DNA of 60,427 bases, counting the filler, from Jimgerdemannia flammicorona (Eukaryota): NCBI GenBank assembly GCA_003990765.1. It is 3 parts of 3 records of this genome, joined end to end, with 100 filler letters (N's around TTAATTAATTAA, not from the genome) between each part and the next. Parts side by side here need not be neighbours in the genome. Positions count along the whole stretch, not along the records: positions 1 to 20,080 come from RBNJ01001768.1; positions 20,181 to 40,255 come from RBNJ01001769.1; 1 more part is not named here. One strand, written 5' to 3'. The notes under the pieces are model-generated. The model made no database searches and had not been told where the DNA came from. It saw only the letters and a list, made by a program, of their open reading frames with translations. Made by a program: the position numbers and the translations under genes. Every line of letters begins with the position of its first letter. Position 1 is the first letter of the stretch. This document shows positions 1-60,427 of this stretch, piece after piece.

Positions 1-358
1 CTCTACTACTGTAAAATGGAGATAAAGACTACTACTACTACTGAATACCTCTAGATATGGTAGGAATATGAAATAGAAAACCTCTTCTGTTGGAAATTTT
101 CTCAGATTAGTCTCCAAGAGATACAAGATACTCACTTTATAGATATATATAAATTGAGGGTAGTCAAAAAGATCTATCAGATCTTCAGACATATACTTTA
201 GTTAATTCCCAACTTAAAGTATATCAAAGTCTCAGACTTCAAGGAATTATCAGCCTACTGTATAGATATACTGGAGGTCATGGTGGCCACAGAAGTCCAA
301 TTTACTATTACTTTCAAAAGTAATAAGATAGAAGAGTTCTGGAATCTCATTCTCCAGA
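1..358 (+). pseudogene. Family-B LTR accessory ORF, decayed copy, 5' part (split by element A)
   Basis: Reads ...YEIENLFCWKFSQ...KKIYQIFRH...EEFWNLILQ, matching the intact ORF at 36792-37607. It resumes at 12121 (QNNPDQFL*GLISVF). Confidence 0.9.
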
Positions 359-1026
359 TATAAGAGGGTTGCTTTTTAAGGTAACCATTACATAGTTCTG
401 GAAAGGTTTTCTGGATATTCTGAAAGACTGTTTTCTTATGGTCAAGATCAATTTTGTATGGAGTACATCCTCTATGCTTATTGATTTTAAGATCAGGTTG
501 ATATCTCAATCAAAGTCCTTTTTTGGGACTAGTTCTGGATGTTCAGGATTTTCTGTATTTCAGAAAGTTCAAGAAACTAAGACCAGCTTAGTTGAATTAG
601 CATATTGCTGCAGACAATACCCAATTAGGAAATTTTGTGATGGGGTTAGGAGTAGGACCTAATGGGGAGTGGATTTACTTAAGGGTGGTTTGTGGGTTAT
701 TTGAATGGGTTTATTTGCTATTTATGATATTGCTATACTAGGAGTAGTTGTGTGAAGGGATATGGTGGGGAAGTATTTAGGAATGTTTTTGTGTGTTTGA
801 GTCTGAGATTCTGAGGTCTGGGGGAGGGGGTATTTATACTAGTGAGGGGCTATCTGGACTATGCTGAATATGGATATAGCACTAAGTACTTTACTGAGTC
901 GGAATGCAGTCACATAGTACAAGTGTGATCTGACATATCAAGAGATCATCTGACTGCTGAGTCAGTTCATAGTCACATTGTACAAGGCTACTCTAACTAT
1001 ACTATGACTGCTAGGCTATTTATGAT

Positions 1027-3336
1027 TTAGGTACTGTCTGGGTAGTCCTCAATGATATCACCATCGATTGCATCATCTCTGATAAAGTAGTTGTCCAGGA
1101 AAAGTGGTTCACAGATTACTTCTCCTTCTTCACTGAGGTAATAATACATTGGAACTTTGTCTCCATCCCATAAGATGGCATCGTCTGTCTCATATGCTGG
1201 ATAAGGTATTGGTGGGTGAAGGAGGGGTGTATCATCTTTGCTTTTATTGGTTTCACTATCTGCATACCTTCTATAGGTTATGGCACTATGAGTTGCAGGG
1301 TTGTAGTAGGCTGGTGGCTGTGGTTCATGTCACTCGTACTCAGATGGTGGAGTGGTTGGTTCAATCTCGAGAGTTGTCTGGAGGTACAGGTTGTATTCTC
1401 TGGTCTCTTCATTATAGTTGAAGTAATTGGAGGTGAATGTAGGTTAGTATTCATACCAGTAGTCATTGTCCCAATAAGTCTCGTATACTGTTATAAATTA
1501 TTGTAAGTTCATTGGCAAGGTTGGTGGTATGATCAGGGTTGGCAGAGATCCTTGACTAGGGGTCATGTCGGCATCAGAGGGATCATTGTCTTCTGCTTCA
1601 TTTTCATCAAAGTGGATTATATTGTAGATGTCCTTCATATTTTTTTTTTTTTTTTTTTTTTTTTTAATGGACTCACGTCCCATGGATTTTTATTGGAAGG
1701 GAACCTAGACTATATAGGCCAAAACCCTCTCCCACCACCCACCAAGCACTGCTCCCCCATTAACCTAGGCTAGCTATTGTCCAGCAGCTCAACCATGCCA
1801 GGCACAGCAGAGCTGATAAGCTCGTACCTCATTCTGTGCACCATGCTCTCCCTACTACTAGGGGAAACCCAACCATATGCCAACGACCGAAAGTGCATGC
1901 CTGAGAACCCAACGTATGTACAAGGCCATGCCCGAGCCGAATAGCATAGCCCCTGCCACCCCAAAGAGAATGACAGGCAAAGAAAAAAACCCTCATCAAA
2001 GCACAACATGGTGGGTAGGGCCTGGTTCTCCCAGTTGAGGTGAGTAAAGGACTTACATGTAAGGCGGGAGGAAACCCCCAATACCCCACTACTCAAGCCT
2101 GCAGGCCTCAATCACATTGCCATATCAGCTCCCGGTTCTAGTTGAGTGCAGCCAAGATGCCTGAAATGAGTAGCCTCGGGCCCCCCGACCCCCCCTGATG
2201 ACTGGGGCCTCACCCTGCTACCCGCCAAAAGAAGCTGAGAGTGACACCTACCATCTAACCATACTGCACCAATCAAAAGGCCCCACCAAAGCAGTACCTG
2301 CCCCAGCCCCGACGACCGCCCCCAGCCTGGCACCCTACTGGTTCACCATAATCACCCTTCCACCTATCTGTGATGGCCATCTCCCCTCCCATCCTGACAA
2401 TACCTGAAAAGCAGTTACCTACACCAGAACTGCACTCGCCGGGAAGCTCGCCAAAGCCAGAGGGCCCCACCATAGGCACCGAGGACCTGCAGGTAACCTA
2501 TACTGAGCACTTGATGCCCAAGGTCGGCCGACTCTCTACATAGTCTGAGACATACTGAGATAACTCCTTGTTGGCGATGGCAAAAGGAAGAAGGCGCCAC
2601 ACCAAAACGGGTACACCCCAGATGCAGCTGAAGGCACCAGAATCCACGAAAAAGTGGAGGAAGCACCGATCTGACACCGATAAAGGGGCAACTCAGCACC
2701 ATTGCCCTCCTCCCACCATACTCCTGCAGGCACAGCAAACCAACTCGAGGTAGAGGGGGTAATATTAGGGGAAAGGGGACTCGGAAGGTTGCCTACCAAA
2801 CCTTGTGACCAGTAAGGTAGTGGAGAAAGAAGCTAGTAGATGTCCTTCATAGCGTATCCAACTTGGAGCATTTGCAGGATCTGATCATTGGGGTGTGGAA
2901 AGGTTCTGTCTGTAGTTTCGATATACTTGAGGTACTTGTGGTTGAGTTCTTGTATCATGTCATCAATTTGGCCATAGGACAGGGTAGCAACCATTTTAGC
3001 TGTGGTAACTCAGAGGTGGGAAATAATAGTACTATACTTGTAGAAGAGTTCTCAATGTTTGCAGGTGATGAGCTTCTGGTGTTGAGACATCTGAGTAATG
3101 TCTGTATTGTGGTGGTGTTCAATCATGTCTTCCAGGAGGCAGCTGATCTGGTAGTAGCTTGAGATTTGTCTGATTCAGTGGACCTCACTAAGTATGTTCA
3201 GAGTATTCCATCAGGCTTCCATGAAGTAGAGGGGTACTAGGCTATGGATATTCATGAGGGGCAGAGGGGGTGTGGCTTGGTTGACAATGACATTCCAAAT
3301 ATCAGCATGGATATAGGTATAGATCTTGGTGGTTAT
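1027..3336 (-). pseudogene. Family-A LTR (U3) accessory ORF, 3'-LTR copy, ~365 aa after removing the LINE
   Basis: Removing 1640-2851 leaves 1098 nt (366 codons) in one frame. The start is ATG->ATA, and stops are CAA/CGA-type transitions. Confidence 0.75.
1640..2835 (-). mobile_element. 5'-truncated L1/Tx1-like LINE 3' end with poly(A)
   Basis: Poly(T) at 1640-1665 and AATAAA on the minus strand. 16-bp TSD GTAGATGTCCTTCATA at 1624-1639 and 2836-2851. The same tail occurs at 60217-60427. Confidence 0.85.
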
Positions 3337-3624
3337 GTTTGTGTGTTTAGAAGTTGTAGTTGTTGTTTATTTTGGTTCTTTGATTCAATGCGTCTCAGTG
3401 CTCAGTATATATGCATTTGATCCTGATTAGTAAGATTCTGTTTGTGTAAATCTTGTGTTCTGTGACTTCATATTGACTCAGCTTTGTACACTGTGACTTT
3501 GGTTTGACTCAGCTTTGTGATCAAGCAGGTGATTTCCAGATTTGTTCAGAGGTCATGTGTAATTTCAGTAGCTTGTTCAGAGGGTAACATGTAATTTCGG
3601 TGGCTTGGAGGTTGTGTACTTATA

Positions 3625-3640
3625 ACTCTCCCCTTCTTAG
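3625..3640 (-). promoter_or_regulatory. Polypurine tract of element A
   Basis: Minus strand CTAAGAAGGGGAGAGT immediately before the 3' LTR. Confidence 0.85.
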
Positions 3641-3859
3641 CTTTTGATGTCCTTATTGAGGCCTTCTAATTTTGTTCACTGGTACAGAGAGAATAGGCTT
3701 GTTTTTAGTTTTGCTATTTTTCCAGAGGGTCAGTATTCTTGTCTTGTTTTGCTGAGTTCTTGGTTTGGTTTGCAATAATTATAATGTTCAGGAGGATAAT
3801 ATATAGTATGTACAGATAGGTGTGGAGTATTTAGTTCTAATTGTTCAAGGAATCATATT

Positions 3860-6800
3860 CCTGGACTAGGTCAGTAGCATTCTGGAGATTAGTCTTGGGT
3901 TCCCAGGTTGTATCATGGATCAGGTAATCTTTCTATTTGACAAGGTACTTAGGGTGGCTCTTGTTGCTACGTTTGTTGAGGATTTGTTCAACTTCATACT
4001 CTTCTTAGTCATTAATAATGACAGGTACAGGTGGTTCGGTGGTCCAGTTTGGAAATAGCTCGTCATCATTCTTATTATATCACTTGAGATGTCAAACATT
4101 AAAGACTAGGTGAATCTTAATGGTATCTGGTAGTGCCAATTTATAGGAGATTGGAGAAACTTGTGCAATGACTTCAAATGGTCCAATGAACTTGCTGTTC
4201 AGCTTTGTAGATGGTCTGTGCTTGAGGTTGTCAACTCGGTATCCTCTGATGTCTAAAAAGTTTCTTCTCAGTTGTGTTGGTTAATATACTGTGACTGTTA
4301 TTCTTGAGCTCATGATAAATTCTCAATGGAAATCTGGCTTAGATTGCACATTCAGAGTAAGAATTCTTCAACAGCTTTGACTGTGGAGGGTTCTTCAGTG
4401 GTTTGGACAAGTGTCAAAGGGGTGTTTGGGTTTTGTCCAGTGTTGGTAAAGAATAGGGTCATTCTGAGAGAGGCTTGTTTGCTATTGTTATAGGCAAACT
4501 CAACTACAGTGAGGTGTTTATGCCAGTCATCTTATCTGTAGGAAACATAGTTCCTTAGCATTTGTTCCAGAGTTCAGTTCATTCTTTCAGTTTGGCCATC
4601 AGTTTCTGGGTGAAAGGCTGTGGACAGTACAAGTTTTGTTCCAAGGTATGTATGGAGGGCTTTCTAAAAATAGCTGGTGAATTTCGGGTCTCGGTCACTA
4701 ACAATGATCTTGAGAAGACCATGATAGCAGAAGATATTGTCAAACAAGAGTGTGGCTATGTCTGGTGCTGTTACAGTAGTGGTAGTAGGCACAAAGTTAG
4801 CTTGTTTGCTGAGATAGTCCATAAAGACAACAATTGCATCTTTCCCATTCTTAGTTCAGAGTAGTTGTACAATAAAGTCTATAGAGATTTGTTTCCAATT
4901 AGCAGATGGTACTGGGATAGGGTGAAGTAAGCTGGGTTTTGCTAGTGTTGAGGACTTGTTTCATTGGCAGGCATTACAGGAAGTGATGTAGGTTTTGAGC
5001 TGATCTGCCATGCAGGGCCAATAGAAGTTTTGGGAGATAACTTCGTAACATTTATCAAATCCTAAATGTCCAGCTATAGGGGCATCATGATATTTGAATA
5101 GAATAGTTCTTCAGAGGTCTCAGTTGTTTGGGACATACAGTCTGTCTTTGTAGTAGATAGCGTTATCCTTTAGTTGGTATTGATGATACTGTGTATACTT
5201 GTTAGCATCATTACTATTCAGGATTTCTCACAGTGCTTGAGCTTTCTTATCATCAACACATGCTGTGATAATTTGTTCTATGATGGAGTTTGTAACCAAG
5301 GTGAGAGTTTGGATAACCTCTTCGATTGGTGGTCTGGAGATTACATCAGCAACAATATTTTCCTTACCAGGGTGATACTGGATTTCGTAGTCAAAGTTGG
5401 TGAGGACTTTCATCCATCTGGCTTGCTTTTGAGAAAGGGTAGCCTGCATCTTGATATTGACTAATGATTTGTGGTCAGTCAATATGGTGAAGTATGCTCC
5501 TTCTAGGTAGGGTCGCCATTTGATCAGAGTATCTATGATGGCTAGCATTTCCTTCTCATGGGTTGCATAGTTAATTTCAGTATCATTGAACTTGCGGGAG
5601 TAATAGGCCACAGAGTGTCCTTCTTGTATGAGTACTGCTCCAAGGGCTAGGTCAGAGGCATCAGTGGTAACTTTATATAGTAGTGCAGGGTTTGCTGCTT
5701 GAAGTACTAGAGTGGTTATCAAGGTATCCTTTAGTGCTTGAAAGGTGATATCTTGCTCAGGTCTCCAAGTTACAAGATTGTTGAAGTCTTTCTCTTATTT
5801 TATAGTCCAAGGTTGTTCTTATTTCTTACTATGCTTGGTCATTTGGGTGAGAGCGGTAGTGATTTTAGCAAAGTTGGCAACAAATTGCCTGTAATAGTTT
5901 GCTAATCCCAGGAATAACTGGAGGTCTTTCAGCTTCTTGGGTCTGGGCCAATCCTTGATTGTGGAGATTTTGCTGGGATCCACTTTGATTCCATTTGGAG
6001 TGACAATATGTCCAAAGAATTGAATTTCTTTCAGGAGAAATTTACACTTGCTGAGTTTTGCAAAGAGTCAGTTTTCTCGGAGTTTCAGTAGTACTAGTTC
6101 AAGGTATTCAAGATGTTCCTCCAGGGTTTTGCTGAAGACTAGGATGTCATCAATGTAGACAACAACAAATTTATCCAGGTATGGATGCAGAATGGTTTTC
6201 ATCAGTGTCTGGAAGGTTGCTGGAGCATTAGTTAAGCCAAAGGGCATAATAAGGAACTCAAAGTGTCCATAGCAAGTTCAGAAGGCTGTCTTATAGATGT
6301 CTTCTTCTTTCATGGCAATTTGCCAGTAACTATTTCGTAGATCAAAAGAGCTCATGAATTGTAGGTTGGTAAGTCTATTGAATATTTCATTGATCCTCAG
6401 TAGTGGGCAACAGTTCTTGATGGTCTGTTCATTGAGATCACGGTAGTCAATGCATATTCGTAGGTCTCCTCCTTTTTTAACAACAAAGAGGACTAGTGTG
6501 CCATAGGGTGATATACTGGGTCTGATGAATCCTTGTTCTAGGAGTTTGTCAATTTCTTTCTTAAGTGTATCGATTTCTCTCAGAGATATATGGTAGATTG
6601 ACTTGAAGGCTGGTTTGGCATCTGGGATAGTCTTGATGGCATAGTCTACTGCTTGTTTAGAAGGTAGGCCTTTTGGGAGCTTCTTTGGGAATATGTCTCG
6701 AAATTTCTGGAGTAGTGATCTGACATAGCTGTCAACTTTGGAAAAATATTCTTCAGGGTTCTCAAGTTCTCCTTTGGGTGGGTGGATGGAGATGGCAAAG

Positions 6801-7260
6801 AGGGGGCATTTCTTAGCCAATTTCTTGAGTTGTAGTTTGTTGATGTGGGTAATCTTTGGTCCAGGATCACTAGAATTAAGTGAGTCCTTTTCACCTTGCA
6901 GTTTGAAGCTATGGTGTCCTTTCTTGATGGTCAGAGAATGGTTTACCCAATCGATCATGGGGTTCTCTTGTTTTAATCATAGAGTCCCAAGGATGATTTC
7001 ATTATCAGGAAGTGGTACAATTTGGAGGGTAACATATACTCGATAGTCACCAATTCGGAGGGATAGATTGTGAACTTCTTTGCTAATAACATGTGAGGTT
7101 CCATCAGCTGTAGCAACTGCTTGAGTTTGTTGTACTAGAGAGATAAAGACCTTGAGTCTTTTGGCTGTCTCTTCATTGATGAAGTTGCCTGAGGCACCAC
7201 TGTCTATCATAATCTTGACAGGTGCTCAGTTGGCAAAAGCCTTAAGTGTGAGCAGTTTGT
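3860..7260 (-). pseudogene. Element A pol: protease, RT, RNase H, integrase, chromodomain
   Basis: IDSGASGNF; RT DLRICIDYRDLN and VYIDD; RH TDASDLALGAVL; IN FHPETDGQTE; GPF motif; chromodomain EYEVEQIL...YLVK...TWEP. Many transition-derived stops. Confidence 0.93.
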
Positions 7261-7319
7261 CTGATCCAATGGTGGTGATTTCAGTTGTAGGAGCTTTCCT
7301 TCTATTGATTCTTCTTTAA

Positions 7320-7450
7320 GCCAGTTCATTGATACAAGAGAAGCAATCATCAATCATTCAGGAAGAGTACATTCCAATGCCATGGGGGCATCAGCTACTT
7401 GGTATATATTCATCTTCGATTTTCTTATAGAATTATTCTTCTTTGTTCAT
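7320..7450 (-). other. CPHG-x-CxxC module between dUTPase and protease of element A
   Basis: In frame with both neighbours: FYKKIEDEYIPSS*CPHGIGMYSS*MIDDCFSCINEL. Confidence 0.7.
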
Positions 7451-7479
7451 AGTAGGTTGGGCTGGGGCTTTGTTTGATG

Positions 7480-7880
7480 AGCCAAATCCTTTGGATCCTT
7501 GGATAGTGGGCAGTAGTTCAGACACTTCCTTGACTGTCAGGGTTGACTTGATTTTTTCGAATAGGATCTGAGCAATGTAGAAACCAATAAGGATCTTGAA
7601 GAGTGTCCAACTGTAGTTTTGGATGAGGACAATAATTTCGCCTGTGTAATCCTTGTCAATGACTCCTCCTTCTACTGAGAGTCCTTTCAATGCTAGGCTG
7701 CTGCGACAGTATATTCTTCCAATATGTCCTTCAGGGATTTGGATACTGATTTCTGTGTAGACTTGTTTGACTTCTCAGTTGGAAACTATAGCTTCTTCAG
7801 CTGTATACAGATCATATCCAGCTGCTTTCTGACTTCCTTTGGTTGGGGCCTTAGCAATTTGTCTTAACTTGACAAAGTCC
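7480..7880 (-). pseudogene. dUTPase domain of element A (between gag zinc knuckle and protease)
   Basis: AAGYDLY, RSSLA, GGVIDKDYTGEI, IAQILF and GSKGFGSS motifs. Confidence 0.92.
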
Positions 7881-7949
7881 AGTGTTCTGGTGGTCAGGTT
7901 GTTGAGGTGGTACAGAGTAGTAACTGTTGCTCATGTTGCTGTTTGGAGA

Positions 7950-10060
7950 TTTCAGTTAGGGCAGACACTGGCCATGTGTCCTGTCTTTCAGCAATAGAAG
8001 CATGCTCCACTTCTTCAAAGTTCATTCCTTTCACCTTCAGTAAGTTTCTTGAAGATACTTGGCTGGGTAGGTTTGTGATTTCTAGGTGTCCAAGAGGTGG
8101 ATGTGGAGAGAGCTCAGGATGCTTCATACTTGGGTTCTTCTTTCTTGGTCCAAGTCTTTTCCTTATTATTGAATTGTCTTCATGGCAGAATTGGTCCAGC
8201 TGTTAGGATTCACTTGACCATAGTCTTAATTCTTACCAGGCATCATTGTTGGTGGTCACAACTAACTGAGCAGCCTTATTCTCGGATTTTTCTAGTAAGC
8301 CATTCAGGCAAGGCATCAAATAAGTGGTCTGCTCTTATACTATTTCATACTTCATCATTGGCAATGTATCCTAGGCCAATAGTGTTCAGGAGTGACTTGA
8401 GTTTTGTACAGAAGGTTTCGAATTCTTCTTTGCCATGTATATCAAATTTGAGATTGCAGAGTTTTACTCAAGATTCAGCAATCATGGTTTTGCTGTGGTA
8501 TTGAGCAATCATGAGTTGTTTGAGTCCAGGGGCTGCAGGATGGGCTCCATATCCTGGGGCATTGTTTGCTGCATTCTGAGCAACTACTGCAGGTCAGATA
8601 TCCCATGTGAGGGGTTTTTTAGGAAGGGTTCACCACCATTCTTCAGCAGGTCCTCGGAAGAATGTAACAACTCAGTGGACATAGGCTGTAGTGGTAGCAA
8701 AGAGTTGTTCCAGTGTGTGGTCTTGATTGTTTATCAGAATGCAGTCAGCAACTCGCTCATTGGTCCATTGATTGGCTTCGAAGTTGGTGTCAACTATACT
8801 AATGAAGCTTTGGACTTCTTGTGCAGTACCATTGAAGGTAGATAGGCTCAGATTTTTAGTAGGTCAGGTCTATTCAGCTAAGGCAGTAATGGTTGCTGTC
8901 ATTATAGCTATTTGGGCTGTGAGATCAAGAATCTGTTAGTTTGCTATGTTGTTTGCTGAAGGCAGTTGGACTGCTGATAGTAGTGTTACTGGTACTACTT
9001 GAGGTATTGGTGCAGAGTGTGATGGGGTTCTTTGAGTCTGTATAAGTTGCTGAAGTAGTAGTTGTGGATCTGGAGTAAGGGCTTGATAGATAGCTGTTTG
9101 TTATTGTGTAGATGTATTCTGTCCTGATGGGAGTGTGTCTCCTTTGGTAGTGTATCCGGGATCGAATTCAGTGAGATACTCCTCCTCCTCTTCAGTTTGG
9201 TTCCCATGTAATTGGGTTTGTTCAGTATTGAAGTAGACAGAATCAGTTATATATCTGATTTCAGAGGGACTTAATTCAAAGTCAAGTTCAGGTTCAGTAT
9301 TGGTTTCAGATTCAGGTAGGGCTGTAGCAGGGCCTGCCTCAGATTCAGAATTAGGTAGTTGATGAAGGGTTTCTCTTACTTCTTCTTTAAGAATATGGCA
9401 GGCCTTACTGTTCTGGAATTGGTAGTATAATGCGGTCTTGGTCCTGGTACAGTGAAAGTCGGTAGAGTTGAGCCACTTGGCTACAGAGACTTGGGCTTCA
9501 TGAGAAACTAAGGCTAGGAAGACTGCTGCTGGTTGTCCTAGATTGCTCAGATTCGTGGAGCTGACAAAACTCTTATTGAGAAGAGTAAAGAAGGCTTCAA
9601 TAAGACCTTCTTCATCTTGACTTGCTGGGTATAGTGCAAGGAGTTCGATGAATAGGGTTTTGCCTACTTGCTGGTTTAACCAGAGTACTTCTTTCTTTGA
9701 ATGAAGTTTATCCCACTTGTTGCAGGTGTGGAGGTCAAATTGTCCTTGTACATCAGGTTCAATTCTCTCCAGATTGTCAGATGGTTCAGGATAAATTCCA
9801 GTTCAGAGGTTGGGCTTTATACCAACTTGTAGGAATTCTCAGAAGGGTTTGTAGTGGGGTAAGGAAGTGTCTTGAAGTGGAATTGGATTATAAACTGCTA
9901 CTACCAAGTTGTAAGAGGGTTGCTTTTTAGGGTAACTGTTACATAGTTCTGGAAAGGTTTTATGGATATTCTGGAAGACTGTTTTCTTATGGTCAAGATC
10001 AATTTCATATAGAGTACGTCCTCTATGCTTATTGATTTCAAGATCAGGTTGATATCTCAA
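7950..10060 (-). pseudogene. Element A gag with long in-frame N-terminal extension that crosses the PBS into U5
   Basis: Zinc knuckle CFYC*KTGHMASVC near 7960-8005 and capsid-like FRGPAEEWW. The frame continues upstream with few CGA/CAA-type stops. Confidence 0.75.
9895..9906 (-). promoter_or_regulatory. PBS of element A (tRNA-iMet-like TGGTAG...)
   Basis: Minus strand TGGTAGTAGCAG, 3 nt from the LTR end. It resembles element E TGGTAGCAGTAG. Confidence 0.7.
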
Positions 10061-10576
10061 CCAAAGTTCTTTTTTGGGACTAGTTCTGGATATTCAGGAT
10101 TTTCTGTATTTCAGGAAGTTCAAGAAACTAAGATCAGCTTAGTTGAATTGGTATATTGCTGCAGACAATATCCAATTAGGAAATTTCATGATGGGGTTAG
10201 GAGTAGGACCTAATGGGGAGTGGATTTACTTAAGGGTAGTTTGTGGGTTATTTGAATGGGTTTATTTACTATTCATGATATTGCTATACTAAGAGTAGTT
10301 GTGTGAAGGGATATTGTAGGGAAGTATTCAGAAATGTTCTTGTGTATTCGAGTCTGAGATTCTAAGGTCTGGGGGAGGGGGTATTTATACTAGTGAGGGC
10401 TATCTGGACTATACTGAATATGGATGTAGTACTAAGTACTTTGCTGAGTCAGAATGCAGTCATGTAGTACAAGTGTGATCTGACATGTCAAGAGATTGTC
10501 TGACTGCTGAGTCAGTTTACAGTCATGTCATATAAGGTTACTCTAACTGTATTATAACTGCTAGGCTATTTATAGT

Positions 10577-11832
10577 TTAGGCACTGTCTGGGTAGTCCTC
10601 AATGACATCACCATTGATTGCATTATCTCTGATGAAGTAGTCATCCAGGAAAAGTGGTTCATAGATTACTTCTCCTTATTTGCTAAGGTAATAATACATT
10701 GGAACTTTGTCTCCATCCCACAAGATGACATCATCTGTCTCATATGCTGGATAAGGTGTTGGTGGGTGAAGGAGGGGTGCATCATCTTTGCTTTCATTGG
10801 TTTCACTATTTGTATACCTTCTATAGGTTACGGTACTATGAGTCACAGAGTTATAGTAGGCTGGTGGCTGTGGTTCATGTCACTCGTACTTAGGTGGTAG
10901 AGTGGTTGGTTCAATCTCAAGGGTTGTCTGGAGGTATAGATTGTATTCTCCAGTCTCTTCATTATAGTTGAAGTAATTGGGGATGAATGTAGATTAGTAT
11001 TCATACCAGTGGTCATTGTCCCAATAAGTCTCATATACTGTTATGAATTGTTATAAGTTTATCAGCAAGATTGGTAGTGTGATCAGGGTTGGCAGGGATC
11101 CTTAACTAGGGGTCATGTTAGCATCAGAGGGATCATTGTCTTCTGCTTCATCTTTATCGAAGTGGATTATATCATAGATGTCCTTCATGGTATATCCAAC
11201 TTGGGGCATTTGCAGGATCTGATCATTGAGGTGTGGGAAGGTTCTGTCTGTGATTTCGACATACTCGAGGTACTTGTGGTTGAGTTCTTGTATCATGTCA
11301 TCGATTTGGCCATAGGACAGGGTAGTAATCATTTCGGTTGTAGTAACTCAGAGGTGGGAAATAATAGTGCTATACTCATAGAAGAGTTCTCGATATTTGC
11401 AGGTGATGAGCTTCTGGTGTTGAGACATCTGGGTGATGTCTATATCATGGTGGTGTTTGATCATGTCTTCCAGGAGGCAGCCGATCTAGTAGTAGCTTGA
11501 GATTTGTCCAATTCAGTGGATCTCACTAAGCATGTTCAGAGCATTCCATCAGGCTTCCATGAAGTAGAGGGGTGCTAGGCTATGGATATTTGGGGTGTGG
11601 CTCGATTGACAATGGTATTCCAAATGTCAGCATGGATATGGGTATAGATCTCGGTGTGGTAGTGGTGTTAGACAAAGTAGTTTTTCATCAGGAAGGAGTA
11701 GGGGGGGAGGCCCCCCTAGGGGGATCAGATAGGAGGGGGGCTCACTGTATTTATATAGGATAGATGAGATTAATAAAGGGAAGGAGTCCAAGTGACTATA
11801 AAAAAAAAAAAGGTATAGATCTCGGTGGTCAT
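10577..11832 (-). pseudogene. Family-A LTR (U3) accessory ORF, 5'-LTR copy
   Basis: ATG ACC ACC GAG at 11832. Interrupted by an insertion (11657-11811) and a 13-bp deletion near 11590. One frame runs from 11590 to the stop at 10577-10579. Confidence 0.75.
11657..11811 (+). mobile_element. Short poly(A) retroposon (LINE 3' tail or SINE-like), second family
   Basis: AATAAA and poly(A). 16-bp TSD GGTATAGATCTCGGTG at 11641-11656 and 11812-11827. Absent from the sister LTR. A homologue lies at ~16040-16145. Confidence 0.85.
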
Positions 11833-12120
11833 ATTTATGTGTTTGGAAGTTATAGTTATTGTTTGTTTTGGTTCTTTGATTCGACATGTCTTGGTGCTCG
11901 GTATATATGCATTTGATCCTAATTGGTAAGATTCTGTTTGTATAAATCTTGTGTTCTGTGACTTCATATTAACTCAGCTTTGTGCACTGTGACTTTGGTT
12001 TGACTCAACTTCGTGATCAAGCAGGTGATTTCCAGATTTGTTCAGAGCTCATGTGTGATTTCAGTGGCTTGTTCAGAGGGTGATGTGTAATTTCGGTGGC
12101 TTGGAGGTTGTGTGCTTACA

Positions 12121-12900
12121 CCAGAACAATCCAGATCAATTCCTATAAGGATTAATCTCAGTTTTCTAAGACCCCAGTATCCAGATTAGACTCCCTCAAG
12201 ATCCTATCTTTATCTCCTACTTTGTAGAGGAAAATGTCATAGACTGAAGAGCCCCTGATCTCTTTGCTCTCTCTACTACTAAATATAGTAATGTCATCTC
12301 ACTAATTGATATATATAAAATATATAAAATATACAAAATAGATGAGATACTTACAGAAATATTTGCTGACCTTATCTTCTTTAAAGATATCCTGACCTCT
12401 GATCTTGATAATAGTGATGAAGATGAAGTCCCTAGAGTTCTAAATATTCTGCTCTAAGTTCTTTATATAACTATTGAAATTATTCTAGTATTCTGATCTT
12501 ATATAACTATTTATATAGATACTCAAATTTGTACTTATAATCTGAAGTTTTCTGTATTCAAGTACCTTATTTATTTAGTTATTGAAATTTATATTTAGTT
12601 TTATAACTTAGCAATCATTGAATTATATTTTATATAAATATCTCTCTCATTTCCTTTAAAATAAACTCAGTATTTAAATACTCAGTATTAAAACTACTTA
12701 AGAAGTATAGAAGTTCTGGTCCTTTACTCAATTTTAAGTAAGCAAATCCAAGAGACAATAGAACAGTTTAAAGATAAGATATTTGAGGACTATAAGATCT
12801 TAAAAAGATACTCCAATAGAACTTGCTTATAAGAAACTTATAGTTGGTCTAAGAGATATATCTTGATATATTTGGAAAGCTTAGTGCCCACTATATAATA
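12121..12900 (+). repeat. Family-B LTR remainder (ORF 3' half with stop at 12455-12457, then R/U5), strongly decayed
   Basis: Reverse-complement match to 36344-37100. Ends CTATATAATA (from CTATGTGACA). No PBS follows. Confidence 0.85.
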
Positions 12901-13280
12901 GTAAAAGAGTGATTATGATAAACCAGTTAGGTGCTAGACTGATAATAGCTATCAGAGTATTATAAGTACTATCTTAGTAGAGTTTTTTAATTGACTAGCT
13001 AGAGGTAAAGTAGTGCAGAGACTAGTATCCTGATTATACTCAACTAAAACTAGAAGCTGATACAGTAATATAATCAAGACTTATAGGCTTAGAGAATGAG
13101 ATCTTTCTTATAAGATAGTATTCAACTAGAACTAAGAGCTAATATAGTAATATAATTGGGGCCTACAGACTTGGAGAGTAGAATTGGGATCTTTTCAGAT
13201 CTTAGCTTATATATTAGTTCTTTTGGAGTAGATTTTATATATATATTAGTCCTTTACTTATCTGTCTTAAATTCTTTTTA

Positions 13281-15601
13281 TGTAATGGTTCTAGTTTCTA
13301 AATAAGGAAGTGACTTATTCTGATGATTCTAAGTAGCTCAAAGAGATACTTAAGGATTCAAGTATTCTCAAAGAATTTCTGAGAGAAAATATTCTGAGAC
13401 TTTATTCATGAGAACAAAGGGGATATTTATACAAGATCTGAAAGAAGGATCTGGAAGAATCTGAGAAATCAAAGGAAAATATCAAGAGGAAAGTTCTTGG
13501 CAAAGATGACAAATGATGATAAATAAAGTTCTACAAGTTTCCAGAATATTCAGTGACTAGCTAAATAAGTACTAGAGGATGCTCAGCACCAAGAAAGGAT
13601 TTCTAAGCATTTAGAAAGTACTAGAAGGTTGTAGAATATTGAAGAAAGACAAAGAAAAGAAATAAACTATGCTAAAATGTTACATCTCCCTCTCTTTAAG
13701 AATCAATATCCTTGTTGAATTCTCAAAGTTATACATAATAAATAATAAGACTAAAAGAAACTTTAAATTAAATATATCAACTCATTGGCAAGGATTGGTC
13801 ATCCTTATATAAGGCAAGGGCCAAAGTATTATCTTGATTAGATGAGAACTGGTTCGAATCTCATTGGTTGTAGGATTTATAGAGTTTTCCTATATCTCTT
13901 GTTTCTGATGCTATATCTCTTAGAGAGCTCTGATGCATAATGTACCTGATCAGCACAGTAGGTCATCTACTATCCAAGAGGAGAACCTCACAGGCAGTCA
14001 ATGAGTTTCTTTTTACTTGAACTCTTAGATGAGGTCTTGGGAGTTCTTGAGATTGGCAGTAGGTTCTCAGATAGCATCATATTCAGGGTAATCCATCCAC
14101 TTGACTAGGTATTCTATGCAATGGTATTGGACTCACTTGTCTAAGATTTTCTCAACTTCATACTTGATGTGGTCTTCAACTATGACTGGTGCTGATGGTG
14201 TCAGAATTCAGCCAAGATATGGAGGTGACTGGTTCTAGACTTTAAGTTGTGACACATGGAATACTGGGTGTATATGCATAGTTGTTGGCAAGTTGAGGTG
14301 GTAAGACCAGGTGGAGACTTGCTTGGTGATCTCAAAGGGTCTAAGGTATTTGGGCTGGAATTTGGCTAACTAGTGGTTGACTTGAGATTGAGCCTTAATG
14401 TTGTTGGCTTTGAGTAGAACTATATCTCTAATATTGTATATAACATCTCACTAGTGCTCCCAAATGAGTCAAATCAATTCAAATCAAATCGAATTGAGGG
14501 TTAAACAAGTCGAATTGAATTGGGGATTTTTCAATTCAAATCAATTCGAATCAAATCAAAAGTCAAATCGAATTGAGAGTCTGATTCAAACCCTAATTTT
14601 CAAAATGCAATAACTCAGCATAGACTCATCCAAATCTAACATACTTTAGCTTGTTAGAATTACATTAATATGGTGAATCTAACAGGCTAAAATATGTTAA
14701 ATTTGGATGAGTATTCGTCGAGTTATTACATTTTTAAAATTAAGGTTCGAATTGAACTTCAAATCGAATTGGACCTTTGATTCGATTTGAATCAAATTGA
14801 ATTGGACCCTTGATTCGATTTGTTGGGAGCACTATATCTCACTGCTTCTTATCTGCATACTTAGCTTGATGTTGCTGAGCCTTTTGTAGATTCATAGTGG
14901 CGATCTTGAGAAGGGAATCCATTTTGTCAATAAGGTTCTAGGCTATAGGGACTTGTGTGTGACTGGATTTCTGGAATGGGACTAGGCTTGCAGGGGTCTT
15001 GGGGTTTTGACTGTAAAGTAGCTGAAATGGGGAAAGACTAGTTGATGATTGGGTAGCATTATTGTAGGTGAACTTGATATAGATCAGATAGTGGTCTCAA
15101 TTATCTTATTCATAAGACATATAGTTTCTGAGCATTTGTTCAAGTATTCTGTTCATTTACTTGATCTGTCCATCAGTTTGAGAGTGAAAGGCAGTGAATA
15201 TAGTGATTTGGGTTCCAAGGGTCTTGAAGAGTGCTTGTTAGAAGTGGCTTGTGAACTTAGAGTCATGGTTACTGATAATTACTCAGGGAAGTTCATAATG
15301 GCAGAAGACAGTCTTGAAGAAGATTCTTGCAATTTCTGGGGCAGTGGCATTAGTTGTGGTTGGCTCGATGATTATAATCTTAGTGAGATGGTCCACAAAT
15401 ACAACAATAGCATCATAGCCTGTTTTGGTTTGTGGGAGTTGCACAATGAAGTTCATTGTGACTTGTTTAAACTTCTTGGTCAGAATTGACAAGGATTGTA
15501 GAAGACTGGTGAGTGCTTAGTTGCTTGACTTATTTCTTTGGCAAAGATCGCAGCTTTGGACATACTCCTTGATTTCCTTGAGCATATTTGGCCAGTAGTA
15601 G
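13281..15601 (-). mobile_element. Element C: truncated chromovirus related to E (integrase, chromodomain, PPT, 3' LTR 13281-13684)
   Basis: LTR resembles 54308-54770. PPT at 13685-13700. Integrase FIVQLPQTKTGYDAIVVFVD and chromodomain YEVEKILD...YLVKWMDYPEYDAI*EP. Confidence 0.9.
14452..14834. mobile_element. hAT-type MITE, 383 bp, inserted in element C integrase
   Basis: 12-bp TIR TAGTGCTCCCAA/TTGGGAGCACTA. 8-bp TSD CATCTCAC/TATCTCAC. AATCGAATTG subterminal repeats and a central palindrome. Confidence 0.9.
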
Positions 15602-16030
15602 TATAAGAGGATTGCTTTTTAGAGTAACTGTTACATAGTTCTAGAAGGGTTTTTTGGAAGTTCTAGATGTTCTAGAAGACCGTTTTCTTATGGTCAAGAT
15701 CAATTACATATAGAGTATGTCCTCTATACTTATTGATTTTAAGTTCGGGTTGACATCTCAACTAAAGTCCTTTTTTGGACTAGTTCTGGATGTTCAGGAT
15801 TTTCCATATTTCAGGAAGTTCAAGAAACTAAGACCAGCTTAGTTGAATTGGCATATTGCTGCAGACAATACCCAATTAGGAAATTTCATAATAGGGTTAG
15901 GAGTGGAACCTAATAGGAAGTAGATTTACTTAAGAGTGGTTTGTAGGTTATTAAATAGGTTTATTCGCTATTCATGATATTGCTATACTAGAAGTAGTTA
16001 TACATATCAAGGGGTATTGTGGGAAAGTAC
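15602..16030 (-). repeat. Partial third copy of family-A LTR (U5/R)
   Basis: Matches 9910-10330. It truncates the element C integrase. Confidence 0.9.
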
Positions 16031-16039
16031 TCAGAAGTT

Positions 16040-16145
16040 GTATTCGGATTGTTCAGATAGGGGGTGGGATCACTGTAATTATATAGGATAGATGGGTATT
16101 AATAAAGAAAAGGAGTCCAAGTAACTATAAAAAGAAAAAAAAAAA
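16040..16145 (+). mobile_element. Poly(A) retroposon tail, same family as 11657-11811
   Basis: Shared CACTGTA.TTATATAGGATAGATG...AATAAAG...GGAGTCCAAGT.ACTATAAAAA. The 5' boundary is approximate. Confidence 0.75.
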
Positions 16146-16159
16146 ATAATAATAATAAT

Positions 16160-18240
16160 TATCAAGCTCATTCTCTATAAATCCACATTCAACCTCTCCT
16201 GTACTAAGTTCAAGTTATATTCAGCAGCCAGTTCCTCCTCTTTAGCTGTCTTTGCCTCCAGCCCAACCAGAAGCTCAGCCAACTCTCTATCCTCTTTCTC
16301 CTCAAAGTCCTCATGATACTCTAGACATGCCTCCTGTCAAAGTTGCAAACCATACTGCTCTGTCCAACAGTAGGTAGCCCACTCACCAGCAATAACTGCC
16401 AGCTCAGCCTTCCTCTCCTCATCAACCTCATATCCCTCCTTCTCTAGGAAAATAGCAAGTACCTCTACCTTCAGTACCTCTACTACTTCATCTCCATGCA
16501 GAATCTATATCCAATGCTCCTTACTTATTACTTTTAAGTCTACTTCCCCTAACTCCTCAGCTGTAAGGTTATCCATCACTTGGCTCATCTACAGCAGGTT
16601 TCCCACCTTCTTCCCTCTTGGTATCTCTAGCCTTTCCACATCCAGCATCATGGTATCTGTCCCTATACTTGTAGCCTCATCCCACCCCTCCTCTGAGACA
16701 TCCACCAGCTCATCCTTGCCAACTGCCACCACCTGTCCTCCTTTTGCTATGTCAGAAACTCCAAAGTGTACTCACTGAGTGCCCCACATCAGCTCATCCT
16801 CAGCTGCCCAACCTCTCACAGCAGAGCCTCATCTGATCAGAAGAGGAGTGTCTTCCAAGACTAGCTCCTAGACCTCAAACATACCATCAGCAAATGAGTC
16901 TTTGTGCATCATTTTCTCAGCCCCATCCAGGCTCTCCTCTGTATCTCCTCCTCTCTTACTAGCCCAGACACTCACCTCTATACCTCTAGACTTCTCAGGA
17001 CCTCCAGAATTTACCTTCACCCCTTCTCTCATACTCACCAGCAGCTCCCTCTGCTTCTTGTACCCTTGAGCTCTCTTCCACTGTCTCTTATCAGTGCAAA
17101 TATGTTTCCTACCTACAATCTCTAAATGTGTCAACTCTATATATAACTTCCAGGCCTTTGTCCTCTACTCTACTGCTCCACTCATCTCCTCCAGAGCCTC
17201 CAACAAGTCCTCCTCCTCCTCTTCACTCCCTTTCACTCTCGATATCTTACAGACAAAAGCCCCCCACATTATCACTGAAGGCCAGTCACTTGTCTTCCCC
17301 ATGGTCTTCCTCTCAGCTAGCCAAATCCTAATGTCCACATCTCCTATCCTGAAAGCAGTCCCCTTCCACATCTGGAAACTAATATTGACCACATTGCTAT
17401 ACTTTGCTATCACCTCCTCTATCCTCCTCCTAGTCTCAACCTTCATCATTATAGGTATCCCCTTTACCAGTAACTGAACCACCCTGGGGTTCCACCTCAA
17501 ACACTATACCATAGAGACCACCACCTCACCAATAACCACTCTAGATTTCAATACTTCCTCTAGTGGACCTACCTTCTCAAAACCCACTTCAACTCTCTCC
17601 AGTCTCTTCAGGAACTTTACTGAGACAGCTCCAGCTACCTGCTCTGAGATAATTCCCAGAACCATTCTCGCTATTACAGCTAAGCCCTGGAAGTACAAGA
17701 TTACTATGAACTCTGAGATTGACTTCTTGAGTAATAGTGCCACTGCCAGCCCTATCACACTATCAGCCAGGTCTTCTTTCCACTTTGGGCCCATCTGCCC
17801 AGCCCCTCCATCAACTATTACATCTGGATTTTTTTCCAGATTCCCAGTCACACCACTATCAGCAATCCCACCCCTACTCTCATCAGCTACTCCACCAGTC
17901 CTTTCTCTTGCCAGCTGAGGTCTAGCACCTCTAACTCCTCCTTCTTTCTGCTTCTTCTTCCCTTCTGCCTGCCCACTATGAGCTCTTACTGACCAATCTC
18001 CAGCCTTCAGTGAGTCTGCAAAGCTCCTCTCCTTCTGCTCTCTGGCCCCTCTACCAGTGCCACTTCCACTGCCTGAGCTGCCCTGCCCACTCAGACCACT
18101 GAAAGATCCTATCCTAAGTCTATACCCTCATCCAACATATTGCCAGTTGAAGGCCCCAGGTCCACCTGACCTAGCATATATATCTGCTTGCTCATTGGTT
18201 GCTATAACCTTAGTATCTTTCTCCAATAAATGGGTCAAAA
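16160..18240 (-). pseudogene. Decayed L1/Tx1-like LINE ORF1 region
   Basis: ORFs 17504-17851 and 17165-17500 align with ORF 41218-42264 (CLRWNP vs CLRWDP; FQMWKGTAFRIG vs FMFWEGTKLRNG). Boundaries are approximate. Confidence 0.75.
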
Positions 18241-19218
18241 GTATATTTCAAAGTTTGTGTTACATGAGTGATAGTGGAGAAAGATGCGTATTAATCTGAC
18301 TATTCAGTCAAATAGAAGGTTGTCTATTTGATAGTAATAGATACAAAACTACTAAGATTAAATATAGAGATGATAAGATTTATAAGTTTCTTAGTACTAA
18401 TGATAATAAAGTCAGTAAGCTTGATCCTTTAAAGAATATAACTGATATTATTTAATTTGGCCTAGAGAATATTATTGCTAAGCATATTATTTTTTAAAAA
18501 CACAAGTATATATAGACTATTGATAGTTAGAATAAACTAAATAAGAAAGCTATTGAAGTATAAGTCTTTGTAGTTATAGATTAATAGATACTCCAAACTA
18601 TAAGATAGAATAGATATTATCTGATATAAAAAATAATAATCTATAAGATAGAGATGCTAAATAGATAGGTATTGCTAAATAAGATAAATAATAGTAATAT
18701 TATAATTAGAGTTAAAGAGATTGAGTATATAGAGAGTAGTTGGTAAATATAAGGAGATATATTCTGATATAATATCATATTATTCATTATCCTATAATAT
18801 CTCTAGCTCAAGTATCTTAAAATAATAATAGCTATTAAAAAGCTAAATAAGGAGATATCAATTAATATATTGTCACGTAGTGGTCGCTGAGTCCTTCAAA
18901 TATGCCAGATTCTCTTCAAGGTGTATCTCTTAGACTAACTCAAGTTTGTTATAAGCAAGTTCTTATTGGAGTGCCTTCCTAAGGTCTTATAGTCCTCAAA
19001 CTTCTTATCTTTAACTGTCTTGTTATCTCTTAGATTGCTTGCAAGGAAGTGTGTGTAAGTGAACTTGACTGAAACTTGACTGACTTTATTTCAGAGGAAA
19101 TAAGAGAGGTATTTATACAAAATATAATTCAATGGTTGCTAAGATATAAAGCTAAATATAAATTCCAATAACTAAAACTACTGAGTTCTAGGGCTGGCAT
19201 TATTTAGTACTACATCAA

Positions 19219-19345
19219 AATACTGGTGCTGGAACAATTTTGCGTCACCTCAGAATACCGGTGCTGGAACAATTTCGCGTCACCTCAGAATACCGGTGCT
19301 GGAACAATTTCCAGTGTTACATGAGAATACTGGTGCTGGCATTAT
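19219..19345. repeat. ~35-bp tandem repeat with core AATACCGGTGCTGG, 4 units
   Basis: Cores start at 19219, 19254, 19289 and 19326. Confidence 0.9.
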
Positions 19346-19363
19346 CTAGTGTAACAAAGAACT

Positions 19364-20080
19364 TTAGAGCAGAAAGTTCAGGATCATGGGAGTTTCATCA
19401 TCATCATCACTGAAGGAGATGAGATCCGCGAATTCGTCATGTAGGTCACGCGTCTCATGTACTTCGTCATTTTCGCGTGCCTTGATGTTGCGCGGGATGA
19501 CGTCATCGATGACGTCATCATGTTCGGGTGTGGTGGGAAAATCGGGAACAAGGTCTGGAGCTCTCCAGTCTATGAGGTTCTCTTCCACAAAATAGGGGAC
19601 AAATGTGGGGTCCTGGGGGGATCTAACCTGGATGCTTGAGCCTTGGAATACTGAGATCAATCCTTGCAGGAATTGGTCTGGGTTGTTCTGAAGGATAGGG
19701 TGCCAGAAGTCTTCTACTTCTTCGCTGTTGAGGGTGATGGTGGACTGGGCTTCTGTAGCTACTCTGGCTTCTAGTGCATTGATGCGGTGGGATGACAGGT
19801 CTCTGAAGTCTGAGACTCTAATATACTCCAAGTTGGGGATTGACCATGGTGCATGCCTGAAGATCTGATGGATCTTCTTTGCTGTCCTTGCCTCACATAG
19901 GTCTATGGGGGTGGCATCTTGTAGCTCTTGAGGGCTGGCCTGTGGGAACTCCCGGCAGAGGAGGTTTCCTATTTCGTATTCCTGCCACATTTGGAGGCAT
20001 TCGGTGGCAATGGTGATCCTTATTTCCATTTCACGGCAGTAGAGGATAAAGTGATAAGGGTCTGCAGTACCCAGGTTGAT
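19364..20080 (-). CDS. Family-B LTR accessory ORF, open, 5'-partial
   Basis: Stop-free from the contig edge to 19364 and closely similar to ORF 36792-37607. Confidence 0.8.
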   Translation of the reverse strand: MNLGTADPYHFILYCREMEIRITIATECLQMWQEYEIGNLLCREFPQASPQELQDATPIDLCEARTAKKIHQIFRHAPWSIPNLEYIRVSDFRDLSSHRINALEARVATEAQSTITLNSEEVEDFWHPILQNNPDQFLQGLISVFQGSSIQVRSPQDPTFVPYFVEENLIDWRAPDLVPDFPTTPEHDDVIDDVIPRNIKARENDEVHETRDLHDEFADLISFSDDDDETPMILNFLL

Positions 20081-20180
20081 NNNNNNNNNNNNNNNNNNNN
20101 NNNNNNNNNNNNNNNNNNNNNNNNTTAATTAATTAANNNNNNNNNNNNNNNNNNNNNNNNNNNNNNNNNNNNNNNNNNNN
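20081..20180. other. Artificial contig linker
   Basis: N44-TTAATTAATTAA-N44, giving stops in all six frames. Confidence 0.98.
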
Positions 20181-20470
20181 GGGGGGGTCGATAACTTTAC
20201 TGCAACCAAAAGATGCGATGAAGACAACAAGGTGCAATCGTTTTATACAATTGTGAACGAACGAACTGACGATAAACAAGCCTTCAGTCTCCTTTTTTGC
20301 CCATCTTCGTGTCTTATATGATCCGCAGATTGATCATGATCTCCCGTCGTTTCTCCTTTCACTGATTAAAGTTTAGAGGAGGTTTATTTATATTAAATAT
20401 GGCAGAGGAGCTACGCCTACACGTGCAACACGAAAGTGGCATTGCCTTATTGTGTCGCTTGTGAGGAAAA

Positions 20471-22318
<1,848 letters not shown>

Positions 22319-23907
22319 TCCTGGGCTGTGGGAAGGGTTGTTGCGTCGAGAGAATGAGCAGTGGCTTTTGTATACTCTCCGCCGTCCATTTTCTCAATTG
22401 TAGCAGTCCATCCGTGACAGTCGACATATAACCTGTTCTATGCCCGCATTCTATCTTAATTACTCACGTGAATTTCCTTATTTATTATGGTCTTAGCCTT
22501 TCGAGTTGTGTAAATATTCGGTGGTTTACATAAAGCAAGTCAACAATCGCTAAGGCGGAAGAGAATTGCTAATAGCCGCACCCGTCTTATTGAAATACCA
22601 CTGTGCTCGCGGCAATCAAGTCAACGAGCCAGGATTTTACGAATATGACCGCCACACCAGATTTGTGCCTTTGTGCCTTTGTGATTGGCATCACGGCATG
22701 CCATTACATACGTGTTTGTAGTACGACATGCTCTGAAACTGAAGCTAGTTGCCTCTCATCTAGGAACCTGTTCTTCTCGTTGTCACACGACCTATGGTAT
22801 ATTCAGCCCCTAATTCTTTTGCCATTCAATTTGCACCCATAGAGTTTCCCCGAGATAGAGGTCTCCATAGTATTCCATGCGGCAAGTTGTCCAGAATAAG
22901 GTTGTTCGAACATATCGAAAAACCGTTTTGAGCGTGGGCAATGCCCTTCCGAAACCGAAGCACTCGCCCCGGTTTATTCATTCAATATGATCGTGCGAAC
23001 GACATATCTTGCGTTCGCTACCACATGAAACGCGACAGATCAGCCGATTAGGTAATGGATACTCGCTCGTAGATTAATCTACTCCAGTTGTCACATTTTC
23101 GTCAGACCGTTGAGCTTAATTATACTACACGAGATGCATCCGTTCATACTGTTGTACCCCTTGCAACTTTCCTCTAGTGAAGCTTATCCATCCTCCGTTG
23201 GCATAGATTCAATGTTGTTGAATGCAGGATGTAATCAGGGTACCTTCGACCTTTGACAAAACGAGCTCCTAATATGCTTGTGAAACATCCTGAACACGGA
23301 GGCTGAGTTGCTTACAAGAGAACACCAGCAACGGAACCCTGCATCATAGTGGGTTGACATCTACGGATGAGCTGATTGTGGATGCCTACCGACCTCGCCA
23401 TCCGAAATAGGAAGCGGTCGCTAGGACTTATGCAGCCGCGGACGAGTCTCATTTACCATAGCTCCGCGGAGCGAACCTAAACTAAAAGATCTCCTAGTTG
23501 ATGTGAGTGGATGCTGCAAACCACCCCGCCAATTTCTTACGTAAAACCTTTAAGACGGCATATTTTCCCGAGATGGGCGTATGTAACCCAGTCTTCGGAC
23601 ATCGAAGCCGCACAAACTTTTGGTCATATTGTTCAGCTGACATTGATGTCATATATTTAAAACTATATCATCCTTTCGAGTAATTAACCTGTTGCGATGG
23701 GCACGAACTATTCAGACGAAAAAACAGGAGGGGAAATTCAAAAACAGATAAACTTTATGTTCGGCAAACAACGTCTTGCAACCCCTGCTGACAATGTAAT
23801 GCTCAACAAATCCCAGCGATCGTACGGAAAATGTATGTCAACATTTAATTTCCGTCCCGAGTCTGGATAAGATCAACAAACACATGATGATTAGGGCCCA
23901 TCTAGAT

Positions 23908-24795
23908 TAGATGTCTAAAACGTATTACAGTCACACAACTCAGCCGTACCTAAAATTAGCTATACCTAGACTCTGACTCTGGGCTCTGGGGGCTGTGCGC
24001 TTAGTTGTAAGCCATGAGCCACTTGGAAGCCATGAGGCGCTTGGCTACCAAGTTGCTTGGCTACTGAGTCAGCTTATTCAGAGCTATCAAGCTCAGCTAT
24101 AAGCTGTAATAAAAAGTATACAAATCTCAATCTCAATCAATTTAATTCAACAACATTGATGTAACAATCCCAAAACCACTTTTTAATATTAAGCAACTAT
24201 TTGTAATTCTACTAAAGAATTCAAAATATAATAATTATATATATATTAAAATGTAATCAATTTGAAGTTCTGATAAATCACAGAATGATAATAGCTGTCT
24301 GCTATATAATGAAACCTACAAAATCAAGCATATATATATATAGAAAGTATTTCAGAAGAAAAATATTACAAGATTAGAATTTATAACTCTGACTAATATT
24401 TTATAAAAATTAAATTATATATATACTTAGTAGAAAATATTCATTAAGTATTAATAAGAAGTATTTGATTATACTTATACTTTTAAAGAAAGTAATATAC
24501 TAAAAAGATTAGCTATTATCAAAATTTTAGTTATTAAAAAAGTAAGTGAATTTATTATTATTTTATTATTACTACTATTATTAAAGAACTAATTATAAAT
24601 AATTTAAAAGAAAAATTGTTTATAAAATATTATATAATTAATAATAAAAATATAAAAAGAGATATTTTATAAACTATTAACTATTTAAACCCTTAGTATG
24701 TAATATTAAGTAGATTAATTTTATCTCTCTATTACAACTAGTACTTAAAATAAATTATCTATTGTTTTATTCTTATTACTATATATTTTATAAAG

Positions 24796-24830
<35 letters not shown>

Positions 24831-25369
24831 TTGATAAGAACAAATTTAAAATTTACCAAATATATAAATTAATAAAGGCTATTGTAAAAACTGAAAGAGA
24901 ATTAAATATATGTTACTTAGTATTTAACAAGATATTAAAACAACTAAAAGATTAATACTAATAGAATAAAAAAGTTGGAAATATTACTAATTTAATAAAT
25001 AACTTAATAATAATATTAGTAAATTAATATAGCTCAGCACAAGCAGTCTTAGTAAAAAAAATTTAAGATAGTTTTTTTTTTTTTTCTATTTAAATATTAT
25101 TTTACGTAGAATAGAAATTTGAAGCCAACTTTATTCACAACAGTTTAACTGAAAACAACAATTAGATATTGTAATCACATTGCCAAGTAGCTAATAGTCA
25201 ATTGTTGCCCAGAGAGAGGCTAATAATCTCTTGTTGGGCAGTGGCTAATAGTCGCTTGATTTTTAATTGTTTCTCAGAGCTCCGAGGCTCGAAAGTCAAT
25301 TGTCATTGCCACAGTTAATTTTAGGTACGGCCGAGTTGTGACTGCCCTTTGTACGCTTTAGACAACCTA
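23908..25369. mobile_element. Non-autonomous TIR element with AT-decayed core
   Basis: Inverted repeats CAGTCACACAACTCAGCCGTACCTAAAATTA (23928) and TAATTTTAGGTACGGCCGAGTTGTGACTG (to 25344), plus outer TGTCTAAAACGTA/TACGCTTTAGACA. No TSD found. Confidence 0.65.
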
Positions 25370-26763
25370 GGGATTAGGAACGTGCTTCCTTCTTTGGACA
25401 CACCTTCCGGACGGTGGGTCAGGTCTGGAACGTTGGATAAGGTCGATTTGTTCCCAAAGGCCACAAGACTCTTGCCTCTTACGTCTTTACCATAACTTAA
25501 ACGACGTCCATCCTTCAGTAATCGTGCTTCGTGTGGCATCCGGGTGACTTGAAAACTCGTGCTCCATTGACATCTCGTGGCCGTCATTAACTTTAAAAAC
25601 AAGCTACCGTAACGGCGCGAGGAACAACGCTATCGCTGTTTTGTCCAAAATGACAAAAAGGTGGCTATTCCGTCTCCTTGAGCGCCGTCCACGACAATGC
25701 TGTGTCGCCTGCCTGTCCTGTTTCGGATTCAGAAGATCGCGCACAGAATACCAGGATGCTTGTCCACGCCATTTAGAAAACTCGCAGGGTCGACAGTCGC
25801 AAGGTGTTGGCCGCTGGGTTGAGGTGAGTTCGTGAGTTCTTAAGGATGGAGAATATGTTGGCTGGTTTGGTTGGCTGCCACCGAATCCAACCATTCTGGT
25901 CATAGTACTGCTTGGATGTCCACCTGAGGAACTTCACGGCCCCCGCCAAAAATTGAAATGTTACTCAAAGTGACTCAATAGATGTTGAGTGCGCCTAGAG
26001 AGGGTCCTTTCAACGATTTCACATATATCTCTACATAGGTGGTATTTCTTGAAGTTCCCCTCTGTAGACCATAAATTTCTTAGAATACACTAGCAAGCTA
26101 CCATTTGCGAAAACAAACATGATTGAACTGTTTGAATCGATCAAGAACGATATGTATGTATTCACCCATTATTTATTATTTATCATGGAAGCATTACTCT
26201 TTCCTTGAGATTCTCATCAATGCTAACCTTGTTTTGTCTTTTTCCCCGCCATCGTCGCCACTACTCCTTTATGGTCTCACCTTAGAATATATATTATCCA
26301 CCCAACACCGAACCTCGACTTCTCGATCTCTTTCGGCTTGTTTGAGCGGGATCCAAGCGTGCGTATCACAACGACTGAGCTGAAGATGAGCACCGCATTG
26401 ATGATTGCAACCTTTGATAACCTCATCATACTATCACTATGAATTTCTGCGATTTGCTAAATCAGGTTCACCCATGCATGGCTGACGTCTTAGGTAACTA
26501 CTGCTATAGAGTATTGTTTGGATTAATCGACTATTTAAATATATTAACTACTTAGTATTATTGAAAAGTAAAGAACAGCGCTATAATGGAGAATAAAAAG
26601 TTTTTGTTGGCCCTGGAAGTTCACCCCAATCATTGAGATGAATTGTCCCCGAAGGCGGGCTGAGGACTGTCAATCACATGTTTCACATGATTCGCATCTC
26701 ACGCTCCCCCCCTAGTTGACACTTTCGCACCTCTCCGCTCCACATATCCTCGAATACTCCCCC

Positions 26764-28158
26764 ATGTCTCTGAAAGGAAAAACCCTCTTCATCACCGGCG
26801 CCTCCAGGTAATTAAAATCATTAGCAATACCAGTATGTCGGCTTTGTCTGAAAAATAATAATAAAAAAATAACGCGTGTTGCTTGTTCCAGGGGTATTGG
26901 CTTGGCCATCGGTCTCCGTGCCGCCAGGGACGGTGCCAACATCTGCATTGCCGCCAAGACCGCCGAACCTCACCCCAAGGTATAGAATTCACTGTGCGCC
27001 CATACCTTCCGTTCGACCGTCCTCGTGAATTCCACCCACCGACCCACATTCCCACAGCTCCCGGGCACGATCTACACGGCCGCGAAGGAGATTGACGAGG
27101 CGGGCGGGCAGGCGCTCCCCGTGGTGTGCGACGTGCGTAAGGAGGAGCAAGTGATTGCGGCCATCGAGCAGTGCGTGGCCCGGTTCGGCGGGCTTGACAT
27201 CGTCATCAACAACGCCTCCGCCATCAGCCTGACCAACACCCGGGACACCCCTTTAAAGATTTACGACCTTATGAACCAGGTCAATGGAAGGGGAACTTGG
27301 CTCGTGTCTAAGGTGAGGGAGGATCGGGAAGGCCTGTGGAACTGGATATTCGAGGGACTTGAGAGAGGCGTGCCTTTGTAGTGATCGACATAAACTCATC
27401 CCCCTTAGCACGCCATCCCGCACCTGATCAAATCGCGTAACAACCCGCACATCCTCAACATCAGTCCTCCGCTCTCGATGCGCGAGGAGTGGTTCAAGGA
27501 CCATGTGGCCTACACTATCTCCAAGTTTAACATGAGCCTATGTGTGCTCGGCACCGCCGGCGAGCTTCGCCCGCACGGCGTCGCTGTCAACGCCCTCTGG
27601 CCCCTCTCGCTCGTCGACACCGCCGCCGTCGTCAACATGCTCGGCGGAAAGGAGCTAGCCAGCACTGGGAGGTGAGGGGAGAAGGGAGACCAGGAGTGGG
27701 AGGATGGGAATAGGGTTGGATTGGTGGGAACAGGTTGATCCGCACCCGGCACGAGCCTCACGCTCTACCGCCTTATTTTTCTCTCATCGCATGCACCACC
27801 ACAGGACCCCCGATATCATGGCCGACGCCGCCCACGGCATCCTCACCAAGGACTCCAAGACCTTCACGTAAGCCACTTTCCTTTCATTCCCTCCCTGCCA
27901 TTTCTTTCGTCCTTCCCTACCTCCTATTCTCATCTCACCTCCCATCCCACTACCAGTGGCAACTTTTTGATCGACGAGCTCTTTCTGCGCGAGGAGGGCG
28001 CGACAGACATGGACAAGTACAGCGCAACACCGGGTGCGACAACGATTGGCGCAGACTTCTTCATTGAAAAGGAGATCTTCGACAAGGTCGACAGGCTCAG
28101 GGAGCAAGCTCAAAAAAGGGGATTGCCTGGGAATAAGGCCAGGGTCGCGAGGATTTAG
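26764..28158 (+). CDS. HSDL2-like short-chain dehydrogenase/reductase; exons 26764-26807, 26892-26979, 27058-27312, 27409-27671, 27805-27867, 27957-28158
   Basis: TGASRGIG, AAKTAEPHPKLPGTIY, NNASAI, catalytic YTISK and VNALWP. All introns are GT-AG. C-terminal ARI is PTS1-like. There is no SCP2 domain. Confidence 0.92.
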
Positions 28159-29123
28159 ATTCGAGGCCGAGTGACAAGCCTCTATGTTTATGGTGTTGAA
28201 AATAAAATCGCATCATTCGTGTAACTGACATAGGTGTGTATAGTATCGAGTGGTATGGTGGTATGATATCTTCACTTCTTGAATAATAAGCGCGCTCAAA
28301 GTTGGATCCACCTTATTCTCAAAATGATTTGTACTATCTTTCCACCATTCTGAGAATTGGATCTTGCCATTTTCAACTTTGAGCGCAGCAAACAACCCTA
28401 ACCCTGGTTGTTTTTAGACTCGTTTGCATTGCAATTTCGGCGTACCAAACCGAAAGAGCCGGAAGAGGCTAACTCTAACTCTGGCTGCACATACATATAT
28501 AGAGCTCAAGAAAGACGTTGATGAAGGAGATTACACCTCGATGAAGGGGATCCCAGTGGAGGGAAGCTGACCTCGGTGAAGAAGGCCTTGATAAAAGGAG
28601 TGTCAACAAAGAGAACTTGATCTCCAGCAGTGTCTTGTAACCAGAGCTTGTTGATTGAATCTGAGCATACAATTACACATCCTGGCTTGAAAATCTCTAA
28701 CATCTTATTAAAGATAAGCTGGTCTCCTTATTAAAAATAATATTGAGATGACAAAATAATTAATGATTGGTTTTTATTCATTTTTGGTGCTTTGCAATCT
28801 ATTTGATGAGATATTTTCAGCTCTCATACTGACTTTTATATTTGTATAGACTTTATATAACTGTATATTATATTATATATTTATATTCAAAAGCTTAATA
28901 TTAAATATAATATATTTTTTAAAAAGATAATTTTATTATTATAAATATAGTTATTTTATACTTCATTTAATTTATAGAAGTATTTAAATATAATATTAAA
29001 GTTATATAAAAAATATCAATAAATAGAGCTTTTTTGCTTAATTTATAATTATTATTATAAAATCTAAGATATATAATAATAGAGAAAAATATAATAATAT
29101 AGCAAAATAATTTATCTATATAT

Positions 29124-30959
29124 TATCATATAGTGGTTGCTGAGTCCTTCAAATACGCCAGATTTTCTTCAAGATGTATCTCTTAGACTAACTCAAGTTG
29201 TTATAAGCAAGTTCTTATTGGAGTGCCTTCCCAAGGTCTTATAGTCCTCAAACTTCTTATCTTTAACTATCTTATTATCTCTTAGATTGCTTACAAGGAA
29301 GTGTGTATAAGTAAAACCGGAACTTGACTGAAACTTGACTGACTTTATTTCAGAGGAAATAAGAGAGATATTTATACAAAATATAATTCAATGGTTACTA
29401 AGATATAAAGCTAAATATAAATTCTAATAACTAAAACTACTAAGTTCCGGGGCTGGCATTATTTAGTATCATATCAAAATACCAGTGCTGGAATAATTTT
29501 GCATCACCTCAGAATACTGGTGCTGGTATTATCCAGTGTAACAAAGAACTTAGAGCAGAAAGTTCAGGACCATGGGAGCTTCATCATCATCATTATCACT
29601 GAAGGAGATAAGGTTCACGAATTCGTCATGCAGGCCACGTGTCTCATATACTTCATTGTCACACATTTCATGTACTTCGCATGGTATGTCATGCGAGATG
29701 ACATCATTGATGACATCATCACATTCGGCTATAGTGGGAAAATCAGGAACAAGGTCTGGAGCTCTCTAGTCTATGAGGTTCTCTTCTACAAAATAAGGAA
29801 CAAATGTGGGGTCTTGAGGAGATCTGATCTGGATACTTGGACCTTGGAATACTGAGATCAATCCTTGCAGGAATTGGTCTGGGTTGTCCTGAAGGATAGG
29901 GTGCCAGAAGTCTTCTACTTCTTTGCTATTGAGGGTGATAGTGGACTGGGCTTCTGTGGCTACCATGGCTTCTAGTACATTGATATGGCAGGATGACAGA
30001 TCTCTAAAGTCTGAGACTCTAACATACTCCAAGTTGGGGATTGACCATAGTGCATGCCTGAAGATCTGATGGATCTTCTTTGCTGTTCTTACCTTATATA
30101 GGTCCATGGAAGTAGTATCTTGTAGCTCTTGAGAGCTGGCCTGTGGGAACTCCTGGCAGAGGAGGTTTCCTATTTCATATTCCTGCCACATTTAGAGGCA
30201 TTCGGTGGCAATGATGATCCTTGTTTCCATTTTGCAGCAGTAGAGAATGAAGTGATAGGGGTCTGCAATACCCAGGTTAACACTAGGAGTCCTTCTTGAG
30301 TGGGTCCTCATGGCTCTTCTGATGTCTTGGAACATCCTTTCCTCGATCAAGATACCTTGATGATTTCTTGACCTTGAGGTTTGGCAAGCAGCAGGCATTT
30401 TGTTTGTGATAAGTCTTTGAGCTATTTTTGGGATTAGTGGTTCTTGTTGATTGCTGCTACTGTGGTTCCTTGATCCTTCTTTTATATTCTTCAGGATGCT
30501 TGTGCTGTGGTCACAATGACTCACAGTTGGTCATCATTGCTCATCTCATATGCCATATGATCTTCTTGTGCTCCAATCTGGTGGCTTATAAGGAAAGGCT
30601 GTCTCCTGTACTAATGTCATCATTCTGGGGTCACCGTTATATCTTCCTCCTGAATAAGGATCTTCCTGAGCATCCTTATTCATTGTCCAGTCCTGAAAAA
30701 TTTGCTGATCCCATAACCTCTGGCAAGGGGTTGAAAACTGGTGTTTATGGGCTGGCGTCTTCCCTTTGTATTTTGGTGTGATGGTGAAGGGTCGCTCTCT
30801 TTATATAGAGCAAGGGCCTGATTCTGATCTTGAGCAATCAGTTGACGGTTCAAACTCCTCTGACTGCAAAAGTCTTCATAGATGAGTAGTTGTCAGTGCC
30901 ATATCCCTTAGAGAATGGTCTAGACAGATAGCCTGCTGATCACGAGACATGCTGTTACA
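29124..30959 (-). repeat. Element B 3' LTR (~1.8 kb)
   Basis: Colinear with 36344-37850. The outer end is tentatively the minus-strand TGTAACA at 30959. No clear PPT is visible. Confidence 0.8.
29550..30398 (-). pseudogene. Family-B LTR accessory ORF with two point stops
   Basis: Single frame MPAA...LNFLL*. Stops at 30192 (CAA->TAA) and 29766 (TGG->TAG). Confidence 0.88.
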
Positions 30960-32202
30960 ATTCATGAACTAGAACCTCATGGGCAGTCATCATGTTTTGC
31001 TTCTCTTGTATAGGTTTGTAGTACTTCTTGAGTCTATTCTTATGTACCATGGTAGGCAGTATAGTCCCTGAGATTTTTCTAAGCCAGAAGGTAGTTCCCT
31101 TGATATCTTGTACGTAGAAGGGTCCTTCCTATTTGGGTTCCAGTTTTTGTGACCATGAGGCTTCTACCATATTTCGATATAGTAGAACCTTTTCTCCAAT
31201 TCGGATGGGTTCTAGGGCCTTGTGATTCTTTTCTGCATTCTTCCTTATCAGTGCTTGTGATTTGGTGATGTAATCTTCAGCCTTCTTCCTGATTTGGTGT
31301 AGTCTCCAGATTTCTGCATCAACCTGTCTCCAAGTTAGGTCTAGATTTGTGGCTGAGGTTCCATCAGAATCTTCTTCTCTGAAGAGCAGCTCTCTTGGGG
31401 TAAAATGTGTGCTCTGTGACCATATGTCTTGTAGGACAGAGAGGGCAGTTGGGAGATAGTTATCCCAATTCTCATATGTCTCTGAGATCTTCGCTAAGAT
31501 GTTCTTGAGGGTCTTATTGGTTCTTTCTGTCTGTCCATTTCCTTGAGGGTAGTATGCAGTGGTCTTGATGTGCTGGATCTTGTATTTCTAATATATTATC
31601 TTGTGGAATCTATTGATAAATTCTGTACTGTGGTCTGTTGTAATTTGCTTTGGTATCTTGTAGTGGCAGATAATTTCTTGGTATAGGAAATTGGCTATAG
31701 AGAGGGTATTGGCTTCTTGTAATGCTCCTGCCTCTATCCATTTGGTGAAGAGGTCTACAATAACTATAATATAGTGGTTTCCTGATAGTGTTACTGGTAG
31801 TGATCTAATGATATTCATTGCGATGTGGTGGAAGGGGATAGGCTCAATTCTTGATGATCTGGGTGCCTGGTCTTGCTGATCTTATTTCTGTTTTTGGTAC
31901 TTGTCACACTCTTTGACAAATTGGCACAGGTCTTTTTCCATCTTGGGCCACCACATAGTTCTTCTTGCCTTATCATATATATTGATTCCTCCTAAGTATC
32001 CTTGCTTGTATACTTCCTTCATTACTTGATACTTCTTATGTTCAGATATTACTAGCTTTTCTCCTTTTCTGAGTGTAGTATTGTCTAATTCAAACTGTTT
32101 CCAAGTCTGGTTGATGATGGTAATTGTCCAGGGTTCAAGGTGGTTGGGCATCTTCCGCTGCCCAAGGTAGCTGATTAATCCATAGTATAGCTCCTTATTC
32201 AT
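30960..32202 (-). pseudogene. Element B integrase (own ORF starting MNKELYY)
   Basis: WWPKM...FVKECDK zinc-domain remnant, VDLFTKW, TDHSTEF, TAYYPQGNGQTERTN and EGPFYV. Confidence 0.88.
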
Positions 32203-33430
32203 GTTGAATAGTCTTGATAGAGATGTTTCGGGGTATCCTTAAGAGTGCATCAGCATTGGTGTTGGTCTTTCCTGGGCAGTGCTTGACAGTACAGTCATAT
32301 TCTTGCAGTCTGTAGATCCATCTGGCATATATTCCTTTGGGGTTCAGAGTGTGGAATAGCCAGACAAGAGCGGAATAGTCTGTCTGAATGGTGAAGTGTT
32401 TTCCAGCTAGGTAGTAGTGGAACTTGTCTACTGCCCAAACTACCACTAAGCATTCAAGCTTACATGACTCATAGTTCTGTTCTACTCTATGGGTACCTCA
32501 GCTTGTGTAGGAGATGACATATTTATGTCCATCTTTCTTCTGAGCTAGGACTGCTCCAAGTCCTATAGCACTCGCATCTGTCTGCAGGATGAATTCTAGG
32601 TTTCAGTCTGATCTTCTGAGGATGGGTGCTTGGATCAACCTGGTCTTGAGTTCATTGAAGGTTTCTTGGTACTCCTTGGTCTATTCAAATTTGATCTCCT
32701 TCTTCAGTAGCTCATAGATAGGTGCTGCAATGTTGGAGTATTCTTTGATAAATCTTCTGTAGTAGCTGGCCAGTCTAAGGAAGGCGTGAACTTCTGTGGT
32801 TGTTCTGGGTCTTGGGTAGGCTGCAACAGCCTCAATCTTCATGGGGTCTGTGTGGATTCCAGTCTGGTTGATGAGGTGTCCTAGGTAGGTGATTTCTTGA
32901 GCTACAAACTTGCATTTCTTGGGCTTGATGTAGAGGCCATGCTCCTTGAGCCTTGTGAGGACTAGCTGTATGTGATTGATATGTTCCTGTGCAGTGTTGC
33001 TGAAGATGATCACATTATCAATATAGACAAAGAGCCATTTTCCAATCTCGTTGCTGAAGACTCTGTTCATCATTCACTGGAAACTTGCTGGGGCATTGCA
33101 CATTCCAAATGGCATTCGCAGATAGATGTAGGTGGCATTAGGTATGATGAAGGCTGATTTCTCACTGGCATCTTGAGTGAGACCGATCTGATGGAAGCCT
33201 GAGAACAGATCCAAGGTGGTGTAGTATTTGGCTTCACTTCCAAGGGTGGTAAGGATTTCTTGAATATTCGGCAAGGGCTGCCTATCCTTCTTGGTGATGG
33301 CATTGAGTTTCCTGTAGTCAATGCAGAGTCTTGGTGCAAACTCTCCAGGCTTGCTTCCTTTCTTTGGGGCAAGGACAATAGGTGAGGCCCAGGGGCTGAT
33401 AGCTTGCTTGATGATTCCAGCTTCTTCCAT
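32195..33430 (-). pseudogene. Element B RT and RNase H
   Basis: [39 protein letters not shown](D), QTDASAIGLGAVL and NADAL. Confidence 0.93.
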
Positions 33431-33709
33431 TTCCTTGAGTTTGGCTCATAGCCACTCTCTGTAGGCAGGTGGTATGGGTCTGGCTTTCTGGTAGATAGGC
33501 TTGGTATCACCAGTGTCAACTTCGTGGTGGTACTTGGGTTCTTGATTGTAGATATCCCTAAAGTCTGTAGCAAGTACTTCTTTGTTCTGGTATAGGATCT
33601 TGAGAAGTTGTTCCTCTAAGGGAAAGTTTTCTCCAATGGTATATGTGTGCTTGTTCTGGTCCTTGTTTTTCTTGTGCTCAAGTTCAGTAATCTTGGTGGC
33701 AGCATAGGC

Positions 33710-34120
33710 TCCTCTTTCAGTAGATCTAAAGCCTTGTTCTCCTCTCTTGGTTTTGATAAGTTCAGTGGCTTCTATGATCTTGGGCTTCTTAATTTCGTAG
33801 ATCAGCATCTGGGCAATCCTGTCATGCTTCTTGACTTCGAAGGGGGTAGTGTGGTTGTGATTTCTGACTATGAGAAAAATCTCACCAGTGTAATCAGGGT
33901 CAATTACTCCTCCTTCAACTGAGATTTCGCTTTTGGCCAGACTGCTCCTGGTTTTGATAATTCTGGCATGGTTTTCTGGCAACTTGACTCCAATTCCAGT
34001 GCCAAGTAGGGTGGTGGTCTGTGGTTTGAGGGTAGCATCTTAGATGCTGGCAAGATCCATTCCTATGGCTCCTTCAGTCTTATATTCTGGGATCTTGGCT
34101 TCAGGGTGAAACTTCTTGAC
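33710..34120 (-). pseudogene. dUTPase domain of element B (between protease and RT)
   Basis: GAIGMDL, RSSLA, GGVIDPDYTGEI, DRIAQML and RGEQGFRST. Confidence 0.92.
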
Positions 34121-34249
34121 CTTGAGAGTGATGTCTGGTTCTTATTCCTCCTCATCGTCACTGTCAGCTTAAAGCTCTGGGGGCTGGTCATCTTCTTCAG
34201 CTTTCCTTTTTGCTTTGGTAGCTTCTTGCTCATATTTTCATTGGTGGAT

Positions 34250-34390
34250 TTTCCTGACTTTACTGATACAGGACCAGCAGTCATTCAGGTGTTTGGAGTA
34301 GTACATTCTAGTACCATGGGGGCATCTTCCTTGAGGGGCATACCCATCGATGATCTTGTTATACCACTGCTCATCTGTGAGCTTGAGTGT
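34250..34390 (-). other. CPHG-x-CxxC module between protease and dUTPase of element B
   Basis: EQWYNKIIDGYAPQGRCPHGTRMYYSKHLNDCWSCISK (ORF 34238-34420). Confidence 0.75.
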
Positions 34391-34499
34391 CTTGTTCTTG
34401 TTCTTGTTCACCAAGTGCATGAAGACCTCTGTGTCTTCTTCATCTCCTTCCTCTATGTCTGGCAGGACTCCTTTGTAGATATTGATAGAAACTCATACC

Positions 34500-36223
34500 T
34501 TTCTCCCTCTGTAGTTGATCTGTATCTTCTGGGCATTGAGGTCAATGATGGCCTTGGCCTTGTGAAGTCATTGGTTGCCAATGAGGATGTCATAGTTGGT
34601 GGCGCTTGTAATAATAACATCTACTGGGATAGTAGCTCCTCTTATCTTGATAGAGACTTCTCAGATTTTGTCAAGGGGGGTAGCTCGTGTAATATCTACT
34701 GTGATATAGACCATTTTGGTAGACTCTTCAATATCCCAATCTAGGCAGTCAATTGCCTTCTTGCTCATGAGGCATCCTCCAGCACTAGTATCAATGATAG
34801 CATCAAAGATACAGTCTTCAATCTGGCAGGGGGTATAGGTTGATGTCTTGCGCTAGTCTTCGGATTCTTCACCTGAGTTCTCAGATTCTTCTTGTGCATT
34901 ATGAGCTTCTACAATCTTGTACTCTTAATTCTTGACAGTGGTTGCAAGTCCTACTCTCAATTGCTGTCTGAAGGCAGGGACTTCAGCTAGCTGCCCAAAA
35001 GTGGCATTGACCTTCTGTTCCTTGAGGTCCTTGTAGATGTCATACTGGTGGATCTTGGTCTTATGCAGCTTCTGTTCCTTCTTGCTCTCACTTTCTCCTG
35101 AGACTGAAGTAGTACCTTTGATGATTTGGTGGGTGGCCTCGTCTAACTCCATGTCTTGATCAATCTCCTCGTGTTGGGTCTTGCTTTGAATAGTGACAGC
35201 TGGAGTCTTTTTTAGTCTTCCAACTGGCTTGCTGTTGCTCTTCTTGTCATAGGGCTTGGACCGGGTTCTGGTACCTTCAGTAGCAGGGTAGAATTCGAGC
35301 TCCTCATAGTATTCTTCATCATCAGTATTACCAATCTCCTCAATGACTACTGCATTGGTTTGTTCTCTGGTTCTGCTAGCATTGCTTGGTTGGGTTTTGC
35401 ATCTTGTTTCGGTTATGTAATTCTTTGCATAGTGGCCTTCTTCTCTACATCTGAAGCATGTGATGTTATTGTGTTCTTCTATAGTAGCTGCAAATCTCTG
35501 CACTGGTCTCCAGTTGACACTTCAGACTTCTCTGACAACATCATCAAGGTGTACAGTCATCTCGGTGAACTGCTTGGCAAGTTCTTCCACTGGGTCAGCT
35601 TTGGCTATCTTGGGGGTAGGTGGGGTTGGTTGTCTGTTTACGACTGTGGTAGGTAAGATACTAGTTGGCTTTGATGGCTCCATCTTGATGCTAGTTATTT
35701 TCTCCATTGAGTATTCAGCAGGGTGTCTGGCAGTCCAATATCTCTGTGCAAAGACCACTTTTTGATCAAGGGTCAGTGTAGCTGGGGTAGACTGGATTGC
35801 TAGGGCAATTTCAGAGTGAACTCCTTTGAGGAAGATTGAATCTACTATTTGTTCCTTGAGGCGATCATCATAGCTAGCCAAGACAATCTGGTGGCAAATT
35901 CGGGTATAGAATGAGTTGGGATCTTCACTAAGTCTCTGGCAGATAGTATTGAGTTGATCCTTGAGAGCTTGCTTGATCTCTTTGGTATAATATGTTGTTC
36001 TGAGGAAGGCCTTCATATTGGCAAGTTTGGCTGCACCAGCATCAGCAATGGTGGCTGCATTGAACTTGTCTCTAGCAGGTCCTCTGAGGCTGACTGGTAG
36101 AAGGGCCAATTGAGCATCCACACCAAGGGCTCGTACGATGGCAAATTGTTCAAAGTCTTCAATGAAGGTCAGGATTGACTCTTCAGTAGTATATCTATAG
36201 AATGTAGGAGGATGCATTTCCAT
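34500..36223 (-). pseudogene. Element B gag (zinc knuckle) and protease
   Basis: ORFs 35522-36223 and 34925-35503 share one frame (CFRCREEGHYAKN). Protease AIIDTSAGGCL lies near 34790. Confidence 0.88.
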
Positions 36224-36324
36224 CTTATCTTAAATTCTTACAGGGGTGACTCTTGTAGTCAGGGTAGTTGTTGTGGGAGTTGTTCGTTTTTCAGCTTGAA
36301 AGTGAGAGATTCGTCTTGAATCAC

Positions 36325-36340
36325 CAGCCAATGGGTACCA
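36325..36340 (-). promoter_or_regulatory. PBS of element B (primer unassigned)
   Basis: Minus strand TGGTACCCATTGGCTG, 3 nt from the LTR end. Confidence 0.65.
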
Positions 36341-36343
36341 AGT

Positions 36344-37850
36344 TGTCACATAGTGGTCGCTGAGTCCTTCAAATATGCCAGATTCTCTTCAAGGTATATC
36401 TCTTAGACTAACTCAAGTTGTTATAAGTAAGTTCTTATTGGAGTGCCTTCCCAAGGTCTTATAGTCCTCAAACTTCTTATCTTTAACTGTCTTATTATCT
36501 CTTAGATTGCTTGCAAGGGATTGTGTATTGCACTGAAACTTGACTGACTTTATTTCAGAAGAAATAAGGGAGATATTTATACAAAATATAATTCAATGGT
36601 TGCTAAGATATAAAGCTAAATATAAATTCCAATAACTAAAACTACTGAGTTCCAGAGCTGGCATTATTTAGTACCACATCAAAATACCGGTGCTGGAACA
36701 ATTTCGCGTCACCTCAGAATACCAGTGCTGGCATTATCCAGTGTTACATGAGAATACCGGTGCTGGCATTATCCAGTATAACAAAGAACTTTTAGAGCAG
36801 AAAGTTCAGGATCATGGGAGCTTCATCATCATCATCACTGAAGGAGATGAGATCCGCGAATTCGTCATGTAGGTCGCGTGTCTCACGTACTTTGTGTATG
36901 TCGTGCGGAATGACATCATCGCCGATGACGTCATCATGTTTGGCGGGGAAATCGGGGACAAGATTTGGAGCTCTCCAATCTATGAGGTTCTCTTCCACAA
37001 AATAGGGGACAAATGTGGGGTCTTGGGGGGATCTAACTTGGATGCTTGGGCCTTGGAATACTGAGATCAATCCTTGCAAGAATTGGTCTGGGTTGTCCTG
37101 AAGGATAGGGTGCCAGAAGTCTTCTACTTCTTCGCTGTTGAGGGTGATGGTGGACTGGACTTCTGTAGCTACCCTGGCTTCTAGTGCATTGATGCGGCGG
37201 GATGACAGGTCTCTGAAGTCTGAGACTCTAACATACTCCAAGTTGGGGATTGACCATGGTGCATGCCTGAAGATCTGATGGATCTTCTTTGCTGTCCTTG
37301 TCTCACGTAGGTCTATGGGGGTGGCATCTTGTAGCTCTTGAGGGCTGGCCTGTGGGAACTCCCGACAGAGGAGGTTTCCTATTTCGTATTCCTGCCACAT
37401 TTGGAGGCATTCGGTGGCAATAGTGATCCTTGTTTCCATTTCACGGCAGTAGAGGATAAAGTGATAAGGGTCTGCAGTACCCAGGTTGATGCTAGGAGTC
37501 CTTCTTGAGCGGGTCCTCATGGCTCTTCTGATGTCTTGAAATATCCTTTCCTTGACCAAGATACCTTGATGATTCCTTGACCTTGAGATTTGGTGGGCAG
37601 CAGGCATTTTGTTTGTGGTAAGTCTTTGAGCTATTTTGGGATTGGGGTTCTTGTTGGCTGCTGCTACTGCGGTTCCTTAATCCTTCTTTTATATTCTTCA
37701 GGATACTTGTGCCGTGGTCACAATGACTCACAGTTGGTCATCATTGCTCATCTCGCATGCCATATGATCTTCTTGTACTCTGATCTGGTGGCTTGTAAAG
37801 AAAGGCTGTCTCCTGTGCTGATGTCATCATTCTGGGGTCACCATTACATT
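36344..37850 (-). repeat. Element B 5' LTR, outer end lost
   Basis: TGTCACA terminus. On the minus strand, TATAAATA at 36574-36581 and AATAAA at 36549-36554. Three 35-bp repeats at 36683, 36718 and 36753. Confidence 0.92.
36792..37607 (-). CDS. Intact 271-aa LTR (U3)-encoded accessory protein of unknown function
   Basis: Open frame with ACAAACAAA-ATG context. TATAAAAG at 37686-37693. Four copies in the window. Acidic C-terminus. Confidence 0.85.
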   Translation of the reverse strand: MPAAHQISRSRNHQGILVKERIFQDIRRAMRTRSRRTPSINLGTADPYHFILYCREMETRITIATECLQMWQEYEIGNLLCREFPQASPQELQDATPIDLRETRTAKKIHQIFRHAPWSIPNLEYVRVSDFRDLSSRRINALEARVATEVQSTITLNSEEVEDFWHPILQDNPDQFLQGLISVFQGPSIQVRSPQDPTFVPYFVEENLIDWRAPNLVPDFPAKHDDVIGDDVIPHDIHKVRETRDLHDEFADLISFSDDDDEAPMILNFLL

Positions 37851-40255
37851 ATATAAATTGATTGTTACAATTTAATTATTACTACAGTAGTAAAAAAAAC
37901 TTACTAAATAATATAAAATAATTAATCTTTCTCCAAAAGAACCTATTTTGGATATCAGTATATATTAGAACTCAATATTTATAATAATTGAATATATACT
38001 AAAGTTTATTATAGTAGATTATTGATAATAATATTAAAGAATAATATCAGACTTATTGACTAATATTAATTTATTCAAATATAATTTAAGTATTAAATTC
38101 TATAATTATTGTAGATAAAGAAATGTGGGATATAATAATTAAAGAGAGTGAGTGAGAAAAATTAAGAGAAGTTATTAAAGTTTTATAAGTAAGTAAAGAA
38201 GTATTTATCAGATCTAATATTATTTTACTTATCTCTTTTATACTTTTACTCTTTATTTTACTTTAGTATTTTAATAAATATACAAAAGAAGTTATTTGAC
38301 AAAGTTTCTAACAACATATTTTATAATTCTAGTATATAATCTCTTAATTGATCAACTTGAGAACTTATTAGACTCATTGGAGAACAAATATATATATCTC
38401 TTAGGATAGAAGAAAGCCATTGAAGTAGCTCTGAAGAAGCTCAAAAAATTACTCAAAAATAGGTACTTCTGTATTTTCTGTCAGTACTGGTAAGTTAAGT
38501 ATTATCTTCTATAAATTAAATAAGAGGTTTTATTTTTCTAATTATAATTTAAATATCTGATTAGTTTTAGATCTATGAATAAAGCTTCAATATTATAAAG
38601 ATCAAGGCTGGGAAAAGTAATTTATTAAGAAGATAGAATTAATAATTACTAATATATATCAAAGAAACTATATATCTCTACTAAACTTAGACTATGGTCT
38701 GGACAACTATATCAATAATTCTATTATACATATAGTATCTCTATAATAGAAAAATAAAAAGAGATATTTAATAGATAAACTCATAATATATCTATCTACT
38801 AACTAGATAGTCTTATTAGAGAGTACTAGTATATTAGATTAGTGGAAGGTGAGAATTTTAACAATTATCTCTATTAAATATTATAGAATGTTTTTAAGTT
38901 TTTAGCTTTAAAATTCTCTATATTTTAAATTTGCAGATATATCAGATAGACTTTTCTAATTTAAGCAATATAGTATAAGACTATTTAGCTATTTCTATAA
39001 TAAGTACACTAGTTAAAAGAATATTTTCTAGTAATAAAGAACTTATTATAATAAAGAGATATTTTCTTAAAGCTGAGACTATTTAAACATATATATCTAA
39101 AATTTTAATAGAGCCCTATATCTTTATTTTAACTTATTATAACTATATATATAGTATTTAGTAGAGAATCTTTTAGAAAAGTTAAATTAGTTTAAGTTAA
39201 TATTTTATTAATTATATATAAATATATCTTAAGCTTTATTTACCTGGAGTATAGATTAGAGAATTTGTTAATCAGAGAATTTATTAGTCATTAAGATTGC
39301 TTTTTCTTAGTTACTTAGAGAGTATAAGATAATATTAATATATTAAAAGAAAAACTTTAAAATTCTAAAAGAAAATGAAAAATTGAAATTATGATTTTAT
39401 AGTAATTAGAAAAGACTTAAATTAATAGTCTAAATAATTTAATATTATCAAAACAGAGAATAGTAGAGACCTGTATAGATCACATAATAGATAATTGAGT
39501 AATTTCTAAATTCTATCTAATCAGGGTAATCTGGTGACACTTATCTAAATTATAGGTCATAATATAACTATTTTACTATATATAAGTTCTTAGTCTCTTA
39601 TCTTAAGATATATAGTATAGTAAAATCATCATTTATAATTTTATATTATATGTGATACTATCTGATAGATATTAGTAAATAGAATAAGAGAATACTGCCT
39701 TCTTTCTATATACTTATTAATAGTATATATCTCAATCTCTCTTATTATATATACTATATTAACTGGACAGCTAATTACTATCTAATATTTGACTAGTACT
39801 ATCTCATCTCTATCAGTATAATAATTAAAGATAATAATAGTTACCAAGTCTTTTGGATCTTCACTCTTATCTGAATGAAATTTCAGCTACTCTTATTTGG
39901 ACTTATAAGATATTAATATTATATAATACTATAGTCAGAATAATCATATTTAAAATCATAGTATCTCCAACTCATCATTATCTAGATATGGATCAATTTG
40001 AACATTATAATACTATTGAAAGATATCTGAAAAGTAATATCAAAACAGTCTATAGAGATATTCAAATAGTAGTGTAAGAGTTTCTAGTAGCTGTTAAGTA
40101 AGTCTTTCTTATATTCAGTAATATAGATAATAGAGATCACAGGATAGCTTTAGTGGATTATTCTATTACTTCTATAGTCTAAACTGAAAACTCATAAATC
40201 TCTCACTATTGTAGTAATTATAATATAGTTATAACTTATTGATAACAATACTCAT
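37851..40255. other. Extremely AT/TpA-rich decayed repeat DNA, origin unrecognisable
   Basis: Essentially no CpG and no recognisable motif. Confidence 0.5.
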
Positions 40256-40355
40256 NNNNNNNNNNNNNNNNNNNNNNNNNNNNNNNNNNNNNNNNNNNNT
40301 TAATTAATTAANNNNNNNNNNNNNNNNNNNNNNNNNNNNNNNNNNNNNNNNNNNN
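40256..40355. other. Artificial contig linker
   Basis: N44-TTAATTAATTAA-N44. Confidence 0.98.
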
Positions 40356-42300
40356 CCGCCTTGCAATTCCACAGCTCTCTTCAACCACCAGGCTCTCAAG
40401 CAGTGCAGCCTCTTAGGGAAATCCACCAGGCCAAGACCTCCCCTGACTACCGGTCTCGCAAGAGTGTCCCAACTGATCTGGGACCTCCTCCCCGCCCAAA
40501 TCCAATCCCTAGCCACCTTCACGAGCTTCTTCACCACTCATGCCGGGAAGTCCAGATGATATGCCACATACCACAGCATAGGGAACCAATACACATTCAG
40601 AATCGACACCCGCCCCGCCAAAGAGATATGGCGGCCTCCCCAACCTCGAAGGGCCTCCCCCCAACTATGCACCTTGCTCTCCCACCACACCCTTGGCAAG
40701 ACAGAACCATAGACAGAGAGGAAGATGCCCAGATATCGCACCACCTCACCCGTAGGGACAATTGTTCCAATGACGTCCCCACCCACCAACCCATTCCCTA
40801 GCACCATTGTCTCACACTTATGCCAGTTGAGTTTCGCCCCAGGTCATCCTCCTCAGTGCCTTTCTCTAGCCAAACTACTTTGCCTGCTTCTGGGCATTCC
40901 CAATGAACATTTGCCACTCCGGCTATATTAACCCCCTCCAACTGGGTCTCTGGTACCACCTTGATAACCTCCTCAAAGCTCCCCATGGTCACCTCCTCCT
41001 TATCAGCCCACTTCCCCTTTACTGGTGCATGAGTAGAGTTCTCCACTCTCCCTAGTTGCAAAAAGGACACCTCAGCCATCTCCACCTCTTCCATCTGATT
41101 TTTAGCCAACTCCGCTCTTTCCTTTTCCTCCTTTTCCGAGCCCTGGAGGACCGTCTGCAGGCACTCCCAGTTTGCCCTTCACCACCTCTTCCTCCTCCCA
41201 TTGGTCGGGATCCAGATCTAGTCCTTAGCAAACTCCTCCCATCTCCTCTTCTGCAATTCCTTTGCAGCCTCTCTCTCTTCAAAGGCAACTAGCAATTCCT
41301 CCTCCTCCTGTTCAGAACCCTTCCTTCTCCACACTTTGCACTCCTGCCCTCTGACACAAATCACTTCTGGCCAGTCCCTCCCTTGCCCTGTGGCCTCCTT
41401 GCCCTCCAGTCTCACCATCATCTCGCAATTGCCATTTCTTAGCTTGGTCCCCTCCCAGAACATGAATCCGAAGTCGAGCATCTCGCCAAATGCCCCCAGT
41501 GCCTTCGCCACCATTTCTTTGGTCTCCTGTCTCCCCAATGTTGGCAGCCCTTCAACCACCAGACACACTGCCCATGGGTCCCACCTCAGGCACCTCGCCA
41601 TGTCTACCTTGATACTCTTGATGACCAGCCCTTTCTCCAGGGCCTTCACCATCTCCTCCTCCTCAACAAATCCTATCTCAACTGCCTCTGCTGATGGGAT
41701 GAACTTCAGTGACTCTGCCCCTGCAATCTCCTCCCCCACTAGCCGCAAGACCTCTCTAGCAGATATCTCCAGCCCCAAAAAATTTGCGGAGATGGCCCAC
41801 GTCGACACTGACTTATGGAAGAAGGGATGCACCACCAGTTCACCAGAACCTGCTGCCATCATTGCCTTCTTCTTGTTCTCTGACACTCCAGCAGTTACCC
41901 CAGCCACTGGTCCAGCCCCAGGAATACCAGTCCTAGCCACACCACTTCCAGACCCCTGGCCCCTGGCAGGCACCTGACCAGTCACCTGACCAGTCACCTG
42001 GCCGGTCACCTGACTCCTACCCCTGTCAACACTACGTCCCTCCTGCCCTGCCTCCATGGGCCTAGTAGCCGCCCTCCTGCCCCCTATCACCATGTACCAA
42101 CTCTCAATATCAGCCTGCCTCCCCAGACGACCTGCTCCTCTAGCCCCTACACCAGTCCCTACACCTCCACCAGCCCCAACTGTTGCCGCAAAACTCTTAG
42201 GGAGACCTAGACCAGGCCTCCTTCTCTCTAAACACTCAGAGCTTGATGAACCCTGGGTTACCATCTGATGAAAACTCCACCGAAACAGATGAGACTTGTT
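40356..42300 (-). mobile_element. Internally deleted L1/Tx1-like LINE: ORF1 (41218-42264) and late ORF2 fragment (40356-40807)
   Basis: VRYLGIFLS, SLAGRVSILN and ISWDTLARPVVRGGLGL are post-RT motifs of L1/Tx1. Endonuclease and the RT core are absent. Confidence 0.85.
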
Positions 42301-43184
42301 GTATGCTATAGCTAGACTCCTGTCACACCTTGTACACCAGAATAGGCGACAGGAAAACTTGAGAACATGTTGCTTGTCATGAAAAGATGTCTGTGTGGCT
42401 TAGCTTGCTCTGAATGGTTTGAGCAAAAGAAGTCCCATCAAAACAGCCAAATAAGGCCTGGCCACTTGGCCAACTAGCCAATCCATAAATTTAAGGCCAA
42501 GCCACCCTGGCCAGCCATTGGCCATATGGTCAGCCATCTGGGAATTTTGCTGGACAATATTTTTACAGACACAGATTTTCTATAAATCAACATAAAAATC
42601 CAGGTTTCTGCCAAGTGCCGTGAAAACACAGATTAAAATAGCATCTAACCTCGGCCCATTGCATTCCTTTAGAAAGTGGCATTTGCTTGACATAATAAAA
42701 GCCGAGTGAGCCGCAATATAATTAATGTAATTCTATACTAGAAGTCAATGTATCTCCCCAATATGATTTTTGGGTCAAAATAAAATGGTACAGATGGCAA
42801 TTAATTATGTCCATTCAGGGGCATGTCACCATATACGTAAACGACTTGTACTCTTTGTTAGTTATATGCATGTCAAATTCTGTCCTAAACCTGGGACACA
42901 TTGCCAATATGTCTTAGTATCAGCGACTATGGAGAAGCGGGTGCTTGTGACAAAGTGAGTGGGAGCCGCGGGAGTGGTGTCCGTAAGTAAGTGGAAAGTA
43001 GATGAAAATGCGAGAACGCCGAAATGGCACTTTGACCAACCTTATCAACGCTGCGCTACGGTTAGATAAAACCCTTTCCGCAGTCAAACCACGCCCAGCC
43101 CAACCAAACTCCTTTATTTCACACCCATACCAACCAAACCTCCCTATATCCCCTATATCTCCTATATCTCTCACTTTTATAAAC

Positions 43185-46182
43185 ATGGTCGACCAATCCG
43201 ACAGCGGTTTTAGTCTCAAGGACAATATCGCTTCCATCTGGAAAGACTCAACTTACCACGATGTGACCATTGTCTGCGCTGACGGCGTCGAGCTAGGCGC
43301 ATGCCGTGCCATATTTGCTTCAAGGTTTGTTCGATTTCGATTCTCTCAGCACTTTGTAGCTTTCCATGACACTTTGTTTATCCCTTATTTCACGTGATTT
43401 CTTAAAAGATGCCCGGTCTTCAAGGCGATGCTGTACGGAAACATGCGAGAGGGTTCCTCTCATCGCGTCGTCCTCAACGACATCACCTCCACGGTGCTCA
43501 ACATCGTCCTCGGGTTCATTCACACCGAGACCATCGACAACGCCGCCATACTTTCCATCGCGGTAGGAATATACCGCGCGGCAAGCTTTTTCTACTCCAG
43601 AAGCTCATGGACATGGTACTGGAACGCGCGCACGACCTCGCTGATTCTGGCGTCGCCTCATCGCTTCTCAACGAAGCTGTCGCCGCCATCCCCTGGAGTG
43701 AAGTCCACAAGGACCTCTACGACGTGCTCCTCAACACCTTCCGCACTCATAAACTCGCCATCGGTGAGCTGTCTGACCTATCCGAAGAGTCCCTCGAGCT
43801 GCTCCTCACCGAGAGAGCCACTCTTTCCACACCCGAGCATGACTTATTGTTTACTGGTTCTGGCGACGCAACGAGAACACGCCGTCGGCTTCGGAGTGCC
43901 GTGCAGTTCTGCATGACATTAATGATATGAGTGCAGGACGCCCTGGCACGATCTGGCCAGGAGACGGCGCATCGCGCGCCTTGATGCTCAAAATGATGAG
44001 CCACTTCGACCTCACGCTTGTTTGCCCGCCTCGGCTCAAGACCTTTACGGAGACAGTTGACACGTTTGCGGAAACATCTCCGCATTACATAGCGTTTTGC
44101 CATCAACCCTGCAAGAACACCATATGCCCTACGCGTCAGATACTGCCTGACATAGATCATGACGTAGGAGATTTCCAAATATTCCACTGGAAAATCGAAA
44201 GTTGGCGTGCTCTGACTGGTAGGATTCTCAGCCCAGAATTTGAGGCGGGCGGTTGGAAATGGTATGCATGCTTTACCTCTATATGTATTCGCATTCGAAC
44301 TATCAGGTGAAACTTTGCATAGTCAACAGGGGTTTCAACCGTTTATCCCGCACATGCAGGAATATTCTGCTCTACCCTCTTGGTAACAACCAGGAAGAGT
44401 ATACCTCCATGTATCTTCAACTCGCCGACCCCGGGCCGGCCGAGCAGGAAAAGTATTCGTGCGCTCAGTTCGGGTTGGTGATGTCTAACCCGTTCGATCC
44501 GACCCAATTGGAGCATCACAATTCTCACCACCGATTTGGTGCGGACGAGCCCGACTGGGGTTTCACCCGATTCTACAATATCAACGAGATTTTTCAGCCA
44601 AATAACGGGCGCTCACATCCCTTGGTTGACGATGACCAGACTGTCATCTCTGCTTTTGTGCGTGTCTTGAAAGACCCAACTGGGGTACTATGGCTCAACT
44701 TTGTTAGGTGAGTATTCCTTGTGGGAAAATGTCGTGAATCCATTCCTTGCTATTGTAAATGAAGCTCATTTTTTGCAATTTTTTTACCTAGCTACGACTC
44801 CAAAAAGGTCACCGGTTTTGTCGGTCTCATTAACGAGGGAGCGACTGATTACTTGAACACGGTCGTGCAATGTTTATATATGATAAAATACTTTCGTAAA
44901 TCCGTCTATAAGATGATCCCAACGGAATCGGACGAATCCACCAAGAACGTTGCCTTGTCACTACAGCGCGTGTTTTATAATCTCCAGTTCTCGGAAGAAG
45001 CTGTTGGTAGGTAGGCGCTAGGTTGTTAAGTACAGGAAAGGCCGCTGGAACGGCTTTTATAAGTCCGCTAATATCATTTAAGTAGGGGAAAGTTTTGATT
45101 ACACTCCCTGTTTAGTTAACGAACAACGATTATGGCATACGTCATATATGATTAGGCACAACAGAGTTGACAAATTTCGGTACATCTATTGCGTGCGACT
45201 TTCTGGAGTTTAACTGTATTTTGCAGGAAAACCTGGAGTCAAAAATGAAGGTGTGTAGTGAATGCTACGTTGTTGGGCAAGTCGATGCCAGGTTCTATGC
45301 CACAATACGTCTATGTGACGATACTCCTGCCATTTTTAGAACACGCCGGCTGATGGCGACATGGAGAAACTTTTCGTCGGCAAGATAAAGACTTATTCCA
45401 AGAACATTAACGCCGATGTCGAGTTCTCGCGTGTGGACGACTTTTATAGTAAGCTGGGAATGCGTTACCTTTGGATCACCAATGTACTTGAATATTGATC
45501 CTTGGTGCCTTCTGATTTCGCAATATATTAGACATTGTGCTCAACGTGAGAGGATGCAAAAACCTATATGAATCTTTCGTAATGTTTGTGGCTGAGTACA
45601 TGACAGAAGACTTCAGGAAGTGTGACTATTTCGAGAGCTTTCCGCCCGTGCTATATGTACAACTGAAGCGGTTTGAGTATGACATTTCAAGGGATATTAT
45701 GGTCAAGGTGAGTCCGTGATATAGTGACCCCTGGATAATAGACGCTTCGTTTCGAAATTGAATTGTCCGTCCTTCTGAAAAGATTTAACCATGCCGTCGG
45801 TGCTTAGATTAATGACCGCCATGAATTTCCACCTGAAATCGACCTCGAGGAGTTTCTTTCTCCCACCGCTGATAGAAGCAGACCGCACAATTATCTCCTT
45901 CATGGGTAAGAGTGTTTGGTCAGAAAACTTACAGTTAAAGGCAACACCCTCTGTATTTTTTGCATGCTTGCTTTTGATGACATGTCACTTTTCACATTCA
46001 GCGTCATAGTACATAGCGGTGGTCTCCACGGTGGTCAATACATTGCTTTTCTGAAGCCAGAAAAGGACAGCAAGTGGTTCAAGTACGATGGTGACCGCGT
46101 TACTCCTGTAACGGACTGTGAAGTGTTTCAGGATAACTATGGGGGTGAGGCATCCAATGTCAACCAACTCAGAGCCCTATGA
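43185..46182 (+). pseudogene. BTB-(BACK-like)-MATH-USP7/Ubp15-like fusion, catalytically dead; exons 43185-43324, 43409-44261, 44360-44707, 44792-45006, 45156-45250, 45340-45448, 45532-45707, 45808-45905, 46002-46182
   Basis: BTB DVTIVC...SRCPVFKAMLYGNMRE; MATH DWGFTRF...KDPTGVLW; USP GLINEGATDYLN and HSGGLHGGQY. Frameshift near 43590 and probably another near 43850-43920. GT-AG sites are intact. Confidence 0.8.
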
Positions 46183-46184
46183 CT

Positions 46185-46745
46185 CAGAATACTGGCCACT
46201 ACACTACCCCACTCTCTGCCAGCCAATTGAAAGGTCTTACTGAGATAATATCTGCTCCAATTCCAATAACTGCCCCCTGTCTGATATATGACTAGTTTGC
46301 TATAATTATCCTTTCTTCTATCTATGATGGCTCTATATTAGAACTATACTCACTGGAAAGCTCACCAAAGCTCAGAGGGCTCTATCACAGATACTGACAA
46401 TCTGTAGATAATTTATACTGATACTTGATACCCAAGGTTGGCTGATTTTCTATATAGTTCATGATATACTAAGATGATATCTTATTGATAATAATAAAAG
46501 GAAGAAAATGTTATACTAAAACAGATATATCTCAGATATAGTCAGAGGTACCAGAAATTACCAAAAAGTGAAAAAGACAATGATCTGATATCAATAAAGG
46601 GGTAACTTATTACTATTGTCTCTCTTTTACATATTATATCTTTATAGATATAGCAAATCAATCTGAGATAGAGAGGGTAAAAGTAGATAACTTAGAAGAT
46701 TGTTTACCAAAATTTTGTAACTGATATAGTAGCAGAAAAAGAAGC
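46185..46745 (-). mobile_element. Heavily decayed LINE fragment, same family as 1640-2835
   Basis: Colinear with ~2200-2835 with pervasive C->T/G->A changes. It abuts the end of the USP-like gene. Confidence 0.8.
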
Positions 46746-48341
46746 CAATAGTTTTATTCTCTATATTCTCTTATATAATAATAATATATATTAATGTGTT
46801 TGGTTTTACTATAATAAATAGAGTTCTTTTTTATAATAATTGTAAATTGGATATTCTGATGAATGAGCATAGAGTACTTCTGATCAAAGTTGAGCTCCTT
46901 TAATAGCTAGTATAGCTAAATGACTTTTTTGTTACTGTGAATAATACTTAATACTCTACTTACATAGATGATATTACTACTGAGCTCTATTTATATGTTT
47001 GCCAAGATATAATCTCTTTGTTTAACTGAAAGTAGTACCTAGTTATAGATCAGCAATTATCTAATTCTCTAGTCCAATCAGCATCATATATGCTGAATAG
47101 TTATATACTATTATCCTTACTACTCTATCTCAATCTACTGAGGGTGAGTATTGTGATGAGCAATAGAATTATACCGCTGAATTCATAAATTAGCTATATA
47201 CCATATCTAATGCACTAAGTAATCAAGACTGCTTTACTGTACCAACTTGTATAATTAGTTAGAGATACTAGAAATAGTATGTTTATCTATACTAAGTGGG
47301 TATACTATACTGAGTAGATATATTGTACTAAGTGAGTACACTGTACTATCTAGGAATATATGCTATAGATACATAGTAATCAGATAGTAACTATAGCTAT
47401 ATAAAATACTCCAGAGACAAAAGTGAATAAATCTCATTCCAAAATTTAAACCCAAAGCAAAAGACAAGTCTGCCTACTACACTTTGAGAGAAACTCTACA
47501 GCCACTACTAGAAGATTGTGAGCTTTGCTATTTCTATTTCTACTATGGTCTACTTTTCAATACAAAGAATGAGTCTGTTTTTCCAGAAAAGTTCATTTTT
47601 TGATTTACTTACTAGATAAGCCTGAAGAAATCTACCAAGTTCAAGGAAGAACTTTGCCACCATTTGAGTAATCTGCCACTTAAGGAATAAGCTGCTGTTT
47701 TTAAGAGAAGTCTGCTACATTTTGATTTGCTTATTAGATAAGCCTGAAATTATCTTATCACAAAGCTAGTCTTGTGATACAACTTTGCAGTAATTCATTC
47801 ATATAAACAAAGCCAGTCTTTATGTAACTTTACTAAGAGAAGAGAATTTGAGTTATTTAAGAAATCTGTCAATTTAGGAAAAATCCATATTATCTGCTAT
47901 TTTTGAGTTATTCACTATATTTCTAGAGAGTCTACTATTCTTACCATAAGCCAGTCTTTGATATAACATACCAAGAGCCTGCATCTCTACCACCCAAGTT
48001 ATTCATCTATTCTTAGTGAGAAGAATCTGTCTTTATTCAAGAAGCCTGCCAATTCAGAAGAATCTATGCCAAATTGAGTTATCTGTCAGAAATCACATAT
48101 TTTTAAAGAATACTTATACCATACAAATTGCTGCTATATCCAGAGAACCATCCTAATAAGGAAATTGACACACAAACTAACTACTATATCTAGATTGACT
48201 ATTATATCACTAAACACCAACAAGGATCTCAGAAAACTTAGAAAATTTTATTGCTTTTAACAAAGTAACTGAGTGCTTAAGTCAAACTATATCAACCTCC
48301 AACCTTGTAATTTGTCTCTATTAAGCCAGGCATGTTACATT

Positions 48342-48358
48342 TGGGGGCTCAACTGAGA
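48342..48358 (+). promoter_or_regulatory. PBS of element D, tRNA-Pro type
   Basis: TGGGGGCTCAACTGAGA versus the canonical tRNA-Pro PBS TGGGGGCTCGTCCGGGA. Confidence 0.75.
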
Positions 48359-51300
48359 AGATTTCAAAATTAATATAACTTTTCAGCTCATAAGAACTTA
48401 TAGTCAAACTGGATACATTTGATATAACACCAATCTCTGCCTTTATAGGAGAACCAGTTATTACCAGCATTTGGACAGAAAGAGAAGTAATCATCTTAAG
48501 ACTTACCAACTATCCAGTATCAGAAGGATCTCAACCAGAAACCAGTATAGTACAGAACCTTAGATCAGTATCAACAGGCTTATTACAGGACCAACCAGAT
48601 CAACTAGACAATACAGGCAGCCCTGTTGGAGTCTTTGAAGAACTTGCACAAGAACTAGAAGATTCCATTACATAAGCCTAGTATTCTGCAGTCAGATACC
48701 CAAGAGAGATCCCATCAATCTTATCTATTGAACCTTTACCACCAGTCCTTACAGAATTGGAAGTAGCTCCTTCAAGAATACCTAGACTCATTCCACTTCA
48801 CCTGAGGTCTATAACATCATCTTCAAGATATCTAAGCACTCCCATCTCCAGCAATAGTTCAGAAAGTGAATTAGAGTCAGAATCTGAATCAGAATCCAGA
48901 CCAGAACCAGAATCAGAAAAAAGTGATAAAAAAATAACCACTCTATTGCTGACCTTTACAGGATATCCAGAGGAAGATCCTAGAGAATTTTTTGATAGAA
49001 TTGAGAAAATTGCAGCCCTGAAGAATCTCTCAGATAAAAGAAAAATTGTCATTTACAAGGCTCAGCTCAGAGAACCAGCCAGAGAAATTTTTCACTAAAT
49101 AGCAAAGCAGAAATATAATCAGCAACATCCTATTAGCTGGAATATACATATAGCCATGGTCTATTGGCTTATTGAAAAATATACAGAAAATGAAACTTAC
49201 TACAAGACTCAAGAATCTATCATAAAAATGAAGATGAACCTTAGAGAATCACCCAGAGCCTTCTTTATAATAATTCAGAAGAGAATGTATACAGTCAGAT
49301 TCAATGCCACCAACTAAGACATTATAGATCCAATGACTTTCATGAATGAAATTCCCCCAAACATTGCCCAGCATATCTACACTCTAGGTATCTGAAGGTC
49401 CAAAGAGCAAGTAGATGCAGCTCAAAGATTCTTTGATATCAGACAAGAAACTATCTAGAGTGACTATAACAAAAAGGATGACAAAGAAGACATCCTGGTC
49501 AAAGCCCTACAAGGACTCCTTCAAGGACAGGAAAGATCTGAAGAAAGAAGGTCAGCCAAAGAAGAAAAGAAAAATAGAAGTGAAATTCAAGACCTCAGTT
49601 CCAAGTTGGACTGATTGGTTGAACAGATTGAAAAACTTACTATATGCAAAAATTGGAGTTATTAAGACAACAGAGGATATCCACCACAAAGGGACCAAGG
49701 TTATCCATCCAGAGATAACAAGAACTACCAGCAAGAAGAAAGAAGATACCTTGTCTGAGATAGAGCCCAAGTCCAATGCTTCAACTGTGGACAACTTGAA
49801 CACTATGCTACTGAATATAATAATAGAAGAAGTGACCAAAGGGACTCAGAACCATCAAACTGAAGAAATGAAACCCAGTATAAGAAGACTGAAGCCTATT
49901 CTATTGAAGACTTTGAGAAAGAAAGCAACAGTGGAGACTATAGTGATCTGGACTTGTACCCAGCCAAAGTTACTACCTGAAAGACAGTTTACCCAGCAGA
50001 GAAGAGAAAGAGACCTATAGAAAGAGAAGAATCCAAGAGGAAGATGAAGAGGAGCAAGTAGAAATATCTCTCTGGTCTCTCTCACCTTTTGTCTCTAAGA
50101 TAAATGAGCTGCCCCCAGAGAATGAAGAAATGCAACAAGAAGAATAGGAACCTACTATCCCAAAGCTCAAGAAGAAGTATACCATGAAGACTATGTCTAG
50201 AGATATCTACAATGAAGCCTGGGAAAAGATTCAAGAAGCCAAGATAGAAGTCTCTCTTCTGTAGTTCCTGCAACTAATACCAGCTAGAGTTTGAAACAAA
50301 TTACTGAGAACTACCAGATCAAGCACTGGTCAAGTTCTAATCCCACAGCAAGAGCCAGCTCCCACCCCTATCAAAGCTGTAGAGAGATATGTCAGCACCT
50401 ATCTACATGGAGATATTGGAGGACAAAAGGCGAAAATCCTCATAGATACAGAAGCAGCTGTCTGTGTTATTGCCAAATGATTCCTAGATACCCTCCAATG
50501 GCCCATTGATAGACCATTCAATCTTAGCATCATAGTAGTAGATGGAGCCCAAACTCAACTCCTTAGAGAAGTATGAAACATCACCATCTCCTAGGGACAC
50601 ATTCAGTTCTCCATCTCAAAAGCTGTTATCACTAAAGCTGTCACCTATGTTATAATTCTTAGTATCAACTGAATGAAGGAAATGAATGCAGTTGTTGATA
50701 TTGGTCAACAAGTACTTAAGTTTGACTACTGAGGCAGGAAGTACAGGGTTAAGGTGACCAGCTACATATGAGCAATCAAAGAAGAAGAAGAAAGTCACTA
50801 TCTAGGAAGAATATACCAGCAGTGAAGAATCTACCACAGAAGAGATAGAAGAATCTGAAGATGGAAATGATCTCAGACTCAATCCCTGAATCAATCTGGT
50901 AAATGATAGGCTAAAAGACAATATGTGGGCCAAGAACACTATCCCCATCACTATTGGAGCCATTGCAGGAGAAATCAAAGGATACCCTACCTGCCTCAAG
51001 AGATACAAGTGCCCTGAGCACTCCTCCAAAATCATTGGGACAAGGAATTCGCCTGGCACAGCCTGTTCTGAGTGCAGAAGAAAGAAAAAGAAATGCAGAC
51101 ATATTCCAGAGATACCTACAACCAAAGCTGCATAAGTACAAGCAATTTGGGGTCAAGAATCATCTAAGGAAGAAGAAACCTCTGAATAAGAGGTTCCCAA
51201 ACAAGAAGTACCTGAAGAAGAAGAGGTCCCCAAGCTCATTCTCTGAGATGATCCTTACTGGATACCATCTGAAGATAATGACTCCTGGAATATTGAAAAA

Positions 51301-60427: not shown

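Follow-up and report, generated by a model that had tools for sequence, protein, structure and literature searches.

The question raised by this locus of Jimgerdemannia flammicorona is whether the unusually long LTR of a retrotransposon, about 2 kb in length, carries a gene of its own. LTRs are ordinarily non-coding, with MMTV sag as the standard exception, as presented in passages of PMC4667437. Within the window, by which we mean the whole analysed stretch of 60,427 nucleotides, the initial annotation had proposed a hidden reading frame of about 365 codons in the LTRs of one element, here called family A.

Judged by its structure, pol order and chromodomain, the carrier is a fungal chromovirus-type Ty3/gypsy retrotransposon with an LTR of about 2.05 kb, and among the hallmarks of that class it shows direct LTRs ending in TG...CA, a target-site duplication, a primer site, and a polypurine tract. 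The element is bounded by a 5-bp target-site duplication (354-358 and 12121-12125) and reads on the minus strand, as do all its parts listed here. The 5' LTR (9910-12120) has TGTA...TACA ends, contains the U3 gene and a 171-bp insert, and is followed by a 3-nt spacer and a TGG primer-site pattern (primer-binding-site-like sequence, 9893-9906), also seen behind 14 of the 29 genomic LTRs for which both ends were found. The 3' LTR (359-3624), whose ends show C-to-T-type decay, contains the U3 gene and a 1212-bp insert; its polypurine tract (3627-3637) recurs ahead of 6 of the same 29 LTRs. The internal region comprises a 233-aa open stretch ahead of gag (9101-9802), which lies in gag's frame in genomic copies and gave no match in a Pfam search; a decayed gag with a zinc knuckle (7901-9088), the knuckle match being weak and below the cut-off (E 0.004); a dUTPase (7433-7774; PF00692, E 1.9e-22); decayed protease, reverse transcriptase (RT), and RNase H (5228-7432); and a decayed integrase with Tf2-type SH3 and chromodomain (3702-5218; PF17921, E 9e-19; PF24626, E 6e-16; PF00385, E 2e-12), the chromodomain at the integrase C-terminus reaching 47.3 bits against a cut-off of 25.1. 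With pol ordered as protease-RT-RNase H-integrase, the element resembles the fungal chromoviruses described in passages of PMC3248453 in the canonical succession of gag, protease, RT, RNase H, integrase, SH3, and chromodomain, as well as in its TG...CA ends and 5-bp duplication; it departs from them in its 2-kb coding LTR, in the dUTPase between gag and protease, and in the 233-aa extension ahead of gag.

The U3 gene is a 365-codon gene, oriented like gag-pol, lying wholly within the inferred U3 of the LTR, which we take from the LTR start to the inferred genomic TATA, the U3/R border being placed from motifs. It starts about 290 nt into the LTR and takes up about half of its length, which explains the unusual size of the LTR, as had been suggested. 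In the 3' LTR the gene (1027-3336, minus strand) is split by a non-LTR-type insert with a poly(A) tail (1639-2850, minus strand, 1212 bp), flanked by a 15-bp target-site duplication (1624-1638/2836-2850); without it, segments 3336-2851 and 1638-1027 give 1098 nt, or 366 codons (162 + 204), in agreement with the initial annotation. The 5' LTR copy (10577-11832, minus strand) retains its ATG at 11832 and is broken just past it by a short poly(A)-tailed SINE-like insert of 171 bp with a 16-bp duplication (11657-11827, plus strand), which the initial annotation had not mentioned. A copy related to the latter insert was observed at 16053-16140.

Both window copies are decayed, and the lesions named initially were recovered: stops in the 5' copy alone at the YYQIG and TPSQ sites, stops in neighbouring codons near NLQQ, and a 13-bp deletion confined to the 5' LTR (11591/11592). 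The claim that the frame could be reconstructed from the two LTRs was not confirmed: internal stops number 7 in the 3' copy, whose start codon is lost, and 9 in the 5' copy, with 5 common to both, bearing out the caveat about common stops that accompanied that claim. Complementation between the two LTRs is, because of these 5 stops, a weak argument by itself; its incompleteness does not matter, since a gap-free 365-aa protein from ATG to stop was found in 14 of the 20 fetched genomic copies. Within the pair, pN/pS was 1.25 (26 non-synonymous and 14 synonymous changes), which looks neutral, as expected for post-insertion decay.

Indeed, internal stops were absent from 30 of 119 scored genomic matches, an ATG occupied the start site in 50 of 53 copies, and the terminal stop was kept in all 38 copies covering it. 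The 29 LTRs with both ends found comprised 14 5' LTRs, 6 3' LTRs, 7 solo LTRs, each with a 5-bp duplication, and 2 unassigned; one solo LTR (L058) was among the copies with a complete open frame. As for the open family consensus that had been expected, a 39-copy sample formally failed to give it, with a stop in 24 of the 39 copies at one column; this column is not decisive, since the copies sampled were those matching a heavily decayed copy most closely, and the naturally open copies answer the question directly.

It could be argued that there is no gene, and that base composition leaves this frame poor in stops. Across 38 genomic copies chosen by DNA similarity, the number of stops per 100 codons was 1.32 for the U3 gene frame, 4.54 and 10.69 for the remaining sense frames, and 1.84, 6.62, and 7.08 for the antisense frames, so that one antisense frame is nearly as stop-poor. 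That frame, however, has 3 stops fixed in more than 95% of copies, for which an antisense gene in the LTR was also rejected, whereas in the sense frame the ATG and the stop are fixed, there is a codon-position bias, indels are avoided, and a relative exists at the protein level; we regard the compositional account as barely credible.

Selection points the same way. With CpG columns excluded, transversion pN/pS among 22 copies was 0.20 in the U3 gene, while the remaining sense frames gave 1.83 and 2.31; the transition signal was weaker, pN/pS being 0.67 after modelling deamination bias. The selection figures rest on this deamination-site model, kappa-weighted ratios (0.38-0.42) overstating selection on transitions. 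In five matched elements, transition pN/pS was 0.49 for the U3 gene, 0.54 for RT-RNase H, and 0.54 for gag, and transversion pN/pS was 0.31, 0.16, and 0.19, respectively. Between copies, our data show that the U3 gene has been under purifying selection like gag and pol. Furthermore, indels were about 20-40 times fewer in the U3 gene (0.29 per kb) than in the LTR flanks (5.6 and 11.1 per kb), a contrast partly biased by the choice of copies for similarity to part of the gene. The hidden frame of the initial annotation is thus real, being borne out by open genomic copies, purifying selection, indel avoidance, and an outside relative 64% identical to it, and we consider it almost certain that a coding frame of 365 aa is carried by 5', 3', and solo LTRs, was selected during family expansion, and decayed by C-to-T change after insertion.

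That relative, P0001, is a metagenomic protein; the alignment spans 250 columns, its gaps are small and in frame, and both proteins end alike at the C-terminus. It was one of four matches (P0001-P0004) of a profile search against 1.84 billion representatives; P0002, 88% identical, is probably a member of the same family from a metagenome, while P0003 and P0004 were rejected as repeat-driven chance matches. No genomic locus for the relatives was found in the metagenome contigs or viral contigs searched. Genome queries using either P0001 or the first 120 aa of the protein gave, among the 150 matches scored, exclusively high-scoring ones at the level of family A, so that more diverged subfamilies would have escaped them. 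Searches of PHROGs and of PDB sequences with the U3 protein returned nothing, and Pfam gave no match apart from a sub-threshold RAMP match (E 0.003) in one of two copies. AlphaFold models of this protein and of its family-B counterpart, treated below, were uninformative (pLDDT 37), and a fold search with the family-A model, meaningless at that pLDDT, gave no match at E 0.001.

A host fragment captured by the element and carried as a useless passenger would fit the known capture of genes by LTR elements, mentioned in passages of PMC7264820. Against such an origin stand the selection between copies, which equals that on gag and pol, the position of the gene within LTR sequence in 58 of 58 fetched copies, and the absence of a cellular homolog among the 1.84 billion representatives; the selection signal largely refutes it, and we hold it very unlikely.

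The protein has a pI of 4.2-4.3 and consists of a helical N-half and an acidic, aromatic, and proline-rich C-half, with 44-45 D/E, 28 Y/F/W, and 21-24 P in the C-terminal 200 aa. DNA binding is not evident, since the N-half is not basic (10-15 K/R vs 20-21 D/E in 165 aa). Polerovirus P0 recruits the host Skp1-cullin ligase in the manner of an F-box to destroy silencing factors, and the N-terminus could be a degenerate F-box acting likewise. An F-box cluster ranked third in an Atlas feature search for residues 1-172 (score 0.90), with 83 of 256 features in common where true matches mostly have at least 170. Residues 30-47 align with the second half of the F-box at E 0.055, yet control windows taken from this protein attain E 0.07; 14 natural N-termini scored 0.7-4.9 bits against a profile of 30 host F-boxes, above or below the 95th percentile of shuffles (1.8), the best of which reached 14.6 bits. 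Moreover, the opening Leu-Pro of most host F-boxes is missing, and 17 N-terminal pieces gave no Pfam match at E 10. By the profile comparison the U3 protein does not score as an F-box and shows a weak partial likeness, so that this activity appears improbable.

Sag has a membrane anchor; the U3 protein, unlike it, has no membrane segment, its maximum 19-residue hydropathy being 0.86 in all three copies examined. This bears on a further alternative, in which the product is an accessory particle or cytoplasmic protein (an ORF3 in env position, or nef-like), expressed from a spliced or 3'-LTR-borne RNA and aiding assembly, stability, or transport, its U3 location merely following from a polypurine tract upstream of the gene. 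The orientation and 3' position are those of the sense additional ORFs (aORFs) reviewed in passages of PMC7264820, and the stop-to-stop frame, often 412 codons, extends past the ATG; on the other hand, U3 contains a TATA-like site and a fixed ATG, no membrane segment is present, and the PPxY-like words of family copies, which would favor such a role, are both altered in P0001, on which account PPxY late-domain motifs were rejected. We judge this alternative unlikely, if less so than the F-box.

The TATATA sequence noted initially is present at 11902-11908 (minus strand; 3406-3412 in the 3' LTR), some 70 nt ahead of the ATG; in itself an AT run, retained by 48 of 53 copies that make up the five commonest variants, it is a candidate for the promoter that serves the U3 gene. 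TATAAATA (10382-10389, minus strand; 831-838 in the 3' LTR) lies some 190 nt past the gene's stop and is identical across 12 nt in 40 of 48 copies; it is a putative promoter of the element's genomic RNA. It is followed by AATAAA (10261-10266, minus strand; 710-715 in the 3' LTR), a putative poly(A) signal whose placement matches the LTR layout in passages of PMC3601003. Transcription of the U3 gene would begin at its own TATA-like site, close to where the LTR starts, and end at the LTR's AATAAA; any LTR, solo ones included, would be a self-contained transcription unit, and reverse transcription would copy U3 into both LTRs, an arrangement we consider somewhat probable.

As a soluble protein, the product may act in trans on the element's transcription, either as a transactivator or by countering host silencing. 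The functional model is foamy virus Bel1/Tas, which passages of PMC517496 present as an accessory transactivator that is expressed from an internal promoter and bears an acidic activation domain at its C-terminus. The U3 protein shares with Tas, by composition alone, an acidic and aromatic C-terminal region; no homology between them was found, and, unlike Tas, which is driven from an internal promoter, the U3 gene is contained in each LTR. Drawn from composition and analogy, the regulatory role is plausible at somewhat less than even odds. To the full explanation, a chromovirus accessory gene in U3, forming its own transcription unit and encoding a trans-acting regulator, we assign a probability of roughly 55%.

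Dozens of copies are open, some of them in solo LTRs, and selection on the fungus could be thought to maintain these as co-opted genes. Given a mean of about 4.4 stops per copy, however, roughly 1% would be open by chance, and 1% of 4,000-5,700 candidates (which are not copy numbers) would leave tens open without selection. The open copies just retain more CpG (19-43, vs 8-9 in the window copies), and the window LTR pair drifts neutrally; host co-option is as doubtful to us as gene capture.

Compared with MMTV sag, as described in passages of PMC4667437, the U3 gene is likewise a protein gene in U3, borne by solo LTRs, with purifying selection detectable among dead copies and a candidate promoter that would, like that of sag, lie inside U3; it differs in its fungal host, in its Ty3/gypsy carrier without env, and in being wholly contained in U3, whereas of sag the majority lies there. 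No sequence likeness to sag was found in Pfam, PDB sequences, or the 1.84 billion representatives. The aORFs of LTR retrotransposons (env-like sense ORFs, Grande gene23, RIRE2, Retand, and Boty), compared here through passages of PMC7264820, are similarly conserved extra genes whose origin is unknown, found in most members of a family, and Grande gene23 is under a promoter of its own and yields a nuclear product; they occupy the internal region, mostly the gap between pol and the 3' LTR, whereas the U3 gene lies inside the LTR, so that an element contains it twice and a solo LTR retains it once. The gene departs from env-like aORFs in lying downstream of the polypurine tract inside the LTR and in encoding no transmembrane segment.

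A second Ty3/gypsy family in the window (family B) also has a sense gene in its LTR (36795-37598), and this layout in two families may be a recurring strategy. Both proteins have an acidic tail and predicted helices in the same order, and their first 100 residues are collinear at 22-23% identity; the family-B protein has 268 aa rather than 365, and the C-halves are unalignable. HHalign gave E 0.04-0.35, the profile score was reached by 39 of 120 column shuffles, and the pairwise score, for a region picked afterwards, by 5 of 300 shuffles, values that do not establish homology. It is a speculative and rather unlikely idea that the U3 genes of different Ty3/gypsy lineages form one ancient trans-regulator family, with each LTR a self-contained cassette and open solo LTRs supplying an activator or anti-silencing protein. 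If true, these genes would share a helical N-domain, the many solo LTRs would not be inert, and such proteins would have contributed to the expansion of retrotransposons in this genome of 231 Mb.

In brief, the literature searched, mostly non-subscription and outside Repbase-type reports, yielded no account of a gene carried within the LTR of a fungal retrotransposon. What we describe is a fungal retrotransposon with a 365-aa orphan gene fully in its LTR, under selection as strong as that on gag and pol, in a very abundant carrier family of which both window copies are broken and many elsewhere in the genome are open. Annotation that masks LTRs misses such a gene, which outlasts the recombination that leaves solo LTRs and whose protein is an alignable marker for LTR evolution.

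The family-A element runs from 12120 to 359 on the minus strand, bordered by a 5-bp duplication on both sides (354-358 and 12121-12125), with its 5' LTR at 9910-12120 and its 3' LTR at 359-3624 (both minus). Between the LTRs follow, in order, a primer-site-like sequence, a 233-aa stretch, gag with a weak zinc knuckle, dUTPase, protease, RT, RNase H, integrase with a Tf2-type SH3 and a chromodomain, and a polypurine tract; by this predicted domain content, the element is a chromovirus-type Ty3/gypsy element. The 233-aa stretch (9101-9802, minus), which lies in the gag frame in genomic copies (pN/pS ~0.54, simple method), had no match in a Pfam search and is a putative N-terminal extension. The dUTPase (7433-7774, minus) is placed before the protease, and that of family B, the second Ty3/gypsy family of the window, between a protease-like motif and RT (33446-34039, minus). 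Compared with 14 genomic copies, the window integrase lacks 22 bp at ~4255. Its insertion split a decayed and diverged copy of the family-B LTR gene (1-358 and 12121-12454, plus). At 15602-16140, a truncated, geneless family-A LTR remnant (downstream part only) adjoins another copy of the short poly(A)-tailed insert found in the 5' LTR.

In the J. flammicorona genome (231 Mb, 35,354 contigs), first-look candidates, which are not copy numbers, amounted to 4,000-5,700. From 40 genomic DNA matches to part of the 365-codon gene in the predicted U3 of the LTR, the 38 lying outside the window were retrieved. These presented 1.32 stops per 100 codons in the gene frame vs 4.54 and 10.69 in the two remaining sense frames, and the only fixed stop of the gene frame was the terminal one (38/38), compared with 3-17 in every other frame. 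As counter-signs, a stop occupies one internal column of the gene frame in 24 of 39 copies, and stops are almost as scarce in one of the antisense frames. A protein search of the genome, in which top scores favour open copies, scored 119 places, 30 of them without an internal stop; 20 of the latter were fetched, of which 14 encode 365 aa between ATG and stop with no gap, 5 have an open frame beginning at a downstream methionine (338 aa), and the remaining one is truncated. Both LTR ends were found for 29 LTRs among 58 loci (14 5', 6 3', 7 solo with a 5-bp duplication, and 2 unassigned; 1989-2104 bp), and the solo LTR L058 carries a complete open frame. Judged from these sequences, the U3 gene is a real gene.

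Within the LTR, indels per kb were 0.29 in the gene vs 5.6 upstream and 11.1 downstream, a contrast partly biased by the way copies were picked. The simple pN/pS of the gene was 0.38-0.42. Since C-to-T bias can mimic a low simple pN/pS, deamination sites were modelled and transversions counted apart, with CpG columns left out, in a random draw of 22 near-complete copies from the 38 retrieved. The refined values were 0.67 for transitions and 0.20 for transversions in the gene frame, and 1.3-1.5 and 1.8-2.3, respectively, in the other sense frames. Transition/transversion values for five matched elements were 0.49/0.31 for the U3 gene, 0.54/0.16 for RT-RNase H, and 0.54/0.19 for gag. For the window LTR pair, which diverged after insertion, pN/pS was 1.25 on 40 differences. 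All are descriptive ratios, because copy pairs are not independent. The pattern indicates that selection acted during family multiplication, not on the inserted window copy.

The initial annotation had proposed a hidden ~365-aa ORF that could be reconstructed from two complementary window LTRs. Its arithmetic was confirmed, with two natural segments (162 + 204 = 366 codons) around a 1212-bp insert at 1639-2850 with a 15-bp duplication (relatives of the insert at 46340-46618 and 60257-60405, with 70% and 85% identity), and the lesions that it named are present; full complementation fails, however, since 5 internal stops are common to both copies. The 3' LTR copy (1027-3336, minus) has lost its start codon and has 7 internal stops, and the 5' LTR copy (10577-11832, minus) carries 9 stops along with a 13-bp deletion and the short poly(A)-tailed insert (171 bp), previously unmentioned. 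The LTR pair differs at 187 of 2034 columns, 182 of these by transitions, and 9 and 8 CpG are left in the gene vs 19-43 in open copies. In the shared-stop columns, a stop is also present in 13-24 of 34-39 sampled copies; heterozygosity in CpG-context columns is fivefold that elsewhere (0.36 vs 0.07), and these columns hold 74 of the 164 internal stops. The shared stops are accounted for by recurrent deamination of hot-spot sites or, less probably, by damage that the gene already had at the time of insertion.

In sense order, the LTR comprises the TG end, a TATA-like run (11902-11908, minus), the ATG ~70 nt further on, 365 codons, the stop, TATAAATA, AATAAA, and the CA end. The ATG occupies the start site in 50 of 53 copies; TATAAATA lies ~190 nt past the stop, with 12 nt identical in 40 of 48 copies, and AATAAA follows ~120 nt later. 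With this motif layout, the gene could be transcribed within a single LTR.

The U3 protein had no family in Pfam, PHROGs, or PDB sequences, and a profile search of 1.84 billion representatives returned as true relatives only the metagenomic protein P0001 and P0002. Across residues 115-364, P0001 shares 64% identity with the U3 protein; its gaps are small and in frame, and the two proteins have the same C-terminal end. With a pI of 4.2-4.3, the U3 protein is acidic; it is helical over residues 1-170 in a low-confidence model, D/E-, aromatic- and proline-rich in its C-terminal 200 residues, and shows no membrane segment by hydropathy. In architecture it resembles a transactivator such as foamy Tas (PMC517496), but is unlike it in sequence; by this analogy, a trans-acting regulator is a tentative reading, to which we give somewhat less than even odds. 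An F-box reading of the N-terminus (an Atlas lead) remained weak when compared with a profile built from 30 host F-boxes, taken from the 150 matches listed. The genome has at least 150 F-box-like matches over the cut-off and 5 Skp1-domain matches.

The family-B LTR also carries a sense gene (268 aa; 36795-37598, minus), fully open in the window and in many genomic copies, with other window places at 29553-30389 and 19367-20104 (minus) and genomic relatives down to ~60% identity; the AlphaFold model of its protein had a pLDDT of 37. BLASTP found no likeness between the two U3 proteins. In a profile comparison, their first 100 residues were collinear (22-23% identity), and their low-confidence predicted helices follow the same order; shuffles reached the A-B score in 39/120 (profile) and 5/300 (pairwise) cases. 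Elsewhere in the window, an imperfect MITE-like palindrome (14532-14804; 132-nt arms, 77%) inside a decayed integrase region gave only sub-threshold miRNA-hairpin matches in Rfam. Host genes at 20471-22393, 26986-28158, and 43398-44711 include carboxylesterase, short-chain dehydrogenase, BTB domain, and ubiquitin hydrolase MATH domain genes. One host exon outside the element matched a J. flammicorona protein with 100% identity across 82% of the query, followed mostly by proteins of Glomeromycotina, which marks the host as a fungus. The N runs at ~20081-20180 and 40256-40355, with the TTAATTAATTAA spacer, are joins between separate contigs, and only 1-20080 belongs to the contig of the family-A element.

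The closest layout is that of MMTV sag (PMC4667437), which lies mostly within U3, occurs mainly in solo LTRs, and shows purifying selection among dead copies; no homology between sag and the U3 protein was found. The plant and Botrytis aORFs reviewed in PMC7264820 lie in the internal region, unlike the family-A gene, which is inside the LTR. The available passages of PMC3248453 include no LTR-borne ORF, and a published gene inside a fungal retrotransposon LTR was not found in the literature listings searched. With its function and expression putative, the family-A U3 gene, apparently undescribed in print, is a real accessory gene in an unusual place.

Follow-up and report, generated by a model that had tools for sequence, protein, structure and literature searches.

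Sense open reading frames inside the LTRs of two Ty3/Gypsy families of Jimgerdemannia flammicorona: candidate accessory genes, probably unrelated to each other

We found that canonical-looking Ty3/Gypsy elements in a window of Jimgerdemannia flammicorona DNA (the whole stretch analysed, 60,427 nucleotides) carry sense ORFs inside the LTR. The frames of both families, A and B, lie wholly within the LTR limits and upstream of the main TATAAATA and AATAAA, in agreement with the original prediction. Our best reading is that these are two unrelated orphan accessory genes, each in the U3 part of its own family's LTR and each possibly expressed from a transcript contained in that LTR. We give the structural statement and this mode of expression, taken together, a probability of roughly 55%, a figure that excludes any guess about function.

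Two distantly related Ty3/Gypsy families are present, both on the minus strand, with LTR limits set by TG..CA ends and polypurine runs, plus the TSD CCAGA for family A. The elements and LTR copies are as follows.

359..12120, minus strand: family A Ty3/Gypsy element, with the 5-bp TSD CCAGA at 354-358 and 12121-12125
9910..12120, minus strand: family A 5' LTR, ~2.2 kb
359..3624, minus strand: family A 3' LTR, with a 1.2-kb insertion at 1639-2836 and an ORF copy with 7 stops
29124..37848, minus strand: family B Ty3/Gypsy element, recognized by repeats, Pfam matches, LTR ends TG..CA and a polypurine run
36344..37848, minus strand: family B 5' LTR, 1505 bp
29124..30641, minus strand: family B 3' LTR, ~1.5 kb, with an ORF copy (29766-30398) interrupted by 2 stops
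18871..20080, minus strand: extra family B LTR copy, whose 5' part enters a run of N
1..358, plus strand: left half of B', a degenerate copy of a B-like LTR ORF
12121..12457, plus strand: right half of B', reading ...NPDQFL...PYFVEENVID...LNILL, with stops

Family A is ordered LTR, gag, dUTPase, PR, RT, RNase H, (IN), LTR, and Pfam places dUTPase at 7436-7774, Asp protease at 6980-7225, RVT_1 at 6281-6976 and RT_RNaseH at 5231-5794. Family B reads LTR, gag, zf-CCHC, (PR), dUTPase, RT, RNase H, IN, LTR, with Pfam matches to zf-CCHC (34928-35521), dUTPase (33449-34039), RVT_1 (33077-33445 and 32684-33073), RT_RNaseH (32198-32497), Integrase_H2C2 (31885-32238) and rve (31591-31881), and the polypurine run AGGAGGAAGA precedes its 3' LTR. 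The dUTPase lies 5' of the protease in A and abuts RT in B, and RT identity between the two is 35.7% over 182 aa (tblastx of internal regions). Together with their different LTR sequences, the domain order and an RT only ~36% identical bear out the view that these are two distinct families. The insertion of element A has split B' in two, and of the 218 B' codons that align, 6 are stops. The ORF segment appears to be missing from a related LTR variant at 15602-16140, an observation that goes against our reading.

The family B LTR follows the predicted layout of TATA-like box, leader, ATG, ORF, repeats, main TATAAATA and AATAAA.

37686..37696, minus strand: upstream TATA-like box GAATATAAAAG, 79 nt upstream of the ATG
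36792..37607, minus strand: family B LTR ORF (protein P0001), intact, 271 aa, stop codon included, ATG at 37607
36675..36766, minus strand: tandem repeat of a 35-nt unit (2.6 copies), downstream of the ORF stop and before the main TATA
36574..36581, minus strand: main TATAAATA, conserved in the related locus L001 as well as in the three B LTRs
36549..36554, minus strand: AATAAA, 27 nt past the main TATA

No ATG occurs in the leader between the TATA-like box and the ORF start. In the LTR copy at 18871-20080, the ORF is open across all 232 comparable codons (read from an internal ATG, it encodes 221 aa, 19364-20029), and the 35-nt repeat has one unit more. L001 has in common with B the GAATATAAAAG box, the ATG-free leader, the ACAAACAAA-ATG context, the TATAAATA and the AATAAA, and the intervening sequence is diverged. 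As L001 begins with its first base exactly at the TATA-like box and ends beyond AATAAA, it is not an LTR-limited transcript and is uninformative on the start site.

The upstream box, a good and conserved TATA, might instead be the promoter of genomic RNA, with the ORF as first cistron of a very long R/leader and thus outside U3. However, transcripts from it would reach the TATAAATA and AATAAA ~1.1 kb downstream in the 5' LTR and end before gag, R would exceed 1 kb, and the downstream pair has the classical design of a U3/R junction and is kept in 4/4 B-type LTRs. We regard this arrangement as very unlikely.

Very probably the family B ORF is a genuine LTR gene under selection. Six proteins among 316 word-index candidates matched it at E<=0.01 (BLASTP identity 57-92%), and their clusters list 16 members. 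An exhaustive search with the B profile among 1,835,955,588 proteins returned 5 representative clusters at E<=0.001, down to E 1.4e-15, all of them B-like. An alignment of 12 sequences shows identities to P0001 from 93% down to 28%; 9 columns are invariant and 20 nearly so, mostly at residues 110-211, and the start MPA/MPP is kept in 6/6 sequences that reach the N-terminus. The B relatives all come from short environmental contigs. Every relative sits on a contig of 540-4848 bp, and none could be placed in an LTR present in two copies.

The pattern of change between B and L001 indicates that purifying selection keeps the B protein across lineages. Over 270 aligned codons there are 299 nucleotide differences (144 transitions and 155 transversions), with an amino-acid identity of 0.552 and 0 stops. 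When the observed substitutions were re-placed at random in 2000 runs, the neutral expectation was an identity of 0.364 +/- 0.020 with 7.9 stops, and 0/2000 simulations reached either observed value; by Nei-Gojobori, pN was 0.273 and pS 0.725, a distance ratio of 0.13. The two LTRs of one B element were intended as a neutral control but are not a clean one, as their identity of 0.836 also exceeds the simulated 0.779 +/- 0.015 (0/2000), with a pN/pS of 0.28, so that context-dependent C-to-T mutation inflates apparent constraint. The identity excess over simulation is much larger for L001 (0.19) than for the same-element pair (0.06), and half of the L001 changes are transversions, but the bias in the baseline is genuine.

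These relatives also bear on the idea that each ORF is a captured piece of a cellular gene, retained for a while with no role for the element. LTR retrotransposons are described as capturing host sequence in the part of PMC7264820 consulted, and in that of PMC10787394 U3 is the portion of fungal LTRs most open to exchange. Against capture, no cellular homologue was found: the B relatives among the 1.84 billion representatives are all short-contig ORF copies with the same start and end, the A protein has one relative only, and Pfam and PDB searches were empty. Moreover, the B protein has stayed conserved between lineages whose DNA differs at 37% of sites, which implies long-term retention. We give capture the slimmest chance of the alternatives considered here.

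Family A likely has a real selected LTR gene as well, decayed in this copy, judging from its single relative and the nature of its stops.

11748..11757, minus strand: upstream TATATAAATA, in the 5' LTR only, ~190 nt before the predicted ATG
10577..11560, minus strand: family A LTR frame, 5' LTR copy, 327 codons with 9 stops (4 TGA, 4 TAA, 1 TAG)
10442..10515, minus strand: two exact CTGACTCAGCA motifs (10442-10452 and 10505-10515) in the interval from the A stop codon to the main TATA
10382..10389, minus strand: main TATAAATA, then AATAAA at 10261-10266

The frame had been described as open, with its stops read as Q or R, a description that the 9 stops of the 5' LTR copy contradict. From 11332 down (residues 77-326) it matches P0019, an intact protein of 247 aa and the only relative found for A, with 142/250 identities (57%, E 2e-103). 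Every stop is a single C-to-T or G-to-A step from a sense codon, and the genome's repeat copies differ almost solely by transitions, the two A LTRs showing 110 transitions to 3 transversions and 72 to 3 in two aligned segments. At the QQ pair of P0019 each A copy has one stop, at adjacent codons, which implies independent hits. Five of the nine stops are common to both LTRs, four of them TGA, and these four could be parallel CpG hits; if the shared stops were inherited instead, the ORF of element A was already broken when the element transposed, which would make the ORF dispensable in cis.

The predicted layout of the A LTR holds in part, as the sense frame, main TATAAATA and AATAAA are present, but the frame is interrupted and the upstream TATA is confined to the 5' LTR. 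The stretch at ~11640-11810 that holds TATATAAATA is bounded by direct repeats CCGAGATCTATACC and is missing from the 3' LTR, and two short upstream ATG frames lie between TATATAAATA and the predicted ATG. Short repeats had also been predicted; TRF reported no tandem repeat between the A stop and the main TATA, and what stands are the two exact copies of CTGACTCAGCA. With <=1 mismatch this motif has 4 matches in the window versus 1.28 expected, and 5/100 shuffles reach 4.

It had been proposed that the A and B ORFs are homologous and encode a transactivator or anti-silencer with an HTH-like DNA-binding domain and an acidic activation tail. On this view both would go back to a single ancient LTR-borne gene, which either was present in an ancestor shared by the two families or passed from one to the other by recombination. 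The two frames, in two families within one genome, do agree in position, orientation and overall layout, and both proteins have acidic tails and a short acidic DDxIxxDxI stretch. The by-eye protein alignment behind this proposal, however, proved no better than chance. BLASTP of A against B gave a best E of 1.8 (15.4 bits) and did not recover the aligned block, profile comparison with hhalign gave a probability of 0.9% (E 0.062, identity 4%), and the B profile against P0019 gave 1%. In the hhalign control, 16/200 column shuffles reached the observed A-B score; 8 of these 16 scored 132-140, and the two of them with alignments shown span only 6 and 12 columns and look like artefacts; when the 8 are dropped, 8/192 reach the score. 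The search of 1.84 billion proteins with the B profile yielded no A-like cluster. The A side of the aligned block lies mostly upstream of residue 77, where the sole intact A relative begins, and each A copy has 3-4 stops in the stretch before that residue.

When the non-coding LTR parts of A and B were aligned locally as DNA, the scores were likewise at chance level (114/200, 7/200 and 70/200 shuffles reach the observed scores), and only a 13-nt TATA core is common to them. On the other side, the top hhalign alignment falls in the predicted register (B 93-148 versus A7 columns 49-104) and a second weak match is collinear with it (B 197-217 versus A 273-293, P 0.31), so a very remote homology is still conceivable. 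In all, we consider it quite likely that A and B are not demonstrably homologous, and descent from one LTR-borne gene appears distinctly unlikely.

Searches for families and folds gave no support to the predicted helical DNA-binding (HTH) domain. Pfam returned 0 families for P0001, P0019, P0020, P0022 and P0023 and one chance-level match for P0011 (E 0.23), and PDB sequence searches gave 0 matches at E<=10. The AF2 models had mean pLDDT values of 33.5 and 49.0, and the best fold matches were weak (Foldseek E 0.66; VIA Z 3.8). The N-terminus of the B protein is basic, its helical core is conserved, and its acidic tail is studded with hydrophobic residues and ends in LNFLL. From these features we guess, quite tentatively, at a trans-acting product that would affect either the expression of the element itself or silencing by the host.

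We propose that each LTR may be a self-contained mini-gene. The upstream TATA-like box in U3 would start a transcript (~1.1 kb in B) that reads the ORF, passes the main promoter and terminates at the LTR's own poly(A) signal, and the main TATAAATA would make the genomic RNA. As the B main TATAAATA stands 27 nt before AATAAA, R would be very short. For such an LTR-contained transcript we see about even odds, and we infer its start site, poly(A) site and translation from sequence. If the model is true, both LTRs and also solo LTRs would be able to express the ORF.

Alternatively, the ORF could be expressed like the accessory genes of complex retroviruses and like MMTV sag. Only the 3' U3 copy would then be read, from a subgenomic mRNA spliced between a donor in the 5' leader and an acceptor just before the ORF, and the TATA-like box would be idle. 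The LTR layout necessarily places the 3' U3, and hence the ORF, in genomic RNA; by eye, and unscored, a GTAAGA is found few bases before the gag ATG, an ATAG ~20 nt before the ORF ATG and a CTAAT upstream in the 3' LTR. However, the intron would span ~6 kb, and most introns of fungi are shorter than 100 nt. Neither the 5' LTR nor L001 preserves the CTAAT, and splicing would leave unexplained the conserved TATA-like box and the ATG-free leader of B and L001. Splicing of this kind therefore seems unlikely to us, and we prefer the mini-gene.

Among the closest known systems are the retroviral accessory genes of U3, namely sag of MMTV and nef of HIV/SIV, which overlaps U3. As in those genes, the A and B coding frames are in the sense direction, inside or overlapping U3, and are not needed for the core gag-pol machinery; a frame so placed is duplicated at both ends of the provirus. 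Unlike sag and nef, the frames described here belong to env-less Ty3/Gypsy elements, their proteins had no sequence, family or fold similarity to known proteins in our searches, and their expression from a promoter inside U3 is a proposal. The VANC proteins are anti-silencing proteins of VANDAL (Mutator-like) transposons and are likewise transposon-encoded, lineage-specific, fast-evolving accessory proteins that may work in trans on members of their own family. VANC, however, belongs to a DNA transposon and not to an LTR element, Pfam found no family in either the A or the B protein, and the likeness is by idea only.

The dUTPase-bearing Gypsy elements of basidiomycetes, such as PosPlaTy3 of Postia placenta and elements of Phanerochaete, carry dUTPase at the Pol N-terminus or between PR and RT depending on the family, and A and B vary in the same way (PMC2864245, as far as consulted). 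A figure legend there lists an 'add. ORF' of unknown function, and the parts of its text consulted contain no claim of an ORF within the LTR. Finally, additional ORFs (aORFs) are described for LTR retrotransposons, including the env-like ORFs of Athila/Bagy2, gene23 of Grande, RIRE2, Retand and Boty (PMC7264820, in part). Like the ORFs described here, these aORFs are orphan, present in most copies of a family and without relatives beyond the elements, and a regulatory role has been suggested for them. The part of the review consulted places them internally, either upstream of gag or after pol and before the 3' LTR, and in either orientation, whereas the A and B frames lie within the LTR itself, so that LTR-only copies also carry the ORF.

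The window is eukaryotic DNA whose GC content ranges from 0.21 to 0.51. Self-comparison, together with a Pfam run on its 101 stop-to-stop frames (minimum length 75 aa), revealed LTR retrotransposons nested in one another and a small number of host-like genes. Two Ty3/Gypsy elements, A (delimited by self-comparison, LTR ends and target-site duplication [TSD]) and B (delimited by self-comparison and LTR ends), were found on the minus strand, together with further LTR copies of the B type, one of which (B′) is degenerate and split by element A.

Features of elements A and B and of related LTR copies
359-12120, minus strand: element A
9910-12120, minus strand: 5′ LTR of A
359-3624, minus strand: 3′ LTR of A, carrying a 1.2-kb insertion at 1639-2836
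7436-7774, minus strand: dUTPase domain of A (Pfam)
29124-37848, minus strand: element B
36344-37848 and 29124-30641, minus strand: LTRs of B
33449-34039, minus strand: dUTPase domain of B (Pfam)
18871-20080: further B LTR copy
1-358 and 12121-12457, plus strand: halves of B′ on either side of element A, with a clean CCAGA duplication

The LTRs of A start with TGTAAG and end in TTACA, the polypurine run AAGAAGGGGAGAG precedes the 3′ LTR, and the 5-bp TSD CCAGA lies at 354-358 and 12121-12125. Those of B run from TGTAATGG to GTGACA, and the polypurine run AGGAGGAAGA precedes the 3′ LTR. Direct LTRs with TG..CA ends and a polypurine tract, as expected of Ty3/Gypsy, are thus present in both elements; the TSD was read for A, and the flank of B is AT-rich. 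Pfam coordinates gave the Ty3/Gypsy Pol order of PR, RT, RNase H, and IN, shown in A only as far as RNase H, as no Pfam match to an integrase was obtained among its frames of at least 75 aa. Nor did an env-like ORF stand out among the window frames of this length.

The two elements share 35.7% identity in RT (182 aa) and 40.4% in dUTPase (94 aa), the dUTPase domain precedes PR in A and lies between PR and RT in B, and the non-coding parts of their LTRs have only a 13-nt TATA core in common. Because of this distance, the different dUTPase placement, and the unlike LTRs, the original prediction was fair in describing two unrelated families, and the LTR coordinates place both ORFs inside the LTR limits, as it had claimed. 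Gypsy families of a basidiomycete are likewise reported to carry dUTPase at varying places in Pol (PMC2864245).

The B ORF is an intact frame encoding a protein of 271 aa (P0001). The layout predicted for its LTR is present, with an ATG-free leader between the TATA-like box and the ORF start, which has the context ACAAACAAA-ATG.

Layout of the B LTR
37686-37696, minus strand: upstream TATA-like box GAATATAAAAG
36792-37607, minus strand: B ORF
36675-36766, minus strand: tandem repeat of 35 nt, 2.6 copies, 3′ of the ORF stop
36574-36581, minus strand: main TATA TATAAATA
36549-36554, minus strand: AATAAA

All four B-type LTR copies of the window contain the ORF, which is intact in one, open throughout its readable part in another, and broken in the 3′ LTR copy (two stops) and in B′ (six stops). 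In the copy at 18871-20080, the frame is open across all 232 comparable codons, its start being unreadable because the first pair of N runs cuts the 5′ part of the LTR. There are four such runs of 44 N, paired 12 bases apart (20081-20124 and 20137-20180; 40256-40299 and 40312-40355).

Relatives of the B protein were found by a word-index search (six proteins at E ≤ 0.01 among 316 candidates) and by an exhaustive HMM search (1.84 billion proteins, of which five representative clusters reached E ≤ 0.001). All of them come from environmental assemblies, where their contigs measure 540-4848 bp. In an alignment of 12 sequences, identity to the window protein falls from 93% to 28%, the conserved core spans residues 110-211, and all six B-family sequences that reach the N-terminus start with MPA or MPP. 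A metagenome scan with the B alignment yielded 301 stretches matching the pattern, two of which passed tblastn. One, L001, is a true relative (1345 nt, 323-aa ORF) in which the TATA-like box, the ATG context, TATAAATA, and AATAAA of B all recur, separated by diverged sequence. The other, L002, was rejected as a chance match, having 33% identity over 78 aa and no ATG-initiated ORF of at least 80 aa at the match, in apparently unrelated low-GC DNA; five loci from a viral-contig scan with the same alignment, each a 28-residue match at 39% identity, were likewise dismissed as chance. An ESM Atlas query with P0001 gave a best feature score of 0.87 (the bar of the tool is 0.9) in clusters of unnamed Basidiomycota hypothetical proteins, which we treat as a lead only. 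We would place the source of the window among the fungi, probably the basidiomycetes, from its type-B carboxylesterase, from its dUTPase-bearing Gypsy elements, a kind reported in basidiomycetes (PMC2864245), and from the taxa of these closest, sub-threshold clusters. Protein and profile searches, covering 1.84 billion representatives for B, found no relatives of A or B outside ORFs of this kind.

Over 270 codons, comparison of B with L001 by the Nei-Gojobori method gave a pN of 0.273 and a pS of 0.725, for a distance ratio of 0.13. Because nearly all differences between copies in this genome are transitions, the method was checked on the two LTRs of the same B element, which should be neutral; their pN/pS of 0.28 indicates that the plain ratio is biased here. 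We therefore substituted a spectrum-matched test, itself with an imperfect control, in which the observed substitutions were placed type by type at random sites in 2000 runs. The amino acid identity between B and L001 was 0.552 with no stops, compared with 0.364 ± 0.020 and 7.9 stops in the simulation, and none of the 2000 runs reached either value. The same-element control also exceeded its simulation (0.836 versus 0.779 ± 0.015, 0/2000), so mutational context accounts for part of any excess. The identity excess of L001 is three times that of the control, and half of its differences are transversions. With the baseline bias from mutational context as a caveat, we conclude from these comparisons that B is a real gene on which purifying selection acts. 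That at least one real gene lies inside an LTR is well supported.

The ORF of A is present in both full A LTRs of the window and is broken in both. The frame at 10577-11560 (minus strand) contains nine stops (four TGA, four TAA, one TAG) and the 3′ LTR copy seven stops plus the insertion; five stops are common to both copies, four of them TGA. Such stops could mean that A never coded, a reading rejected on account of the transition-only divergence of the copies and of an intact relative of 247 aa, P0019, which matches A residues 77-326 with 142/250 identities (E = 2e-103) and, used as a query, returns itself alone. At a QQ pair of P0019, each A copy has a stop, at adjacent codons, and the two stops are independent events. 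The intact relative argues that A was formerly a coding gene at least from Met77 onward, residues 1-76 lying outside the match.

The predicted layout suits A less well than B. The upstream TATA-like box of A (TATATAAATA, 11748-11757, minus strand) is present, yet it lies in a stretch of ~170 bp that is absent from the 3′ LTR, and two short upstream ATG frames follow it. Two CTGACTCAGCA motifs of A (10442-10452 and 10505-10515, minus strand) contain TGACTCA, a core sequence of bZIP sites of the AP-1/Gcn4 type, and are candidates for such sites. They lie immediately 5′ of the main TATA, in the position expected of enhancer repeats.

A third, shorter A-like LTR end lies at 15602-16140 (minus strand), within an integrase-like frame of another element. 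It has the R/U5 part in common with A, its TATA segment matches ~11640-11810, a stretch otherwise found only in the A 5′ LTR, and it seems to be without the ~1.25 kb that holds the A ORF. Presence in most copies of a family and absence outside elements, the pattern of a conserved additional ORF (aORF), was found for B (4/4 copies) and for A (2/2 full LTRs), with this LTR end as an apparent exception. The 1.2-kb insertion at 1639-2836 is GC-richer and splits the A ORF of the 3′ LTR, leaving an MKDIY-coding stretch on either side; its frames match no Pfam family. Its first 150 bp are 85% identical to 60257-60405, at the end of the window, which makes it a probable LTR or piece of another repeat family.

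The original prediction had read the A and B proteins as homologous from a by-eye alignment. BLASTP gave a best E of 1.8 (15.4 bits) and did not recover the proposed block, which lies mostly within A residues 1-76, before the P0019 match. The profile-profile comparison that had been suggested as a check (hhalign) produced no significant match, with a probability of 0.9%, an E of 0.062, and 4% identity over 56 columns for A versus B, and a probability of 1% over 13 acidic columns for the B profile against P0019. The top A-B alignment falls in the proposed register, and a second match is collinear with it (P = 0.31). When the columns of the A alignment were shuffled, 16/200 shuffles reached the observed score; eight of these score 132-140, and the two of them that were printed cover 6 and 12 columns and look artefactual, so that excluding the eight leaves 8/192. 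An exhaustive search of 1.84 billion representatives with the B profile found no A-like protein. The pattern exists, yet chance yields such a pattern about once per 12 to 25 tries, and with neither significant sequence nor significant profile similarity to join the two ORFs in one family, we regard remote homology as improbable. Overall, the original observation is confirmed in part, but the by-eye homology is not supported, and the claim of one system in two families should not be passed on.

Fold and domain searches were sparse in matches. At E ≤ 1, Pfam had no match for five of six family members and one chance-level match for the sixth, and a sequence search of the PDB returned nothing at E ≤ 10 for the B profile or P0019. 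AF2 modeled B at a pLDDT of 33.5 from the first alignment and 49.0 (pTM 0.41) from a more diverse one; in the better model, 46 residues reach pLDDT 70-90, within a helical core that spans roughly residues 60-160. With this low-confidence model, Foldseek found no match at E ≤ 0.001 (best E 0.66), and VIA-align found no chain at Z ≥ 5 among 48,161 (best Z 3.8). Among the weaker scores, at Z 2.9-3.6 and within what the tool describes as noise, were some winged-helix chains (Cdt1 C-terminal domain, SarX, MarR-like, IdeR). The Atlas model of P0019 has a pLDDT of 0.39 and a pTM of 0.15, and ESM Atlas gave no usable feature match for it, with a structural TM of at most 0.30. Searches with the B model thus give no evidence of a new fold, and the suggested helix-turn-helix DNA-binding domain finds no support in Pfam, Foldseek, or VIA-align, nor do models of such low confidence refute it. 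In composition, the B protein is basic at its N-terminus, a property that the remote members P0022 and P0023 have partly lost; its core is helical and conserved, and its acidic tail, which includes hydrophobic residues, finishes in LNFLL. P0019 is acidic over its whole length, with many Y, P, Q, and T residues.

Element A is nested in the ORF of B′, the fourth, heavily mutated B-like LTR copy, in the opposite orientation; B′ ends in ...DEDEVPRVLNILL, as does the P0006/P0021 subtype of family B. Differences between paired LTRs are overwhelmingly transitions (transitions to transversions 110:3 and 72:3 for A, 136:12 for B; for example, 9912-11188 versus 361-1638), CpA and CpG are the commonest substitution contexts, and stretches nearby drop to 21-31% GC (12-14 kb and 38-40 kb). 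Such a pattern points to C-to-T mutation by a process that is RIP-like or driven by methylation, and LTR divergence is therefore unusable as a clock here.

Several other stretches of the window deserve mention. The region at 16100-18300, which adjoins the third A-like LTR end on its upstream side, has extreme strand bias (GC skew −0.454 on the plus strand, GC 0.46) and many broken minus-strand frames rich in G, E, and K, none of which matches a Pfam family. More Ty3/Gypsy material occupies 48000-60427 on the plus strand, and reversed pieces of the same family lie at 13331-15366. Three host-like genes or gene strings are located between the elements.

Host-like genes and plus-strand Ty3/Gypsy features
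20474-22393, minus strand: type-B carboxylesterase in two frames, suggesting a short intron
26986-27672, plus strand: short-chain dehydrogenase
43398-46179, plus strand: BTB, MATH, and ubiquitin C-terminal hydrolase string
53277-53840 and 57017-57310, plus strand: RVT_1
53973-54284, plus strand: RNase H
58332-58568, plus strand: integrase zinc domain
59130-59423, plus strand: Tf2-type SH3
54308-54602 and 59919-60220: 300-bp repeat of this material

The selected B ORF sits between the upstream TATA-like box and the main TATAAATA and AATAAA of the LTR. The main TATA lies 27 nt before AATAAA, so the genomic RNA would start at about the poly(A) signal, R would be very short, and the signal would be used only at the 3′ end. 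A transcript from the upstream box would contain both the ORF and AATAAA and stop within the same LTR, giving an mRNA of ~1.1 kb, and every LTR, LTR-only copies included, could be an expression unit. The protein might instead be made from a spliced subgenomic mRNA of the 3′ U3, as in retroviruses, but this would need an intron of ~6 kb, and the candidate splice signals are not conserved.

Our best guess on function, to which we give a probability of about 0.3, is that the protein may be a trans-acting regulator of element expression or of host silencing. A wider proposal, which we consider quite unlikely, is that fungal Ty3/Gypsy elements carry "LTR genes," promoter-ORF-poly(A) units in U3 present at both ends of an insertion and in solo LTRs, whose expressed copies would fill the genome with a trans-factor that boosts transcription of the family or blunts silencing and C-to-T hypermutation. 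In its boldest form, A and B would be far-diverged descendants of one gene, moved between unrelated Gypsy lineages by U3 exchange.

A selected gene wholly in U3 changes the annotation of elements and solo LTRs, as solo LTRs become potential genes and not just promoters. If the LTR partly codes for a protein, LTR-based dating and the assumption that LTRs evolve neutrally fail. The gene would also offer a tractable fungal retrotransposon accessory protein, which might act in transcription control or RNA export, or protect the element from silencing or RIP-like mutation.

Textbook retrotransposon LTRs are non-coding control regions, and genes embedded in U3, such as MMTV sag and nef, are found in retroviruses. 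The literature searched, which covered journals outside subscription, yielded no description of a retrotransposon whose LTR contains a protein ORF. The crapaud study, in its accessible part, treats U3 as the variable, exchangeable part of the fungal LTR, but its LTRs are 339-443 bp long and non-coding (PMC10787394). The accessible part of a review places the aORFs of LTR retrotransposons in the internal region, either in the interval from pol to the 3′ LTR or 5′ of gag, whereas the A and B ORFs lie inside the LTR limits and neither is internal (PMC7264820). Given the internal position described there and the lack of an LTR-internal example in the literature searched, we class the A and B ORFs as accessory ORFs of LTR retrotransposons in an unusual, LTR-internal place.

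Follow-up and report, generated by a model that had tools for sequence, protein, structure and literature searches.

An intact open reading frame (ORF) of 271 codons, located in the LTR of a retrotransposon of Jimgerdemannia flammicorona, is a genuine protein-coding gene of the element lineage. Comparison with its relatives indicates that the ORF is kept by purifying selection across lineages up to about 70% different in protein sequence. The reading we favor, with a probability of about 0.72, is that of an accessory LTR gene of the element that is selected in replication; a position in U3 behind a promoter of its own and a role as a regulator are put forward as proposals. All positions refer to the window, the whole stretch of DNA that was analysed, which is 60,427 nt long and joins parts of three records of the genome.

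The LTR-borne ORF and its retrotransposon

The ORF-bearing element belongs to a dUTPase-bearing family of Ty3/gypsy LTR retrotransposons in an Endogonales fungus (Mucoromycota), and a neighbouring host gene shares 99% identity with a J. flammicorona protein. The features of this element and of the other copies of its LTR in the window are as follows.

36344..37848, minus strand: 5′ LTR, 1,505 bp (self-BLAST, alignment, sequence)
36792..37607, minus strand: LTR-borne ORF, 271 codons plus stop, MPAAHQ...ILNFLL*, wholly in the 5′ LTR
36324..36340, minus strand: PBS-like TGGTACCCATTGGCTGG, TGG-type, 3 nt past the 5′ LTR
30652..36323, minus strand: decayed internal region (Pfam scans)
34925-36229, minus strand: gag with zf-CCHC (Pfam)
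34661-34852, minus strand: protease, weak match (Pfam, E = 0.026)
33446-34039, minus strand: dUTPase PF00692 (Pfam, E = 2.5e-22), between the protease-like piece and RVT_1
32681-33445, minus strand: RT (RVT_1; Pfam)
32195-32497, minus strand: RNase H (RT_RNaseH; Pfam)
31129-32238, minus strand: integrase, Integrase_H2C2 and rve (Pfam)
30642..30651, minus strand: polypurine tract (PPT) AGGAGGAAGA, abutting the 3′ LTR on its upstream side
29124..30641, minus strand: 3′ LTR (self-BLAST, alignment), with an ORF copy inside at 29550-30398
18871..20080, minus strand: third (solo) LTR copy, lower coordinate approximate
1..358, plus strand: copy 1, first part, a diverged ORF with stops, 71-73% nucleotide identity, cut by the window start
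12121..12911, plus strand: copy 1, second part, ORF tail to the stop (~12457) and LTR remainder, end approximate

The minus-strand domain order, gag(CCHC)-PR-dUTPase-RT-RNase H-INT with the integrase after RT, fits Ty3/gypsy, and the paired LTRs with TG..CA termini, the PBS after the 5′ LTR and the PPT before the 3′ LTR are those of a Ty3/gypsy (Metaviridae) LTR element, while the dUTPase between protease and RT gives a PosPlaTy3-5-like layout. The two LTRs are ~1.5 kb each and 86-92% identical, and on the minus strand they begin with TGTAATGG and finish with TGTGACA. Their limits are also seen in contigs of other runs, as varied flanks from 36343/36344 and as a PPT-bearing internal end at 37849, and in three contigs of run X2 the AGGAGGAAGA tract again runs directly into the start of the LTR. 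No tRNA gene is found in the window with ARAGORN, so that the PBS is without a tRNA match, and Pfam gives no chromodomain match in ORFs on the minus strand from 30546 to 31163, where the region is decayed. The target-site duplication is ambiguous, TATAA versus ATATA, the two being equal only with the LTR boundary shifted by one base. As the 5′ LTR is nearer to the solo LTR (94.7% identity) than to its own 3′ LTR (88%), the element may be recombinant or unevenly mutated.

The ORF lies in sense orientation, the same as gag-pol. Its stop-to-stop frame spans 36792..37676 on the minus strand with the first ATG at 37607, and all 271 codons up to the LNFLL* end are free of stops, as the earlier note on this DNA had claimed. 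The description of the ORF as LTR-encoded is likewise borne out, as it is contained within the repeats at 36344-37848 and 29124-30641, which are flanked by the PBS and PPT. A tblastn search with six homologues recovers exactly the four copies that had been named (37607-36795, 30398-29553 and 20080-19373 on the minus strand, and 1-381 plus 12122-12454 on the plus strand). Two of these are stop-free, 36795-37607 in full and 19364-20080 across the ~238 codons that are present, the solo LTR copy ending at the N block (20081) with its first ~40 ORF codons unseen. The copy in the 3′ LTR has 282 codons with two internal stops (CAA>TAA and TGG>TAG) and no frameshifts. Copy 1 contains at least six stops, has no PBS after it, and is interrupted by an 11.76-kb nested element at 359-12120, whose own 2.2-kb LTR (9912-12118) has no ATG-ORF longer than 86 aa. 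The gag-pol of the same family, which had been described as riddled with stops, is indeed in at least 12 pieces, and the three acidic-tail strings quoted in that description match the window sequence.

Selection on the protein and decay of the resident copies

Among 1.84 billion representative proteins, a profile search returns only five matches, all from the same family (138-342 aa), and all homologues found are unnamed metagenome proteins. The scan of metagenome contigs yields the sole locus L001, an ORF relative that is 61% identical and open across 323 codons, and the scan of genome contigs for relatives gives none that is confirmed. A further candidate from the viral contig scan, L002 (28 residues, 39% match, E = 7e-4), was dropped as too short. 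Between the window ORF and L001, the dN/dS is 0.14 (NG86), 0.19 (ML) or 0.30 (LWL85), all below 1 and all from this single pair, L001 being the only distant relative available as DNA. The differences by codon position number 91/66/142 (chi-square p = 3e-7), and the two share ACAAACAAA(A)TGCCTGC around the start codon.

The relatives other than L001 are predicted proteins on short metagenome contigs (540-4848 bp, with P0009 on the one of 4848 bp) and are open by construction. At 27-44% identity their core and their C-terminal motifs DLISF and P..LNF stay in frame, although the tails differ greatly in length, and the alignment A4, which includes sequences down to 27% identity, has 9 invariant and 13 nearly invariant columns. 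The extent from an MP(A/P) start through the LNF end is found in 4 of the 14 A4 sequences (window, P0002, P0012 and P0009) and likewise in L001, and the open relatives with the same start and end span 38-61% identity. Many relatives are partial, and P0006 is out of the family frame in the tail.

Among the window copies, the gap blocks in the ORF measure 3, 27, 3, 6 and 6 nt and are thus all multiples of three (5/5), versus 2/9 outside the ORF (Fisher p = 0.02), in line with the previous claim that the indels are frame-preserving only. The in-ORF blocks sit in GAT and DDVI-coding repeats, and since such repeats tend to slip in threes anyway, their lengths are weak as evidence for selection. In 265 contig or read pieces from four runs, none of the 12 indels listed, of 17, falls inside 36795-37607. 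The dN/dS among window copies is 0.24-0.34 uncorrected, and because nearly all of the changes are transitions it was set aside and a simulation used instead.

The lineage-specific changes of the two open copies are as frequent in the ORF as in the non-coding LTR, with 24/694 nt versus 12/414 nt for the 5′ LTR and 12/694 nt versus 9/414 nt for the solo LTR, and a context-matched neutral simulation predicts 0.4 stops per open copy. With a load that is equal inside and outside the ORF and predicts so few stops, the intactness of the resident copies can be explained without selection at the level of the host, and there is no sign of their upkeep by the host. Selection on the protein, as suggested in the earlier note, is supported at the level of the element family by the comparison with L001 and the other relatives, while the argument from the copies within the window is weaker. 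Selection would then act during replication of the element, with the resident copies merely decaying and two of them being young enough to remain intact.

Candidate transcription signals and alternative readings

The LTR contains two sets of candidate signals, one before the ORF and one after it, as listed here.

37686..37696, minus strand: GAATATAAAAG, TATA box 86 nt before the ATG, candidate ORF promoter
36675..36766, minus strand: 35-bp tandem repeats, 2.6 copies, directly after the stop codon
36582-36575, minus strand: TATAAATA, second TATA, candidate genomic-RNA core promoter
36554-36549, minus strand: AATAAA, candidate poly(A) signal
36547-36542, minus strand: TCAGTC, candidate genomic-RNA start site and U3/R border (signal block 36542..36582)

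The 11-mer GAATATAAAAG is found in identical form 65 nt before the ATG in L001, the protein of which is 61% identical. The TATAAATA/AATAAA/TCAGTC block forms a conserved island between the window copies and L001 amid unalignable DNA and is retained in the decayed copy 1; the strings TGTATAAATA(C/T)C, AATAAA and TCAGTCAA follow the ORF in both the window and L001, again with surrounding DNA that is unalignable. The 35-bp array lies upstream of the second TATA and varies in repeat number among LTR copies, with indels of 35, 37 and 72 nt falling there and with joints within the array in contigs of other runs; it may be enhancer-like. This motif conservation in one distant relative suggests a U3 location for the ORF and a promoter dedicated to it. 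The TATA box 65-86 nt before the ATG would start a short mRNA ending at the LTR's own AATAAA, and the genomic RNA would start downstream at TCAGTC, ~37 nt after TATAAATA and just past AATAAA, in which case R would be short. Every LTR, including solo LTRs, would form a self-contained transcription unit.

The conservation of the upstream TATA and of its spacing to the ATG in L001 could also serve an arrangement in which this TATA is the genomic promoter and the ORF lies in an R of ~1.1 kb, as the first cistron and repeated at the 3′ end of the RNA. We regard this arrangement as unlikely, though it is the strongest of the alternatives. The R regions known so far measure from some tens of bases to a few hundred, which a ~1.1-kb R would exceed, and an upstream ORF of 271 codons would block gag translation. 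Furthermore, the AATAAA at 36554-36549, 1.1 kb from the cap, would need to be ignored, and the conserved TATAAATA/AATAAA/TCAGTC block with its preceding tandem repeats resembles a U3/R border.

The remaining alternatives concern what the ORF is rather than how it is transcribed. A host gene captured in the LTR, carried without a role in the life cycle of the element, would account for an ORF GC content of 49%, which approaches the roughly 50% of host coding sequence in the window and exceeds the 36-44% of the flanking LTR, and for a gene with its own candidate TATA box and poly(A) signal. The five matches among 1.84 billion representative proteins include no protein resembling a host parent, however, and purifying selection on a passenger would not persist over lineages at 27-60% identity, which makes this reading improbable; capture may nevertheless be the origin of the ORF. 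Slightly less probable still is domestication at the host level, in which the fungus uses the protein and keeps some of the resident LTR copies open. Two of the four copies are open beside a broken gag-pol, and the synonymous changes are in modest excess on the 5′ LTR branch (12 observed versus 7.9 expected, P = 0.048) and the 3′ LTR branch (30 versus 22.6, P = 0.016). Divergence that arose in part before insertion would produce the same excess, and the greater similarity of the 5′ LTR to the solo LTR than to its own partner is in keeping with this. The equal substitution load inside and outside the ORF, the 0.4 stops expected in the open copies, and the 2 and at least 6 stops held by the other two all speak against upkeep by the host. 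A frame open by chance in a young repeat would be consistent with the lack of any family or fold match, but none of 1000 dinucleotide shuffles of the LTR reaches an ATG-ORF of 271 aa (mean 79, maximum 224). Together with the dN/dS of 0.14-0.30 and third-position excess against L001 and the open relatives at 38-61% identity that begin and finish alike, this refutes a chance frame, to which we assign next to no probability.

The predicted product and comparison with known systems

The protein is soluble, with a basic N-terminus (residues 1-45, pI 12.0), a helical core, and an acidic disordered tail (residues 216-271, pI 4.1) with terminal DLISF and P-x-x-LNF; with a maximum 19-residue hydropathy of 0.51, it has no membrane segment. 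The AF2 model is poor, with a mean pLDDT of 37.6 with 7 sequences and 52.0 with 14, and is helical at residues 47-150 (pLDDT 65-79), with the tail below 35. A Pfam search of the ORF gives no family, and ATG5_HBR, which is hit by 3 of the 14 A4 members (best E = 0.028), is taken as noise, and nothing is consistent among the members. A PDB profile search gives no matches at E ≤ 10, and Foldseek of the weak AF2 model against PDB and BFVD gives none at E ≤ 0.001. The best ESM Atlas score, 0.87, is below the 0.9 from which the tool counts a match as more than a lead; it points to unnamed clusters with a few members labelled Basidiomycota, and serves as a lead only. From the basic and acidic/hydrophobic layout of the protein alone, our tentative best guess is that it regulates the element in trans from within the nucleus, as a transactivator or as an adaptor.

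LTRs are regarded as non-coding control regions, with the superantigen gene of mouse mammary tumour virus (MMTV) as the textbook exception. In full-text literature searches, no LTR retrotransposon with a conserved protein gene in its LTR was found, and the excerpts available of the papers listed for 'LTR ORF' deal mostly with MMTV sag. A gene in the LTR is copied twice per insertion, is left behind in solo LTRs, and must share DNA with promoter and polyadenylation signals. More doubtful than the regulatory role itself is the possibility that each LTR, whether solo or not, works as an autonomous gene, complete with promoter, ORF and poly(A) signal, for a trans-acting factor that helps the family. 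If so, this factor could switch on transcription from the LTR or dampen silencing by the host, and placement of the gene in the LTR would double the gene dose per insertion and allow the gene to survive the LTR-LTR recombination that deletes gag-pol, such that the genome would fill with copies of a helper gene that outlive their elements. A regulator or counter-silencing factor of this sort would add a new type of accessory function to the retrotransposon repertoire, set in an early-diverging, TE-rich lineage of mycorrhizal fungi, and would be a reason to seek coding LTRs elsewhere. As TE annotation pipelines mask LTRs, genes located there are systematically missed.

The closest parallel in arrangement is MMTV sag, a superantigen ORF of ~300 codons in U3 of an LTR of more than 1.2 kb. 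Both ORFs are of about 300 codons and lie wholly, and in sense, in an unusually long LTR (>1.2 kb), and each is for this reason present twice per provirus; a further likeness, judged from the signals proposed here, would be an R that is short and an RNA start lying downstream of the poly(A) signal. The two differ in that there is no sequence or family match (no Pfam family), in that Sag is a type II membrane glycoprotein whereas the fungal product has no membrane segment (maximum hydropathy 0.51), and in that the present host is a fungus, the element is a Ty3/gypsy retrotransposon without env, and the ORF is preceded by a conserved TATA box of its own.

Accessory genes that extend into U3 include HIV/SIV nef and foamy virus bel/bet, and Tas is the foamy transactivator. 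Their products too are accessory and non-structural, and the genes lie at the 3′ end or in U3 of a retroelement, but nef and bel/bet merely overlap U3 and are expressed from spliced or internal-promoter RNAs, and no similarity of any of the three to the fungal ORF is found with Pfam, PDB profile or Foldseek searches. In Tas-like factors, a part that binds nucleic acid is paired with an acidic activation domain, a pairing that the basic N-terminus and acidic tail of the fungal product may recall; this functional parallel is a guess. Among plant Ty3/gypsy elements, Ogre (with its ORF1), Retand and Athila likewise carry extra conserved ORFs, which differ in being internal, before gag or after pol, and outside the LTR.

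Extra ORFs of the plant Ty3/gypsy element Athila are described in the available part of PMC2864245, as is a dUTPase between protease and RT in PosPlaTy3-5 of Postia placenta and in Phanerochaete and Tuber elements. That dUTPase position is the same as in the present element, and the hosts differ, being Basidiomycota and Ascomycota as opposed to Mucoromycota here; the same part of PMC2864245 has no mention of an ORF in the LTRs of dUTPase-bearing fungal elements. The CERV protein of the C. elegans Ty3/gypsy element Cer1, as presented in the available portion of PMC10309623, is translated from a spliced mRNA that derives from the internal region and not from the LTR. It works within the nucleus on the RNA of its own element and, like the fungal protein, is an accessory protein of an LTR retrotransposon, orphan and lineage-specific.

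An open reading frame within the LTR of a decayed Ty3/gypsy element

The stop-to-stop open frame at 36792-37676 (-) has its first ATG at 37607 and encodes a product of 271 aa, MPAAHQ...ILNFLL*. Self-BLAST and three-way alignment place this ORF within a repeat of ~1.5 kb that occurs at 36344-37848 and 29124-30641 with 86-92% identity by segment, and in a partial third copy at ~18871-20080 that is ended by the N block at 20081. In minus orientation the repeat starts with TGTAATGG and ends with TGTGACA, the purine tract AGGAGGAAGA (30651-30642) immediately precedes the downstream copy, and TGGTACCCATTGGCTGG is located 3 nt past the upstream copy. The gag-pol domains between the two repeats are scattered across at least 12 broken pieces.

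Pfam domains between the two repeats, in order
zf-CCHC, (-)
aspartic protease, (-), weak match
33446-34039 (-), dUTPase, E = 2.5e-22
RVT_1, (-)
RT_RNaseH, (-)
Integrase_H2C2 and rve, (-)

The repeat pair, the purine tract and the domain order identify a Ty3/gypsy element, now decayed, whose LTRs are 1,505 bp long; the ORF lies inside the LTR in sense orientation, 241 nt from its start. The LTR limits are independently supported by contigs from other sequencing runs, which leave at the same two boundaries, diverging into several different flanks at 36343/36344 and continuing at 37849 into sequence bearing the same purine tract. The flanks are TATAA before and ATATA after; the LTR boundary has to be moved by one base for them to match as a perfect 5-bp duplication. 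Among fungal Ty3/gypsy elements, those of Postia placenta have been described with a dUTPase between protease and reverse transcriptase, and Phanerochaete and Tuber elements also carry a dUTPase (PMC2864245); the passages available from that paper place the layout only in Basidiomycota, and dUTPase additionally in an ascomycete. Here the layout occurs in a host of the Mucoromycota (Endogonales).

The four copies of the ORF reported in the earlier note are exactly those recovered by tblastn with six homologues, and its description of their stops and acidic tails was correct. Copy 1 (1-358 plus 12121-12911) is interrupted by a nested 11.76-kb element, and the third LTR copy does not resume beyond the N block that cuts it at 20081. 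Both N blocks, 20081-20180 and 40256-40355, look identical, each with 44 N, 12 bases and 44 N. The larger carboxylesterase piece has 99% identity with an NCBI protein named for Jimgerdemannia flammicorona, a species placed in the Endogonales, Mucoromycota; an Endogone protein ranks third among the hits. Soil and rhizosphere metagenomes, as well as two organisms, contain small shares of the sequence words of the window.

Other features in the window
359-12120 (-), Ty3/gypsy element nested within copy 1
6278-6976 (-), its RT
5228-5794 (-), its RNase H
9912-12118, its ~2.2-kb LTR, without an ATG-ORF above 86 aa
361-3622, its other LTR, longer by ~1.2 kb of extra DNA
20471-22393 (-), carboxylesterase (COesterase, Pfam) in two open pieces of 207 aa and 384 aa (larger piece 20474-21625); local GC ~50%, against 21-31% in blocks such as 38001-40000
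41218-42399 (-), 393-aa open frame in a 48-49% GC block, no Pfam match, probably a host gene
43398-43916 (+), BTB/POZ-domain ORF near the 393-aa frame, probably a host gene
48682-60405 (+), further retroelement containing RVT_1 (53277-53843) and internal repeats, of which 54308-54602 matches 59919-60220
13331-13518 and 14846-15366, reverse-orientation fragments matching the 48682-60405 retroelement

Conservation and layout of the encoded protein

When the LTR was shuffled 1000 times with dinucleotides preserved, the longest ATG-ORF never reached 271 aa (mean 79, maximum 224). A word-indexed search across 5.8 billion proteins yielded 316 candidates, six of them relatives, and a profile search reading all 1.84 billion representatives yielded five; every one of the 18 proteins listed in their clusters derives from a JGI or ENA metagenome contig (540-4848 bp), and the sole name among them is 'hypothetical protein'. 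Starting at the homologous ATG, the ORF of the metagenome contig L001 (1345 bp) stays open for 323 codons; in the best segment it shares 61% identity with the window ORF. For this single pair, in a codon alignment of 270 codons, dN is 0.34 and dS 1.1-2.5, giving dN/dS of 0.14 (NG86), 0.19 (ML) or 0.30 (LWL85), and the first, second and third codon positions differ at 91, 66 and 142 sites (p = 3e-7 against equal shares). The low ratio and the codon-position pattern mark a gene that is translated and under constraint.

An alignment of 14 sequences extends to relatives with 27-44% identity (P0008, P0020, P0009, P0010); in a core of ~170 residues, 9 columns are invariant and another 13 nearly so (W, P, G and hydrophobics). 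Two C-terminal motifs, DLI(S/N/I)F and P-x-x-LNF, recur past acidic linkers of widely varying length. Four of the 14 sequences (the window ORF, P0002, P0012 and P0009), and likewise L001, span both the MP(A/P) start and the LNF end; the partial state of the others may reflect the ends of short contigs or decay, and the tail of P0006 is clearly out of frame. A coding gene inside the LTR is assigned a probability of about 0.85-0.9.

Residues 1-45 of the protein are basic (10 K+R, pI 12.0), residues 46-215 are predicted to be mostly helical, and residues 216-271 are acidic (16 D+E, pI 4.1) with low model confidence; in the model from the 14-sequence alignment, pLDDT is 65-79 in blocks between residues 61 and 160, except 49 at 121-130. 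Hydropathy analysis gave no hydrophobic segment, and neither Pfam, a profile search of PDB, nor fold searches of PDB and BFVD gave a match. A basic region combined with an acidic, hydrophobic one is typical of nuclear regulators and activation domains. The basic N-terminus, the acidic tail with bulky hydrophobics and the conserved terminal motifs resemble this layout, and a role as nuclear regulator is a tentative, rather doubtful suggestion.

Mutational load and indels in the resident copies

Each difference among the three aligned window copies was assigned to the copy departing from the other two.

Lineage-specific changes per aligned nucleotides, ORF part and non-coding LTR part downstream
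5' LTR (36344-37848): 24/694 and 12/414
Solo LTR (~18871-20080): 12/694 and 9/414
3' LTR (29124-30641): 61/694 and 19/414

The 5' LTR and solo LTR, both open, have equal rates inside and outside the ORF. When the observed changes were placed at random, with base identity and CpG/CpA context matched, 0.4 stops were expected in each of these two copies (P of zero = 0.63 and 0.62), so that zero stops is the likely outcome for both; in the 3' LTR copy 3.6 were expected and 2 observed. Synonymous changes are modestly in excess on two branches, those of the 5' LTR (12 vs 7.9 expected, P = 0.048) and the 3' LTR (30 vs 22.6, P = 0.016). The excess is attributed to divergence before insertion, given that the 5' LTR has 94.7% identity with the solo or partial LTR 17 kb away in the window and 88% with its own 3' LTR. 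This pattern is not expected from a single insertion followed by equal decay: either the 3' LTR was hit much harder, by strand-biased hypermutation, or the element is recombinant or partly converted. On the coding strand, the 60 private changes in the ORF part of the 3' LTR include 34 C>T and 13 G>A.

The evidence indicates that the resident copies are not protected by the host. The contrast between an open ORF and a riddled gag-pol, drawn in the earlier note, is real, but the lower load of the open LTR copy explains it without selection in the host. The selection on the protein proposed there is supported at the level of the element family, where dN/dS against L001 is 0.14-0.30, and is not supported for the resident copies, the open ones having equal load inside and outside the ORF.

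The frame-preserving character of the indels was borne out, as all five gap blocks within the ORF among the three aligned copies (3, 27, 3, 6 and 6 nt) are multiples of three compared with two of nine in the rest of the LTR (2, 35, 15, 37, 8, 1, 72, 7 and 1 nt; Fisher p = 0.02). The in-ORF indels lie in a GAT run and in repeated DDVI-coding 12-mers, where slippage by threes tends to occur regardless of selection. Among 265 pieces from contigs of three other runs and one raw-read run, the 12 indel rows listed of 17, which are not independent events, all fall at 36417-36542 or 37645-37755 and none within 36795-37607, though the ORF makes up 54% of the LTR. One contig joint, from 36866 to 36961, skips 94 nt in the variable acidic tail.

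Candidate transcription signals and comparison with known LTR genes

The window and L001 have in common an upstream signal, GAATATAAAAG, whose distance to the ATG is 86 nt in the window and 65 nt in L001, and after it the start-codon context ACAAACAAA(A)TG. Past the stop codon both keep a downstream block consisting of TGTATAAATA(C/T)C, ~20 nt, AATAAA and then (G/C)TCAGTCAA, which is still recognisable in the heavily decayed copy 1. The DNA around both sets of signals does not align between window and L001. In the window, 36675-36766 is occupied by a tandem array of 35-bp units whose copy number varies; it follows the stop codon and precedes the downstream block.

The downstream block would correspond to the usual end of a U3, with the repeats as putative enhancers followed by a TATA box, and genomic RNA would start at the A of TCAGTC (36545), 37 nt past the downstream TATA. 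As the poly(A) signal is just upstream of this start, genomic RNA would use only the copy in the 3' LTR and R would be short. The ORF would then lie within U3, and the upstream TATA would drive a separate mRNA of ~1.1 kb ending at the poly(A) site of the same LTR. Judged from these signals, an ORF in U3 with its own promoter is somewhat favoured. Alternatively, the upstream TATA could be the genomic promoter, with an R of ~1.1 kb, but this would put the 271-codon ORF ahead of gag and need read-through of the poly(A) signal, and is unlikely.

Literature using 'LTR ORF' and its variants mostly concerns MMTV sag, and in passages of PMC12037069 and PMC6673714 the same words denote ORFs of a whole element. 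Papers listed on LTR-encoded or additional ORFs or on Jimgerdemannia retrotransposons showed no LTR retrotransposon whose LTR carries a protein gene, with coverage mostly outside subscription journals and without Repbase, and such a gene may have been described earlier. MMTV sag is a known case of a protein gene inside an LTR, a location it shares with the ORF described here. The protein encoded here differs from Sag in having no family match and no membrane anchor, and is not a Sag relative. Compared with that system, the present case is a retroelement accessory gene in the LTR of a fungal retrotransposon, with candidate promoter signals of its own.
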